Positions 1 through 60,134 of a stretch of 60,134 bases of DNA are shown piece by piece (positions within the stretch are counted from its first letter, which is position 1; every line of letters begins with the position of its first letter). The translations under genes were made by a program, and so were the position numbers. The DNA is from a virus. Location: the IMG/VR virus record IMGVR_UViG_3300027365_000001, positions 1 to 60,134 of that record; one strand, written 5' to 3'. Below the pieces are notes generated by a model. The model saw only the letters and a list, made by a program, of their open reading frames with translations. It made no database searches and was not told the origin of the DNA.

Positions 1-44
1 GTACTTGCTGAGCCAGCATGAACCTACCTCTACGATCAGTTTCA
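1..44. repeat. 44-bp terminal direct repeat (copy 1; identical to 60091-60134). Overlap of a circular or circularly permuted assembly; unique length 60,090 bp
   Basis: Bases 1-44 (GTACTTGCTGAGCCAGCATGAACCTACCTCTACGATCAGTTTCA) recur exactly as the last 44 bases. A minus-strand ORF reads in frame across the joined ends. Confidence 0.9.
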
Positions 45-213
45 GCTTCACCGCCAGCCGCAGCGCATCGCCGTCGTCTTCGAGCGGATTCCACTCTCGC
101 GGCCCATCGTGGCCGGCGTCCTCGCCAAAGATCAGCGGGCAGTCTGCAAAGCCGGTATCGACTTGATACCCAGCCGCTTTCGCCGCCATCTCCAACAGTT
201 CGCGGTCTTCCAT
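1..213 (-). CDS. conserved phage hypothetical protein, 5' portion. The gene wraps the window ends: 213->1 joined to 60090->59992, 103 aa in total
   Basis: ATG at 213 with GAGG upstream. Translation MEDRELLEMAAKAAGYQVD...EWNPLEDDGDALRLAVKLKLIVEV. High third-position G/C. 213 nt + 99 nt are in frame through the overlap to TGA at 59992-59994. Confidence 0.7.
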   Translation of the reverse strand, partial: MEDRELLEMAAKAAGYQVDTGFADCPLIFGEDAGHDGPREWNPLEDDGDALRLAVKLKLIVEVGSCWLSKY

Positions 214-473
214 ACCTGATGCCTCGGTTGTGTGAATGAGAGCAGACTGATCAGCACTTTCAGCTCGGACCTTGCTATTGATCGAACAACTGATCAGGCT
301 GCCCGCGCAGCATATCCGCCTTTCGTGCCTGCTCGCAAGTATTGCGCGAGACACCGACAGCTATTGCGTGATCTTTACACTTCTATGTGTTGCGCTTCTT
401 CTTCCGGTTAGTCCATAGTCTGCACCGACACGGTAGCGAATACCGGACAGCAACCGACCGAGAGGAATGCACC
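214..473. promoter_or_regulatory. divergent intergenic control region between the leftward gene starting at 213 and the rightward early block starting at 474
   Basis: 260 nt without a credible ORF. Palindrome CTGATCAG occurs at 247-254 and 290-297, embedded in inverted 13-mers GCAGACTGATCAG (242-254) and CTGATCAGGCTGC (290-302). TATTGCG direct repeat at 340-346 and 363-369. I could not place promoters confidently. Confidence 0.4.
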
Positions 474-695
474 ATGACCTACGCAATCCAGCGCACCTAC
501 GGCAAGACCGGCCGCGACTACCTACACGCCTGGGACGAGCAGTACGGCACCAGCTGCATGGGCTCTATCAATCTGGCAATGACCTTCAGCAGCAAGGATG
601 AGGCTGACGCAGCCGCAGCCCGTGCACAGGCCGAGTGCAAGGGCGCCAACGGCGCGCCGGCGACCGGCATCACCTTCGCAGCGGTAGCTATCTAA
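474..695 (+). CDS. hypothetical early protein (73 aa)
   Basis: ATG 474 preceded by GAGAGGAA. Translation MTYAIQRTYGKTGRDYLHAWDEQYG... The track start at 387 only adds an R/F-rich leader with no RBS. Confidence 0.6.
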   Translation: MTYAIQRTYGKTGRDYLHAWDEQYGTSCMGSINLAMTFSSKDEADAAAARAQAECKGANGAPATGITFAAVAI

Positions 696-762
696 CACTA
701 CCCGCCCGGTTCGCCGGGCATCAACCGGCGCACAGCGCCCAATAACCAAGAGGCAAAATCCC

Positions 763-1098
763 ATGAAAACCACCGCCACCATCATCCGCGCCGACGGCAC
801 CGAAGAGCAGCGCGAGCTCGACTGGCCGCACGAGCCTGGCTACCACGCGATCCGCGACCTGGTTAAGCCAGTCCTTGGCGCCGGCCGCTTCCTTGAGCAT
901 GTCGCCGTGCTCCACGAAGGGCAGCGCACCGATATGTTCGTCGACGACAGTGGCCTTCTGGACGGGCTGCCGCGCAACGAGAAGGCCACGGCCATCTACC
1001 GAAACAATGTGCTGACGCATGAGCCAGGCACCGACCCGGAGAGCCTGCCGCATATCGCCGGCACGGCGATCCTGATGTCGCGCCGCGTCTGGTTCTGA
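763..1098 (+). CDS. DUF3846-like phage protein
   Basis: 111 aa. The stretch ...HEGQRTDMFVDDSGLLDGLPRNEKATAIYRNN... resembles the DUF3846 family as I remember it. RBS AGAGG upstream. Confidence 0.65.
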   Translation: MKTTATIIRADGTEEQRELDWPHEPGYHAIRDLVKPVLGAGRFLEHVAVLHEGQRTDMFVDDSGLLDGLPRNEKATAIYRNNVLTHEPGTDPESLPHIAGTAILMSRRVWF

Positions 1099-1158
1099 TG
1101 CCGCCAGCGCCTTCGCCGAGGGCGCTGTCGAGATCAACCAACCACTGAGGCCATCGCC

Positions 1159-1335
1159 ATGAAACGCATCCCGACCTATCGCCAGCGCCTGAGCCATGCG
1201 CTCAACCGCGCCCCGCGCATCACCCTGCACTGCGCCGACATGATCCAGTCCCATCGCATCGAGCAGATCCGCGCCAAGGCTGCCGCCCATGCTGCGCGCA
1301 ATCCTTCGCCGCGCGCCGTCTACCTGCTGGGGTGA
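1159..1335 (+). CDS. small hypothetical protein (58 aa; below the ORF-track cutoff)
   Basis: ATG 1159 with GAGG 9 nt upstream. Translation MKRIPTYRQRLSHALNRAPRITLHCADMIQSHRIEQIRAKAAAHAARNPSPRAVYLLG. It fills the gap between neighbouring genes and its stop abuts the next start. Confidence 0.4.
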   Translation: MKRIPTYRQRLSHALNRAPRITLHCADMIQSHRIEQIRAKAAAHAARNPSPRAVYLLG

Positions 1336-1340
1336 TCGCC

Positions 1341-1562
1341 ATGAACGCAGATCAACGCGCCTGCCTGGTCCAGGCCCTGAAGAAAGTCCGCTGGCCGGAT
1401 AACCCGCGCCAGGCTCAGGTGAATGAGGCCTACGCCATGGGCCTCTACCACTCCGCTCGGTATGCCGGGCAGATCGACCAGGAAACCTACTGGCGCCTCC
1501 AAAGCCTGCTGGCGAACGCCCGGATGAAGAGCTTCCACCACCTGCATAGGAGTCAAGCATGA
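1341..1562 (+). CDS. hypothetical protein (73 aa)
   Basis: ATG 1341 (MNADQRACLVQALKKVRWPDNPRQ...). The track start at 1332 is a GTG overlapping the upstream stop. Confidence 0.55.
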   Translation: MNADQRACLVQALKKVRWPDNPRQAQVNEAYAMGLYHSARYAGQIDQETYWRLQSLLANARMKSFHHLHRSQA

Positions 1563-1747
1563 AGACCCAAGCCATCCGCCTGAACCGTGCCCAGCTCGAG
1601 CAGGAGATCGCCCGCCAGCGCGAAGGCCTGCCCTGCCAGTTCGCGCACCGGCACCCGATCGTCGACGCCATCCTCGGCAGCCTGGTGCTGCTGGTCGGCT
1701 TCGGCGGCATGATCGCCTACTGGATCGCCAAAGGAGCCGGAGCATGA
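1559..1747 (+). CDS. small membrane protein (62 aa, one C-terminal TM segment)
   Basis: ATGA start/stop overlap with the upstream gene and GGAG RBS. Hydrophobic stretch ILGSLVLLVGFGGMIAYWIA. Confidence 0.6.
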   Translation: MKTQAIRLNRAQLEQEIARQREGLPCQFAHRHPIVDAILGSLVLLVGFGGMIAYWIAKGAGA

Positions 1748-2181
1748 ACGACGTGATGCGCAATGCCCAGCTGACCTATGACCACCAGCTGCCGGACGAT
1801 GCGCCGGCCTTCCTCGAAACCGTCGACGGCGCCAACTGGCTCTATGACGCGACAGAGAACCTGGTGAAGGGCGACGACCTGAAGATCGCCGGCCGCACCG
1901 TGCTCGGCACCGACAAGCTGGACGACGCCCTGCAGAAGCATCTGATCGAGCGTCTGGAGCAGGACGACGACAAGCGCCTGGCGCAACTGGTGCTGGCCGT
2001 TATCTCCGGCGACGTGAGCATGGCCCGCGCCAATGCCGTGGCGCTCATGGGCAAGCCGACCCGGCACAGCTGGAGCGAATACACCATCGCGCACGAGCTC
2101 GCCGAAGACCTGGTGCGCCCCTTCGCCGATCTCCGCCTGCAGGAGCTGCGCGACGAAGCCAATGAACCCGTAGACGAGTGA
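1744..2181 (+). CDS. hypothetical protein (145 aa)
   Basis: ATGA overlap with the upstream gene, GGAG RBS and normal-looking acidic sequence. Confidence 0.65.
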   Translation: MNDVMRNAQLTYDHQLPDDAPAFLETVDGANWLYDATENLVKGDDLKIAGRTVLGTDKLDDALQKHLIERLEQDDDKRLAQLVLAVISGDVSMARANAVALMGKPTRHSWSEYTIAHELAEDLVRPFADLRLQELRDEANEPVDE

Positions 2182-2191
2182 GGAACTGACC

Positions 2192-3022
2192 ATGACGAAT
2201 ATCACCCATCCGGCCCTGCTGCAGGCCGAGAACGAGAAGCTGCGCGGGCTGCTGAGCACCGCATGGCGGCTCAGGCCCGATCACGACTATCACGAAGCTA
2301 ACCTGCAAGCCGAGCAGAAGGCGTGGGAAGTTGAGGTCGCAGCAGTGCTGAACGCAGCGGACGCCCTATCCCAGCAGGCCGATCATGTTCGTGACGCCGC
2401 GCAGATGATGGTGCCCTCGAAGATTCTCAAGGCTATCGCATGGGGCGACCGAGACGATGCAGCGAAGGCCATAGGAAGCCTTCGCTGCCTACTTGCTGAC
2501 CCTGAAGGTGAAGACGAAATAGCATTCCCGGACAGCCCGGAGCCAACCGACACCTACACCGCCGTCGACATGGCCACAGCCGCAGCGCAGGGGTTCAGGG
2601 ATGGGCAGGCGGCAGTAGAGCCAGCCCAGGCGCAGGATGAGCGGGAGGCTTTCAACGACGAATACGACCGCATCTGCAACCGCCCGCTGACCATGCGGGA
2701 AATCGCGTGGCGTATGTGGCAGGCCCGAGCCAACCGCCCCGCGCAGACCGAGCAGCAGCCTGCATACGTTGAGTGCCGCGAGTGCACGGACTGCGGTCAT
2801 GTCGGCATTAACGACGCTCACCAGACAGACGCGACGTGCGCGATGTGTGACTGGAGCGGGCCGAGCCCGGTTGAGGATCAGTGCCCTGACTGCGGCACAG
2901 AGAACGTGATGGGAGCGGCCTGCCCTAAATGCAGCGGCCGCTATCGGATTCTGGCCGAGACACACGTTGCCGCCCCCGTCGCGCAGACCGCCCTGCCCAC
3001 CCAAGGAGCCGTCGAGCAATGA
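2192..3022 (+). CDS. hypothetical protein with C-terminal multi-CxxC zinc-ribbon region
   Basis: 276 aa. C-terminus CRECTDCGH...CAMCDW...CPDCG...CPKCSG. RBS GAGGAA. Confidence 0.7.
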   Translation: MTNITHPALLQAENEKLRGLLSTAWRLRPDHDYHEANLQAEQKAWEVEVAAVLNAADALSQQADHVRDAAQMMVPSKILKAIAWGDRDDAAKAIGSLRCLLADPEGEDEIAFPDSPEPTDTYTAVDMATAAAQGFRDGQAAVEPAQAQDEREAFNDEYDRICNRPLTMREIAWRMWQARANRPAQTEQQPAYVECRECTDCGHVGINDAHQTDATCAMCDWSGPSPVEDQCPDCGTENVMGAACPKCSGRYRILAETHVAAPVAQTALPTQGAVEQ

Positions 3023-3645
3023 ACGCCCAGGCACAACGCATGGCCGAGCTCGAGCACAGCCTGCAGGTGGCGCTCGAGCAGGCCAGGAGCTACCAGCGCA
3101 TTGCCCTGCGTGCGAAGCGAGAGGTTGAATCGCTGCAGGCGGAGTGCCAGTCATTGAGGGATCGCGTGGCCGCCCTGGAGAAGGGCGCGCCTCTCATCAA
3201 GGTGACCACCAAGGCGGCGGCCTACACCGCCAGCACCGGCGAGACAGTCCTTGCCGCGTGCCGGAGGATGCACGCCGAGGGTATTGGCATCGAGGCGGCG
3301 GCGCGCGAGATCGGATTCGGCTGCTCGACCGACATGCGCAAGTATTTCACCCGGCGCGGCCTGGAATGCCCATGGCCGCAAAGTGACAAGCACGCCAACC
3401 TGTTTTCCAGAAAGATCACCAACCGCGACATGGAGAGATTTGCCAAGCTGAGGGACAGCGGAGTTCCGACCGACGTTGCCGCCGAGCGCATCGGCTACTC
3501 GCTGCAGGGCATCCAGGAGGCGATCCGAAACAGGCGCCCCGACCTGAAGGGCCGGGGTAAGCGGGCAAACAGCCGAGGAAAGAACGCTCAGCCCTGTTCC
3601 ACGGTCACCGAGACCCTTGCGGTGAGTGCCGCCACCGGTTCGTGA
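3019..3645 (+). CDS. hypothetical coiled-coil protein with two HTH-like segments
   Basis: ATG 3019 overlaps the upstream TGA (ATGA). Translation MNAQAQRMAELEHSLQ... with a heptad-like N-terminus. AAREIGFGCSTDMRKYF and AAERIGYSLQGIQEAI look like HTH recognition units. Confidence 0.65.
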   Translation: MNAQAQRMAELEHSLQVALEQARSYQRIALRAKREVESLQAECQSLRDRVAALEKGAPLIKVTTKAAAYTASTGETVLAACRRMHAEGIGIEAAAREIGFGCSTDMRKYFTRRGLECPWPQSDKHANLFSRKITNRDMERFAKLRDSGVPTDVAAERIGYSLQGIQEAIRNRRPDLKGRGKRANSRGKNAQPCSTVTETLAVSAATGS

Positions 3646-3790
3646 TGATCCCCAGCACACACACCGCGCCTACCAGCCACCAGGCGCGGTAGTCTGGCGC
3701 CAGCTGGAAGAAGTTCACCCCGAAAATCTGCGTCAGTCCCGTATACCCTGCCAAGGCGGAGTACCCCGCCGCGTGTTCCTTCAAGCTCAT
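3605..3790 (-). CDS. small membrane protein (61 aa), terminal gene of the leftward block
   Basis: ATG 3790 preceded by GAGGA. Translation MSLKEHAAGYSALAGYTGLTQIFGVNFFQLAPDYRAWWLVGAVCVLGIITNRW... with high GC3. The upstream in-frame extension to 3916 is rich in AGG/AGA codons. It overlaps the convergent gene by 41 nt. Confidence 0.45.
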   Translation of the reverse strand: MSLKEHAAGYSALAGYTGLTQIFGVNFFQLAPDYRAWWLVGAVCVLGIITNRWRHSPQGSR

Positions 3791-4027
3791 TCTCACGTCC
3801 TCGATCATTCTCAGCTGGTCGAACCCTGTTCCTCCGGCTGAGTTCCGTGATCGCAGGCACCTATCTTCGCGCCTGATGAACGATCTCAGAAAAGACGATG
3901 CGTGGTATAGCCTCATGGTTTTCTCGCTTCCTGGCGCAAAATAGACGCCATGGCGTGTTGGTTGTCCGGCGGGCGCAAATCCCTATGCGCCGCAGGATAA
4001 CACCAGGATGGCGACGAACGGCAGGGG

Positions 4028-4702
4028 CTACTTAGTTGCAGCGACCTTCGGCAGGAGCGCCGATATTGGCTGACCGACCAGTTCCTCGCTGTTCTTGACC
4101 TGCGTGACCCGCAATGTCGGACCCTGGCTGCCGAGCCTCGCCACTTCGCGCGCCTTGGCCTGGTCTCCGATCAGCTGCACTGGATCGTGCCCGCGGTGCC
4201 CGTTCTTTCCGTTCACAGCTTCGCTCTCGCCGATCAGATAGGCCGGATACTCCGTCACTCCGCCAGCGAGCGCATAGGCCCGATACCGCTTGATGAACTC
4301 CAGGCTTGCGAACTCCAGGTCCTTGTTCGATGGCAGGGAGGCCAGCTTGCGCCAGCCGCCCATTTCATCGATCACGCGATGGATGATCGGATCATCGAAA
4401 GCGACGGACTGGTAGTGACCGACCATGCGGATAGCCTTATCGACCTTCGACCAGGTGACCATGGCTCGGTCGCCGGTGGCGCCATCGATCATCCGGATGA
4501 TGTCGGCAGGCTTCGGCGGGAACTGCCCGGCATCAGGGTTCTTGATCCAGGCGCCGAAGGCCTTGCGCACGGCAGGCATGTCGTACTCGATCAGGGCGGA
4601 CCAGTAGAGCTGCATGACTGGCTTGGTCACCTCTCGACCATAGACCGCCATGGTGGCTTCCATGATGGTGGCGAACTCGCGCTTGTCATCAGGATCGATC
4701 AT
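4028..4702 (-). CDS. replication-associated protein (possible helicase-loader-like partner of the initiator); function uncertain
   Basis: 224 aa, ATGA-coupled to the initiator gene upstream. Function is assigned by position only. Confidence 0.7.
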   Translation of the reverse strand: MIDPDDKREFATIMEATMAVYGREVTKPVMQLYWSALIEYDMPAVRKAFGAWIKNPDAGQFPPKPADIIRMIDGATGDRAMVTWSKVDKAIRMVGHYQSVAFDDPIIHRVIDEMGGWRKLASLPSNKDLEFASLEFIKRYRAYALAGGVTEYPAYLIGESEAVNGKNGHRGHDPVQLIGDQAKAREVARLGSQGPTLRVTQVKNSEELVGQPISALLPKVAATK

Positions 4703-5454
4703 TGCCAGTTCCCTCCGTTCACGAACTCTTCTGCCGCCTGGCGATTGCGCTCTTCGATGGCAGCCTGACGGCTGGTCCCGCCCGTTCGACCATTGCTCGC
4801 ACCAGCAGTTCGGTTGATCAGCCAGGCGGCCTTCAGCCCCTGCCAGCCAGCAGCCATAGCTTCAGCCAGCGCATCATCCACCGACCACCCTGCAGCCGCG
4901 GCGATGGTCAACTCTTTCGCCAGTATGTTGATCACGGTCTGCGTGACCGACGCGCGCTTGTCCTTGCGATGCTTCAGGTAGTCAGCCCAGACCTGCTCGC
5001 TAGGCTGCTCTGGGAACCCTGAAAGGTCGAGCTGCGCAGCGGCGCGTTTACTGTTCCCTGTATTATTCTTAGTTGTATTACTCCCCTTCGCCTTTTCCGA
5101 AGGGGGTTCATCGCCTTTTCCGAAGGGGTTCGCGGCATTTTCCGAAGGGGTATTCGGTTTTCCGAAGGGGTCTTTCAGGCGGATGCGCCGCTCGACAATC
5201 CGCTTTCCTTCACGGATCTGCTCGATCTCGACCAGGCCCTTTGCGGCCAGTGCGCTGATGATCTCCGAAACCCTTGAGATGGACAGGCCGAAGAACTCGG
5301 CGAAGTGCGCGTTGCTGGCGTAGCAGCCGCGCTCGTCGTCCTGCAGGCTGCCAATTTCAACCAGCATGACCTTCTCGGTGATGGATAATCCGCGATCCAG
5401 CCATATGTCAGCCGGAATCCAGACGCCCTGGAACTTGCGTGGAGTGGCGGTCAT
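4699..5454 (-). CDS. replication initiator / replisome organizer (winged-helix N-terminus, DnaT-like C-terminus; lambda O analogue)
   Basis: ATG 5454 overlaps the TGA of the upstream methyltransferase. Translation MTATPRKFQGVWIPADIWLDRGLSITEKVMLVEIGSLQDDERGCYASNAHFAEFFGLSISRVSEIISALAAKGLV... The gene contains four iterons. The track start at 5595 only adds G/R-rich sequence. Confidence 0.8.
   Translation of the reverse strand: MTATPRKFQGVWIPADIWLDRGLSITEKVMLVEIGSLQDDERGCYASNAHFAEFFGLSISRVSEIISALAAKGLVEIEQIREGKRIVERRIRLKDPFGKPNTPSENAANPFGKGDEPPSEKAKGSNTTKNNTGNSKRAAAQLDLSGFPEQPSEQVWADYLKHRKDKRASVTQTVINILAKELTIAAAAGWSVDDALAEAMAAGWQGLKAAWLINRTAGASNGRTGGTSRQAAIEERNRQAAEEFVNGGNWQ
5051..5170. repeat. 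putative origin of replication: AT-rich tract plus four 13-bp iterons TTTTCCGAAGGGG inside the initiator gene
   Basis: Exact copies at 5093-5105, 5116-5128, 5138-5150 and 5158-5170, spaced 20-23 bp. An inverted partial copy CCCCTTCG lies at 5083-5090. The tract 5051-5082 (CTGTTCCCTGTATTATTCTTAGTTGTATTACT) is locally AT-rich. This matches the lambda ori-within-O arrangement. Confidence 0.65.
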
Positions 5455-7526
5455 TGCAGCACCTCCACGGCACGCTGAACGCGCTCCCCCACCCAGCGAG
5501 CGACAGGGACCGCCCAGCTGTTGCCGATGGCCTTGTAGCGCGGTCCATCCGGGCATTCGTCGGCTGGCTTGCCCCGCCATGGGATCAGGGTCCACCCGGC
5601 GACCGTTTCAATGCTTATTTCGAATGAACTGCCGCTCTGTATTTGCCCTGGAATGCACGAACAGATGACAGCCGCGACACAGGAGAACAAGGTTTTCCGG
5701 CTCAAGTCGTAGCTCTGGGAACTTTGCTCGACTGCCGATGTGGTGAACTTCAAACAATCGCGCAGGTCTCTTGTGAACCTCTCCGCATCGTTGACAAGTT
5801 CCGCGATCTCGCGCCCAGACAATTGCGCACGCACGTTTCCACTCTGCCGATGAGTAGAACAGATCGTGCTCTGCTGTTCTGCCTCCCCTCCAGCGTGGGT
5901 GGCGATCTCCTCGAACATGTGCATCCTTGCAATCAACTGAGCAAAATCTGCGCGACTGATAGGAAGGTGACACCATTCGCTCTGCTCCGCAGTGCTCACA
6001 GACAAGAGCAACTTTCCTGCACTGTGTATCTGAAGATGCTGCCGCTCTGAGTCGATCAGCACACTCACGAGAACATGTTCGCTTGAGCTTTCCAGGTCTG
6101 CACTCAAACTCCTTTCTGCAGTGCTCGCACAGGACAGAAACTCGCTTTCTTCGGCATGCAAGGCATTGCTTTGCGACCTGAGACTTTTTGCTTCCGCACG
6201 CGCATAGCTCTTTTGATGGCCTGAACATTCATCGGCGCCCCCATCGAATGACACCGACATTGTGAATGTTTTCCTAATCTCAGGAAATCCCTGTAGCCGC
6301 TCGCATTCGATAGGGGTCAGGCGGCGGACGGCTGAGCCCTGAAGCACGCCGTTATGGCGACGAGGACCGTTATTGGCATCCAGGGTGGCATGTGCTTCAC
6401 CGAGCCGAACGCCCGACTGGCTGGACTGGAAAGCAGCAACGATCGGCTGCCCGCGCCCAGTGCCGTCTTCGCTTGCGTCGAAGCCTTCAGCCTTCAACGT
6501 GTGGGCGATGTCGCCCGTGACGCAGACGGCGTTCTCGCCGCCGCTATTCCGGCCAAGCGCGAACGCAGTGCTGGTACTGACGCACGGGTCTTGCGTGCCG
6601 TGCACCACCAGCAGGCCGCTTTCCTCATCCTGCTGTGTGGCGCTGCCGGCTGCTTTGCCGTTGGCCTGGAGCGTGCCGGCCACCACAAAAGTCTCGCTCT
6701 CGAAGTCGCCGTGACCTGTTCCGCCCTTTGCTCGGCAGGCGGTTGCAACGTCGATTGGGCCGGCCTGATTGTTCCCGCCGAAAGCGATCAGGTGTCCTGC
6801 CCGGGCGTGGTCGACATCACTGCCGCCTTGAGTGCTTCGGAGAGTGCCGGCGGCAGCGTCTTGCCCCTCGCCTCGGCGCGGCGGAGTATCCCGGCGCACG
6901 CCGTCGCGCTCAAAAAGTACCGATGCGGGATCGAACCCTTCTCGAGCACTTGCCACAACGAACACACGGCGGCGCCGTTGGGCCAGGCCGAAATATTGGG
7001 CGTCAAGAATCCTCCACGCGACTGCTCTTTTGGGTCCATACACACAACCAGCGTCCGTCCACCGCTTCCCTGAAGGCTGCAGTTCGCAGTCTTCCCCAGC
7101 AAGCGCGCCAAGAAAGCATCCGAAGGCGTTCCCTTTGTCGGATAGGACGCCGGGGACGTTTTCCCAGATGACGATGGAAGCGGCTTCGCCACGGCTGTTT
7201 CGAACATGATCAATTGCATCAGCAAGCTCCACGAATTTTATGGTCAGTTCGCCGCGCGGGTCGTTCAGGCCTTCACGCATGCCGGCGACGGAAAATGCCT
7301 GGCAAGGTGTTCCGCCAGTCAAAATATCTGGTGCCGCAATCGAACCAGTCAGGACACTCTTAGAAAGCGCAGTCATGTCGCCTAGGTTCTCCACTTCAGG
7401 GAAACGGTGCGCCAGTACAGCGCTTGGGAATGGCTCTATCTCGGCGAACCATGCGGCCTTCCAGCCGATAGGTTCCCATGCCACGCTCGCAGCTTCGATG
7501 CCGCTGCATACGCTGCCGAACTTCAC
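5451..7526 (-). CDS. DNA (cytosine-5) methyltransferase carrying a 227-codon in-frame insertion between motifs IX and X
   Basis: GTG start at 7526 overlaps the Dam stop. Motif I is GSVCSGIEA, motif IV GGTPCQAFS, motif VI VIWENVPG, motif VIII QRRRRVF and motif IX RRLTPIECERLQGFPE. About 227 aa of S-rich sequence follow, then GWTLIPW...PDGPRYKAIGNSWAVPV (motif X). Confidence 0.85.
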   Translation of the reverse strand: MKFGSVCSGIEAASVAWEPIGWKAAWFAEIEPFPSAVLAHRFPEVENLGDMTALSKSVLTGSIAAPDILTGGTPCQAFSVAGMREGLNDPRGELTIKFVELADAIDHVRNSRGEAASIVIWENVPGVLSDKGNAFGCFLGALAGEDCELQPSGKRWTDAGCVYGPKRAVAWRILDAQYFGLAQRRRRVFVVASAREGFDPASVLFERDGVRRDTPPRRGEGQDAAAGTLRSTQGGSDVDHARAGHLIAFGGNNQAGPIDVATACRAKGGTGHGDFESETFVVAGTLQANGKAAGSATQQDEESGLLVVHGTQDPCVSTSTAFALGRNSGGENAVCVTGDIAHTLKAEGFDASEDGTGRGQPIVAAFQSSQSGVRLGEAHATLDANNGPRRHNGVLQGSAVRRLTPIECERLQGFPEIRKTFTMSVSFDGGADECSGHQKSYARAEAKSLRSQSNALHAEESEFLSCASTAERSLSADLESSSEHVLVSVLIDSERQHLQIHSAGKLLLSVSTAEQSEWCHLPISRADFAQLIARMHMFEEIATHAGGEAEQQSTICSTHRQSGNVRAQLSGREIAELVNDAERFTRDLRDCLKFTTSAVEQSSQSYDLSRKTLFSCVAAVICSCIPGQIQSGSSFEISIETVAGWTLIPWRGKPADECPDGPRYKAIGNSWAVPVARWVGERVQRAVEVLQ
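5608..6228 (-). CDS. HNH endonuclease (206 aa) nested in an alternative frame inside the methyltransferase insertion
   Basis: Several CxxC pairs (CACG..CLAC, CEHC..CSREC, CEHCG..CSVDC). HNH core reads CQRCGEVHKRPARLFEVHHIGSRAKFPELRLEPENLVLLCRGCHLFVH. Local G+C is clearly lower than in the flanks. Confidence 0.8.
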   Translation of the reverse strand: MFRPSKELCACGSKKSQVAKQCLACRRKRVSVLCEHCRKEFECRPGKLKRTCSRECADRLRAAASSDTQCRKVALVCEHCGAERMVSPSYQSRRFCSVDCKDAHVRGDRHPRWRGGRTAEHDLFYSSAEWKRACAIVWARDRGTCQRCGEVHKRPARLFEVHHIGSRAKFPELRLEPENLVLLCRGCHLFVHSRANTERQFIRNKH

Positions 7527-8050
7527 ATGGCACCTTCCAGCGAGGCATCGCCTTGCGTCATGGAATACTCAGCTACGCGGCACTTGGCGCCGTCGCGGTT
7601 GAAGATCGGAAGGACGATGCCAAGACTGCTTTTCTCGAGCGCGACCACGTTTGAGACTCCATAGGCAACCAGGCAGATAGGCGCGCCGCTGTTGAAGGGC
7701 GCTCGCTCGCCGGTGACGTAGTGAAAATGAGGGCGACCCTCGATGAAGAGGATCGCGTCAGCAGCGCCCCAGACGCATTCGTAGAACATGGCAGTCTCGG
7801 TGCGCGCCGGGATCAGGGCAATTCCGTTTCCGTGCTCGACCATCCGCCGAAGCCACTTCACTGCCTCGCGTCCGAATGGTGGATTGCACCAGACGCGCCC
7901 GCGCCACGGCTGCACCAGGCCGTCATCGGCAAGGGTGTAGTGCTGGCTGGCGGTTTCCCACGGCCGAACGACAGGGGCGCAAGGATCAAGATCGAAGGCG
8001 CCAAGCGAGCGCACGATCTCCGGCGGCGTCAGCCACTCGTCGTTCTTCAT
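7523..8050 (-). CDS. dam: phage-type DNA N6-adenine methyltransferase (Dam family)
   Basis: ATG 8050. Translation MKNDEWLTPPEIVRSLGAFDLDPCA...VWCNPPFGREAVKWL (DEW-TP and NPPF motifs). The track ORF extends to 8440 through R/P-rich sequence that overlaps another gene. Confidence 0.85.
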   Translation of the reverse strand: MKNDEWLTPPEIVRSLGAFDLDPCAPVVRPWETASQHYTLADDGLVQPWRGRVWCNPPFGREAVKWLRRMVEHGNGIALIPARTETAMFYECVWGAADAILFIEGRPHFHYVTGERAPFNSGAPICLVAYGVSNVVALEKSSLGIVLPIFNRDGAKCRVAEYSMTQGDASLEGAM

Positions 8051-8076
8051 CTTCGCGGACTGGTGACCGGAAAGGC

Positions 8077-8412
8077 TCACACGGCACCATCCTGCACGGC
8101 ATTGCCCTGCACCAGGTAAGGGGAAGCATGGCGCGATTTTGCGCCATGGCTGCGGACGGCTCGATCCAGCTTGCGCTTCAGGTTGTACTCGTTGAGCTGG
8201 GCTCGGCGGTAAGCGTCTACTTCCTGCTTGGAGAACTCCTGCATGGCTCGGTACTGTTGGTGGCCTTTGTCGATGTAGGTGAAGCCTGACATCGAGAGGC
8301 ATTCCTTGCAGAACTCGGTGTACTTCTCGCGCAGGTCGTACTTCGCGTTCTTGCGCGCCAGCGTGGCGGCGTGCAGCTCTACGGCCAGCTGGCCGATCTT
8401 CTCCAGGCTCAT
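8077..8412 (-). CDS. hypothetical protein (111 aa)
   Basis: ATGA-coupled to the Bro gene upstream. Normal composition, MSLEKIGQLAVELHAATLARKNAKYDLREKY... Confidence 0.65.
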   Translation of the reverse strand: MSLEKIGQLAVELHAATLARKNAKYDLREKYTEFCKECLSMSGFTYIDKGHQQYRAMQEFSKQEVDAYRRAQLNEYNLKRKLDRAVRSHGAKSRHASPYLVQGNAVQDGAV

Positions 8413-9155
8413 ACGTCACCGCCTTTGAACAGTTCAGCAAGGTCGATGCCGAAGGCGAAGAGCCATGCGCCGGCGGGCCATGCCTTCACAGAGCCATAGC
8501 GCTCGTCGACGACTTCAGCGGGGATCACGCCATTGGCTTTGCACCATGCACGCAAGGCGACGTATGCGTTTTTCGGCAGCTTGGCGCCGGTCTCTTTCTC
8601 CACGGCAGTTACCGTCGCGTGCCGGCTGCAGAAGCCCAGTTTTTCCTCCAGGCGCTTGGCCTTCTTCGTGGCCGCGGCGGCAGTGGCCATGGCAGTAGCC
8701 TCGCGCTTGCTGCCGATCAGGGCCTTGGTGGCGATGGCGTGATCACGCTCAGCCTCTGCCAGCAGGCGGGCCTGCTCGGAGTCCATGGCAAGCTGCAGCA
8801 GCTCCATGCGGGTTAGCTCTCGCTGCGGCGCGACGTAGCTGCCAGTCTTGCGGATGCTGGGAAGGACATCATGTGTCACCCAGCGCTTGAAGCGCTTTGC
8901 GCCAGGCTTCTTGCTGCCAAGGACCAGGCTGTATAGTCCTGGCTCGTTGATGATGACGACTTTCTGCATGCCACCAGGGGTGTGAATTGAACTCACCCCC
9001 TTCTCGTCATCGTCAAGGCGCTCAAGAGCCTTGCGATCTAGCTCTAGGGCGGCGAGGACATCGGCCGCAATGAACCACGGGCACCCCGCGTCATCGGTCT
9101 GAACACGAAGATTAAGATGATCAAATTGGAAGGAATGAACAGCTTGAGGTAGCAT
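8409..9155 (-). CDS. Bro-N domain protein / antirepressor-like
   Basis: N-terminus FQFDHLNLRVQTDDAGCPWFIAADVLAALELD...IINEPGLYSLVLGSKKPGAKRFKRWVTHDVLPSIRKTGSY is a textbook Bro-N signature. RBS AAGGAG. Confidence 0.85.
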   Translation of the reverse strand: MLPQAVHSFQFDHLNLRVQTDDAGCPWFIAADVLAALELDRKALERLDDDEKGVSSIHTPGGMQKVVIINEPGLYSLVLGSKKPGAKRFKRWVTHDVLPSIRKTGSYVAPQRELTRMELLQLAMDSEQARLLAEAERDHAIATKALIGSKREATAMATAAAATKKAKRLEEKLGFCSRHATVTAVEKETGAKLPKNAYVALRAWCKANGVIPAEVVDERYGSVKAWPAGAWLFAFGIDLAELFKGGDV

Positions 9156-9186
9156 AGGGATGCTCCTTACGGCTAAGTAGCAATGC

Positions 9187-9226
9187 GCCCCGAACAGGTT
9201 CCAAGGCCTGCCGGGGCATTTTTTTT
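9187..9226 (+). terminator. hairpin plus T8 tract oriented as a plus-strand intrinsic terminator inside a minus-strand operon
   Basis: GCCCCGAACAGG (9187-9198) pairs imperfectly with CCTGCCGGGGC (9207-9217), followed by A and T8 (9219-9226). On the minus strand the run is A8 before the stem, so orientation relative to the flanking genes is anomalous. Confidence 0.4.
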
Positions 9227-9252
9227 GCCTGCGAATCGCTGCAGACGGTTTG

Positions 9253-9261
9253 ATATTAGCA
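9253..9261 (-). promoter_or_regulatory. candidate extended -10 promoter element (TGCTAATAT) for the Bro/methyltransferase/replication genes
   Basis: The minus strand reads ...CAGTTGTGCTAATATCAAACC... in the 113-nt gap between the RuvC and Bro genes. The -35 (TTCGAC) is weak. Confidence 0.35.
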
Positions 9262-9268
9262 CAACTGG

Positions 9269-9763
9269 TTAGCTAGTCGAACCACTCTGCCAAAGCGAAT
9301 GCAGGCCGTACCGGCCGATAAGCAGAGCATCGGCCACGGCCTGGCCCTTGGCCTTCTGGTCGAGAACACGCAGCTCGGGGAAGAGCTGGACGGCACGCGA
9401 TCGAGCAGCGTCCTTGTCCGAACCGATCAGCCCGGCGTGCTTTTTCCAGGCCTGCGGCGTTACCAGGGTCAGCGGGATGCCCATGCCGGTGATGACGCCC
9501 TCCACCAGGCCGGCGGCATGGCCGAAGGTGAACACGCTCGAAACCCCCTGTTTCGGCATGCTGTGAACCGACTCCAGGTAGCAGTGCGCCGGCCTGAAGC
9601 TGTCGCGCACCGCCTCGCGCAGGTAGGCAGATACCGCCGCGCCGTTCACCCGGCTTGACTTTCCGGCTTTGATCGTCGGCATCAGCAGGTGGGACACATA
9701 CCGCCCGTCGTCGTCGAGGGTGACGATGGCCCCCGAGCATCCTGGATCGCAGGCGATGATCAT
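9269..9763 (-). CDS. ruvC: RuvC-like Holliday junction resolvase
   Basis: MIIACDPGCSGAIVTLDDDG... carries the N-terminal catalytic Asp motif. Also ...ESVHSMPKQGVSSVFTFGHAAG... and C-terminal ...VADALLIGRYG. Confidence 0.8.
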   Translation of the reverse strand: MIIACDPGCSGAIVTLDDDGRYVSHLLMPTIKAGKSSRVNGAAVSAYLREAVRDSFRPAHCYLESVHSMPKQGVSSVFTFGHAAGLVEGVITGMGIPLTLVTPQAWKKHAGLIGSDKDAARSRAVQLFPELRVLDQKAKGQAVADALLIGRYGLHSLWQSGSTS

Positions 9764-10479
9764 GCGCGCTTCTCCGTCTTCAGGAGGCCTGGCGCCAGCT
9801 CCAGGGATTCACGCCAGTCGCCAGCAACCTTGCCGGAATTGACCTCGGCGCGCATGCCACCGTCATTCACCCAGCCCACGCGGATGCGCTTCGGCTCCTT
9901 CTGCCAGAAGGCCCAGACGCCGCGGGAATCCTGCGTCAGGTAGTTCGCCCAGACCGGCGCATCATCCCACTTCGGTTTTCCGCTCGGATCGACAAGGGCG
10001 TCAGTGTTCGGCAGCTCGACCACCTTGGAGCCGTAATGCTCGCCGGTATTGCCGTTCTGCTCCACCACCTCCTGTCGGCCGGTTTGGTCGAAGCGGAGAT
10101 CGGGACCGACCGGCTGGCGCTCGCCTTTCGTCGCCAGGCTCTTGAGCACTTCGCGCTCTTCCGTGGTCAACAGGTCTGCCGGGGCTTCGGCCTTCGGCTG
10201 GCGCTGACGGTGGAAGATAACCATGCCGGCGATGTAAACGATCGCCCCCAGCAGCTCGCGCTCGCGGGCCTCATGGGGCAGGCGCATACCCTCGGTCACC
10301 TTCTTGCAGACCTGGAAGGCCATGCCGGCGTCAGAATCCAGCAGCGCGCTGATGGTCTGCATGCGCTGCTCATGGAACGGTAGGCCGTTGGCGTGGCGCT
10401 CGGCTCCCTTGCCGGCGGCAGCCTGGTCGAAAGCAGCCTGCAGCACGGCGGCCAGCTGCTCATATCCTGGTGTGTTCAA
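9760..10479 (-). CDS. hypothetical protein; the N-terminus resembles the DUF5664 (dATP/dGTP diphosphohydrolase N-terminal-like) family
   Basis: 239 aa, ATGA-coupled. AAAGKGAERHANGLPFHEQRM... is similar to that family as I recall it. The function call is weak. Confidence 0.65.
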   Translation of the reverse strand: MNTPGYEQLAAVLQAAFDQAAAGKGAERHANGLPFHEQRMQTISALLDSDAGMAFQVCKKVTEGMRLPHEARERELLGAIVYIAGMVIFHRQRQPKAEAPADLLTTEEREVLKSLATKGERQPVGPDLRFDQTGRQEVVEQNGNTGEHYGSKVVELPNTDALVDPSGKPKWDDAPVWANYLTQDSRGVWAFWQKEPKRIRVGWVNDGGMRAEVNSGKVAGDWRESLELAPGLLKTEKRA

Positions 10480-10745
10480 GCGGATTTCCTCTGGTTATCA
10501 CTGTAGAAACGCTGGCTCAGGCCGCACGGCAGGCGGCGGATGACGATCGCCACCGGCGCGCCGATGGTGCGGTTGATCGCCTGAACCAGCTTGTTGGCTT
10601 GGCCCTTGGTGAAGGCCTGGTTGGTTTCGAACAGGAAGCTGTCGCCCTCGATGCGGACCAGCGTGCAGCAGGAGGCGAAGTCCTTGACGGCCTGCCCTGC
10701 GATCAGGCGCTGCCGGAGCTGGCGCCAGGTGGCGTGCGGGTTCAT
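10476..10745 (-). CDS. hypothetical protein (89 aa)
   Basis: ATGA-coupled on both sides, with normal composition. Confidence 0.6.
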   Translation of the reverse strand: MNPHATWRQLRQRLIAGQAVKDFASCCTLVRIEGDSFLFETNQAFTKGQANKLVQAINRTIGAPVAIVIRRLPCGLSQRFYSDNQRKSA

Positions 10746-11032
10746 GCGCAGACCTCCTGCAGAACACGATCCAGCAGCTCGCGCTCGGTACCGAACTCGG
10801 CTTCGAAGGCTCGTTTTGCAAGGTGGATGCTCGGCACTTGCGGGTGCGCCGTACCGCGATGGTGCGCAGGGCAGAGCGGGATAGCCTCATAGTGGCTGGC
10901 CCGCTGGCCTCGCCCCTTGCCGGCGCGAATGTGGTGAATTTCAGCATGGCTTCCCGGTGTGCCCTGGATCATGCAGGCGATGCAGCCAAGTTCTGCCAGC
11001 TTGGACAGGTGGCGCTTCTCGTCGTTGGTCAT
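10742..11032 (-). CDS. Ref-like (recombination enhancement function) HNH-type nuclease
   Basis: HLSKLAELGCIACMIQG...AEIHHIRAGKGRGQRASHYEAIPLCPAHHRG...H matches the CxxC...HH...C..HH pattern of P1 Ref-family nucleases. Confidence 0.75.
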   Translation of the reverse strand: MTNDEKRHLSKLAELGCIACMIQGTPGSHAEIHHIRAGKGRGQRASHYEAIPLCPAHHRGTAHPQVPSIHLAKRAFEAEFGTERELLDRVLQEVCA

Positions 11033-11496
11033 GCAAACCTCAGAATTTCGTCAACCACCCGCTCCACTTCAGCCGCATCCTGGTAGTTCGCCAGGATCTG
11101 GTACTTCTGCAGGAACAGGGTGATGGTCTTTTGGAACAGCTGGTCGAACTCTTCCTCGCTCATGTGCGCAAAGCTGATGCTCTTGGCCTCGGCCCGCGTC
11201 TCGCCGCGCAGATTGACCGTCAGCTCGTAGAAACCGCTGGCGATCGCCACGTCTTTGCGGAAGCGATGGAAGTTCTTCACCACCGGATTCCCCTTGTGCT
11301 CAGCCAGGGCGGGCTCCCATGCGTCATAGGCCAAGCGCAGCAGCGCCATGTATTTCTTCAGGAAGCGGTAGTTGCGAGGCCGGGCGAACTCGCCTCCCAG
11401 CACATCGCCGTTCTTCACTTTCTGCAGCCACTCGGCGGTTTCGTCGTTATCAGGAACGAGGGTGCCGCCGGGCAGCTTGCGCAAAAAGAGCTTCAT
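11029..11496 (-). CDS. DUF1367-family phage protein
   Basis: ATG 11496. Translation MKLFLRKLPGGTLVPDNDETAEWLQKVKNGDVLGGEFARPRNYRFLKKYMALLRLAYDAW... The upstream extension in the track is A/R/G-rich and overlaps rdgC. Confidence 0.7.
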   Translation of the reverse strand: MKLFLRKLPGGTLVPDNDETAEWLQKVKNGDVLGGEFARPRNYRFLKKYMALLRLAYDAWEPALAEHKGNPVVKNFHRFRKDVAIASGFYELTVNLRGETRAEAKSISFAHMSEEEFDQLFQKTITLFLQKYQILANYQDAAEVERVVDEILRFA

Positions 11497-11501
11497 GCGG
11501 A

Positions 11502-12431
11502 TCAGATACCTGTCGGGATTTCTTCGCCGGCCGGCTCCTTGTAGCCGAGCAGGTCGCACAGGGCCTTGATCGCGGCACTCAGCTGCAGCAGCTGCACGGA
11601 GGCCTCCATGCGCCACAGCATGGGCATGTCCGCGTTATCGCGCTGCTGCTCTTCGTCCTCGGTGAGCTCGCCGAAGAAGTCGATCGCCCGGAAATGGAAG
11701 TCCTTGGTGAGCTTGAAGGACATGGTGCCGTGCACGAGTTCCATGCGCTCGACCAGCATTTCAGCGGCAAGCGCCTCAGCCAGGCCCTGGCGAGCATCAT
11801 CCAGGTTATCCAGATCGAAGCTGGCCTTGTTGGTTTTGTGCTTCAGCAGGCACGACTCGCCCAGCTTGAAGCCGTCGAACGCATCCTCCTTCCCATCCAG
11901 GTAGTTGCGCAGGCGCGTGGTCAGGCCGCCCTTGATGTCGCTGATGTGGATGGTCTGGGTTGTCACCGAACCAACCGCCTTGATCAGGCTGTTGACCAGC
12001 ACGTTCGCCAGGTGCTTGTTGGTCACCGGGACCACCAGGAACTGCTCGGCCTCGTAGTAGAACGCATTGACGACCGTGGTTTTCACCAGGGCCTTCGCGA
12101 TCAGTTCGGCCATCACGCGCTCGGCGATCTCTTCGCCCCGCTCCTTGCTGAGCTCGCCACCATACTCTTCGATCTCCGCCTGCTGCGCCTCGTGCACCGC
12201 GGCGCGCACCGAAGCCTTCGGCAGGATCTTCTCGTCGTAGCGCAGCGTGAAGGTCAGGCCGCCCTCGATCGGAGTCACGAGCTCGCCGGTGGTGCCGTTC
12301 GGGACGAAGCCGGCGCCGGACACGAAGGTTTCGCCGACCGGCTCGAAGGGAAGTTCTTGCAGGTGCTGCTGCAGCAGCTCCAGGCGCGGGAGTTGAGCCT
12401 TGTAAACGATTGCGTTGCGGATGACTTTCAT
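11502..12431 (-). CDS. rdgC: recombination-associated protein RdgC
   Basis: 309 aa. MKVIRNAIVYKAQLP...DEKILPKASV... parallels E. coli RdgC (FKNLMVYRL...EEKILPSPVI). Confidence 0.8.
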   Translation of the reverse strand: MKVIRNAIVYKAQLPRLELLQQHLQELPFEPVGETFVSGAGFVPNGTTGELVTPIEGGLTFTLRYDEKILPKASVRAAVHEAQQAEIEEYGGELSKERGEEIAERVMAELIAKALVKTTVVNAFYYEAEQFLVVPVTNKHLANVLVNSLIKAVGSVTTQTIHISDIKGGLTTRLRNYLDGKEDAFDGFKLGESCLLKHKTNKASFDLDNLDDARQGLAEALAAEMLVERMELVHGTMSFKLTKDFHFRAIDFFGELTEDEEQQRDNADMPMLWRMEASVQLLQLSAAIKALCDLLGYKEPAGEEIPTGI

Positions 12432-12467
12432 TTGGTGATGCCTCTTTGGTTATTAAAACGGAATTGC

Positions 12468-12920
12468 TTAGAACGGGATCTCGTCGTCGAAGCTGTCGTA
12501 ATCAGGCTGCTGGTTCTGCGCCGGGCGCTGGCTCTGCTGCTGGCGCGGTGCGCTCTGCTGCTGGCGTTGCGGCGGTTGCTGATCTTTCTCTGGCCAGTCG
12601 ATGATTTCGGTGCCCTGGCTCAGGTGGATCTCGGTGACGTAGCGCTTCACGCCATCCTTTTCGAACTCGCGGGTCTTCAGCTTCCCCACTGCCAGCAGGC
12701 GCTTGCCTTTGTGCAGCCACTGCCCAAGGAACTCGGCGGTCTTGCCGAACGCAACACAGCGGACCCACTCGGTTTTCTCAACCTTCTTGCCCTGCTTGTC
12801 CTTGTAGCTGTCATCGACGGCGATGTTGAAGTTCGCCACGGCATCGCCGTTCGGCATGTAGCGCAGCTCGATGTCGTTACCCAGGCGACCGATGCCTTCC
12901 CAGCGGTTCAGATTTGCCAT
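12468..12920 (-). CDS. ssb: single-stranded DNA-binding protein
   Basis: MANLNRWEGIGRLGNDIELRYMPNGDAVANFNIAV...TEWVRCVAFGKTAEF..., a Q/P-rich tail and the acidic tip DYDSFDDEIPF. The start overlaps the upstream TAA by one base (TAATG). Confidence 0.9.
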   Translation of the reverse strand: MANLNRWEGIGRLGNDIELRYMPNGDAVANFNIAVDDSYKDKQGKKVEKTEWVRCVAFGKTAEFLGQWLHKGKRLLAVGKLKTREFEKDGVKRYVTEIHLSQGTEIIDWPEKDQQPPQRQQQSAPRQQQSQRPAQNQQPDYDSFDDEIPF

Positions 12921-13270
12921 TACTTCCCCCTCATGCACGCTTGCGCGCTTTTCAGATTGTCGATTGCGGCTTCAGCGATAGCCGTTGCCTGTTTGATCTT
13001 CGCAATGCCGGTGCCGAGGCTGCTCATTGCAGACCCCAACTGAAGCATTACGCTGTGCGGCTCGTTGATCGGGAACCTGCAGACGTGGTGCAGGTACAGC
13101 AGGATCTGAAGCGGCTCACTGACGCGGTGGATCTCGCGCTCGTAGCTGCTGGCCACGCTCTTGTTGGCGACCCCTACGACTCCCCAAAACTCTGCCTGGG
13201 TCATCTTCAGGTTCGCTCTAAGCTGCTTGGCCACAGACCCCGTGATCTGGTCGTGACTGGTGATCTCCAT
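12920..13270 (-). CDS. XRE/Cro-like helix-turn-helix transcriptional regulator, first gene of the leftward block
   Basis: GSVAKQLRANLKMTQAEFWGVVGVANKSVASSYERE is a typical HTH_XRE segment. GGAGAA RBS. It lies directly beside the operator cluster. Confidence 0.75.
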   Translation of the reverse strand: MEITSHDQITGSVAKQLRANLKMTQAEFWGVVGVANKSVASSYEREIHRVSEPLQILLYLHHVCRFPINEPHSVMLQLGSAMSSLGTGIAKIKQATAIAEAAIDNLKSAQACMRGK

Positions 13271-13281
13271 TTGTTCTCCAT

Positions 13282-13389
13282 GGTTCGGTTTAGTTGCCGC
13301 ATGTTCTCAAAACCGAACCACATGAGTCAAGCGAGAGGATTGATTTCATTTAGGTTCGGTTCGACATCAGAACCCAATATAACCGAACC
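13282..13389. promoter_or_regulatory. divergent early control region with two operators of the form GGTTCGGTT-N19/20-AACCGAACC
   Basis: O1 consists of 13282-13290 and 13311-13319 (perfect 11-bp arms TGGTTCGGTTT). O2 consists of 13353-13361 and 13381-13389. The region lies between the Cro-like gene (start 13270) and the exonuclease operon (start 13491). Confidence 0.6.
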
Positions 13390-13490
13390 ATATGGAGACG
13401 CACGCGAAAAAGGTATTGCGAATAACGAACCTCGGTGCCAATATCAGCACCATGCAGCACGGTGCTGCACAACAGCGAACGAGGCATCAC

Positions 13491-14480
13491 ATGAACCGCG
13501 AAACCCTCCACCCCGAGAACGAAGCCGCCTGGTTGGCCATGCGCCAGCAGGATCTGACCAGTACCGAGTGCGCCGCCCTGTTCGGCTGCTCGCCCTACGC
13601 CACCGAGTACGAGCTGTTCCACCGCAAGACCGGCCAGCTTGAGGCCGAGTTCGAGGTGAACAATCGAATGGTGTGGGGCAATCGCCTGGAGGCGGCCATC
13701 GCCTACGGCATTGCTGAAGACTTCGGCCTGCTGGTTGAGCCATTCAAGGCATACGTCCGCATCCCCGAGCTGCGTATGGGCTCCAGCTTCGACTTCAAGA
13801 TCGTCGGCCTGGCCGACGGCTTCTCCGGTGACGAAACCTACCGCGACCTGTTCCGCGAGCATGGCGTCGGCATCATGGAAGTGAAGAACGTCGACGGCCT
13901 GCAGTTCAAGCGCGCCTGGATTGCCGATGGCGATGACATGGAAGCGCCGCCGCACATCGAGCTGCAGGTCCAGCACCAGCAGGAAGTCGCCGATCTGGAG
14001 TGGACCCTGATCGCTCCCCTGGTCGGCGGTAACACGCCGCGCCCCTTCCACCGCCTGCGCAACCGCGAGTATGGCGAGGCCATCAAGGCGAAGGTCGCGG
14101 CCTTCTGGGCATCGGTCGACGCTGGCAAGGCGCCCGATCCAGACTTCACCAAGGACGGCGGAACCATCGCCAGGCTGCTGGCGAACGACAACGGCCAGAC
14201 CGTCGACATGAGCGACAACAATCGCCTGGCCGAGCTGGTCGCCGAGCATGCCAGCGCCAGCGCCGATCTGAAGGCTGCCGAGACGCGCAAGGACGCGGCC
14301 AAGGCCGAGATCCTGACCATCATCGGCACGAACGCCAAGGTCCTGCTGAACGGCTGCTACATCAGCGCCGGCACCACCAAGGACTCCGCCGGCACACTGA
14401 TCGAGCCGCACATGGTCGGCACCCGTATCGGCGGCCGGAAAGGCTACCGGCAGATGCGGATCTATCAGTCCAAGAAGTGA
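13491..14480 (+). CDS. YqaJ-like (lambda Exo-type) recombination exonuclease
   Basis: ATG 13491 after GAGG. Translation MNRETLHPENEAAWLAMRQQDLTSTECAALFGCSPYATEYELFHRKTG... carries the YqaJ N-terminal signature. It is paired with recT. Confidence 0.85.
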   Translation: MNRETLHPENEAAWLAMRQQDLTSTECAALFGCSPYATEYELFHRKTGQLEAEFEVNNRMVWGNRLEAAIAYGIAEDFGLLVEPFKAYVRIPELRMGSSFDFKIVGLADGFSGDETYRDLFREHGVGIMEVKNVDGLQFKRAWIADGDDMEAPPHIELQVQHQQEVADLEWTLIAPLVGGNTPRPFHRLRNREYGEAIKAKVAAFWASVDAGKAPDPDFTKDGGTIARLLANDNGQTVDMSDNNRLAELVAEHASASADLKAAETRKDAAKAEILTIIGTNAKVLLNGCYISAGTTKDSAGTLIEPHMVGTRIGGRKGYRQMRIYQSKK

Positions 14481-14532
14481 GTAGCACTGTGCCGCACCAT
14501 GCTGTGCGGCACCTTTCCCCGAGGTAATCGCA

Positions 14533-15450
14533 ATGAGCGAGCAAGATCAGAAAGGCGAAGACATGGCAGTCCCGCAGGAAAAGCCGAAGAGCCCGGCCGT
14601 AGCGTTCAGCAGCAAGCTGCAGGAGCAGCGCGAGGCGATCGCCAAGCAGCTGCCGCGCGGCATTGAAGCGGATCGCTTCATCCGTACCGCCATCACGACG
14701 GTGAACCTGAACCCTGAGCTGCTGCAGTGCACGCCGGCCAGCCTCTACGCCTCCTTCATGCAGGCCGCGAAGGATGGCCTGCTGCCGGACGGCAAGGAGG
14801 CAGTGGTTCAGCCCTACAACGTGAAGATCAAGGGGCAGAACGGCCAGCAAGACCGCTGGGAGAAGCAGGCGCAATACATGCCCATGGTGCGCGGCCTGAT
14901 CCAGGTCATGTATCGCACCGGCTTCGTTGCCATGGTCGATGGCGTGGCGGTCTATGAGAAGGACCACTTTGAGTATGAGCGTGGCGACCAGCCTCGCATC
15001 GTCCACCGCCCTTACATGGGCATGGAAGACCCCGGCAAGATCATCGGCGCCTACGCTGTGATCAAGCTGACCAACGGCGAGGTCAAGCGCGAGGTGATGA
15101 CCCGCCGCGACCTGCTGAAGGTGCGCGAGGCCTCCAAGGCGAAGAACGGGCCAGGCTGGACCACTTGGGAAGACCAGTTCTCGATCAAGGCTGTGATCAA
15201 GCGGGCACAGAAGCAGCTCCCGACCGATGAAGCCCTGGAGCGCGTCATCCAGCACGACAACGACGCCATGGGCTTCGACTTCGGCGACCAGCCGCGCGAG
15301 CTGCCGCAGCAGAACGTCGCCCGCCTGCCGTCGTCGCCGGCCCGCCCCGGCCGCCTCGACTCGATCATGGGCATGCAGAACCAGCGCCAGCCAGAACCCG
15401 TCGAGTTCGACGAGCCCCAAACCCAAGAGGACGTGCACCACCATGAATGA
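14533..15450 (+). CDS. recT: RecT-family single-strand annealing protein
   Basis: ...FIRTAITTVNLNPELLQCTPASLYASFMQAAKDGLLPDGKEAVVQPY...IGAYAVIKLTNGE... is typical RecT. Confidence 0.9.
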   Translation: MSEQDQKGEDMAVPQEKPKSPAVAFSSKLQEQREAIAKQLPRGIEADRFIRTAITTVNLNPELLQCTPASLYASFMQAAKDGLLPDGKEAVVQPYNVKIKGQNGQQDRWEKQAQYMPMVRGLIQVMYRTGFVAMVDGVAVYEKDHFEYERGDQPRIVHRPYMGMEDPGKIIGAYAVIKLTNGEVKREVMTRRDLLKVREASKAKNGPGWTTWEDQFSIKAVIKRAQKQLPTDEALERVIQHDNDAMGFDFGDQPRELPQQNVARLPSSPARPGRLDSIMGMQNQRQPEPVEFDEPQTQEDVHHHE

Positions 15451-15847
15451 GCAGACCATCAACCCGATCGATGATCGGTTCCTGACCACGAAGGAACTGG
15501 CCGAGCGCTGGGGAATATCGGTCTGGTCGATGAAGAAGATGCGGCGAGCCAGCGAGGGCCCGCCCTTCATCGTGACCCGTAACCAGGCCTGCTACAAGCT
15601 GTCCGAAGTCCTCAAGTTCGAGGATGGCGGCCTGCTCAGCAAGCAGCAGCTGGCCGATCGCTGGGGCATTGGCGTCCGCGCGCTGGAGTACCGCGACCAG
15701 CACGGCGAGCTACCGGGCAAGGTGATGATCGGCGGAAAGGTCCGCTACCGGCTGAACAAGATCATCGCCCTGGAAGACGCGCAGTCGCGCACCGGCGGCA
15801 AGCTGAACGCTCCGCATAAGCCGCGTAGCGAAGCGGAGTCGGCTTGA
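15443..15847 (+). CDS. DNA-binding protein with two tandem excisionase/MerR-like HTH domains
   Basis: ATG 15443 overlaps the recT stop. LTTKELAERWGISVWSMKKM...YKLSEVLKFED is repeated as LSKQQLADRWGIGVRALEYR...YRLNKIIALED. Confidence 0.7.
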   Translation: MNEQTINPIDDRFLTTKELAERWGISVWSMKKMRRASEGPPFIVTRNQACYKLSEVLKFEDGGLLSKQQLADRWGIGVRALEYRDQHGELPGKVMIGGKVRYRLNKIIALEDAQSRTGGKLNAPHKPRSEAESA

Positions 15848-15877
15848 TGCGGTTGTTAGGCGATTTTGGAGGATGAG

Positions 15878-16228
15878 ATGAGTGACGATTATTACTACAG
15901 CGGGCAGTATGCCGAAGAACAGGCCGAGGCCGAGGCGCAGGCAAAAGAGTTTGCGCACCGACCTGGGCCATGGCATGTCAGCGAGCACACCGAAGGAAGC
16001 GCGGCGCTAATTTACGACGCCGATGGGTTTGAGGTTGCGCGGGTGTGCTACCCAAACCGGAATGCGGACGCGAAGCTGATCGCGGCTGCACCGGGGTTGT
16101 TGGCTGCGGCAAGGGCTGCGCTGCACTACATGCGACTGCACAAGTATGCGGACCAGGCATGGGCTGATGATTTAGAGGCGGCGATTGCTGCGGCTATGAC
16201 GCCTAACAACCCGATCGACCGCAAGTAA
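15878..16228 (+). CDS. hypothetical protein (116 aa)
   Basis: ATG 15878 after GGAGGATGAG; the track start at 15866 is a TTG. ...GPWHVSEH...NADAKLIAAAPGLLAAARAAL... is a motif common in small phage proteins. Confidence 0.65.
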   Translation: MSDDYYYSGQYAEEQAEAEAQAKEFAHRPGPWHVSEHTEGSAALIYDADGFEVARVCYPNRNADAKLIAAAPGLLAAARAALHYMRLHKYADQAWADDLEAAIAAAMTPNNPIDRK

Positions 16229-16254
16229 TCCATCACACTACCGAGGCATCAACC

Positions 16255-17289
16255 ATGAGCGAACCACTGAACGAGCTGATCGTCATCCCGAAGGAAACCG
16301 CGCTGGAGGTTTTCACCAAGGAAGGCAGCATCGAGCCCTACCTGGAGCAGATCAAGGCGGCCGTCACCGGCATCGTGCCGGACCTGTCCACCAAGAAGGG
16401 GCGCGATGCGATCGCATCCCTGGCCTACAAGGTCGCCAAGTCGAAGACCTACCTTGACGGCGAAGGCAAGCGCCTGGTCGACGAATACAAGGAGATCCCG
16501 AAGAAGATCGACGCCACCCGCAAGAAGGCGCGCGACTTCCTCGATCAGCTGAAGGACGAGGTTCGCCAGCCGCTGACCGATTGGGAGAACGCCGAGAAGG
16601 CGCGCGTCGATAGCCTGAAGCAGCGCCTAGCCTTTTTCGAAACCGTATGCCAGGGCCTCGAAGACCTGTCGTCTGCAGAGATACACGCCCGCATAGCACA
16701 GGTGGTCAACACCGAAATGGGCGAAACATGGCAGGAGTTCGCCAGCTACGCCGAGCAGGCCAAGATGGGCGCCGAGCGCACCCTGGCCGCGGCCTTCCAG
16801 AAGCGCCAGCAGTATGAGGCCGAACAGGAAGAGCTCGCCCGCCTGCGCCGCGAGGCAGAAGAGCGCGCCCAGCGCGACCGCGAAGAGCAGATTCGCCGCG
16901 AAGCTGCCGAGCAGGCCCAGCGCGAAGCGGAGGCCCGCCAGCAGGCCGAACGCGACGAGGCCGCACGCAAGGTCCGGGAAGCCGAGGAAGCCACGCAGCG
17001 CGCAGAACAGGAGCGCCTGCGCCAGCAGCAGGAGAACGAGCGCCAGCTGCGCGAAGCCGAGGAACGCGCCGAGCGTGCCGCCGAGCAGGAGCGCCAGCGC
17101 ATCGCCGAAGAACAGCGCCAGGCCGAAGAGGAAGCCCGCCGCCGCGAGGCCGACCGCGAGCACCGCAAGGCGATCAACACCGCCGCGCTCGAGGCTTTCA
17201 TGGCGGAAGGCATCGACAAGGAAACCGCTATCAAGGTCATCACCCTGATCGCGCAGCGCAAGATCCCGGCGATCTCGATCCAGTATTAA
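16255..17289 (+). CDS. DUF1351-like protein with a long E/R/Q/A-rich charged helix
   Basis: The N-terminal ~150 aa resemble DUF1351, which is often linked to RecT/Erf modules. Residues ~190-310 are an ER/K-type charged repeat (16840-17170). Confidence 0.75.
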   Translation: MSEPLNELIVIPKETALEVFTKEGSIEPYLEQIKAAVTGIVPDLSTKKGRDAIASLAYKVAKSKTYLDGEGKRLVDEYKEIPKKIDATRKKARDFLDQLKDEVRQPLTDWENAEKARVDSLKQRLAFFETVCQGLEDLSSAEIHARIAQVVNTEMGETWQEFASYAEQAKMGAERTLAAAFQKRQQYEAEQEELARLRREAEERAQRDREEQIRREAAEQAQREAEARQQAERDEAARKVREAEEATQRAEQERLRQQQENERQLREAEERAERAAEQERQRIAEEQRQAEEEARRREADREHRKAINTAALEAFMAEGIDKETAIKVITLIAQRKIPAISIQY

Positions 17290-17339
17290 TCGACCAACAC
17301 CCGGGCGCTACGGCGCCCCAACAACAGAGGCATCAGCCC

Positions 17340-17549
17340 ATGATCAAAGACAGCACCCTGAACGAAGCCATCGCCGAGGCGCAGCGATTCATCAACGCCG
17401 CGCAGACGCTTCAGCAGACCCGCAAGCAACCGCCTATCGTCACGTCTTGGGGGGAATACCCGCCGGCCGAGGTTCGTGAGCACGCCTCCTGCAAGCGCGC
17501 CAGCATGGACCTTACCCGCAAGCTGGCCGACCTTCGGGCAGGACGGTGA
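17340..17549 (+). CDS. hypothetical protein (69 aa)
   Basis: RBS AGAGG and normal composition. Confidence 0.55.
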   Translation: MIKDSTLNEAIAEAQRFINAAQTLQQTRKQPPIVTSWGEYPPAEVREHASCKRASMDLTRKLADLRAGR

Positions 17550-17552
17550 CGC

Positions 17553-17723
17553 ATGAAGATCCTGCTGATCTGGCTGTGCACCAGCGCGGCCTTCGATAGC
17601 TGCGAGGTTCACGCCCTGAGCCAACCCATCACCCCGAAGCAGTGCGAAGCGATGTCCGGCGTTTATGCCGAGGTGCTGGGGCCTGCCGATAACTACCGCC
17701 TGATCTGTGAGGACGCACAATGA
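17553..17723 (+). CDS. small hypothetical protein (56 aa) with a hydrophobic N-terminus; below the ORF-track cutoff
   Basis: ATG 17553. Translation MKILLIWLCTSAAFDSCEVHALSQPITPKQCEAMSGVYAEVLGPADNYRLICEDAQ. The stop overlaps the next ATG (ATGA), and the ORF exactly fills the gap. Confidence 0.4.
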   Translation: MKILLIWLCTSAAFDSCEVHALSQPITPKQCEAMSGVYAEVLGPADNYRLICEDAQ

Positions 17724-18136
17724 CCGCGCTTATCACCCTGCCGAAGTGGCTGACCCGCACGCAGTCGATGCAGTTCAACAGCGTCGACGTGGTGCTGATC
17801 ATGGCGCTGACCCTGCGCATTCACGGCACGGCCGATGCCATCCGCCAGACCGCGCGCAACCTGCGCTTCAAGGTCTGCATGGAGCACCAGCCGAAGATGA
17901 AGGCGCTGGCCAAGCTGGAGAAGGACGAAGAGGTCATCCTGTGCGCGTTCAACATCGTGCAGCGGGCGACCGACGCCATGGGCATTCACCCGGGCAAGCT
18001 GTTCGAGGTGCTGCCGCCGGCGGAGCTGCAAGACCCGCCTCGCTGCCACTACAAGCCCATGCGCCTGGCCGGCGAGCCAGGAAGGCGGCACTGGCAATGC
18101 CAGCACTGCAGCCACACGAAGCAGATCAATCTCTGA
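17720..18136 (+). CDS. hypothetical protein (138 aa), C-terminal Cys/His cluster
   Basis: ATGA-coupled. C-terminus ...RCHYKPMRLAGEPGRRHWQCQHCSH... Confidence 0.6.
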   Translation: MTALITLPKWLTRTQSMQFNSVDVVLIMALTLRIHGTADAIRQTARNLRFKVCMEHQPKMKALAKLEKDEEVILCAFNIVQRATDAMGIHPGKLFEVLPPAELQDPPRCHYKPMRLAGEPGRRHWQCQHCSHTKQINL

Positions 18137-18182
18137 AACCACGCAACTATCGGCGCCGGCCTGACTGGCGCCAGGGAGGATT

Positions 18183-18368
18183 ATGAACCAGTTCAACATC
18201 GGCGACCGCGTGAAGAAGGTCACCGGCGACTACCAGATAACCGGCGAGGTCCGGTCTGTTTTCACAAAGGCCAACGGCGAGACGCGCCTGGTGGTCGAGC
18301 ACAACGCAGAGGGCGGCGGCAGCTTCCTGCATATCTACGGGCCGGCGAACCTGGAGCGCATCGCATGA
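18183..18368 (+). CDS. hypothetical protein (61 aa)
   Basis: GGGAGG RBS. Translation MNQFNIGDRVKKVTGDYQITGEVRSVF... Confidence 0.55.
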   Translation: MNQFNIGDRVKKVTGDYQITGEVRSVFTKANGETRLVVEHNAEGGGSFLHIYGPANLERIA

Positions 18369-18820
18369 GCAAGTGGGATTCCCGCATGCTGGCCGTGGCC
18401 AGCCTGATCTCTGGCTGGTCGAAAGACCCAAGCACCGGCGTCGGCGCCGTCATCGTCGATCCTCAAAACCGCGTGGTGTCGATGGGGTTCAACGGATTCC
18501 CGCGCGCAGTCAAGGACAGCGCCAGCGCCATGCTGGACCGCGACGAGAAGCTGCGCCGCACGATCCATGCCGAGGACAACGCGCTGCTGTTCGCCCGGCG
18601 CGACGTGGCCGGCTGCTCGATCTATGTGACGCATCCGCCCTGCGCGCGGTGCGCCGCGAAGATCGTCCAGGCCGGCATCGTCCGCGTCGTCACCATGCCG
18701 CCGGCGGAAGGCTTCATCGAGCGCTGGGCCGCCGATGCTGCCAGTTCGGCCGCGATGTTCGCCGAGGCCGGCGTCACCTTCGAATACATCAACCCGACCC
18801 TAGGAAGCACCGAAGAATGA
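18365..18820 (+). CDS. deoxycytidylate (dCMP) deaminase
   Basis: Zinc-binding motifs HAEDNAL and PCARCAAKIVQAGI. ATGA-coupled. Confidence 0.85.
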   Translation: MSKWDSRMLAVASLISGWSKDPSTGVGAVIVDPQNRVVSMGFNGFPRAVKDSASAMLDRDEKLRRTIHAEDNALLFARRDVAGCSIYVTHPPCARCAAKIVQAGIVRVVTMPPAEGFIERWAADAASSAAMFAEAGVTFEYINPTLGSTEE

Positions 18821-19242
18821 CCATCGTGAAGCGCATCGGCGACCATGATCTGCCGCTGCCCAAGCAGGAAAGCCTCGACGCCGCCGGCTACGATCTGCGA
18901 TCCACCATCTGCGTGACCCTCTACCCTGGCCAGCGCCTTGCGATCCCGACCGGGTACGCTTGGATTATCCCGATGGGGATGGTCGGCCTGGTCCAACCGC
19001 GATCCGGCCTGGCCGTGCGGGATGGGATTGACACCCTGGCAGGTGTGATCGATGCCGATTTTCGCGGCGAGGTGCGTGCCGTGCTGATCAACCACGGCGA
19101 CCGGCCGGTGACCATTGCCAAGGGCGAAAGGATCGCCCAGCTGGTGATCACGAACTACTACAGCGGGCCGCTGCGCGAGGTGGACGATCTGCCGAAGACC
19201 GAGCGCGGCGAAGGCGCTTTCGGCTCGACCGGCCAACAGTGA
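18817..19242 (+). CDS. dut: dUTP diphosphatase
   Basis: ATG 18817 overlaps the upstream TGA. Motifs AAGYDLRS, RSG, GVIDADFRGE, RIAQLV and ERGEGAFGSTG. Confidence 0.9.
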   Translation: MTIVKRIGDHDLPLPKQESLDAAGYDLRSTICVTLYPGQRLAIPTGYAWIIPMGMVGLVQPRSGLAVRDGIDTLAGVIDADFRGEVRAVLINHGDRPVTIAKGERIAQLVITNYYSGPLREVDDLPKTERGEGAFGSTGQQ

Positions 19243-19248
19243 ATGAAC

Positions 19249-19292
19249 AGGCCTCCGTGGTGTCTCTCGCAGGGCACCCACCACGGAGGCCT
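19249..19292 (+). promoter_or_regulatory. perfect 14-bp stem hairpin whose 3' arm contains the Shine-Dalgarno sequence of the GH5 gene
   Basis: AGGCCTCCGTGGTG (19249-19262), a 16-nt loop, then CACCACGGAGGCCT (19279-19292). The GGAGG in the 3' arm lies upstream of ATG 19298. There is no downstream T-run. Confidence 0.6.
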
Positions 19293-19297
19293 CCGCC

Positions 19298-20446
19298 ATG
19301 CCACTCCAAGACGACCTGTACGAATCACTCCGCCCGTTTGCCGAAGCCCTGGCGCAAGCCATTGGCTCCGAACAGCCAGACACCACCATTCCCCCGGGCA
19401 CGCCAGAGCCTGAGCCGCTGCCGCCGGCAAAGCCAGTGCCTGAGCCGGTGCGCGGCAAGTTCCACCTGTGCGGCGTGAACATGAGCATGGGATCGGGAGG
19501 CGCCATCGTTCTGCCCGGCGTGCATGGCACGAACTACCAGTGGGCAGACGCGAGCTGGTACGACCTGTACCGGACGCGCGGCTGCTATCTCTTCCGCACC
19601 GGCTTCCTGTGGGAGCGAGTGCAGACATCGCCAGGTGCTGAGCTCGTGGCATCGGAAATGCGCCGGATCGAGACGGCCCTTGCTGCAGCCAAGCGCAACG
19701 GCCAGAAAGTCATCCTCGACATGCACAACTACGGCCGGTACTTCGGCGAGGTGATCAGCCCTGCCAGCAAGAAGGCCACGCCCAAGGCCTTCGCCAACTG
19801 CTGGCACAAGATCATCAACCACCTGAAGCCGCTTGACTGCTACGACGCGCTGCTCGCCTGCGGCCTGATGAACGAGCCATATGGCGAGGCCGACAAGACC
19901 TGGTTCGGCGCGGCGCAGGAGGCGATCGACGCCATCGCCGCGGCCGATCCGGACATGTGGGTGACCGTCGCCGGCTGTGGCTGGTCGAGCGCCATGCTCT
20001 TTCCGAAGATCAGCGACCACCTGAAAGGACTGACGCACCCAAAGGGCAAGGACAGAATCATCATGGAGGCGCACCAGTACCTCGACCCGAACTCGAGCGG
20101 GAAGTATGCCGACCGGGCCCAGCAGTTCGACCCGATGATCGGCGTTGCCAGGGTGAAGCCGTTCGTCGACTGGTGCAAGGCCAACGGCTTCACGGCCTAC
20201 CTCGGCGAGTACGGCCTGCCGCCGAACAACGAGAGCGCCATGGTCGCCACGCGCAACCTGCTGGACTACCTGCTGAAGGAGCGAGTGATGTCGACGATAT
20301 GGTGCGCCGGCCCCTGGTGGACGCCGGGCGACGTGACTGCGCTCGATACCACCCATGGCGCCGCCGGCACCGGCCCGGTGCGCTCGCAGCTGACGACGGT
20401 GATGCCGTACTTCACCGAGACGGCCGACAAGCTGGGCCCGATCTAG
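19298..20446 (+). CDS. glycoside hydrolase family 5 (cellulase-type endoglycanase) with a Pro-rich N-terminal linker
   Basis: Acid/base motif GLMNEPYG, H-x-Y motif EAHQYLD, nucleophile motif YLGEYGLPP and C-terminal CAGPWW. N-terminus PPGTPEPEPLPPAKPVPEP. Confidence 0.85.
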   Translation: MPLQDDLYESLRPFAEALAQAIGSEQPDTTIPPGTPEPEPLPPAKPVPEPVRGKFHLCGVNMSMGSGGAIVLPGVHGTNYQWADASWYDLYRTRGCYLFRTGFLWERVQTSPGAELVASEMRRIETALAAAKRNGQKVILDMHNYGRYFGEVISPASKKATPKAFANCWHKIINHLKPLDCYDALLACGLMNEPYGEADKTWFGAAQEAIDAIAAADPDMWVTVAGCGWSSAMLFPKISDHLKGLTHPKGKDRIIMEAHQYLDPNSSGKYADRAQQFDPMIGVARVKPFVDWCKANGFTAYLGEYGLPPNNESAMVATRNLLDYLLKERVMSTIWCAGPWWTPGDVTALDTTHGAAGTGPVRSQLTTVMPYFTETADKLGPI

Positions 20447-20608
20447 CCAAAACGGAAGCGGGTTGAGTATGATGGCGTCGTGGTTGCACAGCGGCCACGA
20501 CCCTCCCCAACGATCGGGCTCTGATCTACGGCAGACACAGTTGCGATTGCGACATCAGCAATGCGGCTGGCCAGACATCCCGGCGCTGTCCCTATTCAAG
20601 GAGACAGC

Positions 20609-20854
20609 ATGAAGAACCAAGCAGCTTTCCCAAGCCCTGGCGTCGTTATTCCAAGCGGGCCAGGCTCTGCGACAACCCCGTACCAGCAAGGCGCCTACGA
20701 AGGCATGACCCTGCGCGACTACTTCGCAGCGAAAGCGATGCAGGCGATGGTGAACAGCGGCACCTACGAGACAGGTGGCTGGGATCAGCGAGACATAGCC
20801 ATCCAGAGCTACCAAATGGCCGACGCCATGCTCGCCGAGCGCGAGAACCCCTGA
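20609..20854 (+). CDS. hypothetical protein (81 aa)
   Basis: ATG 20609 after AAGGAGA. ...GMTLRDYFAAKAMQAMV... is a motif I have seen in small phage proteins. Confidence 0.65.
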   Translation: MKNQAAFPSPGVVIPSGPGSATTPYQQGAYEGMTLRDYFAAKAMQAMVNSGTYETGGWDQRDIAIQSYQMADAMLAERENP

Positions 20855-20962
20855 TCATCAGTCTGGGAATCAGCACCGCTGAGCCCGCGTAAATCAAGGC
20901 GTCCAGACGGGCGCTGAAAATCTAGGGCGCTCATAGGGCGCAAAATTTTCGAGGAAAGGAAT

Positions 20963-21496
20963 ATGGGGCTGGACATTACTGCTTACCGCAAGCTGACCAA
21001 GATCGACGCTGTATTCGATGCTGATGGTGAGCCGATCGACCCTAACACGCGCGAGAGCATCGATTACGATCTCCACGCCTATCTGAACCCCGACTTCCCT
21101 GGCCGCGCTGACGAGATCGAAGATCGCGCGATCTACTCGGCTGAAGACAGCATGGGACTGCACGCTGGAAGCTATGGCGGGTACAACCGCTGGCGAGAGC
21201 AGCTTGCCGAGCTGGCAGGCTATCCAGCAGGCGACTATGAGCAGTACGGGCGCACCTACCAGAGCCATTGTGTGCCGTGCTGGAACGGAGAGGCAGGGCC
21301 GTTCTCTGAGCTGATCAATTTCAGCGACTGCGAGGGGGTGATCGGGGCCTCGGTCAGCGCAAAGTTGGCGAAAGACTTCGCAGACTTCCAACCAAAGGCA
21401 GACGCGCACGAAGATGATCGATTTCGCATGAAGTATGCGGAGTGGCGACAGGCATTTGAGATGGCCTCCGACAGCGGCGCAGTCGACTTTCATTGA
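20963..21496 (+). CDS. hypothetical protein (177 aa), in the lower-GC block
   Basis: RBS GAGGAAAGGAAT. No family recognised. Confidence 0.65.
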   Translation: MGLDITAYRKLTKIDAVFDADGEPIDPNTRESIDYDLHAYLNPDFPGRADEIEDRAIYSAEDSMGLHAGSYGGYNRWREQLAELAGYPAGDYEQYGRTYQSHCVPCWNGEAGPFSELINFSDCEGVIGASVSAKLAKDFADFQPKADAHEDDRFRMKYAEWRQAFEMASDSGAVDFH

Positions 21497-21532
21497 CCAA
21501 CTAACCGCGCCATAGGGCGCAAGGGGAAAGGA

Positions 21533-22141
21533 ATGAGCAAGGTATTGGTTGATCGGGAGCTGCTGGAGCGGCTCATGCGCGCTGATGCTGATATGGGGCG
21601 CGAAGGGTCTGCGTCATTTACGTTGGACGCATCAGATCGACTAGACAGGGCGTGGGCAGAACTTCGCGCCATCCTCGCCAAGCCAGAAGACCCTGAGGGC
21701 TTCGAGATCGCTCGGCATTCAAAGCGACTGGTCGAGCAACTGCGTTCTGACCTGTCAGCCGTGACCGCCGAGCGGGATAGGTTGCTGTCTGAGAATGCGC
21801 GGCTGATCGAGGATAGGGCGCGCTTCCCCGACCGACCGGACGACATCGGGCACATGATCGGATCGCACATTGGCAACCTGAAAGCCGGCAAAGTGCAGGC
21901 CGAGAAATACGCCCGCAAGTGGCGAGACAATCTCGACAGCGAGATTCGCGCAGCTGACCAGCTCCGTGCCGAGGTCGATGCGCTGCGGAAGGATGCGGAG
22001 CGGTATCGGTGGCTGAGAGATCCGTGCAGCGGGGCCGAGCACGTCATTTACTACAGCCGAGGCGATTACGGTAGAGGGCTGATGAGCGGGTCGATGCTGG
22101 ACGCCGCCATCGACGCCGCCATGGCTGCGAAGGAGGCGTGA
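21533..22141 (+). CDS. Ea22/ead-like coiled-coil protein
   Basis: Long heptad-like region plus the C-terminal AERYRWLRD motif typical of ead/Ea22-like phage proteins. RBS GGGGAAAGGAAT. Confidence 0.65.
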   Translation: MSKVLVDRELLERLMRADADMGREGSASFTLDASDRLDRAWAELRAILAKPEDPEGFEIARHSKRLVEQLRSDLSAVTAERDRLLSENARLIEDRARFPDRPDDIGHMIGSHIGNLKAGKVQAEKYARKWRDNLDSEIRAADQLRAEVDALRKDAERYRWLRDPCSGAEHVIYYSRGDYGRGLMSGSMLDAAIDAAMAAKEA

Positions 22142-22606
22142 ATGGCTGATGCTCCTATAGAGCCGCAAGAATTTCTCTACGGCCCAAAGGTCGTGACAAT
22201 CGAGGATCTTCGGGTTGCGCGAGGAAAGACGAGGCGCCCGATATCCTCCTGCCGACACAAGCAGTTGGTCTATGACGAAACGGAGCGCCGCATCTGGTGC
22301 AGCGATTGTGAAACCGAGGTCGAGCCGTTCGACGCATTCATGCAACTCGTTGGCGTGTTCAGCTCAGCGAAGAGCAAGATCGACCGGCGCATGCAGGAAC
22401 TAGCCGAGGCTGAAAAGTTCGCCATGCGCAGTCGCGCCGCGAAGCGGATGGACGAGTATTGGCGTAGCCAGACGATGGCACCGCTATGTCCTCACTGCAA
22501 CGGAGCGATCCTGCCTGAGGACGTAGTGAACGGCCTGGCGCAGACTTCGAAGAGCATCGAAATAGCCGCACGCAAGCGAAAGCAGAGCGCCCGCCCAACC
22601 CCCTAA
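22142..22606 (+). CDS. hypothetical zinc-ribbon protein (154 aa)
   Basis: AAGGAGG RBS, with the start directly after the upstream TGA. Motifs CSDCETEV and CPHCNG. Confidence 0.6.
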   Translation: MADAPIEPQEFLYGPKVVTIEDLRVARGKTRRPISSCRHKQLVYDETERRIWCSDCETEVEPFDAFMQLVGVFSSAKSKIDRRMQELAEAEKFAMRSRAAKRMDEYWRSQTMAPLCPHCNGAILPEDVVNGLAQTSKSIEIAARKRKQSARPTP

Positions 22607-22652
22607 CCCCACCCAAACACACAGCCTGCCGGCGAGAGTCGGCGGGTGATGC

Positions 22653-22895
22653 TTATCGGGCGAGCGCATCCACCAGCCCGTTATGCCGGGTCTTGCAGTC
22701 GTGATAGATGGCAGCCCATTGGGTCATGGTGACCAGCACCTCGCCACCGGTGCCGTCATCGAGCTCCGGCAGCGCCTCCCGGCACTTCACCAGCAGGTTC
22801 TGCTGGTACTGCTTCGCCGCGGGCTGCGGAGTTGACGAGCACGCGGCCAGACTCAGGAATGCACACGTTGCGATAAACAGTGTTCTGGGTTTCAC
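22653..22895 (-). CDS. o-spanin (outer-membrane lipoprotein, Rz1-like), overlapped architecture
   Basis: MKPRTLFIATCAFLSLAACSSTPQ has a signal peptide plus an LAAC lipobox. The gene starts inside the i-spanin gene in another frame and extends past it. Confidence 0.75.
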   Translation of the reverse strand: MKPRTLFIATCAFLSLAACSSTPQPAAKQYQQNLLVKCREALPELDDGTGGEVLVTMTQWAAIYHDCKTRHNGLVDALAR

Positions 22896-23145
22896 GGATC
22901 ACGCCCCTATCGATGACGGTCTGGTTGGCCTTCAGCTCGCCAAGGCGCTGCTCCACCTTGGCGGCGATGGCGGATTCCCGGGCCAGGGCCTGCTGCTCGA
23001 TGGCCGCGGCGGCGCGCTCGACGGCCAGGTTCGCGCTGTCTTCCTTCCAGCCATGCACCAGCCAGCCGGCGGCGAAGGCCGCGCTGGCGATGATCAGGTA
23101 GAGGTTCACGCCCCCCAGCGCCTTGGCGATCAGGTTATTCAGCAT
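22756..23145 (-). CDS. i-spanin (Rz-like)
   Basis: N-terminal TM segment (NLYLIIASAAFAAGWLV) followed by a coiled-coil periplasmic region. It lies directly downstream of the endolysin. Confidence 0.75.
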   Translation of the reverse strand: MLNNLIAKALGGVNLYLIIASAAFAAGWLVHGWKEDSANLAVERAAAAIEQQALARESAIAAKVEQRLGELKANQTVIDRGVIRETQNTVYRNVCIPESGRVLVNSAARGEAVPAEPAGEVPGGAAGAR

Positions 23146-23172
23146 GGTGCGATCCCGTGCGATGCGGTGCCA

Positions 23173-23634
23173 TCAGGCATACACCTGCTTATCGAGTTCG
23201 TAATGCGGGCCATCAAGCAGCGGGCGCCCGCCATCGCGGCGCTTGCGTGCGGTGTAGTCGGCGATGGACTGGTCAATGTCCATGACCAGATCCAGCCGGC
23301 CCCAGAAGCCGCCCCAGATGATCGGTACGTCCAGCTCGCGCGCCGCCTGCTGGAAGGCCTCGGCGATGGTGATGTAGAGCGGCCAGTCCCAGCGCACTTC
23401 GCCGCCGACATAGGCTGCTACGTCGATGGCGTGCCCGGTCAGGTGCCGGCTGTTCATGGTCTTGCTGGCGCCGGCGGCCACCAGCTCGCGCTGGCGTTCC
23501 TTGGTGCGCAAACCCTCGGTGATACCGAAGTCGATCTCGGTCAGCTCGATGGCACGCTTGACCACGCGCACCAGGTCGGGGTGCACGCCTTCCATGCGCG
23601 ACAGCGAGCGCTGCGACAGCCTGAACTTGCTCAT
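23173..23634 (-). CDS. endolysin, peptidase M15 (VanY / L-alanyl-D-glutamate peptidase-like)
   Basis: ATG 23634 after AGGAGAG. Translation MSKFRLSQRSLSRMEGVHPDLVRVVKRAIELTEIDFGITEGLRTKERQRELVAAGASKTMNSRHLTGHAIDVAAY... Confidence 0.85.
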   Translation of the reverse strand: MSKFRLSQRSLSRMEGVHPDLVRVVKRAIELTEIDFGITEGLRTKERQRELVAAGASKTMNSRHLTGHAIDVAAYVGGEVRWDWPLYITIAEAFQQAARELDVPIIWGGFWGRLDLVMDIDQSIADYTARKRRDGGRPLLDGPHYELDKQVYA

Positions 23635-24008
23635 TTCTTCTCTCCTGGGTTGGTGGTGGCCGCTTTCCATGCCGCGGCCAGTCGGCTCAGCACGCCGTCC
23701 TGAATGGAGCGCAAGGCTTCGGCGCCGGCGTGGCCGGTGATGGCGATGCAGACGGCGGTGGTCAGCGGCTGGAAGTTCGCCATTTCGCACAGCCAGAAGG
23801 TCAGCACCCCGACGAAGGTCGAGGTCACGAGCCCGGTAACCAGCGTCAGGATAGCCTGTCGCGCCGTCTCTTTGCTGTCGCGCATCGAGTTGAGGAACCG
23901 GACCAGGCCGCCCCAGCCAGAAACGACGCATACCCACATGTAGGTCAGCCAGTTGTAGGTGTCGGGCGACTTCGCCACTTCGGCGGCCTGCCTCAATTCC
24001 TCGTTCAT
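23631..24008 (-). CDS. holin (three predicted TM segments)
   Basis: ATG 24008 after GGGGAG. TM-like stretches are WLTYMWVCVVSGWGGLV, ILTLVTGLVTSTFVGVLTFWL and TTAVCIAITGHAGA. ATGA-coupled to the endolysin. Confidence 0.75.
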   Translation of the reverse strand: MNEELRQAAEVAKSPDTYNWLTYMWVCVVSGWGGLVRFLNSMRDSKETARQAILTLVTGLVTSTFVGVLTFWLCEMANFQPLTTAVCIAITGHAGAEALRSIQDGVLSRLAAAWKAATTNPGEKK

Positions 24009-24032
24009 CCATGCTCCCCGGCGGATTAATTC

Positions 24033-24068
24033 GGTCTGATGATAGTCGTCATGGTCCGATTTCGGAAC
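24033..24068 (-). promoter_or_regulatory. candidate promoter for the lysis cassette (member of the TATCAT/GATAAT-C[AG]GACC motif family)
   Basis: The minus strand reads CTATCATCAGACC (24045->24033), about 25 nt upstream of the holin ATG. The -35 (TTCCGA) is weak. A second GGTCCGAT core lies at 24053-24060. Confidence 0.35.
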
Positions 24069-24375
24069 CAAAAACCGCCACGCGGCACTTGCGAATGCCA
24101 TCGCGGCGCCACCATGCCGCGAGGCGGTCGCCATGGCGGAAGAGGAAGAGGTGCAACGGCTCTGGAATATCCAGGAAGCCGTGCGCCAGATGGAGCAGAG
24201 GAAGCGGTCGGCGAAGGGCTGATTCGCTGCCGACCTACAGCGTCGTGAGGCCCAGGCAGGGAGCCGCCCCCATTTCCTGGACCGCTCCTAACCAGATAAC
24301 AGCCCGCCAGCGTCGGAGCGGCATCATAACTTGCGGCAGTGCTATCCTACCCGAAACCAGCGCCAGGAGGCGACC

Positions 24376-24603
24376 ATGCTTGAAGACTTCGCCGCTCTCG
24401 GCATTCTGATCACCATCATCGGGTTCTTCGCCTACACGCAGGCGCCGGCACACTGGCAGACGCCGCTCGGCTTCGGCCTGATCGTGTTCGGCTGGGTGCC
24501 GGCAGGGCTGATCATCCTAACCCTGCTCAAGCACCCCGCTATCATGCTCCCTGCCCTGTTCATCCTCGGCATTCTGGTCAGTCAGCGGCGGCGCGCTTCC
24601 TGA
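24376..24603 (+). CDS. small integral membrane protein (75 aa), a lone plus-strand gene between two minus-strand late units
   Basis: AGGAGG-N5-ATG at 24376. Translation MLEDFAALGILITIIGFFAYTQAPAHWQTPLGFGLIVFGWVPAGLIILTLLKHPAIMLPALFILGILV. High GC3. Its last 26 nt overlap the 3' end of the giant gene. Confidence 0.65.
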   Translation: MLEDFAALGILITIIGFFAYTQAPAHWQTPLGFGLIVFGWVPAGLIILTLLKHPAIMLPALFILGILVSQRRRAS

Positions 24604-27600
24604 TCTTCTCCTGCTCGAGATCCTTGCCGACCTGCTCCGTGATCAGGTTGCGCAGCGAGCGCAGCCGATCGAGCTCCAGGCGCTTCGCCTCCCCACTCAT
24701 TTCCTTGTCGAGCTGAATGCGCTTCATGTCGGCGTTGATCTTCGCCAGGTCGCGGCGCACGGCATTGAGCGCCTTGCGCATGCCGAGCTCGCCGGCCTTC
24801 TCTTCAGCCAGCGCCGCGGCGCGCTTCTCGTCGCCGTACTTCTCCAGGTGCATCAGGTCGGCATAGGCGCGATCGGCCTTCTTCAGCGCCTCGTAGAAGT
24901 CGGTCCCGTAACGGGTGTAGGTCGGCTCCTGCGTCAGGTCGCGGTAGAAGCGCTTGATCGGCTGGTACTCGTGCCAGCGCCGGGCCGGCAGTTCCTCTCC
25001 CATCGCGCGGCGCCATAGGGTGTCGGCCGTCGCCACGGCAGTGGCACCTACCGAGCCGGTATAGCCCCTGATCAGGTGGTCGATCTGCACCGGCGACAGC
25101 GCAAGATCCTGGCCGCCGACGGCGCCGGCTGCAGCCTCCATGCCACGGCTCGCCGCATCTGCCAGACGCGACGTGTCCGGCCGGCTGCGCAGGCTCGGGC
25201 TCAGGCGCTCCATGGACTGGTCCTCGATCGGGCGGCCGGTGAACGAGTCCTTGTTCTTCCAGAACACCTCGACCGCCGGCTTCACGAGCTGCGGCGTCGG
25301 GTCGAAGGCGAAGGTATCGGTCAGCATGTGGCCGAGGCGCTGGGCGAACTTCTCGCCACCGACAGCAGGGTCGGCGAATTGCTCGGCCAGGCGCTCGCCC
25401 ATGGTCGCGATGGCGCCCACCTCGAACGGCTTCGGAATGAAGAACATTTCGTCGCCGATGCGGATGATCCAGTAGGTGTCGCGCTGCCAGTCCTCGAGCT
25501 TGCGATATTCGTCGTCGTCGTAGTTGTTGAGGAACAGGAGCGTGCTCGCCAGCGTCAGCGCACCGGTGACCGCCATGAATCGCGCGAAGGCCTGCCGGTC
25601 TGCCTTGGTGCCCTTGCCCATTGCGACCTTGGAGCCAGGCTTGAAGCCAGCCCGGTACAGCTTGTCGAGGCCCTGGATGCGCGCATTCAGGAACGGCACC
25701 AGATCGATCAGGATGCGAATGGCGATAGCGTCACCATGGGCCGAGAAGTCCATCAGGTCGCGCGCCTCGAAGGCAGCTTTCAGCTTGCCCTTCTCCAGGT
25801 TGCGTTCCCAGATACCGGCGCGGTTGATGTTCTCGGCGAAGTCCGTGACCGCGTGATACTTGCGCCAGGCGGTCAGCAGCGCGCCAGGGATCAGCTTCGG
25901 ATCGCGCAGCACCTTGGCCTTGCGCATGGAGACGGTCAGGCTCGCCTTGATCTCGTCGGCGTTCTGGCCATAGACGTGACCGAAGGAGAAGGCCCCGCCG
26001 CTCGCCATCATGCGCGCTCGGTTGTGGTCGTTCCAGTAGGTCAGCGCACCCTTGAACGCGGTCTTGAACGGCACGGCGCTGGTCGGCGAAGTCGCCATTG
26101 CAGAGAGCGTATCGCGCAGACCGTTCGCCACGACAAACTGCGGCGTAATGGTGGTCATGTTGGTGAAGAAGCGCTTGAAGGCGCGGCCAACCTTCATCAC
26201 CGGCGTATTCAGGCCGGCGCTCGATAGGGCGGAAACCGCCTTGAAGGTCAGCGGGTCGCTCACGTCGTACCACTGCTTCTCGCCATCAATCATGACGTAG
26301 GTGCTGGCCTTCTTGTCGCGCTTCGCTTCGGTGGTCTGCTCGGCAATGCCCAGCGCCTCGGCGTTCGCCATGGCCTGCGCCGCGGCCTGATTCTTGAGGC
26401 TCGCCTGAATCAGGTGGTGGAAGTTGAGCAGCGTGTTGTCGAGCAGGTCGTTCAGGTGCTGCTTGCCGCCCTTCAGCTTCTTGTAGGCCTGCTGCCGGGA
26501 CAGGCCGGAGCCGGCGCGCGGGCCGCCGATCGAGTCCTCGTCGATCACGCGGTAGAACGGAACGTAGAACTCTTCGGACCACAGCTCGCGCTGCGAGCGC
26601 TGCAGGTCGTCGAGCTCCTGCGTGATCGCGTCAAGGCGGTCCTGCGGCGTGTTGAGCATGTCGATCTTCATCGACTGCACAGCACCATTCAGCCAGTCGA
26701 GCAGGGCATCGTTCGCCATGTCCACCTTCTGCTGCGCGGTGTTCAGCATGTCCGGCGTGCGCGCGGCGTCGAGCGCGTTCTTGGCCTCGGTCAGCTGCTT
26801 GATGATCGCGGCCGGTGCCTCGTATTTGCGCGCGATGACCAGGCCGGCGTCTGGCTTGCTCATGGCCGGCTTGAGAAGCCCAGCCTGCTCGGCGATGCCC
26901 AGCACGTCGTCGCGGTGCTGCTGCAGCTCCTTCCAGGCCTTCGCGTAGAGGATGCTGCGGCTCTTGCCGTTCTCGAGCTTGCCGCCGGACAGCTTCATGC
27001 CGGCTTGGATCTCGGAGTGACTGAAGAGGTTTTCGCGGCCTTGCTTGAACAGCTTGTTGGCGCGGTTCGCCGCGATCCACCCCATGAAACGGTCGATCTC
27101 CGCCGGAGACCCAAGACTGCGCAGCGTTGCGGCGAGGCCTTGGGTTCCTTCGCGCACGTCGATGACCTTTTCCTTCGGATCGAGGTAGATCCTGCCGGCA
27201 TCCATCATGGCGGAGACGGCACCGCCTGCGGCATGGCTCATGCGCGCCAGCACCCACGAGCTCGAGGCGATCGAGCCTTCCAGCGTATCGGCACCCAGCA
27301 GCGCCTGGTCGTTGCGCAGTAGCGCGGCGTAGCGGTCGACGCCAGCTTGGCGGATGCGCAGGCCAAGGTTATCGGTCAGCTGGTCGAAGCGATCGCGCAG
27401 GCGCTGCGGCAGACTGGTCGGCCCGATCTTGTCGAGGAAGTCCTTCTGCGACTGGTTCAGGTCGTTGAAGGCCTCGGACGGTCGGACGCTGTAGCGGATG
27501 TCGGCATTCTCTGGGTCGAAGGTGCCGACGTTGCCGATGGCAGACTTGATCTGCTCGGGGCGGAAGGCGACGTACTGAATCGGCCCGCTACCATCCGCCC

Positions 27601-30600
27601 AGCCCTTCAGGATCACGCCGTCGTGTCCGTCAAACTGAGCGGACTTGATCATTTCCTCGATCTCGAATGCCGCCACAAGCCCGGCATTGGCACCGCCCAC
27701 GTCGATGACAGCCGGATTCTGCAGCGATAGATAAACCGGCATGACATTGGCTCCCTCGGAGCCAGCAATGAACCCCTCTTCGTCTCTGAACTCTCGCCCA
27801 GCACTCTCCGCATATCGATCGGCATACTCGGTCAGCGGCGTGAAATAGAAGCCCGGCAGCTCAATATGCTTCGCTCTTACCTTCTTGGAGAACTCGCTGA
27901 AGTCGCTGGCCGTCCCGTGATAAACCACCAGTGGCTTGCCGTTCTCGTCGACGACTTTGCTCGATCCAAACCAGCGCTTGAAGGCCGGCGTCTCGGTAAT
28001 GCGCGTCGTGCTGAACCGCTCAGCAATCGGCCCGAACAGCTCGCCGCGACGATGCAGGGCGATGGTGATCAGCGCATCCTTCGCCAGGGCGCGCAGCTGC
28101 GCCGGCGTCACCTGGCCGATTTGGCGGCCGTAGCGGCTGAACATCCAGGCCTTGATAGCGCCGACCAGATCGTCGACCCACTTGCGGAAGGAAGACGGCA
28201 TGCTCTCGTATTCCTCGATGGCGTAGGCGCCGAACTCTTCCACCTCCATGCGGCGCGTGACGGCGCCTTGGGCCTTGGCATCGGCCACGCGGGCGCGGGC
28301 CAGGTCGAAGATTTCCCGAGCCTTGCCGCTCGACCGCTCGGCCTGGCGGTAGAGGCTGCCAAGGCGCCCCTGCAGATCCGCCCAGCGCTTGGAGCCGACC
28401 AGGCTCTCGACGACGGAGTGGAACATTTCGTGGAGAAGAACCGCGTTCGCGTTCTGCTGGGTCAGGTTGCTGGCGACCAGGTGAACCTTGCCGCCTGGCT
28501 CGGTCACCGCCTGAACGCCACGCTTCCCGCGCCCCATGTCCTTCGGCAGGGTGCTGCTGTTCGAGTGGATGACGATCAGGCCCTTCTCGACCATCTTGTC
28601 GACGATGACGCCGAACGGCCCGCGCGTGATGGCGGCGCGAACCTGGTTGACACTCAGCGGCGCCTCGCCGTCCTGGACGGAGTAGCGGATGTCGCCGCGC
28701 TGTTCGTGCAGCTTGTTCGCTGCCTCGCGCACCGCCTTCAGACGATCGCCTTCGTACTCGACGATCTCGATGCCGTTCTTCTTGAGGATGGCCCGCGCCT
28801 CGGCCGGCAGATTCTTCGGCACCACGGCGCCGGCGAACTCGTTCAGGCTCACGGCGCGCTGCGGCTTGGCCTCGAAATACGGAACCGGCGCATTCAGCAG
28901 AGCCTCGGCGGCCAGCATAGCCAGCCCGATCGGATCGCGTGGAGCATGGTCTGCTGCCTTGGCCAGCTCTTCCTGCAGAGCATCCTGGTTCTGCTTCAGC
29001 CGGCGCTCGACCTCGGGAATGCGCGAGTCGCCCGGCTCCAGCTTCTGAAGTCGGCCTGCCCACTTCTGAATCTCAGCCTCGATCGACTGGATCAGTGACT
29101 TGTCCACGGTGGCGGCGCCGCCCGCTGCAGCCTTCATGGCGGCCACGTCGAACTTCTCGGACTTCAGCGCAGCTTCCATCGCCGCGCGGTCGCGCTTCTT
29201 TTTCGTGCTGAACTTGGCGATTGCGCGCATCGAGGCATCCAGCGCCTCGAACGTGTCTGGTCGCCCGTCCCAAGTGGTGTGCTGGGTGAACTTAATCGCC
29301 GCGTCACGGTACTGGTCGAGCAGCTTTTCAGTGACCTTCTTGGCCTCTTCGTATTGCTGCGGATCGACGATGCTTTCCGCTGCAGCCTTGCGCATCTGCT
29401 CAACATCGGAGAACTCAATGGACGATGCAGCGCGAGCATTGCCGGCGCCGAAGGCCATCGTTTTCTCCTGGCCGCGCACAGGGCCGCGCGTCATCACGTC
29501 AACGATGTTGTCGAGCGTGTACGGTACTTTCTTGCGGCCTACGGTCAGCAACGGCTCCCCCATGACCGGGAGTATCTTGCCTTCGACCCATTGCTTGAAC
29601 TCAAGCTCCAGGTTGTTCTCTTCAAGCAGGCGACTGACCTGGGTGCGAGTTTCCCATGGGTCAACATCAGGGCCGCGCTTGGCTTTCTGCAGATCGCCCT
29701 TGAGCGTGAAGGCAGCCCATCCTGGCCGACCCATCAGGCGCTCTTTCACCTTTCCAGCCAGCGCAGGTCGCTTGGCGTACTTCTTGTCGATAGCTTCATC
29801 CAGTAGGCGCTCTACCTCGGCAACCTCTGGCGCTTCGTTCTGATCAAGCTCGGCGTAGCGATTGGCCTTATTGATCAGTTCCTCCATTCCAAGGATATCC
29901 GCCGGCGTGAAAGGAGAATCCAGGGTGGTATCGCGCATGGCAGGCTTCACGTCATGCCCTTTCTCGCGAAGGAACATGGCCATAGCTGCCGGGCTGCTCA
30001 TCCAGTCATCAATGGCGCGCGATCCATCGCCACGATTAACCATCGCATCGAACGAATCCATCACGCGGCGATCGTCGAACTCTTCAGAAATCGGCTTCAG
30101 CGGCTTGAGGATGGCATCTGCGTCCTTAATCTTGGCCTTGCGGAACTCTGGCTTAGGGAAGCGCACGGTGTAGGCGTCAGCGCTGAACACCGGCTCCTGC
30201 CGCGGATCGCCAAGATCCTTGGTGCCGATCAGGGTGATCTCGCCAAACCCGTCGACGCCGCCGGCTTCGGTGGTCACAACGCCAATGGACGGGACAGCGA
30301 TGCCGCCAATCTTGTCGGCGAAGGCTAGGTTCTCGGCGGACAGGTTGTGGATGGCGATCAGGTTGCGGTCGGCTTCAGCCGCTACACTGTAGCGCGGCCC
30401 CTGGTCGAGGTGCTTGGCGCGGATGAACCAGCCGGTTTCGCCGGCGGCGTTCTTCTTGCGGAAGGTGTAAGGGTCGATCTCCTTCGCAGCGTCCTGCGTT
30501 AGGTCGGTGCGGATGATGCCGCGCAGAACCTTACCCTTGGCAGTGGTGTGCTCGATGATCTCCTGCTTGGGCTCCGGCGTGCTGGTCGGCTGGCGATCCG

Positions 30601-33600
30601 GCAGGCTCAGGCTCTCGAGGCGATCGAAGAGCTCGTTGACGCTCTCGGCATTCGACAGGTCGATGTTGCGCTGCAGGATGCCCTCGGCATCGGCTGCATT
30701 GGCGTGCTTCTCGAGCACCAGCACCTGAGTGTTCACCGCGGTGCCGGCGCGCTCGAAGGTAACCGCCGGCATGGCGATCTTCGCCACGGTGTAGAGATCG
30801 GCCGCCTCTTCGCTCTCGAGGAAGGCATCGAGGCGCTTGTCGGCCAGGCCGCCGCGCGGGATCAGCGCCACGATCCGGCCGCCGTCGCGCAGGTGCTTCG
30901 CGGCCTTCGCCAGGTGCTCGGTAGATGTCTTGCCGCCGCTGCCATAGGGCGGGTTCATCACGATGGCGTCGAACTTGTTGTTGATGTGCAGCTGCTCGAA
31001 GCGATCGTTGACGATCCGGGCATTGCCGTTCGCCAGCGCCGCACGCTGCGACAGCTCGTAGCTCGGCTCCACCATCGTCACGTCGGACTGCTCGGGGAAG
31101 AACCGGGCGATGGCGCCATGGCCGGCGGACGGCTCCAGGGCCTTGTCGTTCGGCTGGATGTTCGCCCACTCCACCATCTTGAAGCCGACCGGCTCCGGTG
31201 TGGCGAAGTAGTCCTGCCCCTCGCGCTGGTCGCGGCGCTTGCTGTTCTTCTGCTGCGCCCAATAGAACGTCTTGGCGCGATCGAACGGGCTCGTCGTGAA
31301 GGCGGCCGACAGCTTGCGGTCGTAGTCCTTGCCGCCCTTGCCGTCCTCGGCGCTGGCAGGGAAGGCGTCGGCGTTCTGGTAGGCGTCGATGAAGGCTTCC
31401 TTCAGGCCGCGAGCCTCTTCGCCAAGCGCCAGGTTCTCGGCCGTCGATGCACGCTCGGCGATCTTCGATGCGAAGGCTGCCGCCTCCCATGCGGTGCCGG
31501 TGGTCAGATACCGGAAGATGGCATCGGAGGCCTGGCCGGTGCGGTAGATCCGGCCCTCGATCTGGGTCGCGGCAACCGGCTTGACCGGCATGCCAAGGTT
31601 GATCTCGACGCGCTGGTGCTTGCCGGTGGTGTCGTGCAGGCTCACGCCCTCGCGCCCGGCATCCGACTGCACCACGATCAGATTGCGACCGGAATCGTCG
31701 TCGTTGAACAGGTCGGCATTCGCCCGGCGCTGGCCCTTCGACACGGTACCGTTGAAGAACAGCGCGTCGGGGAAGGCCTCGCCAAGCGTCTCGATCGGCG
31801 AGAACAGGCCGGAGAAGTCCAGCTTGAACATGGGCTTGCCCAGCACGGAACGGGCAAGGCTCTTCACGTCAGGATCTGCAATCTCCCGAATGGCGTCCTG
31901 GAACGGGTTGAAGCCGCCGCCCTTGTTGAAGTCATGGAAGACCACGATCTTGCGGCCGAGCGCCAGGTGCTCACGGATGATCGGCACGGCGGCGCGGGCC
32001 TTCATGGACTCCAGCAGGTACATGCGGCGCTGGTAGTCGAACTGCTTGCTGACCGCCTCGTAGACTTCGCGGTAGCGGCCTTCCTCGGCCTCGCGCAGAT
32101 ACTTCAGGCCCTCGTCGATCTTGGTGCCAACGGCATCGTCGACCAGCACAAACTTGCGGTCATAGTCGTGCGCCACCTCGAGGCGGCGGCCGGACAGCGC
32201 ACCGGTGCTCTTCAGCCACTGGTTGAACTGCTGCTCCATCAGCTGCGAGTTCACGCCAGACTCCGGCGCCGTCAGCTTGTTGTAGCGCATCCGGTAGCCG
32301 AAGTGCTGCATCAGGAAGCGGTCGCGCGGACTGCCGGAGTTGTAGCCGCCGACGTTGCCTTGCGACTTCAGCAGGTCGGCCGGCTCGACGTAGTGGAACA
32401 GGTAACCCTCGGCATAGTCGACGTTTTTCGCGTAGGCGAACGGGGTCGCCGACAGCATAACCGTCTTCGGCAGGCTCTCCTGCTTTGCCCAGCGCTGGTT
32501 CCACTTCTCGCGGGCCGGCTGCTCGATGGCGTTCCACTTCTCGCGGGCCTTGGCTTCGGCGGCCTCGAGGGCGATGTAGCGCTCCATCGGCACGTCTGGG
32601 TTGCCGTTTGCATCGGCGCGGTCCTGCATAGCCGCCGAGAAGGCCTGCCACTCCTTTGCGTGACGCTGGCGCACCCAGCGGTAGAAGCCGGCATGGTGGC
32701 CTGTCAGGGCGCGCAGCTGCTCGAGCGCCGCGGTCTTGTCGCCGCCCTCGTTGCTCGACAGGTAGTGCGACTCGTCGGCGATCACCAGATCCCAATCGCG
32801 CTGCGCCAGGCTCTCGTTCTGGCCGAAGTTCGCATAGGTGGTGACGATCGGGCCGGTCTTGCCGTTGTCGTTGGTGTCGGCCAGCTGCTTGAGCTCGACG
32901 CCCAGCATGCGGGCGAACTTCACCCAATCCGAGGCGATCTTGTCGCTCGGCACGACGATGACGATGTTGTCCTTGCCGTCATTGATGAAGCGCTTGGCAA
33001 CGCCAAGGCCGGTCGCGGTTTTGCCGGTGCCGGTGCCGTTGGTGTAGAGGATGCCGTTGTGCCCGGCCAGGCGCTGCTCGGCCTTGAGCACGTCGTCGCG
33101 CTGCTCGGGCAGCAGCAGGGGAAGGGCGGCGTCGATGCTGGCCTTGTCGCCCCACTTGGTCGGGGCGTTCTGCGCCTTTCGCTGAGCCGCTAGACGTTGA
33201 TCGAGGTCGCCGGCTCCAGGCGCTTGAGCATCGTCAGCAACAGCTTCTTCTCGCTCCTGCTCAACGATCTGTCCTTGGATGCTATCGCCACCGCTTCCGG
33301 TGCGTTCAGGATCTCCGGCAGTGCTGCTCTCAGGCTGGAATTGCCCGTCTGCTCGATATGCTGGCTGATCGCCTCGTTCTCGGCCAGCAGTGGCGCCATC
33401 GCCTGGTAGGCGTTGATCACGCTGTCCGGCACCTTGTTCGCCGTCAGCGCCTCGGCCTGCCTGCCCAGCTCCTTCAGCATCTTGTCCTGCGGCATCGCCA
33501 TCAGCTGCCTGAACGACGGGTTGCGCAGCTCCTGCGTCCGGGCGATCTCGTTCCACACGCTCGCGGGAACCTGGTGCATTCAGGCCTCCTTGCGCAGGCG

Positions 33601-36600
33601 CTTGGCCCGCCGCTTCAGGCTGTGGTCCTTGTCCGTTTCCGCCAGGTGCTCCAGCGTTCTCGCCATCAGTTCGCGGGCTTGCGAAGATGTCTTGTTGCTG
33701 GCCGGCTTGCTGCTCTTGCCGTTGGAGTCGGTCATTGGTGCCTCTCAGGATCTCGGCGCCGGTGACTTCCGGCTCGCCAAACATATTGGTTCCAGGCTGG
33801 GACAGCTGGGCCTGCTCAGTATAGTACCGCAGCGCATCGGCAACCTTATCCCGGCCGCGGGCGCGCGTGAAGCTCTCGCCGCGGTAGAAGATGCTCATGA
33901 ATCCCAAGGTCACCGGGTCGAGTTCGCCGGAGAAGAAGTCATTCTGGCGCACAAGCTCCAGGATGGGGCGGCCTTCGGCGCGGGCCCGGCGGATCAGGTT
34001 CACGGCCTCGAGCAGGTTCGGAGTCGTGTCGACGCTCTCCGAGATCACACCCTCGCGTGCATCCTCACGCATCTTCGCCCAGCTGCCGGCCACGTCGAGC
34101 AGAGCGCCGCCGATGGCCTTGATGTCGGTGTCTGCGCTCTCGAAGAGATCGGTGATCAGCGTCTCGTCGCCGTAGGCGCTGCCAAGCAAGGCGGCCTCGA
34201 TGCGGCGCCGGCCGTCCTGGGACAGCATGCCGTCACCATCCAGGATGCGGCCACGGTCTGCCTTGGCGGCCACGTCGCCCACGAAGGCGCGCACGAAGTC
34301 GCGGTTCGCTGCGGCCTGCAGGTCGCCGCCACGATACAGGTGCAGGATCGGGCCCATCTTGCGGGCATCGGACAGGGCGCGCTCGGTCGAGCTCAGTTCC
34401 AGGGTGGTGCGGTCGTTCGCTTCCGTGGTGTAGGCGATCCGCTCTTCCATGGACATGGGCGTGACGCGCTCGCGCACCAGCACCGGCGCCTTCATGCCGG
34501 CCACGTCGTAGCCCTGGCTTGCCAGCCATTCGCGGTAGCGGTCGGCCATGCCGCGGGCATAGGCCTGGCGGATGGCAAGCGTCCGGCCGTTGCCGCTCTC
34601 GACAACGTTGTCGGGGGAAACGATCGGGGCGCCGTCTGTCGCGCTGGCGCTCTCGCCCAAGAGGCGCGGGTTCAGCTTGCTGGCGATGTCGTTGATCTGG
34701 TCGAGCGAGGCGGAGCGGGAGCGGTCGCGCGGCTGCAGCTCCTTCGGGTAGTCCGGGTTGATGGCGCCGGTGGCATCATTCGACGTGACCAGTTCGTCGG
34801 CCTCGATGACCTTGTGCTTTACCTCGAACTCGCGGCCTGCCGGGGTCGATACGGTTTCGCGCTTGGCGGCCGGTGCCGCCGGTGCGGTGTCGCCGGCGTC
34901 GAGCTGGCGCAGGGCGGCGCGAACCTCGTCCGGGCCGTCCATGCCTTCGATCGACAGGCCGGAATCCTCGATCATGTCGCGGGCGCCGTTATACCAGCTG
35001 CGTAGGTAGGGCCTGACCTTCTCGAGCGGCATGTCCAGGTCCGCCGCCATGGTGCGCGCGAACTCGGCGAAGCGGCGCACGCCGGCCTCGATGTGGAAGA
35101 CGGCGAGCTCGGTGCCCATCGCCAGGATCTCGGGATCGATGCCGCTGTTCAGCTGCGAGCCGTTCAGCTTCGCCTTCAGCTTGGCGCGTAGCTCCGCGGC
35201 GCGGTCGGCGGTCACCAGCTTGTTGCTGGCGCCGTACTCGGCAGGCTTGGTGACGGCCTGCTCGGCTGCTGGCTTCTGCTCGGCTGCCGGTTGGCGCATG
35301 ACGCTCGGGTCGATCACGGTGGCGGTGATGCCGTCTCCCACCTTCTTGGTAGTGACTGGCTTGGCTGCCTTGCGCAGCGCAATAGCCCCGGGCTCGCCAC
35401 GCTCTGCAGCTCCTTTAATTCCGTCGAAACTGAATGGCTGGCCAACAAGCTGCTCTACAACATCAGCCGGGATCTCGTGCTTCTCAGCAAGGCCAGCAAT
35501 TTCGGCGTCGGTCAGGCGACGATTATTTGCAATGGCATGTTCGGCAATGTCGGCAGCGAGCGGAGCCATAGAGCGTCCGGAATATGTACCGGAGAACTCG
35601 CGCGCAATGGAGCGAACACGGTCGGCATAGGCATCAGCGGTTTCAACTATAGGCTGACGCTTGGAGCCAGCAGTGATGCCGTCTCCTACCTTCTTGGTGG
35701 TGACGGGCTTATTGTCGCTCTCTGCAGGCCTCTCTGCGCTCTCTGCTTCATCACGCACCAGCGGCTTCAAGGTCGATCGTATGACTGGCGGCTGTTCGCC
35801 AAACAGGTATTCCTCTGCGCTGTCCTTGTCGGCTTGGCTTGGTCTGCCTAGGTTCGCCTCGAACTGGCGAGCATTGAACTCGTCGCCACGCGCGCGCGCT
35901 TCGTCAATGGCGTTCTGCATCAGCCACTGGTCCACGCGCTTGATCGTGTTAACAGCCTTGCGATTGCCATCCACGTCGATTTTCGGGAACGGCGTTGTCT
36001 GCCGGCCGCTGGATGTCGTCACCACCTCACCAGCGGCCAGCATCCCACCAACTTCTCCGCGGCGCGGTGCCGGCTGGGCTTGATCGCCAGCGGCAGCCAT
36101 GCGCCGGTTGAAGGTGGACATATCCATCTTCTCGGTGCGGGTGCCCATCTTCACCTTGACGAAGCCGTCGCCAACGTCGGTGATGGTGCCCTGCTGGCGG
36201 CCCTTGCCGAGCACGACGGCCTGGCCGACCTGCGGAGCGGATGCAGGCTGCCCAGCTGTCAAGGATTCCTTGACGGTTGCCTCGTCGCCGGCCTTGATCT
36301 TCTGATTCAGCTCGCCGAGGTGCTGCTGGATCGGCACAGCCTCGTATTTCTCGGTATTCAGCGCATCGACCTTCTTCTTGTCGAAGGTCTCCATGATGAC
36401 TTCGCCGGTTTCCTTGTTTCGGATCACCCAGCTCGCCGGCTCGCCCTGCAGGCTATTGGTCGGCTCGACCTTCGGCCGCTCGACGATCTCCTTGGCCGCG
36501 CTCACCGGCTCTTCCTGCTTCGGCCTGGTCAGAGCGTTGATGGCCTGCTCGATAGCCTTGCGGCGTTTGGTCAGGCGAGCGTGCTCGTTGCGAACCTCGC

Positions 36601-39028
36601 GCGGGCTTTCCTTGGTGATCTCAAGCTCTTTCGCCTGCTTGGCCACCGCCTTCAATTCGCCGCGCAGTTCAGCCTCGCTCATCTGGTCAAGGCCTTTCTC
36701 GGCCTCTGCTTGGATGCGCTCGCTCAGCAGGGGCGTGCGCTGGGAGGAAGGCTGCTCAGTGGTCAACTGCGGGTTTACAACTGGCGCAGTGTCGGCCGCG
36801 CCCTGCTCAGGCATGGCAGGCTGCTCGACGGCTGCCGGCTCTTCGATCGCCGACGCTTCCTCGATGGCCTCCGGCTCCGGTTGCGCGGCGGTCTGGCTGC
36901 GCACGATGTCGACGCCATCCTCGTGCGTGAAGTCGTAGGTGTTTCCATCCTCGGCGGTGACGCGCGCCGTCCAGCGGCCGTTGCCCTGGTCGACGTAGCT
37001 CTCCAGCGTACCCGCGACCTCTCCATCCGGAGCCACGACAGTGACCGGCTCGCCGGACTGCTGGATCACGCGCTCGGCCGCACGCGACAGCGGGCCCTTC
37101 GGCGGCTGCGGAGCGGCTTGCTGCGCTGCTGGCGCGGCGTTGTCGTTGACCGCTGCCGGTGGCACCTGCTGCGGCGCTTCGGATGCTGGCGTGGCCGGCG
37201 CAGCGCTCTGCGGAGTGGTGTCGGATTGGGTCGGGCCGGGCGTAGCGGTCGGATCGGCGACCTCGCCAAGGGTCGGTTCGACACGCTCCTGCGGCTGCTC
37301 GGTTTCGGTGCGCTGGTAGGCTGCACCACCCATGGCGCCGCCCATCACGCCACCGACAGCCAGACCGCCAAGGCCTTCGTTCACGACGCCTTCGCCGATC
37401 TTGCGGTTCGGGTCTGCCTTGCTGACGGCATAGTTCTCGGCCGCCTTCTGGGCCATCGACTGCGGCAGTTCCTCGAAGATGCCTTCGGCCACCGCGCCCT
37501 TGGCGACACGGCCGGCGAGGTTCGCCGATACGCGCCCGGTGATCAGGTTCGCCAGCGCCCGGTCACCCAGACCGCCGAACAGGCCGGTGGCGGTGCCGGC
37601 GATCAGGAAGCCCTGCGTGGCCGCATCCTCGGCGAGCTGCGCCCGGGCAGCCTCGAGGCTCATGCCTTCCGACATCAGCGACTGGATGGCCTCGGATTTC
37701 ACAAGGTCTTCCGGCTTGAGCTTCATGATCTCGTCGCGCACCTGGCGCGCGGTGCCGGCGCCGCCCATCAGGCCCTCGGTCACGCCGCCGGCGATGGTGG
37801 CGGTGCGTGCCGCGGCTGTTGCGGCGGCAGCCTGCGATCCACCCTTGGCGATGGCGCGCAAATAGGAAGCCTTGGCGAGGCGCCCGGCTGCCCCCATGGT
37901 CAGCACCGTTTCCGGCAGGGACTGGATGATGCCGCCGGCATAGGCGCGCGGATCGCTCCAGGCCGGGCCGAAGGTGCCCTTCTCGGAATCCCACCAGGCT
38001 TTGTTGAGCGCCTGCGATTGCTCGGGCGTCAGATCCTTGCGGGAGGCCTCGATGCTTTCGCGCAGCAGGGTTTCGGAGTCCTTGCCCTGCAGCCAGCGGT
38101 CGGCGGCATCGCCGGCCCGCACAATGCTTTCGCCCACCACCGGAATGCGGCTGACGAGCTCGCGCAGGTTCTGCGCTGCGCTGGTTGTGCCCATCCACAG
38201 GAGGTTGCCGGCATCGCTCAGCATGCCGCCATCGTCTGGCGTTTCCTGCGCCTGAGTCTGCACAGCCGGCGTCTGGGCTGCCGGTGCGGATTGCGGCGTG
38301 GTTGCGGCGACAGCCTTCGCGGCCTCGACCGGATCGGCGCCGGTCTTGATCATTTCCTGCTGCACGTCAGGGCGCAGCGGAGAAGGCGGCTCCTGGCCGG
38401 GCATCACGACCTTGTAGCGGCCCGGCTCCTTGGCATCGAGCTCGGCCTGGATGGCGGACAGGTCGAACTCTTCGGCCTCTTCGGCGGAAGCCTGGGCGTT
38501 CTGCATGAAGCCCTGGCCGATCTTGCCGGCCTTGCCCATCACGTCCTGCACATACTGGCGGGTCTTCGGGCCCCACTGCCTGCGATCGTCGCCGCCGTGG
38601 TGCGCCATGATGGCTTCTTCGAGGGTGTAGCCCTTGTCCAGGCGCTCGCGCAGCTGCTTGGCCGCGGCATGGATCGACTGCTTGGCGTCGAACGGATTGA
38701 TGCCGAGGCTGCTCGCGGTGCTGTCAAGGTACTGCATCAGGCCCTTGGCGCGGCCCCATTTCGTGCGCGCACCGACCGCGCTCGGATTGTAGCTCGATTC
38801 CTGCTGGCCAAGCGCGGCGAGCACGTTCAGCGGAACGCCATACTCGGCGCTAGCCTCTTCGAAGATCGGCTGGAAGTTCTGCGGCGGCATCAGGCCGCTG
38901 GTGCGCATGGATTGCGCGGCGCTGCGCGGTTCGGATCGCTCCGGGAGCTCAATCTTGGGCAGTTCGTAGCTCTTGGACTCTTCGATCAGCTTGTCGATGG
39001 GGGACTGGAGGAAGCGGTTTTCAGCCAC
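24578..39028 (-). CDS. giant polyvalent virion protein (4,816 aa): lytic transglycosylase + ParB-like + SF2 helicase + N6-adenine methyltransferase + HExxH metallopeptidase + ADP-ribosyltransferase-like + C-terminal ejection/membrane region
   Basis: GTG start at 39028 after GAGGG. SLT motif GQQESSYNP...GLMQ (~38500-38870). ParB-like KELQPRDRSR...ESGNGRTLAI (~34350-34820). Helicase motifs GTGTGKT (~33030), DESH (~32775) and QIEGRIYRTGQ (~31540). MTase motifs EPSAGHGAI (~31110) and MNPPYG (~30950). HEMFH at ~28430. FKRWFGSSKVVDENGKPLVVYHGT (~27930-27990) resembles ART-PolyVal. TM-like segment FMAVTGALTLASTLLFL near the C-terminus. Confidence 0.9.
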   Translation of the reverse strand: MAENRFLQSPIDKLIEESKSYELPKIELPERSEPRSAAQSMRTSGLMPPQNFQPIFEEASAEYGVPLNVLAALGQQESSYNPSAVGARTKWGRAKGLMQYLDSTASSLGINPFDAKQSIHAAAKQLRERLDKGYTLEEAIMAHHGGDDRRQWGPKTRQYVQDVMGKAGKIGQGFMQNAQASAEEAEEFDLSAIQAELDAKEPGRYKVVMPGQEPPSPLRPDVQQEMIKTGADPVEAAKAVAATTPQSAPAAQTPAVQTQAQETPDDGGMLSDAGNLLWMGTTSAAQNLRELVSRIPVVGESIVRAGDAADRWLQGKDSETLLRESIEASRKDLTPEQSQALNKAWWDSEKGTFGPAWSDPRAYAGGIIQSLPETVLTMGAAGRLAKASYLRAIAKGGSQAAAATAAARTATIAGGVTEGLMGGAGTARQVRDEIMKLKPEDLVKSEAIQSLMSEGMSLEAARAQLAEDAATQGFLIAGTATGLFGGLGDRALANLITGRVSANLAGRVAKGAVAEGIFEELPQSMAQKAAENYAVSKADPNRKIGEGVVNEGLGGLAVGGVMGGAMGGAAYQRTETEQPQERVEPTLGEVADPTATPGPTQSDTTPQSAAPATPASEAPQQVPPAAVNDNAAPAAQQAAPQPPKGPLSRAAERVIQQSGEPVTVVAPDGEVAGTLESYVDQGNGRWTARVTAEDGNTYDFTHEDGVDIVRSQTAAQPEPEAIEEASAIEEPAAVEQPAMPEQGAADTAPVVNPQLTTEQPSSQRTPLLSERIQAEAEKGLDQMSEAELRGELKAVAKQAKELEITKESPREVRNEHARLTKRRKAIEQAINALTRPKQEEPVSAAKEIVERPKVEPTNSLQGEPASWVIRNKETGEVIMETFDKKKVDALNTEKYEAVPIQQHLGELNQKIKAGDEATVKESLTAGQPASAPQVGQAVVLGKGRQQGTITDVGDGFVKVKMGTRTEKMDMSTFNRRMAAAGDQAQPAPRRGEVGGMLAAGEVVTTSSGRQTTPFPKIDVDGNRKAVNTIKRVDQWLMQNAIDEARARGDEFNARQFEANLGRPSQADKDSAEEYLFGEQPPVIRSTLKPLVRDEAESAERPAESDNKPVTTKKVGDGITAGSKRQPIVETADAYADRVRSIAREFSGTYSGRSMAPLAADIAEHAIANNRRLTDAEIAGLAEKHEIPADVVEQLVGQPFSFDGIKGAAERGEPGAIALRKAAKPVTTKKVGDGITATVIDPSVMRQPAAEQKPAAEQAVTKPAEYGASNKLVTADRAAELRAKLKAKLNGSQLNSGIDPEILAMGTELAVFHIEAGVRRFAEFARTMAADLDMPLEKVRPYLRSWYNGARDMIEDSGLSIEGMDGPDEVRAALRQLDAGDTAPAAPAAKRETVSTPAGREFEVKHKVIEADELVTSNDATGAINPDYPKELQPRDRSRSASLDQINDIASKLNPRLLGESASATDGAPIVSPDNVVESGNGRTLAIRQAYARGMADRYREWLASQGYDVAGMKAPVLVRERVTPMSMEERIAYTTEANDRTTLELSSTERALSDARKMGPILHLYRGGDLQAAANRDFVRAFVGDVAAKADRGRILDGDGMLSQDGRRRIEAALLGSAYGDETLITDLFESADTDIKAIGGALLDVAGSWAKMREDAREGVISESVDTTPNLLEAVNLIRRARAEGRPILELVRQNDFFSGELDPVTLGFMSIFYRGESFTRARGRDKVADALRYYTEQAQLSQPGTNMFGEPEVTGAEILRGTNDRLQRQEQQAGQQQDIFASPRTDGENAGAPGGNGQGPQPEAAGQAPAQGGLNAPGSRERVERDRPDAGAAQPVVQAADGDAAGQDAEGAGQAGRGADGEQGAGQRDQRLPGDGATAGRERGDQPAYRADGQFQPESSTAGDPERTGSGGDSIQGQIVEQEREEAVADDAQAPGAGDLDQRLAAQRKAQNAPTKWGDKASIDAALPLLLPEQRDDVLKAEQRLAGHNGILYTNGTGTGKTATGLGVAKRFINDGKDNIVIVVPSDKIASDWVKFARMLGVELKQLADTNDNGKTGPIVTTYANFGQNESLAQRDWDLVIADESHYLSSNEGGDKTAALEQLRALTGHHAGFYRWVRQRHAKEWQAFSAAMQDRADANGNPDVPMERYIALEAAEAKAREKWNAIEQPAREKWNQRWAKQESLPKTVMLSATPFAYAKNVDYAEGYLFHYVEPADLLKSQGNVGGYNSGSPRDRFLMQHFGYRMRYNKLTAPESGVNSQLMEQQFNQWLKSTGALSGRRLEVAHDYDRKFVLVDDAVGTKIDEGLKYLREAEEGRYREVYEAVSKQFDYQRRMYLLESMKARAAVPIIREHLALGRKIVVFHDFNKGGGFNPFQDAIREIADPDVKSLARSVLGKPMFKLDFSGLFSPIETLGEAFPDALFFNGTVSKGQRRANADLFNDDDSGRNLIVVQSDAGREGVSLHDTTGKHQRVEINLGMPVKPVAATQIEGRIYRTGQASDAIFRYLTTGTAWEAAAFASKIAERASTAENLALGEEARGLKEAFIDAYQNADAFPASAEDGKGGKDYDRKLSAAFTTSPFDRAKTFYWAQQKNSKRRDQREGQDYFATPEPVGFKMVEWANIQPNDKALEPSAGHGAIARFFPEQSDVTMVEPSYELSQRAALANGNARIVNDRFEQLHINNKFDAIVMNPPYGSGGKTSTEHLAKAAKHLRDGGRIVALIPRGGLADKRLDAFLESEEAADLYTVAKIAMPAVTFERAGTAVNTQVLVLEKHANAADAEGILQRNIDLSNAESVNELFDRLESLSLPDRQPTSTPEPKQEIIEHTTAKGKVLRGIIRTDLTQDAAKEIDPYTFRKKNAAGETGWFIRAKHLDQGPRYSVAAEADRNLIAIHNLSAENLAFADKIGGIAVPSIGVVTTEAGGVDGFGEITLIGTKDLGDPRQEPVFSADAYTVRFPKPEFRKAKIKDADAILKPLKPISEEFDDRRVMDSFDAMVNRGDGSRAIDDWMSSPAAMAMFLREKGHDVKPAMRDTTLDSPFTPADILGMEELINKANRYAELDQNEAPEVAEVERLLDEAIDKKYAKRPALAGKVKERLMGRPGWAAFTLKGDLQKAKRGPDVDPWETRTQVSRLLEENNLELEFKQWVEGKILPVMGEPLLTVGRKKVPYTLDNIVDVMTRGPVRGQEKTMAFGAGNARAASSIEFSDVEQMRKAAAESIVDPQQYEEAKKVTEKLLDQYRDAAIKFTQHTTWDGRPDTFEALDASMRAIAKFSTKKKRDRAAMEAALKSEKFDVAAMKAAAGGAATVDKSLIQSIEAEIQKWAGRLQKLEPGDSRIPEVERRLKQNQDALQEELAKAADHAPRDPIGLAMLAAEALLNAPVPYFEAKPQRAVSLNEFAGAVVPKNLPAEARAILKKNGIEIVEYEGDRLKAVREAANKLHEQRGDIRYSVQDGEAPLSVNQVRAAITRGPFGVIVDKMVEKGLIVIHSNSSTLPKDMGRGKRGVQAVTEPGGKVHLVASNLTQQNANAVLLHEMFHSVVESLVGSKRWADLQGRLGSLYRQAERSSGKAREIFDLARARVADAKAQGAVTRRMEVEEFGAYAIEEYESMPSSFRKWVDDLVGAIKAWMFSRYGRQIGQVTPAQLRALAKDALITIALHRRGELFGPIAERFSTTRITETPAFKRWFGSSKVVDENGKPLVVYHGTASDFSEFSKKVRAKHIELPGFYFTPLTEYADRYAESAGREFRDEEGFIAGSEGANVMPVYLSLQNPAVIDVGGANAGLVAAFEIEEMIKSAQFDGHDGVILKGWADGSGPIQYVAFRPEQIKSAIGNVGTFDPENADIRYSVRPSEAFNDLNQSQKDFLDKIGPTSLPQRLRDRFDQLTDNLGLRIRQAGVDRYAALLRNDQALLGADTLEGSIASSSWVLARMSHAAGGAVSAMMDAGRIYLDPKEKVIDVREGTQGLAATLRSLGSPAEIDRFMGWIAANRANKLFKQGRENLFSHSEIQAGMKLSGGKLENGKSRSILYAKAWKELQQHRDDVLGIAEQAGLLKPAMSKPDAGLVIARKYEAPAAIIKQLTEAKNALDAARTPDMLNTAQQKVDMANDALLDWLNGAVQSMKIDMLNTPQDRLDAITQELDDLQRSQRELWSEEFYVPFYRVIDEDSIGGPRAGSGLSRQQAYKKLKGGKQHLNDLLDNTLLNFHHLIQASLKNQAAAQAMANAEALGIAEQTTEAKRDKKASTYVMIDGEKQWYDVSDPLTFKAVSALSSAGLNTPVMKVGRAFKRFFTNMTTITPQFVVANGLRDTLSAMATSPTSAVPFKTAFKGALTYWNDHNRARMMASGGAFSFGHVYGQNADEIKASLTVSMRKAKVLRDPKLIPGALLTAWRKYHAVTDFAENINRAGIWERNLEKGKLKAAFEARDLMDFSAHGDAIAIRILIDLVPFLNARIQGLDKLYRAGFKPGSKVAMGKGTKADRQAFARFMAVTGALTLASTLLFLNNYDDDEYRKLEDWQRDTYWIIRIGDEMFFIPKPFEVGAIATMGERLAEQFADPAVGGEKFAQRLGHMLTDTFAFDPTPQLVKPAVEVFWKNKDSFTGRPIEDQSMERLSPSLRSRPDTSRLADAASRGMEAAAGAVGGQDLALSPVQIDHLIRGYTGSVGATAVATADTLWRRAMGEELPARRWHEYQPIKRFYRDLTQEPTYTRYGTDFYEALKKADRAYADLMHLEKYGDEKRAAALAEEKAGELGMRKALNAVRRDLAKINADMKRIQLDKEMSGEAKRLELDRLRSLRNLITEQVGKDLEQEKIRKRAAAD
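33190..33579 (-). CDS. embedded ORF-b (129 aa) in an alternative frame of the giant gene; unknown function
   Basis: AAGGAGG-N5-ATG at 33579. By hand count about 117 of 129 codons end in G/C, against roughly 40% for the giant frame over the same bases. The sequence looks helical and non-repetitive: MHQVPASVWNEIARTQELRNPSFRQLMAMPQDKMLKELGRQAEAL... Confidence 0.6.
   Translation of the reverse strand: MHQVPASVWNEIARTQELRNPSFRQLMAMPQDKMLKELGRQAEALTANKVPDSVINAYQAMAPLLAENEAISQHIEQTGNSSLRAALPEILNAPEAVAIASKDRSLSRSEKKLLLTMLKRLEPATSINV
33580..33735 (-). CDS. embedded ORF-a (51 aa, basic) in the same alternative frame, immediately upstream of ORF-b
   Basis: GAGAGG-N5-ATG at 33735, with an in-frame TGA four codons upstream (33745-33747). 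The stop TGA at 33580-33582 abuts the ORF-b ATG. Translation MTDSNGKSSKPASNKTSSQARELMARTLEHLAETDKDHSLKRRAKRLRKEA. Confidence 0.45.
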   Translation of the reverse strand: MTDSNGKSSKPASNKTSSQARELMARTLEHLAETDKDHSLKRRAKRLRKEA

Positions 39029-39062
39029 GATATGCCCTCGGCGGTTCGGTTACGGTGCGGAT

Positions 39063-39097
39063 GGTCCGATGATAGAACAATCCGACCGCCGAGGGCA
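39063..39097 (-). promoter_or_regulatory. candidate internal promoter for the giant gene (TGCCCT-N17-TATCAT, then CGGACC)
   Basis: The minus strand reads TGCCCT (39097->39092), 17 nt, TATCAT (39074->39069), then CGGACC. It shares the motif with the sites at 24033, 51905 and 59210. Confidence 0.4.
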
Positions 39098-39104
39098 GCA
39101 GGGT

Positions 39105-40349
39105 TTACCGGGAGTAAGGCACCGTCTTGCCGGTGGTGGTGTCGTAGATCATCGGGACGCGCCCGGTCGGCCTGGCGCCTTGGCCGGATATCCCGCCGGA
39201 CAAGGGATTGCTGCGCTGCTGCGGCTGGCTGCCGTAGATCATCTGCATGTCCTGCTCGATGATCGCCCGCTGCTCGGCCTGGCTCTTGCGAGCGTAGCTG
39301 TAGTCGTTCTTGATACGGCCCTCGTGCAGGCGCAGGCGCGCGTCATCCGGCGAAATCGCCTTCTTGTATTCGCCGATGCCGAGGATCGCCGGAAGGTTCT
39401 GCGCGATCCACTCGTCCGAGTAGTTGTTCCGCTTCAGTATCTCGACCTTGCGGTCCACCGCGTCGTTCTTGTTCGCCGCGTCCATCTGCTTGCCGGTTAC
39501 CGTGCGCTCAAGTGCGGCATCGTCACGCTGGCTCTGCAGGGCGGACTGGTTGGCGGCCTTGCGGTCATCACGGTAAACGTCGCGCTGGAACTTACGATCT
39601 TCCTTCGCCATTTCGAGCTGCGCCTTCTTCGCCGCCTGGATCTCGGACCAGCCGGTGTTGAACACGTTCTCGGGCGACAGCATGAAGGCACCCATGCGAT
39701 AGGCGTCCTCCATCCCGTTGATGACCTGCGAGTATTCCTTGCCGTCAGGGCCTTTGAACGTCAGCTGCGCGCCGGTGATGTTGCCCTTGTCGTCCTTCAG
39801 GGTCTTCCAGTCCTTCACCTGCGTGCCGTCGTCGAAGTAGCCGCGGGAGTTGTAGGCCTTCACGAGATCCTTGCCGAAGCCGTCGAAGTCGCCCATGTTC
39901 GCCTTCATCACGGCGCTGGCCCAAAGCTTTTGCCCCTGCTTGACCTCCTTGGCGTCGTTCCAGGCCTTCCAGGCTTCCGCCTTCTCTGGGTCGATCGCCA
40001 GGTATTCCTCGTAAATCTTGGGCGCCGCGACCTTGATGTAGAACTCGTCGAGGCTGCCGACCTGACCCTCGGCCGCCTTCCTCGCGGATGCCTCGTCCGA
40101 ATAGCTCTGATCGCCGACGTTGAAGGTCGGCATGGTCATGGTGTTGTCGGCGTTCGATGTCGATCCGACCTGCACCAGCCCGTCGATCGCCGACTGACGC
40201 GCCGTCTTGGCGTCGGCCATGCCTGCCTCGCGGGCCTTGCGCAATTTCCCTTGCTGCATAAGGCCGTGGAGCTTTGCGCCTGTGTCGATCCCGCTGCTCA
40301 GGCCCTGCGCTAACGCCCCGATGCCGATTCCGAAGTTTGCGAAGCTCAT
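39105..40349 (-). CDS. internal virion / ejection-associated protein (414 aa)
   Basis: Gly-rich hydrophobic N-terminus MSFANFGIGIGALAQGLSSGIDTG. It lies between other Gly-rich virion proteins and the giant gene. Function is assigned by position. Confidence 0.75.
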   Translation of the reverse strand: MSFANFGIGIGALAQGLSSGIDTGAKLHGLMQQGKLRKAREAGMADAKTARQSAIDGLVQVGSTSNADNTMTMPTFNVGDQSYSDEASARKAAEGQVGSLDEFYIKVAAPKIYEEYLAIDPEKAEAWKAWNDAKEVKQGQKLWASAVMKANMGDFDGFGKDLVKAYNSRGYFDDGTQVKDWKTLKDDKGNITGAQLTFKGPDGKEYSQVINGMEDAYRMGAFMLSPENVFNTGWSEIQAAKKAQLEMAKEDRKFQRDVYRDDRKAANQSALQSQRDDAALERTVTGKQMDAANKNDAVDRKVEILKRNNYSDEWIAQNLPAILGIGEYKKAISPDDARLRLHEGRIKNDYSYARKSQAEQRAIIEQDMQMIYGSQPQQRSNPLSGGISGQGARPTGRVPMIYDTTTGKTVPYSR

Positions 40350-40738
40350 TTCAGTAGGCCTCCAACCAGACCCTTGCTCAGCAGCTTATCGCCGCCCAGC
40401 TTGCCGATGATCGTGTTCCCGATGCCGCCGCCGAGCAGCTTGCCGGCAATCGAGTTCTTCATTCCGCTTTCGATGATGCCGCCGGCCGGCGTGGAGCCGA
40501 GCGCTGTGCCGCCGGCCGGGCCGCCGACGATACCCTTCAGCGTGCTCCACGAGTCCGACACGATGTCGCCGCCTTCAGGTTCTGGCGTGTCCTGCAAGCC
40601 CATCTTCTCGCCGCTGACATCGCTCGAGACTGGAGCGGCCTTGTCCTTCTTCTTCTGGGCGAGGTTCATCAGCGACATGGTGTTGCTCATGCCGCCGGCG
40701 AGGCCTTCCGCCAGCCCTCCAAACGCTGATCCGTTCAT
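40346..40738 (-). CDS. Gly-rich internal virion protein (130 aa)
   Basis: ATGA-coupled on both sides. MNGSAFGGLAEGLAGGMSN...GKLLGGGIGNTIIGKLGGDKLL. Confidence 0.7.
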   Translation of the reverse strand: MNGSAFGGLAEGLAGGMSNTMSLMNLAQKKKDKAAPVSSDVSGEKMGLQDTPEPEGGDIVSDSWSTLKGIVGGPAGGTALGSTPAGGIIESGMKNSIAGKLLGGGIGNTIIGKLGGDKLLSKGLVGGLLK

Positions 40739-41982
40739 GCAATACCTCCTGCCATCGCGTTCTTCTTGCCGGCGATCTTGTCGACCTTCTGGTTGAGTTC
40801 CTGCACGGCCTTCATGGTCACGCCGATGGCGTCGACAACCGGGATCGTGGCGCCGTCGCCCTTACCGGTGGCGGCCTGGAAGTCCTCGGCATAGGGTCCG
40901 ATGTGCTCGCCGCCGTCGCCCATGCCGTCCTTGTATTTCCACTGCTCGACAGGCATCTGCTCGACCGCTTCGAGCGCTGAACCTTCGACAGGGCGCTTGT
41001 TCTCCTTCGCGTCCTTGGACGACATCATGTAAAGCGCTGCGCCGGAGCCAGCGAGCTGGCCGATTCCGCTCATCAGACCTGCGGAGCTGGCAGAGTTCGC
41101 CTGCTGCTGGGCGCTCCAGGCGTTTAGCTGGTTCCCGTAGAGGTTGTTCAGCGTGCTGGCCTGGCCGGCATAGCCCTGCATGGCGCCGGAGAAGCCCTGG
41201 CCCATGATCTGGTTGTTGCCCTGCCACTGCGCATTGGCCGCGTTCATGTTGCCGGTGGCCGAGTTGCCGGAGTTGAGCCCAAGGCCGACCTGCTGCGCAG
41301 AAGTGGACGTGGCGCCTTGGCCCATGTTGGCGATGCCCTCCTGCATGGCGAGTCCTTGCGCGCGGACCTGGTTGCGCGCCTGGTTCTGCGCGCCGGCCGC
41401 ACCGAGTGCAGTGGTGGTGGAGTTCGCTCGCTCGATACCGGCAAATCGCCCGCTGGTTGGGCTGACACCCATGCTAGCCATCTGGCGCTGGTTCTGCTGC
41501 TGCGCGGCTGCGGCATTGCCCATAACCGTGGCCTTGGCCTCGGCGGCAACCTCCTGCTGGCGCTGCTCGCTATCCCAGTCGCGCGCTTCCTTGATGTAGC
41601 GATCCTGCTCAGGCTTGAAAACCGTCTGGTAGCGGTTCCACATTTCTTCGGAGCGGGCGTTGGAATCCTTCATCGACTCCAATTGCGCACCAGTCACCTG
41701 GTTGGTCAGCTCGTCGATGCCCTTCTGCCGCTCGTTGCCTACCGCAAACTGCTCCTTGGCAAAATCAAGCCACTGCTGCCCGGTCTGTGCCTGCATGAGT
41801 GCGGCCTGACCGATCTGCGGGTCAGGGGATGGAGCACTGCTGCCGCCACCGCCTTTGCCGCCGCCGAAGCAGATATGCGCACCGAGCAACTGGCGGCGCA
41901 GCTTGCGATCCAGCTTCTCGTGCAAGAAATCGCCGCCGAGCAGATCATCGCCCGGCAGGCTCCAAAACTCGTAGTCGCTCAT
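40735..41982 (-). CDS. virion protein with a Q/N/G/A-rich centre and a C-terminal intramolecular-chaperone (peptidase S74-like) domain
   Basis: ATG 41982 after AGGAG, overlapping the upstream TGA. C-terminus SSKDAKENKRPVEGSALEAVEQMPVEQWKYKDG...GPYAEDFQAATG...VDAIGVTMKAVQELNQKV. Confidence 0.75.
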   Translation of the reverse strand: MSDYEFWSLPGDDLLGGDFLHEKLDRKLRRQLLGAHICFGGGKGGGGSSAPSPDPQIGQAALMQAQTGQQWLDFAKEQFAVGNERQKGIDELTNQVTGAQLESMKDSNARSEEMWNRYQTVFKPEQDRYIKEARDWDSEQRQQEVAAEAKATVMGNAAAAQQQNQRQMASMGVSPTSGRFAGIERANSTTTALGAAGAQNQARNQVRAQGLAMQEGIANMGQGATSTSAQQVGLGLNSGNSATGNMNAANAQWQGNNQIMGQGFSGAMQGYAGQASTLNNLYGNQLNAWSAQQQANSASSAGLMSGIGQLAGSGAALYMMSSKDAKENKRPVEGSALEAVEQMPVEQWKYKDGMGDGGEHIGPYAEDFQAATGKGDGATIPVVDAIGVTMKAVQELNQKVDKIAGKKNAMAGGIA

Positions 41983-42401
41983 TGGCGGTACTCCTGGGGA
42001 ATGAATCGGCAGTTCTTTCGCAGCATGCCGAGCGAGATCAGGTCGTCGTCTGGCATGCCGTGCGGGTGATACCCCTCGCGCACGAAGCCCAGCTTCTCGT
42101 CGAAGCGGAGCGCGTGCAGGTTCTTGGCCGGCACCATGGCCGTGACTCGGCGAAGGCGCAGCTGGATGAATGGATAGGAAAAGGCGTGGCACAGAAACTC
42201 TCGAGTCAGCCAGCGCCCGCTGCCGTCACTGGCAACGTGCATGCTGCAGTCGGCTGGCCCGATATTGTCGTAGACCACCACGCCGCGCAGGCCGCCTTTG
42301 CCCTCGATGCCGATCGCGCGCGCGCCAGGCTGGAACCGCTGAAGCCCAATGCGCTCAGCAGCCCACGGTAGAAGTCGCTCGCTCTCGCCAAAAATCAGCA
42401 T
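41979..42401 (-). CDS. GNAT-family N-acetyltransferase
   Basis: 140 aa. ...RVTAMVPAKNLHALRFDEKLGFVREGYHP... is the acetyl-CoA-binding core pattern of GNAT enzymes. Confidence 0.8.
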   Translation of the reverse strand: MLIFGESERLLPWAAERIGLQRFQPGARAIGIEGKGGLRGVVVYDNIGPADCSMHVASDGSGRWLTREFLCHAFSYPFIQLRLRRVTAMVPAKNLHALRFDEKLGFVREGYHPHGMPDDDLISLGMLRKNCRFIPQEYRQ

Positions 42402-42414
42402 GATGACTGTGCCT

Positions 42415-42451
42415 GGTTCGGTTTTCTGATCATTCTATGCACAATCGAACC
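42415..42451. promoter_or_regulatory. third copy (O3) of the early-region operator architecture, upstream of the GNAT / internal-virion-protein genes
   Basis: GGTTCGGTT (42415-42423), 19 nt, AATCGAACC (42443-42451). Half-site and spacing match O1/O2 at 13282-13389. The spacer contains TAGAAT/GATCAG on the minus strand. Confidence 0.5.
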
Positions 42452-42457
42452 ACTCCA

Positions 42458-42694
42458 CTACCGAAGAAGCACGCGCAAGGCGTTGAAACCTGCGTGCAGT
42501 CGGCGCACGTCTTCCAGTAGAGCGTTGTACTGATCAGCAGTTGGCGCCGCGGTTAGCGGCACGGCCGTAATCTCAGCCGGCACAGAACCGACCAGGGCCT
42601 GTAAGTGTTTGACTCTGGCCGCTGCCTCCTGGCGGTCGCCGCGCTTCCCGGCCAGGATCTCAACGTCCTGCTTGATGATGTTATCCATGGTCAT
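42458..42694 (-). CDS. hypothetical tail-module protein (78 aa)
   Basis: ATG 42694 overlaps the upstream TGA (ATGA). Translation MTMDNIIKQDVEILAGKRGDRQEAAARVKHL... Confidence 0.6.
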   Translation of the reverse strand: MTMDNIIKQDVEILAGKRGDRQEAAARVKHLQALVGSVPAEITAVPLTAAPTADQYNALLEDVRRLHAGFNALRVLLR

Positions 42695-44439
42695 GCCCCC
42701 GCCAGTTCCTGCCCTGTAGTCGCCATGAGGATCTGGGTGATCGGCATGTCGCTCGCGACCTCGATCTCCCACTTGTCCGCCTTGAAGCCGGACGGAAGCC
42801 GCGCCATCTGGTTGACCTTGCCGATGGTGGCGACCAGCTTGCGGTCGGCGTAGATGCTGACCGACACGGTGCGGTTGACGGTCGGGATCGGCTCGAGGAT
42901 ATCGCCGTTCACCTCGTAGACGTTGAGCGCTGCGCCGCCGAGCTCGCCGCCGAGAGACGGCAGCGCGAATAGGGTTTCGTTCTCGGCCTTGATGCGCGCG
43001 ATCTCGGCCTCGATCGCCGCGACCTCTTCATCGGTCAGGCCCTCATCGGCCTCGACCAGGATCGCGCCGAAGTTCGTCGGCGTCGGGATGACGAACAGCT
43101 TCGACTTCCAGGATTGCAGGTCGTAGGGCTCGGAGAGCGCATCCCACTCGTAGATCGAGTCGTCGACCAGCATGTAGAGCACGCCGCTCGGGATGTCGTA
43201 GTGCATCGCGTTGGCGCGCACGTCGGAGCGGATCAGGAACGGCTGCGAGCCCGTCAGGTCGATGATGAACGAGCCGCGGAACTCCTGACCGCGCACGTCG
43301 GAATAGCTGTAGCTCGTGAAGTAGCGCCCGTTGTATTGGCCCGCGACCATGTTCTGCGGGTTGAGGCGCAGCCAGTCGTCGCGCGTGAACAGGCCAGCGG
43401 TCGCCACGCTGGTTCCGGACGTGGAAACCTGCACTAGGCCGTCATGCGACGGGTAGACCACGGAGTAGCCGAGATCAACGATCCCGCGCGCATTGATGCA
43501 GGGCAGGTTCAGCTCGGTCTTCTCCATCGCCATGTTCTCCGGCGCGGTGCCGCTGGCGACGTAGGGCACGCCCTCGGTGACGATCGCCAGCGACGTGCCG
43601 AACCAGGCAAGGCCGACGACAGGATAGTCCGTCGTCAGCACATACTTCTCCGGCCAGGCGTGCGGTCGGTAGGGCTCGCAGAAATACACCTCTTTCCCTC
43701 GGAAGGCGGCCATCATGCCGTTCGGCCCCGCTACCAAGCCGGTGAGATCATCGGGCGGCGCATTCCACTCCAGCGACGGCAGCGGCTCTTGGATCGACTC
43801 GGACGGGATGTTGTCGACGAAATCCGTCGTCGCCGCGGCGCGCTCGGCGATGAAGTACAGTTGCGTGCCGGTGGTGCTGGTCTGACTGCGGTAGATGCGC
43901 TGCTTGGTGATGTTGCGGCCGGCTGGCGTGGCCGCGAAACCGGAGAGCGTCACGGTCTGGCCGGGCTTCCAGTACACCTCGTTCGAGACAGGGCACGGCT
44001 CTGACTCTTCGCCGAAATCGGTCACCCAGGTGTAGACGTATAGGCGCGTCGAGCCGAGATCCGACGTGGATGTTCCGCTGACGGCTGCGGTCAAGGCCGG
44101 CGATGGCGCCGCGATGGCGAGCGGGTAGGTCGTGCCGCCGACGATCATCTTCGGTGCGCCGTCACCCATGACGTAGAGCCGGTCGGTCGCCACCGGGCCA
44201 GGGGCCGCATAGACCATCCCAGGCCAGGCCATCCAGTCGCCATTGTGCAGGTAGATCGTGCCGTAGCCCTCGGCCGGGGCGCCGGACAGCTGCTGCACGA
44301 AGCGCCGCTTGCGGATCGGGGTCAGGCCGCCATCATCAAGGCGCGTGTTGTAGGCCGCCTGCGCGAAGGTATCGCCAAGCAGGCGCGGGATAACCTTCGG
44401 CATTTCGCCGGCAAACCCGATCAGTTTCAGTAGCGCCAT
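42691..44439 (-). CDS. large tail structural protein (582 aa)
   Basis: ATG 44439 after AGGAGG. Translation MALLKLIGFAGEMPKVIPRLLGDTFAQAAYNTRLDDGGLTPI... is an N-terminal pattern I associate with tail/hub proteins of BPP-1/epsilon15-type podophages. Confidence 0.8.
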   Translation of the reverse strand: MALLKLIGFAGEMPKVIPRLLGDTFAQAAYNTRLDDGGLTPIRKRRFVQQLSGAPAEGYGTIYLHNGDWMAWPGMVYAAPGPVATDRLYVMGDGAPKMIVGGTTYPLAIAAPSPALTAAVSGTSTSDLGSTRLYVYTWVTDFGEESEPCPVSNEVYWKPGQTVTLSGFAATPAGRNITKQRIYRSQTSTTGTQLYFIAERAAATTDFVDNIPSESIQEPLPSLEWNAPPDDLTGLVAGPNGMMAAFRGKEVYFCEPYRPHAWPEKYVLTTDYPVVGLAWFGTSLAIVTEGVPYVASGTAPENMAMEKTELNLPCINARGIVDLGYSVVYPSHDGLVQVSTSGTSVATAGLFTRDDWLRLNPQNMVAGQYNGRYFTSYSYSDVRGQEFRGSFIIDLTGSQPFLIRSDVRANAMHYDIPSGVLYMLVDDSIYEWDALSEPYDLQSWKSKLFVIPTPTNFGAILVEADEGLTDEEVAAIEAEIARIKAENETLFALPSLGGELGGAALNVYEVNGDILEPIPTVNRTVSVSIYADRKLVATIGKVNQMARLPSGFKADKWEIEVASDMPITQILMATTGQELAGA

Positions 44440-44479
44440 GGTGAGCCTCCTGCATGGCATTGTAGGGCGCGAAGGCCTG

Positions 44480-44731
44480 TCATGTCTTGACGATCATGTT
44501 GGTTACCCCGGTTCCCTCGCACGCGCGCACGACAGTCAGCACGTCGGTGTCGCGAGCCGTGCAATGCACGATCTCGAACTCGCAGGACGGCTTGATCAGG
44601 GTAATGGGGAACCAGTCACCACTCGGCGCTGGGAATGCGGAGCCAGTGCCGGCCTGAAGACTGATCTGGGTGTCGGCCGCGCCAATGGATACGGCGAGCC
44701 GGGATGCAGCGTTGTTCGCTACCAGAGGCAT
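44480..44731 (-). CDS. stand-alone tail-fibre N-terminal (anchor) domain paralogue, 83 aa
   Basis: MPLVANNAASRLAVSIGAADTQISLQAGTGSAFPAPSGDWFPITLIKPSCEFEIVHCTARDTDVLTVVRACEGT aligns with residues 1-75 of the 365-aa fibre (MAVLLANNATSKLASSLTAAATTLSVTTGEGAKFPSPTGGDWFPLTLIKSSGALEILRCTARSGDVFTVTRAQEGT). RBS GAAGAGGG. An upstream in-frame ATG at 44866 would add a TM-like leader. Confidence 0.55.
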   Translation of the reverse strand: MPLVANNAASRLAVSIGAADTQISLQAGTGSAFPAPSGDWFPITLIKPSCEFEIVHCTARDTDVLTVVRACEGTGVTNMIVKT

Positions 44732-44869
44732 GTATGCGCCCTCTTCGTGATGTCGAGACGTGTCCTTTCCGAAGATCAGGAGCGTGATGACAGCGACGAA
44801 GAGAAGCGCGAGGTATCCATGCGCGAATTGTGGGCGCCACTTGGCTGAGCGGTCAAGGGCACCCATGCG

Positions 44870-45454
44870 TCAGATGCTTTTTGCCGGGTTGAACTTGAAC
44901 GTCAGCCCCTTGCGCGGCTCGTTGGCGCCCTGGTGGCTCGGCTTCACCTTGAAGCCAAGGCGAATGACGAAGGCGCGCGTGGTGCTCCACTCGTGAACCC
45001 AGTAGAAGCCGAACCAGCGCTTGCCGTCGTTCTCGACAATGACGAACTGCCAGCCGCCCATGCCGGGTTTGTCCTCGACGACGTAGCGCCCGCGATAGGT
45101 GATCTTGCTGTCGATCACCGGCGCGCTGAAGGCCTCGAGCAGGCGCATGTTGTTCGCCGGGTTGCGGAATGCCGCCCACCACCACATGGCCGCGAAGGAA
45201 TCGACCGCCCAGCCGAACGGCGTGTTCTCAGCCCACCATCCGCGCTTGTCGCCCAGAAGGCCGTCGAAGTCGTTGCCCCAGAGCCAGGCCCAGCGCGGCA
45301 GGTTGACGATCGCCCGGCCATCGCTCAGCGACACGGCAGGAACGCGGAACGGGATCGCCAGGGCGACCATCAGGAAGCCGGACAGGATGCCGGCCAGCCG
45401 CGCGATGATCAGCCAGGACCACTGAAGCAGCGCGCGCAGGATCATGCCGGCCAT
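44870..45454 (-). CDS. Trp-rich membrane protein of unknown function (194 aa) within the fibre module
   Basis: N-terminal TM region LLQWSWLIIARLAGILSGFLMVALAI, then NLPRWAWLWGNDFDGLLGDKRGWWAENTPFGW...AAMWWWAAFRNP. Confidence 0.7.
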   Translation of the reverse strand: MAGMILRALLQWSWLIIARLAGILSGFLMVALAIPFRVPAVSLSDGRAIVNLPRWAWLWGNDFDGLLGDKRGWWAENTPFGWAVDSFAAMWWWAAFRNPANNMRLLEAFSAPVIDSKITYRGRYVVEDKPGMGGWQFVIVENDGKRWFGFYWVHEWSTTRAFVIRLGFKVKPSHQGANEPRKGLTFKFNPAKSI

Positions 45455-45774
45455 GGGTATTCCCCCTGAATTTCAGCGTAACGTTTGGCACCTGCCGCAT
45501 TCGCCGCATCGATTTCCTCTTGCGCAGCCCCCATCGCTTGCAGTCGAGCAGCCTCGGAAAAGTAGCGGTCGGAGCCGGTTATCTGGTCGGCGTAGGCTTG
45601 CAGTCGCAAGACCTCTATTTGCTCACGAGTTAACGGCTTGGCAGGCGGGTTTAGGTGCGCATCAACTTCCTCTGCTGTCATTTCGACAAGCACGGGACTG
45701 CCCCACTCTTTGCGCTCGGCTTCGGTTTCGTAGGCGTAAACTTCGTCTGTTTTTTTGTCTTTAAAATATTTCAT
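45442..45774 (-). CDS. tail fibre assembly chaperone (Tfa-like)
   Basis: ATG 45774 overlaps the fibre TAA (TAATG). MKYFKDKKTDEVYAYETEAERKEW...REQIEVLRLQAYADQITGSDRYF is a typical Tfa pattern. Lower local G+C. Confidence 0.7.
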   Translation of the reverse strand: MKYFKDKKTDEVYAYETEAERKEWGSPVLVEMTAEEVDAHLNPPAKPLTREQIEVLRLQAYADQITGSDRYFSEAARLQAMGAAQEEIDAANAAGAKRYAEIQGEYPWPA

Positions 45775-46871
45775 TAACGTAGCTCCGCCCACATTGCGAT
45801 TGAGGTATATGTCGATGCGACGCCATAAGTTGACGCAGCAGGAACAATAAAGCACACGGTCGCGCGTCCGGTATAATTGGAGTGGTTGAGGCTCACCTGT
45901 ATATTCAACCCATCCACATAGGCACTTAGTTGTGCCTTATTGTTGTTAAAGACATTACTATACACAGAAACCATTATCGGCTTGCCTGTGGTGTTTGTAT
46001 ACGTAGTGCCGGACGCGCGACTTGCAGTTACATTCTGCCATGTCTGCCCATAGCCAAGGCCACCGTCGGCAACAGAAATGCCAAGCGTTGACCGAGCAGC
46101 AGCAGCATCCGCATCATCGAGAAGGGTCTGCGCGAACGACGAGACGTTGCCGGCGTGGAACAGTTCAACCCAGGCGCTCCAGACCCCAGAGCTAGAGCGC
46201 CTGAACCACACGCGATCCGAAATTCGACTCGTTAAAATCTGTTGAGCGAATCCTGTGTTGTACTCCATGTGCAGACACATGGAGCCCGACGCCGCTAGTG
46301 GAATATTCAGGGTGGTCGAATTGACAGCATAGAAGCCGCTGGCAGCAATAAGGTTCAGATTGTCGTTCGGCGCGACGACGCTCCGACCACCAAGTCCATG
46401 CGAGCCAACCGCCATCAGCGCCCCGGCAGTGGTGTCAGTAGGTGAGGTTTGAGCATTCTTGGTTGCAGCAGTGCCGAGACCAAGATTGGTGCGTGCAGTC
46501 GCCGCGTTTGTCAGGTCGGACAGGTTGTTGGCGTCGAGCAGCGCGGAATTTGTCAGATCATTGATCTGCTGAACTATCGCATCCATGACGGCCTTGGTAA
46601 GCCGAACCTCAACACGATCGCCGGCCGAGAACGCCTGCGCAGCTGTGCCTTCCTGCGCGCGGGTAACGGTGAACACGTCGCCAGACCTGGCCGTGCATCT
46701 CAGGATCTCCAGCGCGCCCGATGACTTGATCAGGGTCAACGGGAACCAGTCGCCACCCGTAGGGCTGGGGAACTTTGCGCCCTCGCCTGTCGTGACGGAA
46801 AGCGTGGTTGCGGCGGCGGTCAGGGATGACGCCAGCTTGGATGTTGCGTTGTTGGCGAGCAAGACAGCCAT
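45774..46871 (-). CDS. tail fibre protein
   Basis: Conserved N-terminal anchor domain, then ...NNLSDLTNAATARTNLGLGTAATKN... and a lower-GC C-terminal receptor-binding part followed by a chaperone gene. Confidence 0.85.
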   Translation of the reverse strand: MAVLLANNATSKLASSLTAAATTLSVTTGEGAKFPSPTGGDWFPLTLIKSSGALEILRCTARSGDVFTVTRAQEGTAAQAFSAGDRVEVRLTKAVMDAIVQQINDLTNSALLDANNLSDLTNAATARTNLGLGTAATKNAQTSPTDTTAGALMAVGSHGLGGRSVVAPNDNLNLIAASGFYAVNSTTLNIPLAASGSMCLHMEYNTGFAQQILTSRISDRVWFRRSSSGVWSAWVELFHAGNVSSFAQTLLDDADAAAARSTLGISVADGGLGYGQTWQNVTASRASGTTYTNTTGKPIMVSVYSNVFNNNKAQLSAYVDGLNIQVSLNHSNYTGRATVCFIVPAASTYGVASTYTSIAMWAELR

Positions 46872-46872
46872 A

Positions 46873-47151
46873 TCAGCACTCCGCTACTCGTAGGTTGAAT
46901 GCAACCTCCTTCACGCGCCCTTTGGCGGTGGAGGCGGTCACGGTGATTTCATGGGATGCGCCAGCGGTGCCACCGGACAGCCAGACCTTCACGATGGCGC
47001 CGAACACTACGACGCGATCGACGGTGACGCCGGCAGGCGATGCCGCGGCCGTGGCGTCCTGGATGGTGTCGCCATCGGACAGCCAGCGCTCGAAGTCGAC
47101 ATCGTAATCGAGCTGGTCATCGGGACGTTTGCGGACGGTGCCGAGCATCAC
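46873..47151 (-). CDS. small conserved tail-module structural protein (92 aa)
   Basis: MMLGTVRKRPDDQLDYDVDFERWLSDGDTIQD...VWLSGGTAGASHEITVTASTAKGR is a family I recall next to fibre genes in BPP-1-type phages. Confidence 0.7.
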   Translation of the reverse strand: MMLGTVRKRPDDQLDYDVDFERWLSDGDTIQDATAAASPAGVTVDRVVVFGAIVKVWLSGGTAGASHEITVTASTAKGRVKEVAFNLRVAEC

Positions 47152-47987
47152 AGTCTCCTTTCAGCCGGTACGGTGAACCGGCGGGTTTCGTCATTCACGC
47201 GAAGCATCCGGATCTTCGGCGCCTCGACGTAGTGGTCATTGATCGCTGGCACGCCGATCTTCTCGGCCCAGGCCGCGAGCTCCATGGTCGCCGTGCCTTC
47301 GAGGAAGACGTAACGGAACTTGCCCAGGTCGCCCCTGGCGTAGAGCCCCATTACGGCGGAGCCTTCGAGCGGCACTTTCGCACCAAGCCGTGCAGCACCG
47401 TGCGCTGCGAGCTCGAGCGTTGCCACGCCAGGCGGCGACATGATGCGAAGCGCCCCGTAGCCGATGCTGGCGAACTCCATCACGGCATGGCCGGACAATG
47501 GCGTTGCAGGCACGCTCCAGGCCTTCAGGCCGGCGCCCAGCTCCATCGTCGCCGTGCCTTCCAGCTGGTGCGACCGCGCAACACGAATGTCGCCGGTGGC
47601 GCTCAGCTCCATCGAGAAGGTGGCGCTGACCGACTCGACGACCTTGATGTCGCCCTCGGCGTAGAACTCGACCGGAGCCAGGCCCTCGAGCATCACCCAG
47701 CGCGTGAAGTCGCCGGCCGCGCCCATCTGCATCACGGCATCGCCCGCCAGGGTCGCGCCACGGATCAGGCTGCCGGAGGCCGCCATGCTCATGCTCGCGC
47801 CGCCGGTGATCCTGGCGTGCAGCGACAGCGGCAGGCTGGCCTGCATCGCCATCTGCGCATCACCGGCCAGCATGTGCCCGCGCATGACATCGCCGGCAGC
47901 CTGAAGCGAGAGGCTGGCTACAGCCTCTTCGATCCAGACTTCGGGGTCGCCATTGAGCGCCCCTCCGGCGATGGCGAAGTTCTGCAC
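47148..47987 (-). CDS. structural protein with internal G-x-A-x-M-x-L repeats (279 aa)
   Basis: Recurrent units such as LEGTATMELAAW and LEGTATMELGAG, with near-identical DNA around 47281 and 47541. Confidence 0.7.
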   Translation of the reverse strand: MQNFAIAGGALNGDPEVWIEEAVASLSLQAAGDVMRGHMLAGDAQMAMQASLPLSLHARITGGASMSMAASGSLIRGATLAGDAVMQMGAAGDFTRWVMLEGLAPVEFYAEGDIKVVESVSATFSMELSATGDIRVARSHQLEGTATMELGAGLKAWSVPATPLSGHAVMEFASIGYGALRIMSPPGVATLELAAHGAARLGAKVPLEGSAVMGLYARGDLGKFRYVFLEGTATMELAAWAEKIGVPAINDHYVEAPKIRMLRVNDETRRFTVPAERRL

Positions 47988-47989
47988 GG

Positions 47990-48409
47990 TTAGAGCATCT
48001 GCGCGGTCAGCTTCTGGGAGTCGGCCACGAACACGTCGCCGTTGTTGATCGTGCGGGAGCTCGCAAGCGGCGCAGCGAACAGCAAGTTGCCGCCGGTCGG
48101 CGCATCCCAGACGCTGAAGTGCGTCACGGTCAGGGCCGCGGCACCGTCATACATCGGGTAGATCAGCTGCTGGGAGTTCTTCACCACACCGTTGTCGGTT
48201 TCCACCCAGGCATCGGCCTGCGCTCCACCTTTGGCCGCATCCTGGCGGACATAGGCCGGGTAGGCGGTGGTGGTCACCTCGCCAGCGCCGGTGTCGCCCG
48301 GGTTCGCCGTGTGCAGGGCAACGTAGGTCTTGGCCGGTGGCGTGAAGGCCACGCCGCGGCAGACCAGGTTGATGATCTTGCTTTCGAGGTAGTTGGATGC
48401 TGCGGACAT
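47990..48409 (-). CDS. tail-module structural protein (139 aa)
   Basis: MSAASNYLESKIINLVCRGVAFTPPAKTYVALHTANPGDTGAGE...THFSVWDAPTGGNLLF is a conserved phage pattern. Function is assigned by position. Confidence 0.7.
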   Translation of the reverse strand: MSAASNYLESKIINLVCRGVAFTPPAKTYVALHTANPGDTGAGEVTTTAYPAYVRQDAAKGGAQADAWVETDNGVVKNSQQLIYPMYDGAAALTVTHFSVWDAPTGGNLLFAAPLASSRTINNGDVFVADSQKLTAQML

Positions 48410-48421
48410 AAGCCCTCCTGG

Positions 48422-49039
48422 TTAAAACCACTGCGGCCGCGTGCGCAGGCGTGCGCGCTGCTGGCCTTTGATGGAACGGGTGGACAGCTCCGAAACCCGG
48501 CCCTCGAAGCGCATGGCGTAGAACTGCGCGCGGTCTGGAGCCGTGAAGGGCTGGTTCGGAGTCATCAGGATCTCGGCCAGGGCACCATCGGCAATCACCT
48601 GGCGGTAGTCCTTGGCGATGAAGTCGGGCAGTTGATCGGCATCGTTCGACGGCTTCAGGATCGTCGACAGGCGCAGCGTGCCGGCAGAGCGCGGAACCAC
48701 GATGACACTGCCGGGCTCGGTCTGGGTGATCCAGCGGCCCAGGGTGCCCTCCTGGTCGCGCCAGTCAGGCATGTCGCGGTTCAGGTCGCCGATGCTGATC
48801 GGCTCCAGCTTGTAACCGTCGAGCGATGCGTGCTCGATCTCGAACAGGTCAGCGCCTTCGGGCGCGCACACGACGTTGTAGCTCGTCGGCGAGACGGTGA
48901 ACTGGTCCTCGTCGCGCCAGAGCCTGGTGCGCTCGCAGAACTCTTGCGCGGCCTTGATGATGCCGGCTAATGCGGTCGGCTCAGGACAGCCCGGGGCGTA
49001 GGGCATGATGCGCGGCAGGAATACGTCGATCTCGGTCAT
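48422..49039 (-). CDS. head-tail joining / structural protein (205 aa)
   Basis: Position between the head and tail modules; normal composition. Confidence 0.7.
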   Translation of the reverse strand: MTEIDVFLPRIMPYAPGCPEPTALAGIIKAAQEFCERTRLWRDEDQFTVSPTSYNVVCAPEGADLFEIEHASLDGYKLEPISIGDLNRDMPDWRDQEGTLGRWITQTEPGSVIVVPRSAGTLRLSTILKPSNDADQLPDFIAKDYRQVIADGALAEILMTPNQPFTAPDRAQFYAMRFEGRVSELSTRSIKGQQRARLRTRPQWF

Positions 49040-49665
49040 ACGCTGCTCACATTGGGCGAGGCCGCCGCGGTCATCTGATTGTTGGCTCCAAGCGCCTCGT
49101 TGAAGGCCTGGAAGTGAGCGGCAGCCAGGGTACCGTTGGCGAACTCACTGTCTTTGGCGAGTGCCCGGTAAAGCAGGTAGCTGACCAGCGGGCCCATGTA
49201 GGCTCGGTCGAGCTCGAGCAGGTCATCGTCGGCAGCAACGGCCGGCGGTGCCTCGGAATACAGAGCCTCCACCACAACGCCAGTCTTGGCCGGCGGGTAG
49301 ACGTAGAACACGGTCGGCGTGCGCTCGTCGAATGTGTAGTGCTTGATGGCGCTGGCCTGACGCATGATCGGCCAGTCGGGTGCGGAGTCGTCGAGCAGCT
49401 GGCGATCGGTGCGGCGAACCGGGCGACCGCCCAGGTTGCGCACCACGTCCAGGAGCTCGAGCCCGCCATCGGGAAGACGCTGCAGCGCACCGGCAGCCAG
49501 GGTGATCTCCCCGGTGACGGCGCGCGCAGCAGGCCGGCGAATGACCACCTCGCAGGCTGCATCGTTCAGCCACGCGAAGAGCTCTTCTTTCGTCCAGCGC
49601 ACGAAGTCCTCATCGTTGAGGATGATCCCCGCGCGCTGCAGAACATCGCCGGCCCGGATCACCAT
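49036..49665 (-). CDS. head-tail adaptor-like structural protein (209 aa)
   Basis: ATGA-coupled; lies downstream of the head genes. Confidence 0.7.
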   Translation of the reverse strand: MVIRAGDVLQRAGIILNDEDFVRWTKEELFAWLNDAACEVVIRRPAARAVTGEITLAAGALQRLPDGGLELLDVVRNLGGRPVRRTDRQLLDDSAPDWPIMRQASAIKHYTFDERTPTVFYVYPPAKTGVVVEALYSEAPPAVAADDDLLELDRAYMGPLVSYLLYRALAKDSEFANGTLAAAHFQAFNEALGANNQMTAAASPNVSSV

Positions 49666-50252
49666 TACTCAGCGTCCTTCTTCAGCTCTTCGCTGATGCG
49701 CTCGGCCGTCCACTTGCCGTGCGGGCGCTTGCCGAACTTGGCCTCGTACTGCTTGGCCAGTTCTTCGCGGTCCAGGTCGCCATCGCCGTTCAGGTCGCCT
49801 TCGAGCTGATCGTCCGTGGCGCCTTCCGTTGCAGTGTCGCCGTCTTCCGTGCCTTCCGTGCTCTCAGCCAGCTTATCCAGCTGCTCGTCGATCAGGTCGG
49901 CGCGCTCGCCTTCCGGCATGGCGTTCCACTGCTCTGCCGTGCGCTCGCCGGCGGCCAGCTTGACCACGACAGCCTGCTCGATGGTCTTGCCGCCGATCTC
50001 GAAGGCGGCAGGATGCACGTCGCTGCCGGCATACTCGACAGATTCGACACGCTTCGGCTCGCTGTTCTGCTCGGCCTTGGTCGATACCTCGCCATCGGCG
50101 ATGCCGTAGCCTTCAGGGATCGACAGGAACCGCTCGACATGCGCCTTGTCGGTGACCTCGGCGGCATAGTCGGGCGGCAGAAATTTGTAGGCGGTATCAC
50201 CCAGGGTGACAGTGTGCCCGTTGCGGCGCTTGATTTTGCTCACGATTTTCAT
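49665..50252 (-). CDS. hypothetical head-module protein with an acidic region, a DxNxDGD loop and a C-terminal HeH/Rho-N-like motif
   Basis: ...EGDLNGDGDLDREELAKQYEAKFGKRPHGKWTAERISEELKK. Confidence 0.65.
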   Translation of the reverse strand: MKIVSKIKRRNGHTVTLGDTAYKFLPPDYAAEVTDKAHVERFLSIPEGYGIADGEVSTKAEQNSEPKRVESVEYAGSDVHPAAFEIGGKTIEQAVVVKLAAGERTAEQWNAMPEGERADLIDEQLDKLAESTEGTEDGDTATEGATDDQLEGDLNGDGDLDREELAKQYEAKFGKRPHGKWTAERISEELKKDAE

Positions 50253-50270
50253 GCGATGCCCTCTCGGTAA

Positions 50271-50294
50271 AGGGGCCGAGCGAACCCGGCCCCT
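50271..50294 (-). terminator. GC-rich hairpin (possible leaky terminator or processing site) after the capsid and decoration genes
   Basis: AGGGGCCG (50271-50278), an 8-nt loop, then CGGCCCCT (50287-50294). On the minus strand it is followed by only TTTA. It is flanked by direct repeats CCCTCTCGGT (50259-50268 and 50291-50300). Confidence 0.4.
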
Positions 50295-50299
50295 CTCGG

Positions 50300-50734
50300 T
50301 TACTGCTTGGTGGTCAGGATCAGGGTGACCTTCTGATCACTCGCAGTGACAGCGCCGGAGACTTTCAGGCCGATCGAACGGTCAGCCTCAACCGGGGCGA
50401 TCTGGAATCCAGCCGCCTTGCTCATGCGAACGACGGTGTTGTTCGCAGCGCCCGCAAACAGCTCGTTGCCGCTGGTGCGGGATACGTCGACCGAACCGAG
50501 AGTGCCGGACATGATGCCGATGTCAGCAGTTACGCCGGCGCCAAGGTCGCCAGTCACCAGAGTGGCATCGACGACAGTGTGGTAGGCCGGCAGCACGCCG
50601 AGCTCCACGATGTCGGTCGACGCCAGGTTGGCACTGATGGTGAACTCGTACTTCTCGACGACGGCGCCGCCGGCTTCACGAGACACGGGGGCGATCTTCT
50701 GACCAGCACCCCAGCGGGATTGAAAGATAGCCAT
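50300..50734 (-). CDS. capsid decoration / cement-like protein (144 aa)
   Basis: Immediately downstream of the major capsid gene. The sequence looks beta-rich. The call rests on position and resemblance to BPP-1/epsilon15 accessory capsid proteins. Confidence 0.7.
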   Translation of the reverse strand: MAIFQSRWGAGQKIAPVSREAGGAVVEKYEFTISANLASTDIVELGVLPAYHTVVDATLVTGDLGAGVTADIGIMSGTLGSVDVSRTSGNELFAGAANNTVVRMSKAAGFQIAPVEADRSIGLKVSGAVTASDQKVTLILTTKQ

Positions 50735-50748
50735 TACTCAGCCCTCCG

Positions 50749-51846
50749 TTAGGCGTTCGGGTTGGCGGCAGCGGTGTCGATGCTGATCACACCGAAATCC
50801 TTGCCGTTGAAGCGGGACTTCTTGAAGCCGAAGATGGCGCCCGAGGCGACGGTCGGCTCGTTGCCGTAGTCCTTCAGCTCTTCCTCCCAGGTCCAGCGCA
50901 TGCCGCCTGGGGTGCCGTAGGCGACCACGCCAGCCTGGCGACCCATGAACAGGGCGCGACCGGCCTCGACGTTGCTGCCAGCGCCGTAGTCGCTGAAGCG
51001 GATGCCGTTGCGGTGCTCGTGCAGGACCACGTTGTTGATCATGCCCAGGCCACCCTTGAAGATCGGGTTGCTCTTGCCTTCAGCGGCAGCGGCGGCCTTC
51101 TGCACGTCCAGCCACTCGGAACCGGCGGCAGTACGCAGGTCGTGCGCCTGGAACGGGTTCATCAGCAGGACGTAGTGCTCTTCGCCTTCGATCGTCAGCG
51201 GCGCCATGTTGGCGGCATCCGGGTCTTGGGCCTGGAGCATGGTGGCGAGAACCTTAGCGCGCTCGATGACATTGCGGGTCATCTTGTCGTCAGCCGCCAG
51301 GGTCGCCTTGCTGGTGGCATCGCCGCCGTAGAGCATGTGGCCGGCATCAGGCGCCTGGATGGCGTTCTGCGCGCGACCAGCCCAATCGGTCGGGAACAGG
51401 AAGTCCTTGTTGATGCCGCGGGCACCGGACAGGTAGATGAACATCATCTCGTCCATGTACCGAGCCCAGTAGTCGGAGGCGCGATCCTTGGCGACCTTGC
51501 GCAGGTCGTGCGGGGTGCGCTTGCGGGTCATCTTGCCGCCGGCCGAGACAGCCTTACGGGTCTGGTCGATGACCACCTCGTCGGTGTAGAACTTCAGGCT
51601 TTCTTCCTTGCCCTCGAGGCGAGCATCGCCCTCGGTTGCTTCGCCGCGCAGCTGCACGGACAGGTCGAAGCTGATGCGGTCACCGGAGTCGGTTTCCAGC
51701 TCGGTCTTCTTCTGGATGACCGAGTTGTCGGACTCGCCGATGAACTTGCGCTCGAAGTAGGACTTTTTGATCTGGTCTACGGCAAGAGCCGAGGACCACT
51801 TTTTCGCAGCTTTCGGATCGCCGAAAGGAATGACGGTCTGAGCCAT
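50749..51846 (-). CDS. major capsid protein (N4-gp56 family, HK97 fold)
   Basis: MAQTVIPFGDPKAAKKWSSALAVDQIKKSYFERKFIGESDNSVIQKKTELETDSGDRISFDL... is the family signature as I recall it. It follows the scaffold gene. Confidence 0.9.
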   Translation of the reverse strand: MAQTVIPFGDPKAAKKWSSALAVDQIKKSYFERKFIGESDNSVIQKKTELETDSGDRISFDLSVQLRGEATEGDARLEGKEESLKFYTDEVVIDQTRKAVSAGGKMTRKRTPHDLRKVAKDRASDYWARYMDEMMFIYLSGARGINKDFLFPTDWAGRAQNAIQAPDAGHMLYGGDATSKATLAADDKMTRNVIERAKVLATMLQAQDPDAANMAPLTIEGEEHYVLLMNPFQAHDLRTAAGSEWLDVQKAAAAAEGKSNPIFKGGLGMINNVVLHEHRNGIRFSDYGAGSNVEAGRALFMGRQAGVVAYGTPGGMRWTWEEELKDYGNEPTVASGAIFGFKKSRFNGKDFGVISIDTAAANPNA

Positions 51847-51904
51847 GGAGCTACCCTCATGTGGATATGAAATAAATCCATAGGCAGCTCCTGCGCTCTA
51901 TGAC

Positions 51905-51939
51905 GGTCTGATTATCGGCGTGGCGGTTCACTTTTGCAA
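51905..51939 (-). promoter_or_regulatory. strong sigma-70-like promoter for the capsid gene: TTGCAA-N17-GATAAT
   Basis: On the minus strand: TTGCAA (51939->51934), a 17-nt spacer, GATAAT (51916->51911), then CAGACC. The 14-mer CGGTCTGATTATCG is identical to the one at 59209-59222. Confidence 0.6.
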
Positions 51940-51945
51940 CCGACC

Positions 51946-52146
51946 TCATGCAGACATGGCCGACAGCCCATTACGCAGCGACTGCGCCGCGGTGGACTGC
52001 CTGACCTTGTTGATGGGCACACTGCGATCGGCCTTGAAGACGATGCGTGCGGCCTTGCCGGATTTTTCCTCGAGCGTGATGACGGCAACGTCGCCGATGG
52101 TCACGCTCTCACCAGGCTTCAGGTCGATGCGCAGGGTGCTCTGCAT
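51946..52146 (-). CDS. CsrA/RsmA-like RNA-binding regulator (66 aa)
   Basis: LRIDLKPGESVTIGDVAVITLEEKSGKAARIVFKADRSVPINKV aligns with E. coli CsrA [46 protein letters not shown] (GE-S/T, IGD, V-V/I-T, RI; Arg44 position is Lys). High GC3 and AGGGA RBS. Confidence 0.65.
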   Translation of the reverse strand: MQSTLRIDLKPGESVTIGDVAVITLEEKSGKAARIVFKADRSVPINKVRQSTAAQSLRNGLSAMSA

Positions 52147-52155
52147 GATTTTCCC

Positions 52156-53022
52156 TTATGTGGAAAGGTAGGCTTCTTGGTCGGCCGGGCTCAGCTTCTG
52201 GAATGCCTTCTCGCGCGCCACCGGGTCGGCTATGCGGTCGATGTAGGCGAAACGGTTGCCGTCGTCGGTATCCGTCTGGTCAGCGGCCGGCACCTTCGCC
52301 AGGTTCGGAACGGTGGCGATCGGCTTGCGCGGCTTGGCCTGAACCTCGGGCGCCTTGTCGGCCTTCTTCTGGATCACGCCCTGCTCGACGCATAGGCCGT
52401 AAGCCTTCTCCAGGATCTCGCGCACGCCAAGGTCGGCGTTCTCTTCCTTGCTGGCGATGATCTTCACCGCGTTGTCCAGCGCAGCGAACCGCAGGTCGGA
52501 GAAGTCTCGCTTCACCCCGATCTCAGCCAGGAAGCCGTTGATCTGCGCCTCGCGCTCGTTGACCTGGCGCTGGTGCTCGATCTTGGCTGCCGTCTCGGCC
52601 TCCTTGAGCGCAAGGCGGATCTCCATGCGCTCGTCGTCCAGCGCCTCGACCTGGCTTTCGTACTCGTCGAACGTCAGTTCGCCATCGTCGTACTTCTTGC
52701 GCAGGTCGGCCTTGGCGGTCTTGATCTCGCCCAGGCGCTCTTCGGCCTTCTCCGGCGCCTCGGCTACCAGGATCGGCCCTTGCTGCTGCGAACGCTCAGC
52801 CCCGGATTCATCCCCCTCGTCGCTGTCATCTGCGCTATCGTCGGCTTGCTGCTCGCCGTCATCAGCGCCTTCAGCAGCATCGTCGCCAGCATCCGCTTCA
52901 GTTTCGTCGCCGGATTCTGTTTCATCGTCCTCTTCCTCGTCGGTTTCGGTGCCGTCGTCCTCTTCGAGCGCGGCGCGTTCCTCGGCGGTCAGGCCGGCGA
53001 GTTCTTCTTCGGTGTAAGCCAT
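52156..53022 (-). CDS. scaffolding protein
   Basis: Extremely acidic N-terminal ~90 aa followed by a helical region. It lies between the portal-side genes and the capsid gene. Confidence 0.75.
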   Translation of the reverse strand: MAYTEEELAGLTAEERAALEEDDGTETDEEEDDETESGDETEADAGDDAAEGADDGEQQADDSADDSDEGDESGAERSQQQGPILVAEAPEKAEERLGEIKTAKADLRKKYDDGELTFDEYESQVEALDDERMEIRLALKEAETAAKIEHQRQVNEREAQINGFLAEIGVKRDFSDLRFAALDNAVKIIASKEENADLGVREILEKAYGLCVEQGVIQKKADKAPEVQAKPRKPIATVPNLAKVPAADQTDTDDGNRFAYIDRIADPVAREKAFQKLSPADQEAYLST

Positions 53023-53033
53023 GGCTGTTGTCC

Positions 53034-53471
53034 TCAGTTGGTGGTCGGGCAGTTGGTGCAGCCTTCATTTGGGCCGCAGGTGCATTCGCCTGCGCGATCA
53101 TGCAGGCGCTGCTTCAGCTCGTAGCCCATCAGCGGCCACACCTTGGCGACGGCGTTCTGGCGCGCGATCTTGCGCCCCAGCTCGGCGTCGAAGTTCTCCG
53201 GGCTGGCACAGGCCGATTCACCGGTGACGGTGAAGCCGTTTCGCATGACCAGCACACAGAAGGTGATCAGCTCCAATGGCTCCAGATCACCATCATCGTC
53301 CCGTGGGAGTTCCGTCCCCACATACGTCTCGTTGAGGATCGCACCGTATCGGCCATCCGCTCCGGTGAAGTAGTGCTCGCTGGCGATGTTCGCCTCGATA
53401 TCAGCCGGCGTAACGCGCGGCGCGGTCAGGCCCTTGGCCTGGATTTCCTGCTCGATCTGGGGGTCGCTCAT
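53034..53471 (-). CDS. N4 gp49 / Sf6 gp66-family protein
   Basis: ...LITFCVLVMRNGFTVTGESACASPENFDAELGRKIARQNAVAKVWPLMGYELKQRL matches that family's core. Confidence 0.75.
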   Translation of the reverse strand: MSDPQIEQEIQAKGLTAPRVTPADIEANIASEHYFTGADGRYGAILNETYVGTELPRDDDGDLEPLELITFCVLVMRNGFTVTGESACASPENFDAELGRKIARQNAVAKVWPLMGYELKQRLHDRAGECTCGPNEGCTNCPTTN

Positions 53472-53482
53472 GGGTCTCTACC

Positions 53483-55744
53483 TCACATGGGTTGCGGTGC
53501 TGCACCATCCGGTGCGGGTTGCTGCTGCATAGCACCATCGGGCGCCTGCTGCATCTGCTGCATTGCGGCTTGCTCTGCCGCCTGCTGCTCGGCCATCGCC
53601 TGCTGCTGGGCGGCTTGCTCCTGCTGCATGCGCTGCTGATCAGTGGCCGAGACAAAGCCGGCCTCTTCCATTATGCCATCGGCCACCGGCAGAAGTCCCG
53701 GCGCCTGCATGGCGGTCTGGGCAGTGTTCACGGCGGCCTGCTGGATCTCCACGTTGGTCTTGGCGATGCCGGCGGCCTTGGCCTGGGCGTCCACTTCGTC
53801 CTTGACGGCCTTGGCGATCTTGGCGCGCAGCTCCGCCATGAACATCTCCTGCTGCAGTTGCGCCTGCTGCTGCTGCGCCTGCATGGCCTGCTGCTCTTCC
53901 GGGGTCAGCTCCTGGGCGTCCGGGTCGCGCTGGCCGGTCACCTGGCGGATGCGCTTGACCAGCTCGTCGCGGTTCGGCAGGTCCATCGTCTCGATCACCA
54001 GGTCCAGCATGACCATGGCGACCTGCGGCGGCAGGCGGGTCATCATTTCCATCAGCTGCTCGGCCTGGGCCTGGCGCATGGAGGCGCGCCACTCGGCGTC
54101 GGAGATCACGAAGTCGGCCTTCGAGCGCACGATGTCGTTCTCAGGCAGGCCGTCGTTCACGGTGATGTAGTCCGGCGTGCCGCGGCTGTTGGTGATGCGG
54201 AACTGCTTCTGCTCGGTGAAATACTGTTCGACCAGGCTCAGCTGCTTCTCGCCCTGCACCTGGACGGCGAAGCGCAGGTTGTCGAAGAGCTTGCTGGTGG
54301 ACATGGCGCCCTGCTCCTGGCGCGCCTGCACGGCAATGCCGGACGTGGCGTTGGTGGTCCGCCCCATCAGCTCGTCGGTGACGCCCGATACCGACTGGAT
54401 CATCTGGATCGAGCGACCCATCAGCTCGAGGTGCGCCGGCGCCAGGTCGCGGTCAACATTCAGCTCGAGGCGCTTGTTGGGCTTGACGACCAGCACGCCG
54501 TCCGGCCTGGCCACCTCTTCCATGAACTCATCCATGTCGGGCACTGCGCCCTCTTCCATGATGGTCTTGTTCGTGGACAGGATGAACAGCGCCTTGCTCG
54601 CGCGCTTGTTGATGTCCTCCTGGATGTCCTTCAGTCCGCGGATCACGCCATAGGGCAGGCCGTCGCGCCCGCGGCGATAGCCCCAGATCGGGGTGAAGGG
54701 GAAGCGGTTGTGCCGGTACGGGCTCTGGCCGAAGAACAGCAGGCCCTCGGTGGTCATCACCGCGCAGTGCATGCGCAGCATCACCCGCTCGGCGACGATG
54801 GCCTGGCCGGACTGCAGGGTCTTCATGTGGCCCGGATGCTCGGGATCATAGGGCTCGCCACCGAACTCGCCGCCCACCACCTTCTGCACGCGCTCTGGCT
54901 TGCGGAACCATATTTCGATCAGGCGAACGCGGTCACGGCGGGAATCCACGTTATCGATAGCGGAGCCTACGGTCGTCTCGCGCTCGTTCTCGGCGTAGTC
55001 CATCACCTCGTCGCCGTTGGCCAGGTCGTAGCCAAGCCGGTCGCCCACCTCGGCGGAGCGCTCGAGCAGGTGCTGCCGATCGGGGAACATGGCGATGGCG
55101 ATGTCGAGATCAACCCACTTGGTGCGGATGACGTAGCGGCAGTCGGACAGGTCGAACTCGGTCGAGGCCGAATCCCACAGCATGTTGCGCCAGGACTCGT
55201 AGCGGCTGTAAATCGGCTCGCCGTCGTCCTCGTCGGTTACGCCATCCTCGATCCAGCCGATTCCGACCTTCACGGCATCCTCGAACGCGCGGGAGCGGTG
55301 GAAAGGCGTGCGGTTCACGTCGCTCAGGTACTTGAGCAGGCTGGTCTTGCGCTCGGCCGGCTTCGAGTCTTCCTTGCCGCGCGGCAGGATGTTGAAGTCG
55401 GTGCGCCCGCGCTTCTCGCTGCCGATGATCCAGTTCACGGTCTGGCTGATGACGTTGTAGGTCAGAGGCGCTTGGCCGCGATCGCGCAGGGTGCGAGCGT
55501 CCTCTTCCGACCACTGGATGTTGTCGTAGAAATCTTCGTCCTGCGCCTGCTCGATGCGGTTGTCGTGCTGGCGATCCAGCTCGCGCTGGTAGTTACCCAT
55601 CAGCCGCTTGTGCAGGCGATGGTGCTCTTCGTTGTCCAGGACGTTGCCGCGGTGCTCGGCCGGCTCGGGATCGTCGAACGACAGCCGCGATTCGGGACCG
55701 CCCTTGATCACGCGCGTCGAGTTTTTATCAGCTAGATCGAACAA
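53483..55744 (-). CDS. portal protein with a long Q/A-rich C-terminal extension
   Basis: 753 aa directly downstream of the terminase region. The C-terminal ~150 aa are Q/A/M-rich helix. The start at 55744 is TTG after AGAGGG and overlaps the HNH gene by 13 nt. Confidence 0.85.
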   Translation of the reverse strand: MFDLADKNSTRVIKGGPESRLSFDDPEPAEHRGNVLDNEEHHRLHKRLMGNYQRELDRQHDNRIEQAQDEDFYDNIQWSEEDARTLRDRGQAPLTYNVISQTVNWIIGSEKRGRTDFNILPRGKEDSKPAERKTSLLKYLSDVNRTPFHRSRAFEDAVKVGIGWIEDGVTDEDDGEPIYSRYESWRNMLWDSASTEFDLSDCRYVIRTKWVDLDIAIAMFPDRQHLLERSAEVGDRLGYDLANGDEVMDYAENERETTVGSAIDNVDSRRDRVRLIEIWFRKPERVQKVVGGEFGGEPYDPEHPGHMKTLQSGQAIVAERVMLRMHCAVMTTEGLLFFGQSPYRHNRFPFTPIWGYRRGRDGLPYGVIRGLKDIQEDINKRASKALFILSTNKTIMEEGAVPDMDEFMEEVARPDGVLVVKPNKRLELNVDRDLAPAHLELMGRSIQMIQSVSGVTDELMGRTTNATSGIAVQARQEQGAMSTSKLFDNLRFAVQVQGEKQLSLVEQYFTEQKQFRITNSRGTPDYITVNDGLPENDIVRSKADFVISDAEWRASMRQAQAEQLMEMMTRLPPQVAMVMLDLVIETMDLPNRDELVKRIRQVTGQRDPDAQELTPEEQQAMQAQQQQAQLQQEMFMAELRAKIAKAVKDEVDAQAKAAGIAKTNVEIQQAAVNTAQTAMQAPGLLPVADGIMEEAGFVSATDQQRMQQEQAAQQQAMAEQQAAEQAAMQQMQQAPDGAMQQQPAPDGAAPQPM

Positions 55745-56292
55745 TTCGCCACCCTCTGCTGTGCTGGCTTCCCATGGTTTTGGTGAAAACCTGCGTTTTC
55801 GTTAGCTGCGGCACGAGCAGCGGCTGCGTGCTCCTTGTTTTCATAGTAGCCAAGCGAAATCAGCTTTCTGTTGCGGTAATAATACGCCTGCCACTTCTTC
55901 GCTCTATCATTCCAGCACACCCCGGTTACGCCAGACTTATTGTCCTTGCGCCTGCTCTCGTTCTTCTTGTTGCCTAGGACGGTTACCAATCTCAGATTGT
56001 TGAGGCGATTGTTACCTCGATCGTGATCTATATGGTCTATCTGCATCCCTTCCGGGATTAGACCGTTGACGATTATCCAAGCAGCACGGTGCGCAAGATA
56101 GCGCTTCTGTTTTACACAGAGGTTGTAATAACCGTCACGCGCAGGCTTGGTACACATGCGCGCACCAATGCCACCAATGCATCCAGGACCCTTCGTCTTC
56201 CTGAAAAACTCTCCAGTTTCTGGCCTGTAGTCAACGTGCGTAATCAGGTCTTGCCTGTCAGCCTCTGAAACTACCTTCGCAGGAGCGCTCAT
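55732..56292 (-). CDS. free-standing HNH homing endonuclease with a C-terminal AP2 DNA-binding domain
   Basis: HNH_3-type motif QIDHIDHDRGNNRLNNLRLVT. AP2-like segment SGVTGVCWNDRAKKWQAYYYRNRKLISLGYYENKEHAAAAR. Clearly lower G+C than the flanks. Confidence 0.85.
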   Translation of the reverse strand: MSAPAKVVSEADRQDLITHVDYRPETGEFFRKTKGPGCIGGIGARMCTKPARDGYYNLCVKQKRYLAHRAAWIIVNGLIPEGMQIDHIDHDRGNNRLNNLRLVTVLGNKKNESRRKDNKSGVTGVCWNDRAKKWQAYYYRNRKLISLGYYENKEHAAAARAAANENAGFHQNHGKPAQQRVANCSI

Positions 56293-56705
56293 ACTTCCTC
56301 GATAATTTCGGCCGTGGTCTGCCGGCCGCTTTCTTCCGTCACAATGGCGTCAGCCACTACCTTCGCCTCGGTCACAGGCTTGGGCGGCATCTTGATCAGC
56401 GCCAGCAGCGCGGACTGGATGTTGTCGGCCACCTTGAACGTCGCGCTCGGCCCAAGGCCAAGAATGCTGGCGATACTGCCTGCCGACTCCCACAGATACC
56501 GCGCGTCGTCGTACTTGTAGGCGGAGGATAGCGCGATCACGCATGGCTTGTAATGCCCGGGCGCCAGTACGCGGTAGGTCGGCAGCAGCACGACGCAGGG
56601 CTCGGAGTCGGCCACGGTTTCGCCGAGCCAGGTGAATACCAGGGTCAGCTCGCCATCTACCTTTTCGGCGTGGCGCTGGGATAGGTCGAGGATGTGGCGG
56701 GTCAC
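56289..56705 (-). CDS. hypothetical protein (138 aa)
   Basis: GTG 56705 overlaps the terL TAG by one base, with GGAG upstream. Translation (M)TRHILDLSQRHAEKVDGELTLVFTWLGETV... The track's longer ORF is R/P-rich and lies inside terL. Confidence 0.55.
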   Translation of the reverse strand: MTRHILDLSQRHAEKVDGELTLVFTWLGETVADSEPCVVLLPTYRVLAPGHYKPCVIALSSAYKYDDARYLWESAGSIASILGLGPSATFKVADNIQSALLALIKMPPKPVTEAKVVADAIVTEESGRQTTAEIIEEV

Positions 56706-58282
56706 TATGCGGTTCTCCAGCTTCTGGTGCGGCGAACGCTCGACAGGCTCGGACCGCGGCTTATGTTGATCAGTCCGCCGGCGTATGCCTGGGCGAGCTG
56801 GCGCAGGGCGTCGGCAGCTTCGGAGTGACCGCCGGTTTTGTCCGGCTGATCGCTCCACGTCTTCTGGCGCTCGCTCCATTTCTTGCGGTAGTTCTCGATG
56901 TGGATCAGGCCTTCCTTGCAGTGCACTTCGTCGAACCAGAGATTCGGGAAGAAGTCGCGCGTCTGCTGGATGCCCCAATTCACGTCGTCGATGCGCGGCA
57001 CGATCTCGAAGCGCACGCCGGGCATCAGCTCTTCCAGCATCTGGCGCGGGCTCTTGTTGACTTTCTGGCCCTGGCGGACGTGCTCGGCATCGTGCGGCAG
57101 GAACATTGTCTCCCAGATCACGCCCAGCGATTGCAGCCAGGCGACGGCATGGCTGTATGGCTCGCCCCACGCCTCGTAGAAACGGACGCAGCGCCACTCA
57201 TGGCCGACACGCTGGACGACCCAGATCGCGGTGCCGTCGCTGTTGCCGATGTCCCAGAAGGTGAAGCATGGCGTCGACTGGATCAGCGGCAGGGACTTGA
57301 TTCGGCCATCCTTGCGCGCCGCGGTCAGCTGCTTGGTGAAGTAGCAGCCCTCGCTCGACACCTGGAAGCACTCTTCGACGGTGGACGGGTACTCCTGCCA
57401 CATTTTCTGCTCGTCGCCGGAGAAGTCGCCATCGCGCACGGCGCAGTACCAGGCGCGGCGCTCGACCGGCAGCTCGATGCCGAGCTTCGACTCGAGGCTG
57501 TCAAAATACTCGTTGTCCTTTGGCGTGATGACCACGCCGTCCGGCTCCATCCAGTAGTCTGGGCCTTCGTACCAGGGGAAGAAATGCAGCCGGTAGTCCT
57601 TGCTGGTCAGATCCTTGCCGGCGTCGGCCAGGGCCTTGGCGCGCATGGTCATCAGGTAGAAGTCGCCATCGCGGCCTTCGGCGGTCGACTCGATGATGAC
57701 GACACCGCTCTTCGGTACGGCCGGCAGAGAGCCGGTGACGATCTCCCGGGCGCGGTGCGGGAACCTGGCGCAGATTTTTCCGAACTCGGAGACATGCAGG
57801 AATTGCATGGTGCCACCGCGCATGGAGGTGGATACCAGGATCGACGAGCCGTTGGCGAACACCAGTTCCTCGGCGCTCTGCTTGGTCAGCGGCATGGCCT
57901 GGCGCAGGATCTCGGGTAGGCGCTCATAGGCAAAGAGCACCTTGTCGCGGAAGAGTTTCTTCGCCGCGCCGTCAGTGTGCGCAACGATGCCGGCCTGGAA
58001 GTTCGGGGTGAACAGCGCGCAGTCCAGCGCGTAGATGCAGGCCCAGGTCGTAAAGCCAAGCTGACGGGCCTTCGGGATGATGTTGCGATACCACAGGTTC
58101 TTCGCCAGCCGACGCTGAGCCCGGTTCATGCGGAAGCGCACCACCAGGCCCTCGCCGTCCTCGTCCTCTTTGGTCTTCACCATGTAGAGGTTGTCCAGCC
58201 GCCAAAGAGGATCTGCCAGCGCCTGCTCGAGCAGGGCCGGGTCCAGTTCCTCGATGGGCGGAAACTCGACGCGCTCAGCCAT
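56705..58282 (-). CDS. terL: terminase large subunit
   Basis: 525 aa. ATPase region ...IIPKARQLGFTTWACIY... and ...VVIIESTAEG..., followed by a nuclease-like C-terminal half. Confidence 0.9.
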   Translation of the reverse strand: MAERVEFPPIEELDPALLEQALADPLWRLDNLYMVKTKEDEDGEGLVVRFRMNRAQRRLAKNLWYRNIIPKARQLGFTTWACIYALDCALFTPNFQAGIVAHTDGAAKKLFRDKVLFAYERLPEILRQAMPLTKQSAEELVFANGSSILVSTSMRGGTMQFLHVSEFGKICARFPHRAREIVTGSLPAVPKSGVVIIESTAEGRDGDFYLMTMRAKALADAGKDLTSKDYRLHFFPWYEGPDYWMEPDGVVITPKDNEYFDSLESKLGIELPVERRAWYCAVRDGDFSGDEQKMWQEYPSTVEECFQVSSEGCYFTKQLTAARKDGRIKSLPLIQSTPCFTFWDIGNSDGTAIWVVQRVGHEWRCVRFYEAWGEPYSHAVAWLQSLGVIWETMFLPHDAEHVRQGQKVNKSPRQMLEELMPGVRFEIVPRIDDVNWGIQQTRDFFPNLWFDEVHCKEGLIHIENYRKKWSERQKTWSDQPDKTGGHSEAADALRQLAQAYAGGLINISRGPSLSSVRRTRSWRTA

Positions 58283-58550
58283 CAGCGCCCAGGCCCTTGC
58301 GAAGCAGCGGCTCCTGCATGCGGGCGGCGCCGCAGCAGAGCAGGTAATGGGCGTCGGTCGGGTCGCAGTCTCCGATGGCGAATATCTCCAGCATATCGCC
58401 GTTCAGCACCACCGCGCATTGCGTCGCATCGCCGAACTCGCCTCCTTCAATGCGATCAGCTATCGAGCGCAGCACAGCCGGCACGTCGCGTAGCGTATGT
58501 GGGTGGATCGTGACGACAGGCGCAAGGGCCGGCTTCTTGCTGTCGGTCAT
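58275..58550 (-). CDS. hypothetical protein between terS and terL (91 aa)
   Basis: ATGA-coupled to terS and overlaps the terL start by 8 nt. Confidence 0.6.
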   Translation of the reverse strand: MTDSKKPALAPVVTIHPHTLRDVPAVLRSIADRIEGGEFGDATQCAVVLNGDMLEIFAIGDCDPTDAHYLLCCGAARMQEPLLRKGLGADG

Positions 58551-59110
58551 TCAGAACCACCTGGCTTCAGGGTCTTGCCGGCCAGCTGGGCGAACAACGA
58601 CGCGAGCGGGCTGTCCTCTTGAATGCCGTGGTCAACGTCCACCTTGTCGCGCCATTCTTCCTTGCGGCGGTTCTTCAGCCAGAAGATCGCGGCAGTCGTG
58701 TCCGGCGGGTAGTGCTTGATCAATGGGGTCTGGACGATCTGACCTTCGACCACCCTGATATCAACCTCTGGATGGCTATACCCAAGCGCGCGGTGATACA
58801 GAGACTGAGCAACGCGCTCGTCAGCTGCATCTTTCCCGACCTTTAGGGCCTCCGAAAATTCAGGTTGCATGACCTTCCAGCGGCTGATGGTGGACACCGC
58901 CACCTGGAAGAAGTCGGCCAGTTCGATATCTGTAGCGCCAAGCAGCGTTAGCTTCTTCGCCTGCTCCGCGTACTCGGGCCTGTAATCGGTCGGGCGGCCA
59001 GGCTTGCGCGCAGCTTTTTCGGCTTTCACCGAAGGCTTCTTCGCAGTCGATGTCTGGCGCTTCGCTGATTCGCGCCCCTTACCTGGATCAGACTGCTCGC
59101 CCTTTCTCAT
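58547..59110 (-). CDS. terS: terminase small subunit
   Basis: ...GRPTDYRPEYAEQAKKLTLLGATDIELADFFQVAVSTISRWKVMQPEFSEALKVGKDAADERVAQSLYHRALG...AAIFWLKNRRKEEWRDK is the classic HTH small-terminase pattern. Confidence 0.85.
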   Translation of the reverse strand: MRKGEQSDPGKGRESAKRQTSTAKKPSVKAEKAARKPGRPTDYRPEYAEQAKKLTLLGATDIELADFFQVAVSTISRWKVMQPEFSEALKVGKDAADERVAQSLYHRALGYSHPEVDIRVVEGQIVQTPLIKHYPPDTTAAIFWLKNRRKEEWRDKVDVDHGIQEDSPLASLFAQLAGKTLKPGGSE

Positions 59111-59209
59111 TGATCGGCCTCAAACTCGTATTGCTCATCTGGTGATAAGCCACACGCCAACAGTCGCATTGACCTTGGTCGTGGCTCGGGGCATTGACCT
59201 CCCCACGTC

Positions 59210-59244
59210 GGTCTGATTATCGAACCGAATAGGTATGAAGGCAA
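59210..59244 (-). promoter_or_regulatory. sigma-70-like promoter for the packaging/head operon: TTGCCT-N17-GATAAT
   Basis: On the minus strand: TTGCCT (59244->59239), a 17-nt spacer, GATAAT (59221->59216), then CAGACC, about 100 nt upstream of the terS ATG. Confidence 0.55.
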
Positions 59245-59342
59245 CCATAGGAGAAGAGAGTGGGCTCGAGTATTCCGAACTGGCCGCCGCGGGTGGGCTG
59301 CTTTCGGCGACCAGACCGGTGACGATGGGAACACCGCCGTCT

Positions 59343-59558
59343 TTACAGCCTGGCGCCCGTGATCATGTAATGACGCTCGCACACAGCCTGCGCTTCCTTG
59401 GGGTCAGTAACAGGGAAGTGCAGGAACTCACCCGATAGGCTGGCGCGGTACTGGTCCTGACCGTCGATGGTGAAGCGCGCAACCTTGTAGCCGGCATCGC
59501 TCACCGCCACGCGATCGAGGACATTGCCGTCCTTGTCTTTGGCCTTTGCCCATTTCAT
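59343..59558 (-). CDS. hypothetical protein (71 aa)
   Basis: ATGA-coupled to the upstream gene. Translation MKWAKAKDKDGNVLDRVAVSDAGYKVARFTIDGQDQY... Confidence 0.55.
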   Translation of the reverse strand: MKWAKAKDKDGNVLDRVAVSDAGYKVARFTIDGQDQYRASLSGEFLHFPVTDPKEAQAVCERHYMITGARL

Positions 59559-59989
59559 GCGCTGACCAGCTCAGCCGGCACCATCACCACGTCGCCAAAC
59601 TTTGCGGACACGATGGCTCGGCATACGGCAACCAGGCGACCTTCGTCTTCCGACGCCCAGCCCTTACCAAACTGGCAGACCTGCGTCTCGGAGTAGAACC
59701 TGCCGTCGTGATTTATATCGATGACAGCATCGTACTTATCAATAAGTAAGCCACCATCCGCCCACTTGGTTGACGGAGAAAATTGGTGTGGCTCGTACTT
59801 GCGGCGCATTACTCCCGACTTTGCCAGCCCGTAATTTCTCGGGACATTAAAGCCGACGAATGCCTCTTCCCCGTCAAACTTCCAGAATGCCAGCCTGTGG
59901 CCTTTTTTAGCTCTTTCCTCTTGCTCTGTAAGCGCAACGCAGTAGTCCAGCGCCGGCCCGATCAGGTCGGCGGTCTTCACTTCGATCAT
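59555..59989 (-). CDS. DUF2591-family phage protein
   Basis: ATG 59989. Translation MIEVKTADLIGPALDYCVALTEQ...FSPSTKWADGGLLIDKY...LVAVCRAIVSAKFGDVV. The track start at 60109 runs into the upstream gene. Confidence 0.7.
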   Translation of the reverse strand: MIEVKTADLIGPALDYCVALTEQEERAKKGHRLAFWKFDGEEAFVGFNVPRNYGLAKSGVMRRKYEPHQFSPSTKWADGGLLIDKYDAVIDINHDGRFYSETQVCQFGKGWASEDEGRLVAVCRAIVSAKFGDVVMVPAELVSA

Positions 59990-59991
59990 GG

Positions 59992-60134
59992 TCACGGCAT
60001 CGCCCTCCCGATCTCGGCTGCTGCGCGGACGATTGCACGGCGAGTAGCGGAAAGTGGGTCGGGCAGTGCGTCCTCTCCAAACACCGGGCCGTACTTGCTG
60101 AGCCAGCATGAACCTACCTCTACGATCAGTTTCA
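59992..60134 (-). CDS. 3' portion of the wrap-around gene listed at 1-213 (60091-60134 duplicates 1-44)
   Basis: The frame continues ...VGSCWLSKYGPVFGEDALPDPLSATRRAIVRAAAEIGRAMP to TGA at 59992-59994, two bases before the next ATG. Confidence 0.65.
   Translation of the reverse strand, partial: KLIVEVGSCWLSKYGPVFGEDALPDPLSATRRAIVRAAAEIGRAMP
60091..60134. repeat. 44-bp terminal direct repeat (copy 2)
   Basis: Identical to bases 1-44. Confidence 0.9.

What the first reader, a model, noticed from the sequence alone, without database searches (positions are those of the whole stretch)
5598..6278. HNH endonuclease gene nested out of frame within an ORF-preserving 681-nt insertion in the C5 methyltransferase
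The methyltransferase reads ...RRLTPIECERLQGFPE (motif IX), then 227 codons of S-rich sequence, then GWTLIPWRGKPADECPDGPRYKAIGNSWAVPV (motif X). Deleting 5598-6278 restores the canonical QGFP-E/D-GW junction. The inserted block has visibly lower G+C. In a different frame of the same strand it contains a complete 206-aa HNH endonuclease (5608-6228) with several zinc-ribbon CxxC pairs and a CQRCG...HHI...N...CRGCH core. Only about 50 nt (5' side) and 10 nt (3' side) of the insertion lie outside the HNH ORF. That leaves no room for a group I or II intron core. The insert translation has no intein termini: no Cys/Ser at its start and no His-Asn plus Cys/Ser/Thr at its end. The host frame nevertheless stays open through all 227 codons. 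Only about 11 HNH codons end in TA or TG, the only contexts that can create a stop in the methyltransferase frame, so I estimate chance read-through at a few percent. Either the mobile endonuclease was selected to keep the host ORF open, giving a loop insertion between motifs IX and X, or the enzyme is crippled. Neither matches the usual intron, intein or free-standing modes of homing endonuclease residence.
Basis: partly seen in the sequence, partly recalled or inferred. Interest (0 to 1): 0.8.

Follow-up and report, generated by a model that had tools for sequence, protein, structure and literature searches.

The report
Hidden HNH endonuclease inside phage methyltransferase
A phage cytosine-methyltransferase gene carries a 681-base mobile insert that encodes a homing-type HNH nuclease in one reading frame and stays stop-free in the methyltransferase frame; this arrangement was first described in 2025 for mycobacteriophages and turns out here to be a large, selected, previously uncatalogued family.

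Summary
The C5 methyltransferase ORF (5451-7526) is interrupted between motif IX (QGFPE) and motif X by 681 nt (5598-6278). A complete 206-aa HNH ORF (5608-6228) lies in the third frame of the insert.

The open host frame is only weakly unlikely in this window alone (P = 0.05-0.13). It is decisive in the family. All 52 related viral loci were found through the HNH frame. Their GC ranges from 28 to 64% and their HNH identity from 35 to 99%. Every one has motifs IX and X in one frame with zero stops. The other frame has 3-34 stops, and free-standing relatives have 1-17.

No intron or intein signature was found. A 92.7% identical empty allele exists. HNH and host distances are decoupled.

This is the same kind of element as the "ShiLan domain" hidden HNH (Arsenault et al. 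2025, PMC11855218). It differs in host superfamily (PF00145, not PF01555), HNH family (PF01844, not PF13392) and insertion site.

The parts
5451..7526 (-). Full read-through ORF of the C5 DNA methyltransferase (691 aa, GTG start), including the insert
   Evidence: PF00145, 7e-34. Motif IV (PCQ), motif VI (ENVPG), motif VIII (QRRRR), motif IX and motif X are all present.
6279..7526 (-). Upstream host segment, codons 1-416. It holds the catalytic domain, the variable target-recognition region and motif IX, and ends in ...ECERLQGFPE.
   Evidence: Its end aligns to M.HhaI residues 270-287.
5598..6278 (-). The 681-nt (227-codon) insertion. It has no stops in the host frame and lower GC (0.526 against 0.628).
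   Evidence: It is absent from P0007, P0009, P0013 and P0025 and from the empty-site loci L083 and L085.
6229..6278 (-). 50-nt leader of the insert, coding only in the host frame (IRKTFTMSVSFDGGAD). In the family its first ~10 codons follow the pattern [IV]-x-K-x-h-x-I-x-V. AF2 predicts them as a beta strand (417-426).
6238..6242 (-). GGGGG run 9 nt upstream of the HNH ATG, a plausible Shine-Dalgarno sequence for internal initiation
   Evidence: About a third of related loci carry GGAG, GAGG or AGGA at -10 to -14.
5608..6228 (-). HNH endonuclease ORF (206 aa plus stop) in the third frame of the host. It has three N-terminal CxxC...CxxxC zinc modules and a C-terminal CQRCG...HH...N...CRGCH core.
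5598..5607 (-). 10-nt trailer between the HNH stop and the host sequence. With the overlapping HNH 3' end it encodes the host-frame SSFEISIETVA, predicted as a beta strand (635-643).
5451..5597 (-). Downstream host segment, codons 644-691 plus stop. It reads GWTLIPWRGKPADECPDGPRYKAIGNSWAVPV... (motif X) and is in phase with the upstream segment.

Best explanation
This is a frame-preserving, overprinted homing-endonuclease element of the 'hidden HNH' (ShiLan-domain) kind, sitting in the hinge of a phage C5 DNA methyltransferase.

Shown:
- A mobile 681-nt cassette lies between the codon after QGFP and the G(Y/W)T codons.
- Nearly all of it encodes an intact zinc-finger HNH nuclease in the host's -1 (third) frame.
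- Its length is a multiple of three.
- Its codon choices avoid the NTA|R and NTG|A contexts that would create stops in the host frame.

Inferred:
- Ribosomes translating the methyltransferase read straight through. They make a 691-aa enzyme with a 227-aa passenger segment looped out between motifs IX and X.
- The conserved first and last ~10 residues may form beta strands that bring the ends of the insert together. The enzyme would then stay active without RNA or protein splicing.
- The HNH is made from the same mRNA by internal initiation at its own ATG, here 9 nt downstream of a GGGGG run.
- The HNH cuts insert-free alleles at the conserved motif IX/X junction. Recombinational repair then copies the cassette in (homing).
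For: Anatomy and HNH identity.

The block is an insertion:
- Uninterrupted homologues have QGFPD|GYT.
- Filled allele L084 and empty allele L083 are 92.7% identical over the aligned parts of the gene. They are 96% and 95% identical immediately beside the insert.

Selection for an open host frame:
- 52 of 52 loci found through the HNH frame have zero stops in the host frame. The other frame has 3-34 stops. GC ranges 0.28-0.64.
- Summed log10 P(no stop) under synonymous shuffles is -11.9 for 8 lineages below 50% identity. It is -45 for 31 lineages below 70% identity.
- With host codon usage, 1.5-9.8 stops are expected per locus.
- 29 of the 30 more distant relatives in that scan (L051-L081), matched only in the HNH C-terminal half, have 1-17 stops in that frame. 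L052 and L053 were seen to lie just upstream of a methyltransferase gene. The thirtieth, L049, is itself nested.
- The window shows a context-dependent codon bias, p = 0.012.

The HNH is the frame under amino-acid selection:
- Substitutions at HNH codon position 3 are about twice those at positions 1 and 2.
- HNH identity is 0.58-0.77 where host-frame identity is 0.33-0.50.
- All 7 alleles ascertained through the methyltransferase frame have an intact HNH ORF.

The host gene is maintained: motif X is in phase, with invariant R, Y, G and N in 27 filled alleles.

Mobility: HNH and host catalytic-domain distances are nearly uncorrelated (Pearson 0.23, Spearman -0.20). For L017 versus L025 the host differs by 12% and the HNH by 58%.

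No splicing machinery was detected.

Abundance: 243 clusters at 50% identity carry the host-frame peptide.

Precedent: the same logic and the same relative frame occur in ShiLan gp65.
Against: - Nothing here is experimental. Methyltransferase activity of the 691-aa protein, HNH expression, cleavage specificity and homing are all inferred.
- The AF2 model of the full protein is poor in the insert (pLDDT 28-74). I could not check whether the two terminal strands pair.
- About two thirds of related loci lack a recognisable Shine-Dalgarno sequence before the HNH ATG. The mode of HNH translation is therefore open.
- The host-frame peptide is not enriched in hydrophilic or disorder-type residues relative to expectation. 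A 'designed flexible linker' is not supported.
- An open frame is predicted equally by protein-level removal of the insert.
Confidence: 0.72

Rival explanations
1. The insert is removed after translation by a non-canonical protein-splicing or proteolytic mechanism. The open frame would then be needed only to reach the C-terminal segment.
For: - The open, in-phase host frame is exactly what an intein-like element requires.
- The leader and trailer peptides are conserved and predicted as strands.
- Inteins whose homing endonuclease is encoded out of frame have been reported in actinophages (bioRxiv 10.1101/2025.01.02.630785).
Against: - There is no Cys, Ser or Thr at the insert's N-terminus. Position 1 is I or V, after E or D.
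- There is no His-Asn at its end.
- Only ~16 and ~3 codons lie outside the HNH ORF.
- The host-frame peptide gives no Pfam hit. A 27-sequence profile gives no PDB hit better than E = 1.1.
- The host-frame peptide evolves much faster than the HNH frame. This fits poorly with a catalytic fold.
Confidence: 0.07
2. The insert is an unrecognised self-splicing or host-spliced intron whose RNA core overlaps the HNH ORF.
For: - HNH genes commonly live in phage group I introns (established knowledge).
- Rfam models can miss degenerate cores.
Against: - A permissive Rfam scan of 5300-6600 finds no intron family.
- 20 related loci give no match at gathering thresholds.
- Only 60 nt lie outside the ORF.
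- An intron has no need for a length that is a multiple of three, or for a stop-free host frame. Both hold in 52 of 52 loci down to 28% GC.
Confidence: 0.04
3. The methyltransferase is inactivated by the insert. The frame would stay open for another reason, such as avoiding premature termination and polarity on downstream early genes, or coupling ribosome traffic to HNH expression. The intact flanking segments would reflect recent invasion.
For: - Phage orphan methyltransferases are often dispensable, as argued for ShiLan in PMC11855218.
- HNH and host histories are decoupled, so many invasions may be young.
- No activity data exist.
Against: - Filled alleles that differ by 30-47% in both the HNH and the catalytic domain still keep every catalytic motif.
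- They also keep motif X in phase.
- The insert sits at the position equivalent to M.HhaI D287/S288. By my recollection this lies in the inter-domain hinge, a plausible permissive site.
Confidence: 0.12
4. Chance: a free-standing HNH gene landed in the gene and the host frame happens to be open.
For: For this window alone P(no stop) is 0.05-0.13.
Against: - The joint probability over independent lineages is 1e-12 to 1e-45.
- 29 of the 30 more distant relatives have stops.
- The codon-context bias in the window has p = 0.012.
Confidence: 0.01

Closest known systems
ShiLan domain / hidden out-of-frame HNH in Mycobacterium phage ShiLan gp65 methylase (Gosselin et al. 2023, PMC9957025; Arsenault, Gosselin & Gogarten 2025, PMC11855218)
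   Same: - The insertion sits at a conserved site of a phage DNA methyltransferase.
- Its length is a multiple of three, with no stop in the host frame.
- Almost the whole insert is an HNH ORF (195 aa there, 206 aa here) in the third frame of the host.
- The nuclease carries FCS-type zinc fingers and a shared NPxW(R/K)GG linker.
- It shows a patchy distribution with decoupled phylogeny, and no intron or intein signature.
- Function has not been tested experimentally.
   Different: - The host is an N6/N4 amino-methyltransferase (PF01555) there, and a C5 methyltransferase (PF00145) here.
- The nuclease core is HNH_3 (PF13392) placed centrally there. Here it is HNH (PF01844) at the C-terminus.
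- Similarity is only 29% over 133 aa, mainly in the zinc fingers.
- The insertion site differs: ALKP|SFEP there, QGFPD|GYT here.
- ShiLan has a GTG start 18 nt into the insert and no ribosome-binding site. Here there is an ATG 50 nt in, with an upstream GGGGG run.
- ShiLan elements are known from about a dozen mycobacteriophages. This family spans 28-64% GC and at least 243 protein clusters.
- tblastn of the window HNH against 50,697 phage records gave only three hits at E <= 1e-8, the best at 32% identity over 78% of the query.
Pacc40 gp60 helicase-methylase with a different hidden HNH-like ORF (PMC11855218)
   Same: It is an out-of-frame nuclease ORF inside an in-frame insertion of a phage methylase. 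Related nucleases occur free-standing just upstream of methylase genes in other phages. I saw the same for relatives L052 and L053.
   Different: The host protein, insertion site and nuclease (160 aa, weakly HNH/AP2-like) all differ.
Inteins with a homing endonuclease encoded out of frame or antisense (bioRxiv 10.1101/2025.01.02.630785)
   Same: The host frame is kept open across a region whose real coding content lies in another frame.
   Different: Those elements keep canonical in-frame HINT splicing domains on both sides. Here no splicing domain exists or fits.
Free-standing homing endonucleases that split a host gene ('genes in pieces', e.g. mobE in Aeromonas phage Aeh1 nrdA; from my own knowledge, not checked here)
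   Same: An intronless, inteinless homing-endonuclease gene sits inside a conserved host gene that remains functional.
   Different: There the host gene becomes two separate ORFs whose products assemble. Here the host ORF is continuous, and the endonuclease is overprinted on it.
Group I intron-encoded HNH endonucleases (I-HmuI, I-TevIII; established knowledge)
   Same: An HNH homing nuclease interrupts a conserved phage gene at a conserved motif.
   Different: These need a ~200-nt or longer ribozyme core and RNA splicing. No frame or length constraint applies to the insert.

Membership tests
Frame-preserving hidden-HNH insertion elements of phage methylases (ShiLan-domain kind) | Insertion at a conserved site of a phage DNA methyltransferase gene, absent from close homologues | tested here: met
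   Empty alleles are P0007, P0009, P0013 and P0025. L083 and L084 are 92.7% identical outside the insert.
Frame-preserving hidden-HNH insertion elements of phage methylases (ShiLan-domain kind) | Insert length is a multiple of three and has no stop codon in the host frame | tested here: met
   The window insert is 681 nt with 0 stops. 52 of 52 related loci have 0 stops.
Frame-preserving hidden-HNH insertion elements of phage methylases (ShiLan-domain kind) | A complete HNH endonuclease ORF with zinc fingers fills nearly the whole insert, in the third frame of the host | tested here: met
   The same frame offset (+2) occurs in ShiLan, L049 and BUCT618.
Frame-preserving hidden-HNH insertion elements of phage methylases (ShiLan-domain kind) | No detectable intron or intein machinery | tested here: met
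Frame-preserving hidden-HNH insertion elements of phage methylases (ShiLan-domain kind) | Distribution and phylogeny indicate horizontal spread between divergent host alleles | tested here: met
   (Pearson 0.23, Spearman -0.20, with discordant pairs). Inserts occur in methyltransferases with different target-recognition regions.
ShiLan domain proper (sequence family) | Sequence homology of the insert or HNH to ShiLan gp65, and the same host family and site (PF01555, ALKP|SFEP) | tested here: not met
   The only similarity is in the zinc fingers (29% over 133 aa). The Pfam families of nuclease and host differ. tblastn of this HNH against phage records does not retrieve ShiLan-type phages.
Group I intron carrying a homing-endonuclease ORF | Ribozyme core (P3-P9) detectable, with room for it outside or around the ORF | tested here: not met
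   No Rfam intron match was found at E <= 10 in the window. None was found at gathering score in 20 loci. Only 60 nt lie outside the ORF.
Group I intron carrying a homing-endonuclease ORF | RNA splicing restores the host ORF | not testable with these tools
   This needs RT-PCR or RNA-seq. The conserved open host frame argues against it.
Intein | HINT splicing blocks, N-terminal Cys/Ser, and C-terminal His-Asn followed by Cys/Ser/Thr | tested here: not met
   The insert starts with I or V and ends in ...VA|G...SH|G or ...TP|Y. There is no Pfam hit and no PDB profile hit.
Free-standing HEG splitting a gene into two ORFs | The host gene is broken into separately translated pieces, with a stop after the first piece and a start for the second | tested here: not met
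   The ORF is continuous over 691 codons. The same holds in all relatives.
HNH endonuclease (PF01844) | beta-beta-alpha-metal core with His, Asn and His residues and flanking CxxC zinc ligands | tested here: met
   PF01844 matches at 5.5e-10. C145, C148, H162/H163, N179, C187 and H188 are invariant or nearly so in 18 homologues, and C184 is present in the window. The fold matches 5H0M.
C5 DNA methyltransferase (PF00145) | Motifs I, IV (PCQ), VI (ENV), VIII (QRR), IX and X in the canonical order | tested here: met
   Catalytic activity was not tested.

The most novel reading that the evidence does not exclude
The 227-residue host-frame peptide is not a tolerated by-product. It would be a selected polypeptide in its own right: about 620 nt of true dual-coding sequence. 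Its conserved terminal strands and partly structured interior would form a dedicated 'clamp' module that substitutes for splicing. Alternatively it could be excised by a chemistry unrelated to HINT inteins. Related nucleases occupy the same -1 frame at four or more other sites in amino-methyltransferases: ShiLan, Pacc40, L049 and BUCT618. Together these would define a general fourth lifestyle of homing endonucleases, beside introns, inteins and free-standing genes.
Probability: 0.15. Interest if true: 0.85.

Novelty: new member of a known kind. Interest (0 to 1): 0.6.

Why it matters
Homing endonucleases are thought to persist in essential or useful genes only by hiding in a self-splicing intron or intein, or by sitting between genes. 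This element does neither. It appears to pay for its residence by encoding, in the host's frame, a stop-free passenger segment.

The 2025 description rested on a handful of mycobacteriophage sequences and gave no statistics. This window adds three things.
- The same solution evolved, or spread, in a different methyltransferase superfamily and with a different HNH family.
- It is common in uncultured phages, with at least 243 protein clusters.
- The open host frame is under selection from 28% to 64% GC.

There is also a practical consequence. Gene callers either fuse or miss these nucleases, so only 17 HNH proteins were called against 243 read-through clusters. Many long 'methyltransferases' in databases therefore hide a nuclease gene.

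If the 691-aa enzyme is active, the motif IX/X hinge is a natural permissive site for large insertions in C5 methyltransferases.

Tried and rejected
- A permissive Rfam scan of the window region gave only two chance miRNA-like hits. A scan of 20 related loci gave no intron.
- Pfam on the host-frame peptide of 27 loci, and a profile search against all PDB sequences, gave nothing below E = 1.
- DNA and tblastn searches of 50,697 phage records gave only three HNH hits at E <= 1e-8, the best at 32% identity. DNA matches were confined to the host flanks.
- The genome-contig scan with the HNH alignment failed for lack of a conserved stretch.
- The word-indexed protein search with the 227-aa insert found only one hit. 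The exhaustive HMMER search found 243.
- Hypothesis: the HNH wobble positions are tuned to give a hydrophilic, disordered linker. Rejected. The hydrophobic fraction of the host-frame peptide is equal to or higher than expected from host codon usage in most loci.
- Hypothesis: a -1 frameshift in the A-rich leader makes a methyltransferase-HNH fusion. Not supported for this window. The HNH frame has stops between the junction and the ATG, the last being a TGA directly abutting the ATG. The A-run is also absent from some lineages.
- A search for an internal sigma-70 promoter found none.
- The ShiLan feature that the insert's 5' end resembles the 3' flank is not evident here (by eye only).
Full report
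**1. What is in the window**

All features are on the minus strand. ORF 5451-7526 (691 aa, GTG start) is a C5 DNA methyltransferase (PF00145, 7e-34). It carries motif IV (GTPCQAFS), motif VI (ENVPG), motif VIII (QRRRRVF), motif IX (RRLTPIECERLQGFP) and motif X (GNSWAVPV).

After QGFPE(416) come 227 codons (6278-5598). These are absent from uninterrupted homologues, which read QGFPD-GYT or QGFPD-DYT.

A 206-aa ORF (6228-5608) lies inside this block.
- It matches PF01844 HNH at 5.5e-10.
- It has three CxxC...CxxxC zinc modules and a CQRCG...HH...N...CRGCH core.
- These residues are invariant or nearly so in 17 database homologues.
- It folds with mean pLDDT 86.9.
- Its best PDB match is the phage GVE2 HNH nuclease, 5H0M.

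The HNH ORF is in the third frame of the host, since 1298 = 3x432+2. Fifty nt of the insert precede its ATG and 10 nt follow its stop. Insert GC is 0.526 against 0.628 for the rest of the gene.

**2. Is the open host frame more than chance?**

For this window alone the case is only marginal.
- Synonymous shuffling within the HNH gene leaves the host frame open in 13% of trials.
- Redrawing codons from the host's usage does so in 5% of trials, with 2.4 stops expected.
- Leu/Val codons followed by a purine never end in A or G (0 of 9). Those followed by a pyrimidine do so in 9 of 18 (p = 0.012). The flanking exon shows no such bias and has 12 stops in the corresponding frame over 416 codons.

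The comparative evidence is decisive.
- I scanned IMG/VR with a motif from the HNH frame. That ascertainment is blind to the host frame.
- It returned 80 loci. In all 52 with a near-full-length relative, the HNH lies between ECERLQGFP and YKALGNS-type motifs.
- Those 52 span 35-99% HNH identity and GC 0.28-0.64. The two motifs share one frame (HNH +1), with zero stops between them. The remaining frame has 3-34 stops.
- Summed log10 P(no stop) is -11.9 for 8 lineages below 50% identity. It is -45 for 31 lineages below 70% identity.
- 29 of the 30 more distant relatives in the same scan, matched only in the HNH C-terminal half, carry 1-17 stops in that frame. L052 and L053 lie just upstream of a methyltransferase gene. 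The thirtieth, L049, is itself nested (section 7).
- An exhaustive HMMER search with the 227-aa host-frame peptide finds 243 clusters at 50% identity, 125 of them at E <= 1e-10. Gene callers had annotated only 17 HNH proteins.

**3. Which frame is selected, and is the element mobile?**

- Between diverged pairs, substitutions at HNH codon position 3 are about twice those at positions 1 and 2. HNH identity is 0.58-0.77 where host-frame identity is 0.33-0.50. The HNH is therefore the frame under amino-acid selection. The host frame is mainly kept stop-free.
- Seven alleles ascertained through the methyltransferase frame all have an intact HNH ORF.
- The portions coded only, or mainly, by the host frame are conserved as alternating hydrophobic patterns. 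The first ~10 codons follow [IV]-x-K-x-h-x-I-x-V. The last ~10 follow S-[FY]-x-[IL]-x-[IVL]-E-[VT]. Variation at all codon positions preserves residue type.
- AF2 predicts both ends as strands, 417-426 and 635-643, at pLDDT around 60-70. Much of the interior is below 50. I could not inspect whether they pair.
- A filled allele (L084, P0004) and an empty allele (L083, P0013) are 92.7% identical over the aligned parts of the gene. They are 96% and 95% identical right beside the insert. This places the junction at CCN-GA|C GGC|TAC-ACC.
- Inserts occur in methyltransferases with unrelated target-recognition regions.
- HNH distance and host catalytic-domain distance are almost uncorrelated (Pearson 0.23, Spearman -0.20). 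L017 and L025 differ by 12% in the host domain and 58% in the HNH.
- This is the pattern expected of homing into a highly conserved target. The ECERLQGFP-coding DNA is nearly invariant.

**4. What it is not**

- A permissive Rfam scan of 5300-6600 and a scan of 20 related loci find no intron family. Only 60 nt lie outside the ORF. An intron would also not need a stop-free, in-phase insert.
- The host-frame peptide has no Pfam hit. A 27-sequence profile has no PDB match below E = 1.
- It starts with I or V and lacks a terminal His-Asn. It is therefore not a canonical intein.
- The host gene is not split into two ORFs.
- No internal promoter-like site was found.

**5. How it most likely works**

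- Inferred: the methyltransferase is translated through the insert and carries a 227-aa loop. The loop sits at the position equivalent to M.HhaI D287/S288 (alignment). By my recollection of the M.HhaI structure, this lies in the hinge between the small and large domains.
- Every catalytic motif, and an in-phase motix X, persist in filled alleles that differ by 30-47% in both parts. This argues that the interrupted enzyme is still useful.
- Inferred: the HNH is made by internal initiation. In this window a GGGGG run lies 9 nt upstream of the ATG (6242-6238). About a third of relatives have GGAG, GAGG or AGGA at -10 to -14, and the rest have none.
- The host frame is HNH +1. In that frame a stop needs T at HNH codon position 2 followed by a specific context. 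Only 0.6-5.4 stops are expected there, against the 3-34 observed in the other frame. It is the cheapest frame to keep open.
- That may explain why ShiLan, L049 and BUCT618 use the same offset.

**6. Comparison with the literature**

- The same kind of element was reported as the 'ShiLan domain' of mycobacteriophage methylases (PMC9957025). In 2025 it was recognised as a hidden out-of-frame HNH (PMC11855218). A genome announcement (PMC12613952) notes one more case.
- I retrieved ShiLan gp65. Its host is a PF01555 N6/N4 methyltransferase and its nuclease is an HNH_3 (PF13392) flanked by FCS zinc fingers.
- Similarity to the present HNH is limited to a zinc finger plus an NPxWRGG linker, 29% over 133 aa.
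- The present element therefore shares the defining architecture but not the sequence family, host superfamily or site.
- tblastn of the window HNH against 50,697 phage records gave only three hits at E <= 1e-8, the best at 32% identity over 78% of the query.
- I found no paper describing this arrangement in C5 methyltransferases. Subscription-only literature was not searched.

**7. Extensions noticed**

- L049 carries a PF01844 HNH nested in the third frame of a 674-codon PF01555 methyltransferase, at yet another site.
- Escherichia phage BUCT618 has an annotated 'site-specific DNA-methyltransferase' that hides a 201-aa zinc-finger HNH, again in the third frame.
- Hidden HNH genes thus look like a general feature of phage methyltransferase genes.

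**8. Verdict**

The single-window statistic is weak, and the phenomenon has a 2023/2025 precedent.
- Novelty: new member of a known kind.
- Interest is moderate to high. The kind is recent, experimentally untested and little known. This window opens a much larger family with clear evidence of selection on the overprinted frame.
- Confidence that it belongs to this kind is about 0.85-0.9. Confidence in the full mechanism (retained loop, active enzyme, internal initiation, homing) is about 0.7.

Noticed in passing
window 5088-5170 (+ strand coordinates): Four 18-nt direct repeats (TCGCCTTTTCCGAAGGGG and variants) spaced 20-23 nt apart. They lie inside the minus-strand ORF 4699-5454, which has an HTH_36 domain. 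The 5' end of that ORF (window 5300-5440) is ~80% identical in DNA to the replication-initiation genes of Burkholderia phage Bcep22 and Pseudomonas phage Skulduggery. This looks like an iteron-type origin embedded in the initiator gene, directly downstream of the methyltransferase.
   Followed up: partly
L049 2456-4477 (IMGVR_UViG_3300043410_001333): A 186-aa PF01844 HNH ORF (2743-3300) is nested in the third frame of a 674-codon PF01555 N6/N4 methyltransferase ORF, with no stop in the host frame. The insertion lies between SPPYFGLRSY and EIGLEPTP. This is a further insertion site for the same HNH family in a different methyltransferase superfamily.
   Followed up: partly
L086 1007-2869 (Escherichia phage BUCT618, OM735461.1 36396-38258): The annotated 'site-specific DNA-methyltransferase' (PF01555-like, DPPY...GSGFPKS|insert|KAIDKAAGAEREV) contains an unannotated 201-aa zinc-finger HNH ORF at 1420-2025, in the third frame. 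It is a cultured E. coli phage that could serve as an experimental model.
   Followed up: partly
L051 about 2800-3600: An HNH relative is flanked on both sides by near-duplicate coding sequence for the N-terminus of a PF01555-type methyltransferase: GDCLDILPTLPEKSVQCVVT upstream and GDCLKILPTLPENSVQCVVTSPPYY downstream. This may be a target-site or exon duplication left by an insertion event.
   Followed up: no
L017, L028, L047 (start of the HNH-frame ORF): In some loci the HNH frame stays open upstream into the host's motif IX. The ATG inside GA-ATG-CGA (the codons for E-C-E) could then serve as an alternative start, so the nuclease ORF would begin in host sequence.
   Followed up: no
P0137: One database protein starts as the HNH (MLFRPAKHQCACG...) and switches after ~120 residues into the methyltransferase-frame peptide (...SSQNYEQILQTLFYCVSTV...). 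It is either a frameshifted, decaying HNH or an assembly error. It is the only possible degenerate copy seen.
   Followed up: no
Supplement of PMC9957025 (Tarkin_98, Tasp14_61): These mycobacteriophage PF01555 methylases carry a further ~230-aa insertion after GSGFPKS (SASIYKQTIKTLEERYG...CSWCGLPDADW...). This is the same position as the BUCT618 insert. Its other frames were not examined.
   Followed up: no

Follow-up and report, generated by a model that had tools for sequence, protein, structure and literature searches.

The class of proteins closest to the one described here is already known. Polyvalent proteins were described computationally in 2017, and members are present in the virions of phages JC1 and phi24B. 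According to that description (Iyer et al. 2017, PMC5512222), the usual DNA-modification dyad has the order LPD36, methyltransferase, helicase, and the pairing of a methyltransferase with an SF2 ATPase is the hallmark of DarB of phage P1. The same paper gives the active site of the ADP-ribosyltransferase (ART) domains as H in strand 1, Y in strand 2 and D in strand 5, and proposes that HExxH peptidases process the polypeptide. DarB and DdrB of P1 are both packaged in the head. Mass spectrometry of CsCl-purified JC1 virions recovered 51 unique peptides of gp69, and virion mass spectrometry of Bcep22 is cited in the JC1 paper. The LPD38-bearing protein gp47 of phi24B is abundant in virions by proteomics and invisible in cryo-EM, and it has been proposed to be an ejection protein.

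The window analyzed here, a 60,134-nt stretch of viral DNA, contains a giant ORF (Table 1) whose 14,451 nt occupy 24.0% of its length, as a preliminary description made from the letters alone had reported. Every motif quoted in that description also lies at its reported position, far beyond chance. Homology and gene order suggest that the ORF quite probably encodes a polyvalent giant internal virion (ejection) protein of a Bcep22/GP4/Parlo-like podophage, and it adds one further architecture to the polyvalent class. Polyvalent proteins combine at least two disparate activities, and Pfam finds SLT, ParB, SF2 helicase, methyltransferase, PBECR5, ART and LPD38 domains in this one ORF. Genes of the class belong to late or virion regions, from which delivery of the products with the DNA is deduced, and the order in the window is terminase, portal, head, tail fibre, internal virion proteins, the giant gene, and then holin and endolysin. 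The gene thus closes the virion block, after the genes for internal virion proteins, as first noted, and ahead of the lysis cassette. The synteny around it matches that in phages Bcep22, Parlo, ZX1 and Skulduggery, and BLASTP segments connect the conserved parts of the protein, here called the chassis, to the proteins at the syntenic position in these phages (gp75 in Bcep22). The structural genes of the window share ~75% DNA identity with Ralstonia GP4-like, Burkholderia Bcep22-like and Pseudomonas Itty13 phages.

Long spurious ORFs are common in high-GC genomes, and many occur on the opposite strand in the ORF listing of the window, so it could be asked whether the giant ORF stems from faulty annotation or assembly, either as genes fused by sequencing errors or as a high-GC frame open by chance. 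This reading has next to no probability and is already refuted by homology in frame over the entire length and by single ORFs of equal length in at least 10 independently sequenced phages and many metagenomic contigs, low-GC ones included. The translation has no internal stops, and in-frame GC at third codon positions (GC3) is 0.74-0.91 except at an embedded ORF described below. In a patch of lower GC3 at aa ~1105-1225, no alternative frame is open, and the sequence is simply lower in GC. Relatives conserve the N-terminus from residue 1, so the GTG start is correct; GAGGG lies upstream of it.

Table 1. Positions of the giant ORF, its predicted modules and the embedded ORF in the window.
Feature	Residues (aa)	Positions	Strand	Basis or remark
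Giant ORF	1-4816	24578..39028	minus	GTG start, 4,816 aa; closes the late virion operon, ahead of the lysis cassette
SLT lytic transglycosylase domain	56-153	38570..38863	minus	Pfam PF01464, ES motif
Gly/Ala-rich, rather hydrophobic segment	~360-580	37289..37951	minus	Common to Bcep22 gp75, Parlo, ZX1
Conserved ~170-aa module	1226-1392	34853..35353	minus	BLASTP against relatives
P1 DdrB-like module	1393-1795	33644..34852	minus	Pfam, DdrB alignment
Low-complexity G/A/Q/D-rich linker	1796-1960	33149..33643	minus	Composition, codon-position GC
Embedded ORF, +1 frame, 129 codons and TAG		33190..33579	minus	ATG at 33579, AAGGAGG, 5-nt spacer
SF2 helicase/translocase	1961-2600	31229..33148	minus	Pfam, motifs
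Adenine-N6-type methyltransferase	2601-2845	30494..31228	minus	Pfam, motifs
570-aa cargo insert with PBECR5	2879-3450	28679..30394	minus	Pfam, comparison with relatives
HExxH domain	3451-3690	27959..28678	minus	Motif conservation
ART-PolyVal ADP-ribosyltransferase-like domain	3691-3845	27494..27958	minus	Pfam PF18760, H-Y-D residues
C-terminal chassis (~970 aa)	3846-4816	24581..27493	minus	Pfam, AF2 model

The N-terminal SLT domain scores 51-54 bits against a Pfam cutoff of 21.3 and retains its ES motif (E77-S78 within QESSYNP, which begins at aa 76, ~38803), in keeping with the lytic transglycosylase read there at first. The segment after it had been called Gly-rich and hydrophobic; the composition agrees (G 15% and A 18% over aa 401-600), but Kyte-Doolittle values below 1.3 give no classical transmembrane helix. 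Similar segments occur in PHROG families named endolysin and virion RNA polymerase, the match being limited to the N-terminal part. An N4-like virion RNA polymerase was considered and rejected, as only aa 352-857 match the N-terminal part of phrog_2206 and no polymerase family was found in Pfam. The ~170-aa module is present in all giant relatives compared, at 37-75% identity. Within the adjoining module, the ddrB-ParB family (PF18763) spans aa 1397-1521 at 122-125 bits (cutoff 27.6) and includes ELQPRDRSR at aa 1430 (~34741). Because aa 1393-1795 align with aa 32-453 of P1 DdrB at 33% identity (E 1e-52), the ParB-like domain of the preliminary description can be refined to a DdrB-like module of 400 aa.

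The helicase carries motifs I (GTGTGKT, aa 1998, position 33037), II (DESH, aa 2085, 32776), III (SATP) and VI (QIEGRIYRTGQ, aa 2489, 31564), and it matches ResIII at 39 bits, above the gathering score. Its C-terminal lobe resembles Helicase_C_4, the Strawberry-notch type, scoring 33.8 bits when searched as a tile and 30.4 bits within the full protein (cutoff 30.5), and this match recurs in Parlo, ZX1, Skulduggery and the metagenomic giant proteins P0278 and P0258. The methyltransferase that follows has the TP motif (FATPEP), motif I (EPSAGHG, aa 2632) and motif IV (NPPYG, aa 2692), and an MTS match of 26-29 bits, above the gathering score. TP and NPP[YF] motifs mark the EcoKI/TaqI-like N6-adenine methyltransferases, the type present in the DarB family.

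The pairing of these two enzymes, both of which had been recognized by eye, was said to recall P1 DarB. The resemblance holds for the methyltransferase, which aligns with DarB aa 91-275 at 25% identity (E 2e-6), but the helicase lobes have no significant similarity to DarB (E 0.08-1.6), and the order of helicase and methyltransferase is the reverse of that in DarB. The match of aa 1393-1795 to P1 DdrB is far stronger than that to DarB. LPD36 was not matched by Pfam in the full protein or its tiles. It is improbable that the giant protein is a true orthologue of DarB that serves mainly to protect injected DNA in cis, in the DarB manner, from type I restriction, with the other modules as accessories. 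Relatives are annotated as 'DarB-like antirestriction', the protein matches phrog_10089, the methyltransferase aligns with that of DarB, and its pairing with an SF2 ATPase is typical of DarB. Against this reading are the restriction of significant similarity to the methyltransferase, the departure from the order LPD36, methyltransferase, SWI2/SNF2 helicase, and the helicase C-terminus, which is probably of the Strawberry-notch type. Moreover, a genuine DarB-type dyad is exemplified by Bcep22 gp75, which is collinear with DarB in three segments (E 1e-20 to 5e-16). Orthology in the strict sense is ruled out by the methyltransferase-only alignment together with the reversed order. The comparison shows that the 'DarB-like' label is applied to two different helicase-methyltransferase cassettes. 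The anti-restriction label of giant podophage proteins is taken by analogy from P1 DarB, which the present protein resembles solely in its methyltransferase, and this matters wherever anti-restriction function is read from the name.

The linker in front of the helicase contains a +1-frame ORF that would, if translated, be a more valuable result than the giant protein. GC at the three codon positions of the linker is 0.88/0.59/0.45, a phase shifted by +1 relative to the rest of the giant gene. Within the predicted dual-coding stretch (aa 1817-1946 of the giant protein), the embedded ORF has codon-position GC of 0.64/0.43/0.83, which equals that of the neighboring helicase in its own frame, and the giant frame is of low complexity there. 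The same overlap arrangement is found in >60 phage loci, whose distantly related hosts include Ruegeria, Vibrio, Serratia and (probably) Pseudomonas. The embedded ORF begins with ATG in 52 of 54 IMG/VR loci, has purine-rich Shine-Dalgarno-like motifs upstream in the loci inspected, and keeps a length of 120-143 codons. It persists in loci of 38-46% GC. The embedded ORF is under purifying selection: when the same nucleotides are translated in the +1 and giant frames, amino acid identities are 0.88 versus 0.75, 0.60 versus 0.42, and 0.37 versus 0.23 in three comparisons, and nucleotide differences in 45 close pairs fall at its first, second and third codon positions in the numbers 522, 409 and 1055.

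Open alternative frames are frequent by chance in high-GC genes, the embedded product matches no family in Pfam, PHROGs or the PDB, and the ORF is annotated in none of five GenBank feature tables inspected. Perhaps, then, it is untranslated and is conserved because the giant frame, or the nucleic acid itself, is constrained. We regard this as unlikely in view of the conserved ATG and Shine-Dalgarno-like motifs (here AAGGAGG with a 5-nt spacer), the retained length, the occurrence at 38-46% GC, the higher identity in the +1 frame in all three comparisons, the excess of third-position differences, and a codon-position GC equal to that of the helicase over a low-complexity giant frame. Translation of the ORF is predicted from these same features. 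A 54-codon +1-frame ORF just upstream has no conserved homologue.

The embedded ORF always accompanies the helicase-methyltransferase cassette, so its product probably serves that cassette as a partner or regulator. We consider it likely that the linker is dual-coding and that the 129-codon gene, always immediately upstream of the Strawberry-notch-like helicase-methyltransferase block, is translated in the +1 frame from its own Shine-Dalgarno sequence and ATG to give an unrecognized small (mostly acidic) protein of this kind. As part of the same proposal, the R[YF]S motifs that flank cargo might also mark the joints at which a polyprotein that processes itself and swaps its cargo is cleaved or recombined. 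Comparison with P1 Ulx, DdrA and DarA by hhalign gave nothing for the embedded protein. Among plasmids there is one match, in a 57.7-kb Comamonas record, where the ORF lies beneath an LPD38 protein. If the ORF is translated, then a conserved overlapping gene of >60 phage genomes and metagenomic loci is missing from the five feature tables, and its product would be a candidate for a missing component of the injected helicase-methyltransferase machinery.

In the Rz/Rz1 pair of phage lambda, one gene lies entirely within the other, in the +1 frame. The analogy concerns the embedded ORF only, which is likewise a complete +1-frame gene with its own start inside a larger phage gene. The sequences and functions are unrelated, and the embedding gene here is a 14.5-kb virion-protein gene with a disordered linker over the overlap.

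The cargo insert behind the methyltransferase has PRYSV and DIRYSV at its borders. The nearest relatives lack it, and gp32 of Cobetia phage Carin1 shares it. PBECR5 (PF18814), an RNase-like family, covers aa 2881-3084 at 85 bits (cutoff 25), and residues H2894 and S2913, which by analogy may be catalytic, are kept in five aligned homologues. What lies between the methyltransferase and the HExxH domain varies: nothing is inserted in P0278, Parlo, Skulduggery and P0369, P0258 and P0292 each have an ART at this point, ZX1 has a GNAT, and the present protein has PBECR5. As judged from these relatives, the insert occupies a swappable slot, and the protein is a clear case of a conserved delivery chassis with hot-swappable effectors. 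The domain combination, which had been singled out as worth dissecting, is not unique: P0278 and P0258 carry the same set minus PBECR5.

The HExxH domain has the pattern HExxH...EExxAY, with HEMFH at aa 3533 (28432). In 11 sequences, H3533 and E3534 are invariant, and conservation of H3537, E3597 and E3598 reaches at least 90%; the domain, with HE[AMLV][FV]H, is also conserved in Bcep22, Parlo, ZX1 and Skulduggery. Pfam searches of the protein, its tiles and eight homologues did not find a zincin, the only match being to DUF6782 (E 0.043) in one homologue. Sequence and profile comparison with the PDB gave no significant match, the best Foldseek match of the AF2 model (pLDDT 74) in the PDB has E 0.38, and hhalign against the metallopeptidase (MPTase) region of P1 DdrB aligned 22 columns at a probability of 4.7%. 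A homologue search with the domain alone returned eight matches, and among the matches listed in three homologue searches none exceeds about 1,200 aa; the 18,999 matches of a representative search stem from an alignment dominated by ART columns and are not a count of HExxH domains. We treat the domain as a candidate gluzincin-like peptidase. The zincin-like peptidase of the preliminary description thus keeps its conserved HExxH and EE but gains no convincing support from Pfam, PDB sequences, Foldseek or hhalign, and the profile search on protein tiles that had been suggested places SLT, ParB, helicase, methyltransferase and ART above threshold but not the zincin.

The ART of the preliminary description is borne out: it is matched by PF18760, of the Tox-ART-HYD2 clade, at 82-87 bits (cutoff 31.2), and VVYHGT is at aa 3701. 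In an alignment of 119 homologues, H3704 is present in 99% and D3803 in 100%; position 3728 is aromatic, being Y here and F in 53 and Y in 47 across the homologue set. As read from this alignment, the H-Y-D active-site residues of the predicted ART are in place.

The C-terminal module is mostly helical and is conserved from aa 4130 to 4816, with LPD38 (147 bits, above the gathering score) at aa 4505-4689. A TM-like segment had been noted in this region; the only near-TM window of the protein (aa 4482-4500, Kyte-Doolittle 1.58) lies within a long confident helix of the AF2 model. Foldseek and profile searches found no relative of this confidently modelled module in the PDB. In BFVD, it has many matches, at the C-termini of large phage proteins that carry other cargo, with TM-scores up to 0.86. 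More than 240 homologues are known from our searches, often located directly behind an ART. A genome-contig scan found only C-terminal modules of 49-62% identity, in Halomonadaceae prophages and a Porticoccaceae MAG. PBECR5 within the 570-aa insert and the predicted dual coding of the linker had been overlooked in the preliminary description.

Because JC1 gp69 and the LPD38 giant of phi24B are found in virions, packaging of the present protein is plausible, and we infer it from homology and synteny. The protein would be made late and packed into the head, and would be ejected into the host along with the DNA. Its chassis would comprise the SLT domain with the Gly-rich segment, the ~170-aa module, the HExxH domain and the ~970-aa C-terminal LPD38 module, and would serve packaging and ejection, with the SLT domain opening peptidoglycan. 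The exchangeable effectors would be the DdrB-like ParB module, the Strawberry-notch-like translocase fused to the N6-adenine methyltransferase, PBECR5 and the H-Y-D ART. The translocase-methyltransferase, with the ParB module, might act on incoming DNA and so blunt restriction, and the RNase-like PBECR5 and the ART might modify host RNA and protein. The R[YF]S junctions may be sites at which the HExxH domain cleaves the polyprotein, and the separately initiated +1-frame gene in the pre-helicase linker would probably supply the partner or regulator of the cassette. All of these enzymatic activities, their targets and the processing are predictions.

T7 gp16, which has an N-terminal SLT domain, is an ejection protein of a trans-envelope conduit. 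The similar N-terminus of the giant protein, the LPD38 module that it shares with the proposed conduit-forming protein of phi24B, the location of its gene directly after those for internal virion proteins, and cargo that varies while the chassis is conserved all suggest that it could be chiefly a structural ejection (ejectosome) protein, with enzymatic modules that are minor or decayed passengers. This is a tentative alternative that we think somewhat unlikely, as the catalytic motifs are intact in all enzymatic modules, and identities of 60-72% in the helicase-methyltransferase block of distant phages point to activities under selection. It is largely compatible with the explanation that the protein delivers polyvalent effectors.

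The relatives of this protein reveal a modular mosaic. Bcep22 gp75 (4,602 aa) and JC1 gp69 (4,515 aa) have the same genome type and are likewise the last late gene before lysis. Only parts of the chassis are shared with the giant protein: the N-terminal SLT and Gly-rich region, 37% identical over aa 1-558, the HExxH domain, at 48% identity, the ~170-aa module and an LPD38 C-terminus. Bcep22 gp75 differs in its DarB-type dyad of methyltransferase then SNF2, collinear with P1 DarB, and in having LPD3; it lacks ddrB-ParB, PBECR5, ART and the embedded ORF. Serratia phage Parlo gp081 (3,764 aa), the 'PLxRFG protein' of Klebsiella phage ZX1 (3,867 aa) and Pseudomonas phage Skulduggery gp28 (3,695 aa) resemble it in the N-terminal region (38-39% identity), in the helicase-then-methyltransferase block (60-62% over about 1,000 aa, and 75.6% at the DNA level with Parlo), in the HExxH domain and in the embedded +1-frame ORF (57-68%). 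Unlike the giant protein, they end in LPD39 instead of LPD38 and have no ddrB-ParB, PBECR5 or ART, and ZX1 carries its GNAT as cargo. The metagenomic giants P0278 (4,196 aa, on a 62.4-kb contig), P0258 (4,299 aa), P0269 and P0285 have SLT, ddrB-ParB, ResIII/Helicase_C_4, MTS, HExxH, ART and LPD38. They are 65-72% identical to the giant protein in aa ~1250-2885 and about 70% identical in the C-terminal module. All four lack the 570-aa PBECR5 insert, and the ART in the slot of P0258 is its second.

E. coli Stx phage phi24B gp47 (2,811 aa; LPD5, LPD1, LPD38 and a MuF-C metallopeptidase) is likewise a large LPD38-bearing protein, and the tail and portal of phi24B resemble those of Ralstonia phage GP4, a relative of the structural genes in the window. 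Its other cargo domains differ, and the likeness is one of domain content rather than of direct sequence comparison. With the P1 Dar system, the giant protein shares a DarB-homologous methyltransferase and the homology of aa 1393-1795 to DdrB. In P1, a myovirus, DarB and DdrB are separate proteins, the DarB helicase has no detectable relation to the present one, and the HExxH region of DdrB has only the 22-column local resemblance; DarA, DdrA and Ulx are not matched. The polyvalent proteins, as described in PMC5512222, likewise unite many enzymatic domains of different kinds in a single polypeptide whose gene lies with the phage late genes, and their repertoire includes the ART (H-Y-D), ddrB-ParB, PBECR, methyltransferase-helicase, LPD38, lysozyme-like and HExxH domains found here. 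From the dyads described there, the giant protein differs in its reversed order and in a helicase that is probably of the Strawberry-notch type.

The giant gene is one uninterrupted ORF of 4,816 codons, as the preliminary description had proposed, with a GTG start, no internal stop in the ORF listing or the translation, and a share of 24.0% of the 60,134-bp window. The sequence GAGGG is found a few bases 5' of the start, which is sound because alignments of relatives begin at residue 1. Every motif quoted in that description is present at its proposed position. Pfam searches with the whole protein and with ten overlapping tiles support the proposed SLT, ParB, helicase, methyltransferase and ART modules, and reveal a PBECR5 module that had been missed.

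Features of the window (aa, residues of the giant ORF product; Pfam matches exceed curated cut-offs unless noted)
Feature	Position	Strand	Basis or remark
Terminase	56705-58282	-	PHROG
Portal	53483-55744	-	PHROG
Major head protein	50749-51846	-	PHROG
Several virion structural proteins	between major head protein and tail fibre	-	PHROG
Tail fibre	45774-46871	-	PHROG
Internal virion protein	42691-44460	-	PHROG
Two virion structural proteins	40735-42192 and 39105-40349	-	PHROG; directly before giant ORF
Giant ORF	24578-39028	-	
SLT	aa 56-153		Pfam, 51-54 bits
41-nt direct repeat	35322-35362 and 35670-35710		
ddrB-ParB	aa 1397-1521		Pfam, 122-125 bits
Embedded ORF	33190-33579	-	+1 frame
ResIII/DEAD	aa 1982-2135		Pfam, 39 bits
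Helicase_C_4 (C-terminal domain, Strawberry-notch homologues)	aa 2446-2539		Pfam, 33.8 bits in tile, 30.4 in full protein; cut-off 30.5
MTS/Eco57I-type methyltransferase	aa 2634-2728		Pfam, 26-29 bits
PRYSV	aa 2879 (~30392)		before PBECR5 insert
PBECR5	aa 2881-3084		Pfam, 85 bits
DIRYSV	aa 3448 (~28685)		after PBECR5 insert, before HExxH domain
HExxH domain	aa 3451-3690		
ERFST	aa 3671 (~28016)		after HExxH domain
ART-PolyVal	aa 3694-3837		Pfam, 82-87 bits
DIRYSV	aa 3845 (~27494)		after ART
C-terminal module	aa 4130-4816		
LPD38	aa 4505-4689		Pfam, 147 bits
Hydrophobic ORF	24331-24603	+	90 codons
Holin and endolysin lysis cassette	~23173-24134	-	PHROG; directly downstream of giant gene
RecE/RecB-like exonuclease gene	13485-14325		
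DNA-cytosine methyltransferase-like gene	6851-7517		

Diagnostic motifs are intact in the SLT (E77-S78), the helicase (I, GTGTGKT; II, DESH; III, SATP; VI, QIEGRIYRTGQ) and the methyltransferase (TP motif FATPEP, motif I EPSAGHG, motif IV NPPYG), the last being the pattern that Iyer et al. 2017 (PMC5512222) describe for EcoKI/TaqI-like adenine methylases. Across an alignment of the ART and 118 homologues, 99% of sequences retain H3704 and 100% retain D3803, with an aromatic residue at position 3728 (Y in the window protein); these residues fit the H-Y-D site described for this clade. Five homologues share H2894 and S2913 of PBECR5, in keeping with the His plus Ser/Thr configuration that the same authors report for PBECR domains. 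Separately, a 46-aa stretch (aa 865-910; 36299-36436; ASWVIRNKETGEVIMETFDKKKVDALNTEKYEAVPIQQHL) matches all of phrog_25603 (E 1e-20), a 48-residue PHROG family profile of no assigned function, which suggests a small gene captured by the giant ORF.

The HEMFH motif, previously read as a zincin-like peptidase, sits in a domain of ~240 aa that is also found in Bcep22 gp75 (48% identity), Parlo, ZX1 and Skulduggery. Among 11 sequences, H3533 and E3534 are invariant, and H3537, E3597 and E3598 (EEFGAYA) reach 90% conservation or more. Such an HExxH, followed ~60 residues later by a Glu, resembles the gluzincin pattern. In the AF2 model (pLDDT 74), three short strands come first, then the HExxH helix, and then more helices. 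No statistical tie to known zincins was obtained. Pfam has no match for the domain or for eight homologues, apart from DUF6782 (E 0.043) in one; sequence and profile searches of the PDB return nothing; the best Foldseek match of the model in the PDB has an E value of only 0.38; and hhalign against the HExxH region of P1 DdrB aligns 22 columns only, with a probability of 4.7%. The domain is therefore treated as a conserved candidate metallopeptidase, and not as an established member of a zincin family.

The giant protein is a mosaic of conserved parts (chassis) and exchangeable modules (cargo), which are set apart by comparison with four deposited giants and 61 proteins of at least 3,000 aa from a representative search. 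The chassis comprises the SLT and Gly-rich region, a module at aa 1226-1392, the HExxH domain and the C-terminal region. The nearest relatives are metagenomic proteins on phage-sized contigs (P0278, of 4,196 aa on a 62.4-kb contig, P0258, P0269 and P0285), with identities of 65-72% over aa ~1250-2885 and ~70% over aa 4129-4814. None of these four covers aa 2887-3440, and the Pfam architecture of P0278 and P0258 is that of the window protein minus PBECR5. This 570-aa PBECR5 unit is shared instead with Cobetia phage Carin1 gp32 (39% identity) and the protein P0259. The methyltransferase and the HExxH domain are separated by what behaves as a cargo slot: nothing occupies it in P0278, the relative P0369, Parlo and Skulduggery, an ART does in P0258 and P0292, a GNAT does in ZX1, and PBECR5 does in the window. 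GC3 is 0.86-0.91 in the chassis and helicase-methyltransferase parts, 0.76 in the PBECR5 insert (28694-30493), and 0.74 in both the ART (27494-27958) and aa 601-1225 (35354-37228). The lower values are compatible with later acquisition of these three parts.

The 41-nt direct repeat encodes KPVTTKKVGDGITA twice. Its copies are 90% identical, lie 348 nt apart and flank a stretch of lower GC3 (~0.5). The alignment with L022, an IMG/VR relative of 97% identity, has a gap of ~376 nt between window positions 35248 and 35718, suggestive of an indel linked to the repeat.

The R[YF]S motif occurs four times in the giant protein, each time at a module border; chance estimates, with the same computation for twelve relatives, are 0.7-1.5 per protein. 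Among relatives, the ART is nearly always followed by DIR[YF]S, a pairing seen in most ART-PolyVal homologues, and the HExxH domain has [PAV]R[YF]S ahead of it. The motifs could be cleavage sites, recombination joints or plain domain-terminal strands.

More than 240 proteins of at most 1,200 aa contain a homologue of the C-terminal module, many with ART-PolyVal immediately before it, and the module has dozens of invariant residues. Its AF2 model is confident (pLDDT 80, pTM 0.73). Fold and profile searches of the PDB found no relative, and in BFVD the module matches C-terminal chunks of many large phage proteins (TM-score up to 0.86) bearing other cargo: RelA/SpoT, lysozyme-like domains and methylases. 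We infer that, within the chassis, this end would mediate delivery or incorporation.

Dual coding is found in the linker at aa ~1780-1945, ahead of the helicase. Codon-position GC there is 0.88/0.59/0.45, compared with ~0.65/0.45/0.88 in the rest of the giant gene, and therefore indicates a one-base phase shift. The embedded ORF comprises 129 codons and ends in TAG; its ATG directly follows a +1-frame stop and is preceded by AAGGAGG with a 5-nt spacer. The product matches no main-frame protein. Searches with tblastn found relatives in Parlo (68%, E 9e-55), Skulduggery (60%), ZX1 (57%), two Halomonadaceae prophages (45%), Ruegeria phage 45A6 (E 1e-9) and Vibrio phages 1.232.O (E 2e-12) and D274 (E 2e-11), and each match reads in the frame +1 to the annotated giant CDS or to its helicase match. 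No gene is annotated at this position in five GenBank feature tables inspected.

A scan of IMG/VR for the embedded ORF yielded 54 loci. The surrounding frame is open across the whole ORF in 53 of them, the exception being cut by a contig end, and in 50, among them some with only 38-46% GC, it continues without a stop for 1,500 codons or more; in no locus does the third frame span the ORF. The start is ATG in 52 of the 54, complete copies span 120-143 codons, and a Walker A and a DExH motif lie downstream in the giant frame in nearly all loci. In two loci (L045 and L047), the large ORF begins only 182-229 codons upstream, and the embedded ORF is still inside. Among 41 high-GC loci, its own codon-position GC is 0.64/0.43/0.83, and that of the downstream helicase in its own frame is 0.63/0.42/0.83. 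Nucleotide differences at codon positions 1/2/3 of the embedded ORF number 522/409/1055 (45 close pairs), and amino-acid identities in the +1 frame versus the giant frame, over the same nucleotides, are 0.88 vs 0.75, 0.60 vs 0.42 and 0.37 vs 0.23. The embedded ORF shows, in these comparisons, a signature of purifying selection. The giant frame over the overlap is low-complexity and polar in all loci examined, low-GC ones included.

The product of the embedded ORF has no match in Pfam, PHROGs or the PDB and no resemblance to P1 Ulx, DdrA or DarA. It lacks Cys and TM segments, and is acidic in six of eight homologues. The exact sequence occurs in a 15-billion-protein collection only in short Logan contigs, and a limited literature search brought up no account of it. 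Bcep22, with its DarB-type cassette, lacks the ORF. Very probably, the ORF is a real overlapping gene that travels with the Strawberry-notch-like (Sno-like) helicase-methyltransferase cassette, and it is the part of the finding that merits follow-up.

PHROG assignments place the giant gene last in the late operon, followed by lysis, a synteny common to Bcep22, Parlo, ZX1, Skulduggery and the window. The holin match covers residues 56-152 of ORF 23631-24134 (-) and the endolysin match residues 123-278 of ORF 23173-24012 (-); both genes probably begin at a start inside these maximal ORFs. The plus-strand hydrophobic ORF runs toward the giant gene and shares 26 nt with its 3' end. By eye, the product of this small ORF looks like a multi-pass membrane protein, and the ORF recalls the two small reverse-strand genes after the giant gene in Bcep22-like phages. 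Structural genes share ~75% DNA identity with Ralstonia GP4-like phages, Burkholderia Bcep22-like phages and Pseudomonas phage Itty13; no deposited phage genome searched is close overall. Over 8.4 kb of the giant gene (29193-37579), the 40.8-kb contig IMGVR_UViG_3300029199_000009 shares 98.4% identity with the window, and thus a near-identical phage is present in IMG/VR. A separate, non-packaged methyltransferase is also implied by the DNA-cytosine methyltransferase-like gene, which matches Pseudomonas phage TC7 with 81% DNA identity. The exonuclease gene has 72-76% identity to Bcep22-like phages.

The sequence itself establishes homology with unbroken motifs, a place in the late operon, a mosaic of chassis and cargo, and dual coding. 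Proteomics of homologues (JC1 gp69, phi24B gp47) and the framework of Iyer et al. 2017 suggest how the giant protein might act. It would be packaged in the virion and ejected, whereupon the SLT would open murein, the translocase-methyltransferase, perhaps with the ParB module, would act on entering DNA against restriction, and PBECR5 and ART would target RNA and proteins of the host. Release of the modules may be the task of the HExxH domain, and the helicase-methyltransferase cassette may have the small embedded protein as its helper or regulator. The preliminary reading as a polyvalent virion protein largely holds, except in its DarB analogy, its zincin assignment and its omission of PBECR5.

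The giant protein is of an already described kind, since its class and several members have been reported. Iyer et al. 2017 (PMC5512222) defined polyvalent proteins, named ART-PolyVal, ddrB-ParB, PBECR and LPD38, and suggested HExxH peptidases as the enzymes that process them. In Bcep22-like phages and many Ralstonia phages, giant 'DarB-like' proteins have been described as a hallmark. The JC1 protein gp69 (4,515 aa, 22% of the JC1 genome) had the second-highest score in CsCl-purified virions, with 51 unique peptides, and the JC1 paper cites virion mass spectrometry for Bcep22. The 3,764-aa Parlo protein was published as a presumed DarB homologue. The LPD38 protein phi24B gp47 (2,811 aa) is plentiful in virions and invisible in cryo-EM, and a 2026 preprint proposes it as an ejection protein. 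In the literature consulted on giant proteins of this podophage group, no demonstrated activity, target or anti-restriction effect was found.

The likeness to P1 DarB applies to the methyltransferase but not to the helicase. Only aa 2608-2775 align with DarB (aa 91-275; 25% identity, E 2e-6), and the helicase lobes reach no better than E 0.08-1.6. The order is also reversed: helicase then methyltransferase in the giant protein, in contrast to the LPD36-MTase-helicase order of DarB-type dyads (Iyer et al. 2017). Bcep22 gp75, with the Pfam order MTase then SNF2, is collinear with DarB in three segments (E 8e-20, 1e-18 and 5e-16), whereas the window protein lacks such collinearity, so the 'DarB-like' label covers two different helicase-methyltransferase cassettes. 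The Sno-like cassette is carried by the window phage, Parlo, ZX1, Skulduggery, Ruegeria phage 45A6 and two Vibrio phages. The giant protein has no similarity to P1 DarA, DdrA or Ulx, and its aa 1393-1795 match aa 32-453 of P1 DdrB (33% identity, E 1e-52), a head-packaged Dar component listed as helping the addition of DarB to the capsid.

Follow-up and report, generated by a model that had tools for sequence, protein, structure and literature searches.

We describe a segment of a giant phage gene that, at an estimated probability of about 85 %, would be dual-coding: a small gene, ORF-b, appears to be read separately in the +1 frame, and the giant frame appears to be translated through the same bases as a linker. 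The window, the whole 60,134-nt stretch of viral DNA analysed here, carries the host gene on its minus strand (24578..39028; GTG start, 4,816 aa, no internal stops). It encodes a polyvalent virion protein in which SLT and ddrB-ParB modules are followed by the overlap and then by ResIII/Helicase_C_4, MTS methylase, PBECR5, ART-PolyVal and LPD38 modules. Its setting is that of a late operon, with internal virion and structural proteins encoded upstream and a holin and a spanin downstream. Upstream of the overlap, the recognised modules end with the ddrB-like ParB domain (34466..34840, minus strand; aa 1397-1521; PF18763, E 2e-35). Next come, on the same strand and in frame +1 of the giant ORF, ORF-a (33580..33735; 51 codons and TGA) and ORF-b (33190..33579; 129 codons and TAG), over which the giant frame reads a linker of about aa 1761-1946 (33190..33747, minus strand). 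Right after the ORF-b stop begins the Strawberry-notch-like SF2 ATPase and N6-methylase dyad (30845..33189, minus strand), with a conserved IDAALPLLLPEQ motif, ResIII at aa 1982-2135, Helicase_C_4 at aa 2446-2539 and MTS at aa 2634-2728. The first-pass annotation had already placed the overlap between the ParB-like and SF2-helicase modules, and its observation proved correct in all details, from coordinates, stops, ATGs and Shine-Dalgarno (SD) motifs to the GC3 shift. The punctuation consists of a TGA (33745-33747) overlapped by the SD-like GAGAGG (33741-33746), 5 nt ahead of the ORF-a ATG (33733-33735); a TGA (33580-33582) abutting the ORF-b ATG (33577-33579), with AAGGAGG read from the sequence 5 nt ahead of the latter (33585-33591); and the TAG of ORF-b (33190-33192).

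Over 33190-33735, the third-position G/C bias shifts from the giant minus-strand frame to the +1 frame. In a sliding per-frame profile, the giant frame drops to a GC3 of 0.37-0.48 and the +1 frame climbs to 0.83-0.98 only in this stretch, after which the giant frame recovers (0.93 from about 33178). The earlier hand count of 117 codons ending in G/C among the 129 of ORF-b was exact (GC3 0.907), and ORF-a has a GC3 of 0.88. For the giant frame over the same bases, where roughly 40% had been estimated, we obtained 0.44, a value abnormal for this genome; T-ending codons number three in ORF-b and one in ORF-a, matching the previous figure of about four in both. When every ATG-initiated ORF of 45 codons or more in the alternative frames of the giant gene's own strand is considered, ORF-a and ORF-b alone combine an SD with an alternative-frame GC3 far above that of the giant frame. 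This signal is nevertheless confounded: alternative-frame GC3 and giant-frame GC1 measure the same positions, so that a G/A/P/Q/D/E/R-rich linker would by itself raise the former, and the shift alone is therefore no proof of coding. For ORF-b, the proof would instead lie in the comparative data.

We compared 49 related loci (GC 0.39-0.70) from phages of Serratia, Pseudomonas, Klebsiella, Vibrio and Ruegeria, from prophages and from MAGs, a set that spans gamma- and alphaproteobacterial phages. An intact ORF-b of 120-143 codons is present in frame +1 of a 2,900-5,700-codon ORF in 49/49, its start, stop, length and frame being kept even in genomes with a GC of 0.39-0.45, and the third frame over the same bases contains 3-19 stops per locus. 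Comparison of related giant genes, which the first-pass annotation had proposed as a check, gave a pN of 0.21, a pS of 0.43 and a dN/dS of about 0.32 in the ORF-b frame (NG86, 123 pairs), as opposed to 1.75 in the giant frame and 1.13 in the third. An SD-like core occurs at -17..-5 of the ORF-b ATG in 41 of 43 loci, against a frequency of 0.169 at random positions in the same giant genes, and ORF-b pS lies below that of the adjacent single-coding helicase region in 151 of 171 pairs; these statistics pool related sequences, and P values overstate their independence. Gene callers call ORF-b whenever a contig end truncates the giant frame.

For the ORF-b product, of about 14 kDa, a compact fold of eight helices is predicted (AF2 pLDDT 90.5, pTM 0.84). 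Its family comprises 536 clusters at 50 % identity, almost all of 115-145 aa and matched from residue 1. ORF-b is annotated by no database: the earlier statement that no family was recognised holds, with no match in Pfam, PHROGs, NCBIfam or PADLOC and none for the model by Foldseek against PDB and BFVD. We consider it strongly supported by these comparisons that ORF-b is a genuine gene, under purifying selection in its own frame. That only the giant frame is translated, the +1 frame being GC3-rich and only fortuitously open, and neither ORF-a nor ORF-b being a gene, would suit the GC1 identity, the truly G/A/P/D/R-rich linker and, for ORF-a, the equal constraint on both frames, but is refuted for ORF-b by its conservation across loci and its dN/dS, is further opposed by the abnormal giant-frame GC3, the confident predicted fold, the strong SD enrichment and homologues outside any giant gene, and has next to no probability overall.

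The claim that SD-preceded genes lie in the +1 frame of the linker therefore stands for ORF-b, and does not extend to ORF-a as its general partner, which is confined to one subclade and has a selective signature inseparable from that of the giant frame. Within this subclade, 10 viral loci keep 51-53 codons, the ATG and the abutting stop; the upstream GAGG is also kept, and nine ORF-a proteins, each of 50-53 aa, have been called independently. The predicted product is basic (pI 10.4). In the ORF-a region, pN/pS is equal in both frames and substitutions are distributed 26/37/38 % by codon position, so that ORF-a may be a by-product. Its support is weaker than that of ORF-b, and we regard it as a probable but unproven gene.

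The giant frame, for its part, is open across the overlap in 49/49 loci. Given the ORF-b protein and the giant gene's own codon usage, the probability of an open giant frame is 0.026 in the window (2.6 % of trials) and, by resampling, below 1/4000 (<0.025 %) in three independent low-GC clades. The first-pass annotation had cautioned that this openness is no evidence of selection, since so few codons of the embedded ORFs end in T. This was too pessimistic, both because low-GC relatives keep the frame open against such odds and because the scarcity is itself the anomaly: T-ending codons make up 2 % of ORF-b in the window vs 10 % in the rest of the giant gene (2-10 % vs 7-38 % across loci). Third-position T is depleted even at sites where it makes no stop, which indicates selection on the amino-acid make-up of the linker. 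By translation and composition, the linker is G/A/P/D/R/S-rich and poor in hydrophobics, and it is situated immediately before the helicase-methylase module; its alignment is free of gaps and weakly conserved, and strong giant-frame conservation returns at the ORF-b stop. Taken together, these features indicate that selection preserves the open giant frame as well, and that the segment is probably dual-coding.

Two other ways of making the helicase have to be weighed here. A programmed -1 frameshift near the end of ORF-b, or termination-reinitiation, would fit a giant frame that is -1 relative to ORF-b and an ORF-b stop that falls within the conserved start of the helicase module, just some 10 codons in, but is scarcely credible given that only 1/43 loci have a slippery X_XXY_YYZ heptamer in frame with ORF-b (the window's ORF-b has none), that an SD-preceded ATG restart after the ORF-b stop is found in 0/43 and GTG/TTG codons with an SD are merely scattered (14/43), and that the stop position is kept, with free-standing family members ending at, or running past, the same domain boundary. 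Alternatively, the giant ORF might be an annotation illusion composed of an upstream gene, ORF-a/ORF-b and a separately made helicase, with the frame open for want of T-ending codons. In the high-GC window, 56 % of trials that shuffle ORF-b's own codons do leave an open giant frame, and on truncated contigs gene callers report ORF-b plus a separate downstream gene. The upstream frame, however, has no stop, and ribosomes must therefore continue through the overlap; no locus has an SD-preceded giant-frame ATG near the ORF-b stop. Together with the rarity of openness in resampling and the T depletion beyond stop-making positions, this makes such an illusion very improbable.

As to origin, ancestral and derived frames can be assigned by codon usage and phylogenetic distribution (PMC8227390). 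Relatives of ORF-b that are not embedded, including long forms, make it the more widely distributed reading. Its codon usage also lies nearer that of the genome in 37/43 loci, a criterion that turns around in low-GC phages. Because of both features the ORF-b reading looks older, and most likely it is ancestral and the linker reading derived. Of the two origins initially offered, entrapment of an earlier gene, subsequently read through as a linker, is thus better supported than overprinting of a linker. ORF-b would first have been a small gene ahead of the helicase gene, and would have been engulfed when the helicase ORF grew in the upstream direction and became fused there in the -1 frame. Since the fusion, its synonymous sites would have been constrained to almost no third-position T, a scarcity that would spare the linker both stops and T-first codons for aromatic or hydrophobic residues. 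No sigma-70-like promoter was found inside the giant gene, and expression of ORF-b is therefore predicted to depend on internal initiation, from its own SD and ATG, on the translated late mRNA, yielding a separate helical protein. In the window's subclade, ORF-a would precede it, and the abutting stop and ATG make translational coupling probable. The giant frame would supply a flexible low-complexity tether, attaching the Strawberry-notch-like helicase/N6-methylase ('DarB-like') dyad to the N-terminal modules, which are variable.

What the ORF-b product does is a more tentative matter. ORF-b and the helicase-methylase module co-occur 1:1, the same 8 phage records carrying both; the N-terminal modules vary between clades and ORF-b is always directly ahead of the helicase. 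Four of 6 informative contexts of long free-standing relatives adjoin helicase and N6-methylase restriction systems, three beside type I R-M operons, where hsdR or hsdM is abutted, and the fourth beside an SNF2-helicase/type ISP island; this count rests on 6-7 contexts, two of which show integrative-island genes only. For DarB-type dyads, protection from type I restriction has been described (PMC5512222). From these neighborhoods and this role we infer a functional link to restriction. At somewhat less than even odds, ORF-b would assist or regulate helicase and N6-methylase DNA-modification/restriction motors as an accessory component, being produced in cis with the dyad of the phage and taking part in the conflict with type I restriction. 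A stand-alone anti-restriction effector (e.g. an HsdR-motor binder or mimic) or a head-packaging/assembly chaperone of the giant protein, rather than a dyad subunit or regulator, seems unlikely, if still worth considering. The mostly acidic family (median pI 4.9), the long relatives beside hsdR or hsdM and the location of the giant protein within an internal-virion/late block speak for such a role. Against it, the window's ORF-b is basic (pI 8.1), family and Foldseek searches revealed no similarity to Ocr, ArdA or another known fold, late expression would need co-packaging for action in early infection, and it is the helicase module, not head genes, to which ORF-b is strictly linked.

Several known systems resemble this arrangement in part. 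In phiX174, B lies in A and E in D, small embedded genes thought to have arisen de novo in a tiny genome under size pressure; there as here, one DNA maintains two frames. In our case, however, the genome has about 60 kb, and it is the embedded gene whose frame seems to be ancestral. The comS gene of Bacillus subtilis, which lies inside srfAB, is likewise a small out-of-frame gene on the transcript of a giant multi-module gene, but has 46 codons and is lineage-restricted, regulatory and unstructured, whereas ORF-b encodes a predicted folded domain with >500 sequence clusters and free-standing homologues. Lambda Rz1, a lipoprotein whose partner is Rz, is embedded in the +1 frame of Rz; both cases concern a tailed phage and a same-strand, fully embedded gene with its own start signals that standard gene callers miss and that is functionally tied to its host gene (here by inference). 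Both lambda readings are structured, in contrast to the disordered host-frame linker and soluble helical product predicted here. An ordinary Rz-like spanin (22756-23145) is found elsewhere in our window. With the P1 DarB/polyvalent methylase-helicase dyad, the giant protein shares virion association, polyvalency, an SF2 ATPase with an N6-adenine methylase, and toxin-type and LPD domains, but here the helicase precedes the methylase and has a Strawberry-notch-type C-terminal domain; P1 was absent among tblastn matches to the helicase module at 1e-10. The polyvalent-protein survey of Iyer et al. 2017 (PMC5512222) makes no mention of an overlapping or out-of-frame gene. A further parallel is the hepatitis B virus (HBV) overlap between the polymerase spacer and the surface (S) gene, for which a modular-origin model is summarised in Pavesi 2021 (PMC8227390). 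Unlike HBV, we are dealing with dsDNA tailed phages and a fully internal gene of 129 codons within one of >4,000, with predicted SD-driven initiation of its own and no sequence relationship to HBV genes. In both, however, two enzyme-coding parts flank a short gene that is, or here probably is, the older reading, and a long multi-domain ORF reads it off-frame as a disordered spacer, which is poorly conserved and tethers domains.

The polyvalent virion protein gene at 24578..39028 (−) comprises 4,816 codons from a GTG start with zero internal stops, and wholly within it, on the same strand and in frame +1, lie ORF-a (33580..33735, −, 51 codons) and ORF-b (33190..33579, −, 129 codons). In a sliding three-frame profile, the giant-frame share of codons ending in G or C (GC3) is 0.75–0.98 along nearly the whole gene, drops to 0.37–0.48 from ~33810 to ~33270, where the +1 frame climbs to 0.83–0.98, and is 0.93 again from ~33178. 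The first-pass annotation had described this departure of the bias to the frame offset by one base, and the computed profile bears it out. Its hand count proved exact, with 117 of 129 ORF-b codons ending in G or C (GC3 0.907), and its figure of about four T-ending codons agrees with the three counted in ORF-b and the one in ORF-a (GC3 0.88). Each stop, ATG and Shine-Dalgarno (SD) sequence that it had named was found in place, including AAGGAGG-N5-ATG at the start of ORF-b, and the giant frame is free of stops across the segment, as it had said. Over the bases of both small ORFs the giant frame has a GC3 of 0.44 and its translation, the linker, is of G/A/Q/D/R/P low complexity. Among same-strand alternative-frame ORFs inside the giant gene, only ORF-a and ORF-b combine an SD with a GC3 well above that of the giant frame; alternative-frame GC3 and giant-frame GC1 are one and the same measure, which any linker with many Gly, Ala, Pro, Asp, Glu, Gln and Arg residues lifts automatically, and therefore composition alone is insufficient to settle coding. 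A second giant-frame dip (GC3 0.50–0.58) at 35428–35878 (−) holds no embedded ORF because both alternative frames contain stops, and probably represents a module that came from a compositionally different source; the other GC3 dips of the gene likewise lack an alternative-frame ORF.

Relatives were informative. Using blastn and tblastn against GenBank phages, we found ORF-b DNA in Serratia phage Parlo, Pseudomonas phage Skulduggery, Klebsiella phage vB_KpnP_ZX1, Ruegeria phage 45A6 and two Vibrio phages, always beneath one annotated giant gene (‘DarB-like antirestriction’, ‘PLxRFG protein’ or ‘N-6 adenine-specific DNA methylase’); none of these genomes annotates a separate ORF-b feature. Our wider sample was drawn from IMG/VR (44 loci), GTDB genomes (Methylomonas, Methylococcaceae, Polaromonas, Maridesulfovibrio, Tepidisphaeraceae) and metagenome contigs. 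Every one of the 49 analysed loci (GC 0.39–0.70) has an ORF-b of 120–143 codons in frame +1 of an open ORF of 2,900–5,700 codons, starting with ATG in 48 of them and encoding a product with the N-terminus M-[HYF]-Q-[VA]-P-x-x-x-W-N, while the third frame has 3–19 stops per locus across the same bases. Upstream of the ORF-b ATG, an SD-like core is present in 41 of 43 distinct loci, versus 17% at random positions in the same genes, and ORF-b has translation-initiation signals of its own. By the Nei-Gojobori method (123 pairs, ungapped 129-codon group), the ORF-b frame gave pN 0.21, pS 0.43 and dN/dS ~0.32, against dN/dS of 1.75 for the giant frame and 1.13 for the third frame over the same bases; these pooled statistics take no account of phylogenetic relatedness, although the main results recur in several clades that are independent of one another. 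The AlphaFold2 model of ORF-b, from a 31-sequence alignment, is a compact eight-helix bundle (mean pLDDT 90.5, pTM 0.84). Searching 1.84 billion representative proteins with a profile returned 536 clusters (410 at E ≤ 1e-10), nearly all of 115–145 residues with the match starting at residue 1; the genome scan was run with alignment A1, the 64-sequence alignment being too diverse. Judged from sequence, ORF-b has the conserved start, stop and length and the purifying selection that would place it among embedded overlapping genes. A sequencing or assembly frameshift is rejected because the same arrangement recurs in 49 independent assemblies, and for ORF-b a compositional mirage is excluded by the relatives, the dN/dS values, the structural model and the breadth of the family.

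Gene finders have reported the family proteins chiefly on contigs whose end cuts the giant frame; four Logan contigs with a called ORF-b (L007, L008, L009, L010) stop 70–200 nt upstream of it. That ORF-b is called only when the giant frame is cut explains how the family can be present in protein databases and absent from genome annotations.

Both small ORFs had been proposed as genuine genes. This holds for ORF-b, whereas selection on ORF-a is inseparable from that on the giant frame: pN/pS is equal in both frames (0.22 / 0.29), substitutions fall at codon positions 1/2/3 in proportions of 26/37/38%, and the 5′ half of ORF-a overlaps a conserved giant-frame motif (…ILRGTNDRLQRQE…). ORF-a is restricted to the window’s subclade (10 IMG/VR loci), across which its ATG, its length and its stop abutting the ORF-b ATG are conserved; nine independently called ORF-a proteins measure 50–53 aa and share 45–100% identity. 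Its GC3 is 0.81–0.92 versus 0.38–0.50 in the giant frame, and in every locus its ATG requires the giant frame to use a rare Asn or His codon that ends in T. We lean modestly towards ORF-a being a lineage-specific, translationally coupled, small basic protein. In L051, a relative’s locus with an ORF-b start at 5390, a non-homologous 76-codon +1-frame ORF with the SD GGAGGG (alternative-frame GC3 0.71 vs 0.46 for the giant frame) occupies ORF-a’s position ~320 nt upstream of ORF-b, and may be a second, independent embedded gene.

The first-pass annotation had cautioned that the openness of the giant frame says nothing about selection, a caution that the comparative data turn around. A giant-frame stop needs an ORF-b codon ending in T followed by a codon starting AA, AG or GA, and the share of codons with T in third position (T3) is about 2–10% in ORF-b versus 7–38% in the remainder of the same giant genes. 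When ORF-b synonymous codons were resampled from the giant gene’s own usage, 2.6% of trials left the giant frame open for the window, and <1/4,000 did so in three independent low-GC clades (the Methylococcaceae-type loci L030–32, the Vibrio phages L004 and L006, and L048). T3 is also depleted at non-risk sites, where no stop is possible (6.4%), as would be expected if codons beginning with T (Phe, Tyr, Trp, Cys, Leu-TTR, Ser-TCN) were avoided. In keeping with this, the giant-frame peptide has an excess of G, A, P, D, R and S and a deficit of L, I, M, F, Y, W and K. In 151 of 171 pairs, synonymous divergence (pS) is lower in ORF-b than in the neighbouring helicase region, which codes in one frame only. 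The giant-frame alignment is gap-free and weakly conserved across ORF-b, and strong conservation (…IDAALPLLLPEQRDDV…TNGTGTGKT) returns ~10 codons before the ORF-b stop. The host frame is thus maintained beyond chance across the overlap.

Low-GC phages (GC 0.39–0.45; L004, L006, L030–L032, L048, L057, L058) have an ORF-b GC3 of 0.53–0.68 and T3 of 5–8% (20% in L048) versus 33–38% elsewhere in the gene, a compositional island that is due to the overlap and could act as a search signature for hidden genes. At L026–L032, the ORF-b frame is already open 42–47 codons ahead of its conserved ATG, in genomes of GC 0.40 too, and along this stretch the giant frame resembles ordinary protein (KSWYLAVKFDPRAS...).

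Two other ways of relating ORF-b to the helicase were considered. Termination followed by reinitiation, giving a separate helicase protein, is rejected since there is no conserved restart codon: an SD-preceded giant-frame ATG within −45 to +120 nt of the ORF-b stop occurs in 0 of 43 loci, and therefore the helicase part is obtainable only by reading through. A programmed −1 frameshift fusing ORF-b to the helicase is unsupported given the near-absence of slippery heptamers (X_XXY_YYZ in ORF-b of 1 of 43 loci, at a position that is not conserved). A consensus scan found no internal promoter inside the giant gene; this is weak evidence, pointing to ORF-b presumably being made by internal initiation on the late transcript.

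Pfam assigns to the giant protein SLT (residues 56–153), ddrB-ParB (1397–1521), ResIII (1982–2135), a Strawberry-notch type Helicase_C_4 (2446–2539), an MTS methylase (2634–2728), PBECR5 (2881–3084), ART-PolyVal (3694–3837) and LPD38 (4505–4689). The overlap with ORF-a and ORF-b covers residues ~1761–1946, between ddrB-ParB and ResIII, in agreement with its earlier placement between ParB-like and SF2 helicase modules. The gene stands between internal-virion/structural genes and a holin-spanin cassette, and its synteny is identical in Parlo, Skulduggery and ZX1. With its helicase and N6-methylase dyad, LPD/toxin-type domains and virion and lysis flanks, we class it as a polyvalent, DarB-like virion protein gene. 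It is not an orthologue of P1 DarB, the domain order being helicase then methylase as opposed to LPD36-methylase-helicase, and tblastn of the helicase segment at 1e-10 recovers no P1/P7 DarB, only 8 ORF-b-bearing records. A tblastn query made of the 387 residues that follow the overlap retrieves the eight ORF-b-carrying phage records and no others, and so ORF-b belongs with the helicase-methylase module. Modules 5′ of ORF-b vary by clade and are connected by hypervariable linkers. At ~33750–34460 of the window and in homologous regions of L002, L003 and L012–L029 they are of ddrB-ParB type or ‘SGIDPEILAIGTELAVFHIE’ type, and this change between clades places a module-shuffling breakpoint just upstream of ORF-a/ORF-b. 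One further sequence (H15, NZ_CP083940.1, a 57.7-kb ‘plasmid’ of Comamonas thiooxydans) has an embedded ORF-b beneath an ‘LPD38 domain-containing protein’; this replicon is sized like these phages and could be a phage genome wrongly labelled as a plasmid, or else a phage-plasmid.

Free-standing members of the family also exist, with C-terminal extensions and no enclosing long ORF. Among these long forms, P0156 (359 aa) lies 46 nt after hsdM-hsdS-GmrSD-Fic-hsdR-(80 aa), P0122 (362 aa, 7 contigs) 66 nt before hsdM-hsdS-DarT-Macro-hsdR, and P0183 (283 aa) 47 nt downstream of an hsdR that includes an EcoEI_R_C domain; P0201 (288 aa) comes after a split SNF2 helicase, within an island that also encodes a type ISP enzyme and a PLD-helicase, P0146 (328 aa) is preceded by an integrase, and P0062 (201 aa) belongs to an integrase / AlpA / primase island. 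In this small context sample, four of six informative contexts adjoin helicase and N6-methylase restriction machinery, which is type I in three. The members of 283–362 aa (L055:10001-11080, L064:10001-11089 (= L065:8529-9617), L068:842-1693 and L074:10001-10867) could be unrecognised accessory genes of restriction islands: those near type I R-M operons are co-oriented and within 46–66 nt, in operons with inserted GmrSD/Fic or DarT/Macro genes, and the fourth is in the SNF2-helicase / type ISP / PLD-helicase island. A homologue search with P0122 returned only P0122 itself, and a plasmid search with it only embedded copies. Two further loci are atypical. L063:10001-10099 (Pseudomonas thermotolerans DSM 14292, NZ_KB822600.1) has a 32-codon ORF-b remnant, its N-terminal 19 aa joined in frame to the C-terminal ...TATSINV in an enclosing frame open for ~540 codons only, which looks like a decaying prophage copy. 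At L059:9553-10539, in a Thermodesulfobacteriota MAG, an ORF-b-like 121-codon gene lies within an ORF of only 328 codons, with no helicase nearby and no Pfam match for the enclosing ORF or its neighbours; this may be an intermediate or a decayed arrangement.

Which of two overlapping frames is the older is conventionally judged by two criteria, phylogenetic distribution and codon usage (summarised in Pavesi 2021, PMC8227390). Distribution is wider for ORF-b than for the linker reading, and codon usage is nearer to the rest of the gene for ORF-b in 37 of 43 loci (mean r 0.52 vs 0.35). The exceptions are low-GC phages, in which third-position T avoidance, itself a trace of the overlap, pulls ORF-b away from AT-rich genome usage. 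Both criteria point the same way: the ORF-b frame is probably ancestral and the linker reading derived. Of the two origins that the first-pass annotation had left open, a trapped small gene or an overprinted linker, they favour the trapped gene for ORF-b. In the most economical history, a small gene ahead of a helicase gene would have been swallowed as the helicase ORF extended upstream in the −1 frame, and the extended ORF would have been fused to varying N-terminal modules.

What ORF-b does has to be approached through its associations. Neither ORF-b, ORF-a nor the long forms match a family in Pfam, PHROGs, NCBIfam or PADLOC, and the best Foldseek hit against PDB and BFVD has E above 1 with TM at most 0.32, in keeping with the earlier remark that neither small protein belonged to a recognisable family. 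Family members are mostly acidic (median pI 4.9; window copy 8.1). In phages, ORF-b is obligatorily linked to the Strawberry-notch-like SF2 ATPase and N6-methylase dyad, and DarB, the archetype of such dyads, shields injected DNA from type I restriction (Iyer et al. 2017, PMC5512222). Because this linkage and the bacterial restriction contexts are the only associations available, our preferred reading, to which we assign a probability of roughly 0.35–0.4, is that ORF-b is an accessory partner or regulator of helicase and N6-methylase motors, made in cis with the phage dyad. Two rivals are hard to separate from it. One makes ORF-b a direct HsdR-targeting anti-restriction factor; for it speak the hsdR-containing contexts of three long forms, and against it a search of known anti-restriction, anti-defence and defence families (Ocr, ArdA, PADLOC models), which gave no significant profile or fold match for ORF-b or ORF-a. 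The other makes it a chaperone for packaging or assembling the giant protein; for it speaks the place of the giant gene beside internal-virion genes, and against it the linkage of ORF-b to the helicase module, not to head genes. Extending the accessory-partner reading to bacteria is somewhat less likely: an unrecognised family would bind or regulate SF2-helicase / N6-methylase DNA motors on both sides of the restriction conflict, the bacterial long forms as accessory genes of type I (and type ISP/SNF2) islands, the phage short form hard-wired out of frame in the tether before an injected anti-restriction helicase-methylase. If true, ORF-b and the enzyme would always be co-inherited and co-expressed, and co-translational assembly on one mRNA would perhaps be possible.

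We found no report in the literature of an embedded gene in polyvalent, DarB-like or PLxRFG genes, and the words overlapping, frameshift and out-of-frame are absent from the reference survey of polyvalent proteins (Iyer et al. 2017, PMC5512222). A conserved, predicted-folded family of >500 sequence clusters is thus missing from that survey as well as from Pfam, PHROGs, NCBIfam and PADLOC; deposited genomes annotate the giant gene only, hence its absence from family databases. The family connects a phage counter-restriction module with host type I R-M islands, a testable lead in phage-host conflict, and hidden genes can be detected where, within a long ORF, GC3 collapses locally and T3 is depleted. 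The locus is also a clean example of two-frame selection in a dsDNA phage, and suggests that a giant multi-domain ORF can arise by reading through a pre-existing gene, the off-frame serving as a disordered tether, a route to domain fusion without extra DNA.

Embedded out-of-frame genes are themselves of a known kind, as with Rz1 in Rz, those of phiX174 and comS in srfAB. What is unusual here is the breadth of the family, the clear two-frame selection and the giant gene’s reading being the derived one. The closest published analogue is the spacer of the HBV polymerase lying over the S gene, as modelled in Pavesi 2021 (PMC8227390).
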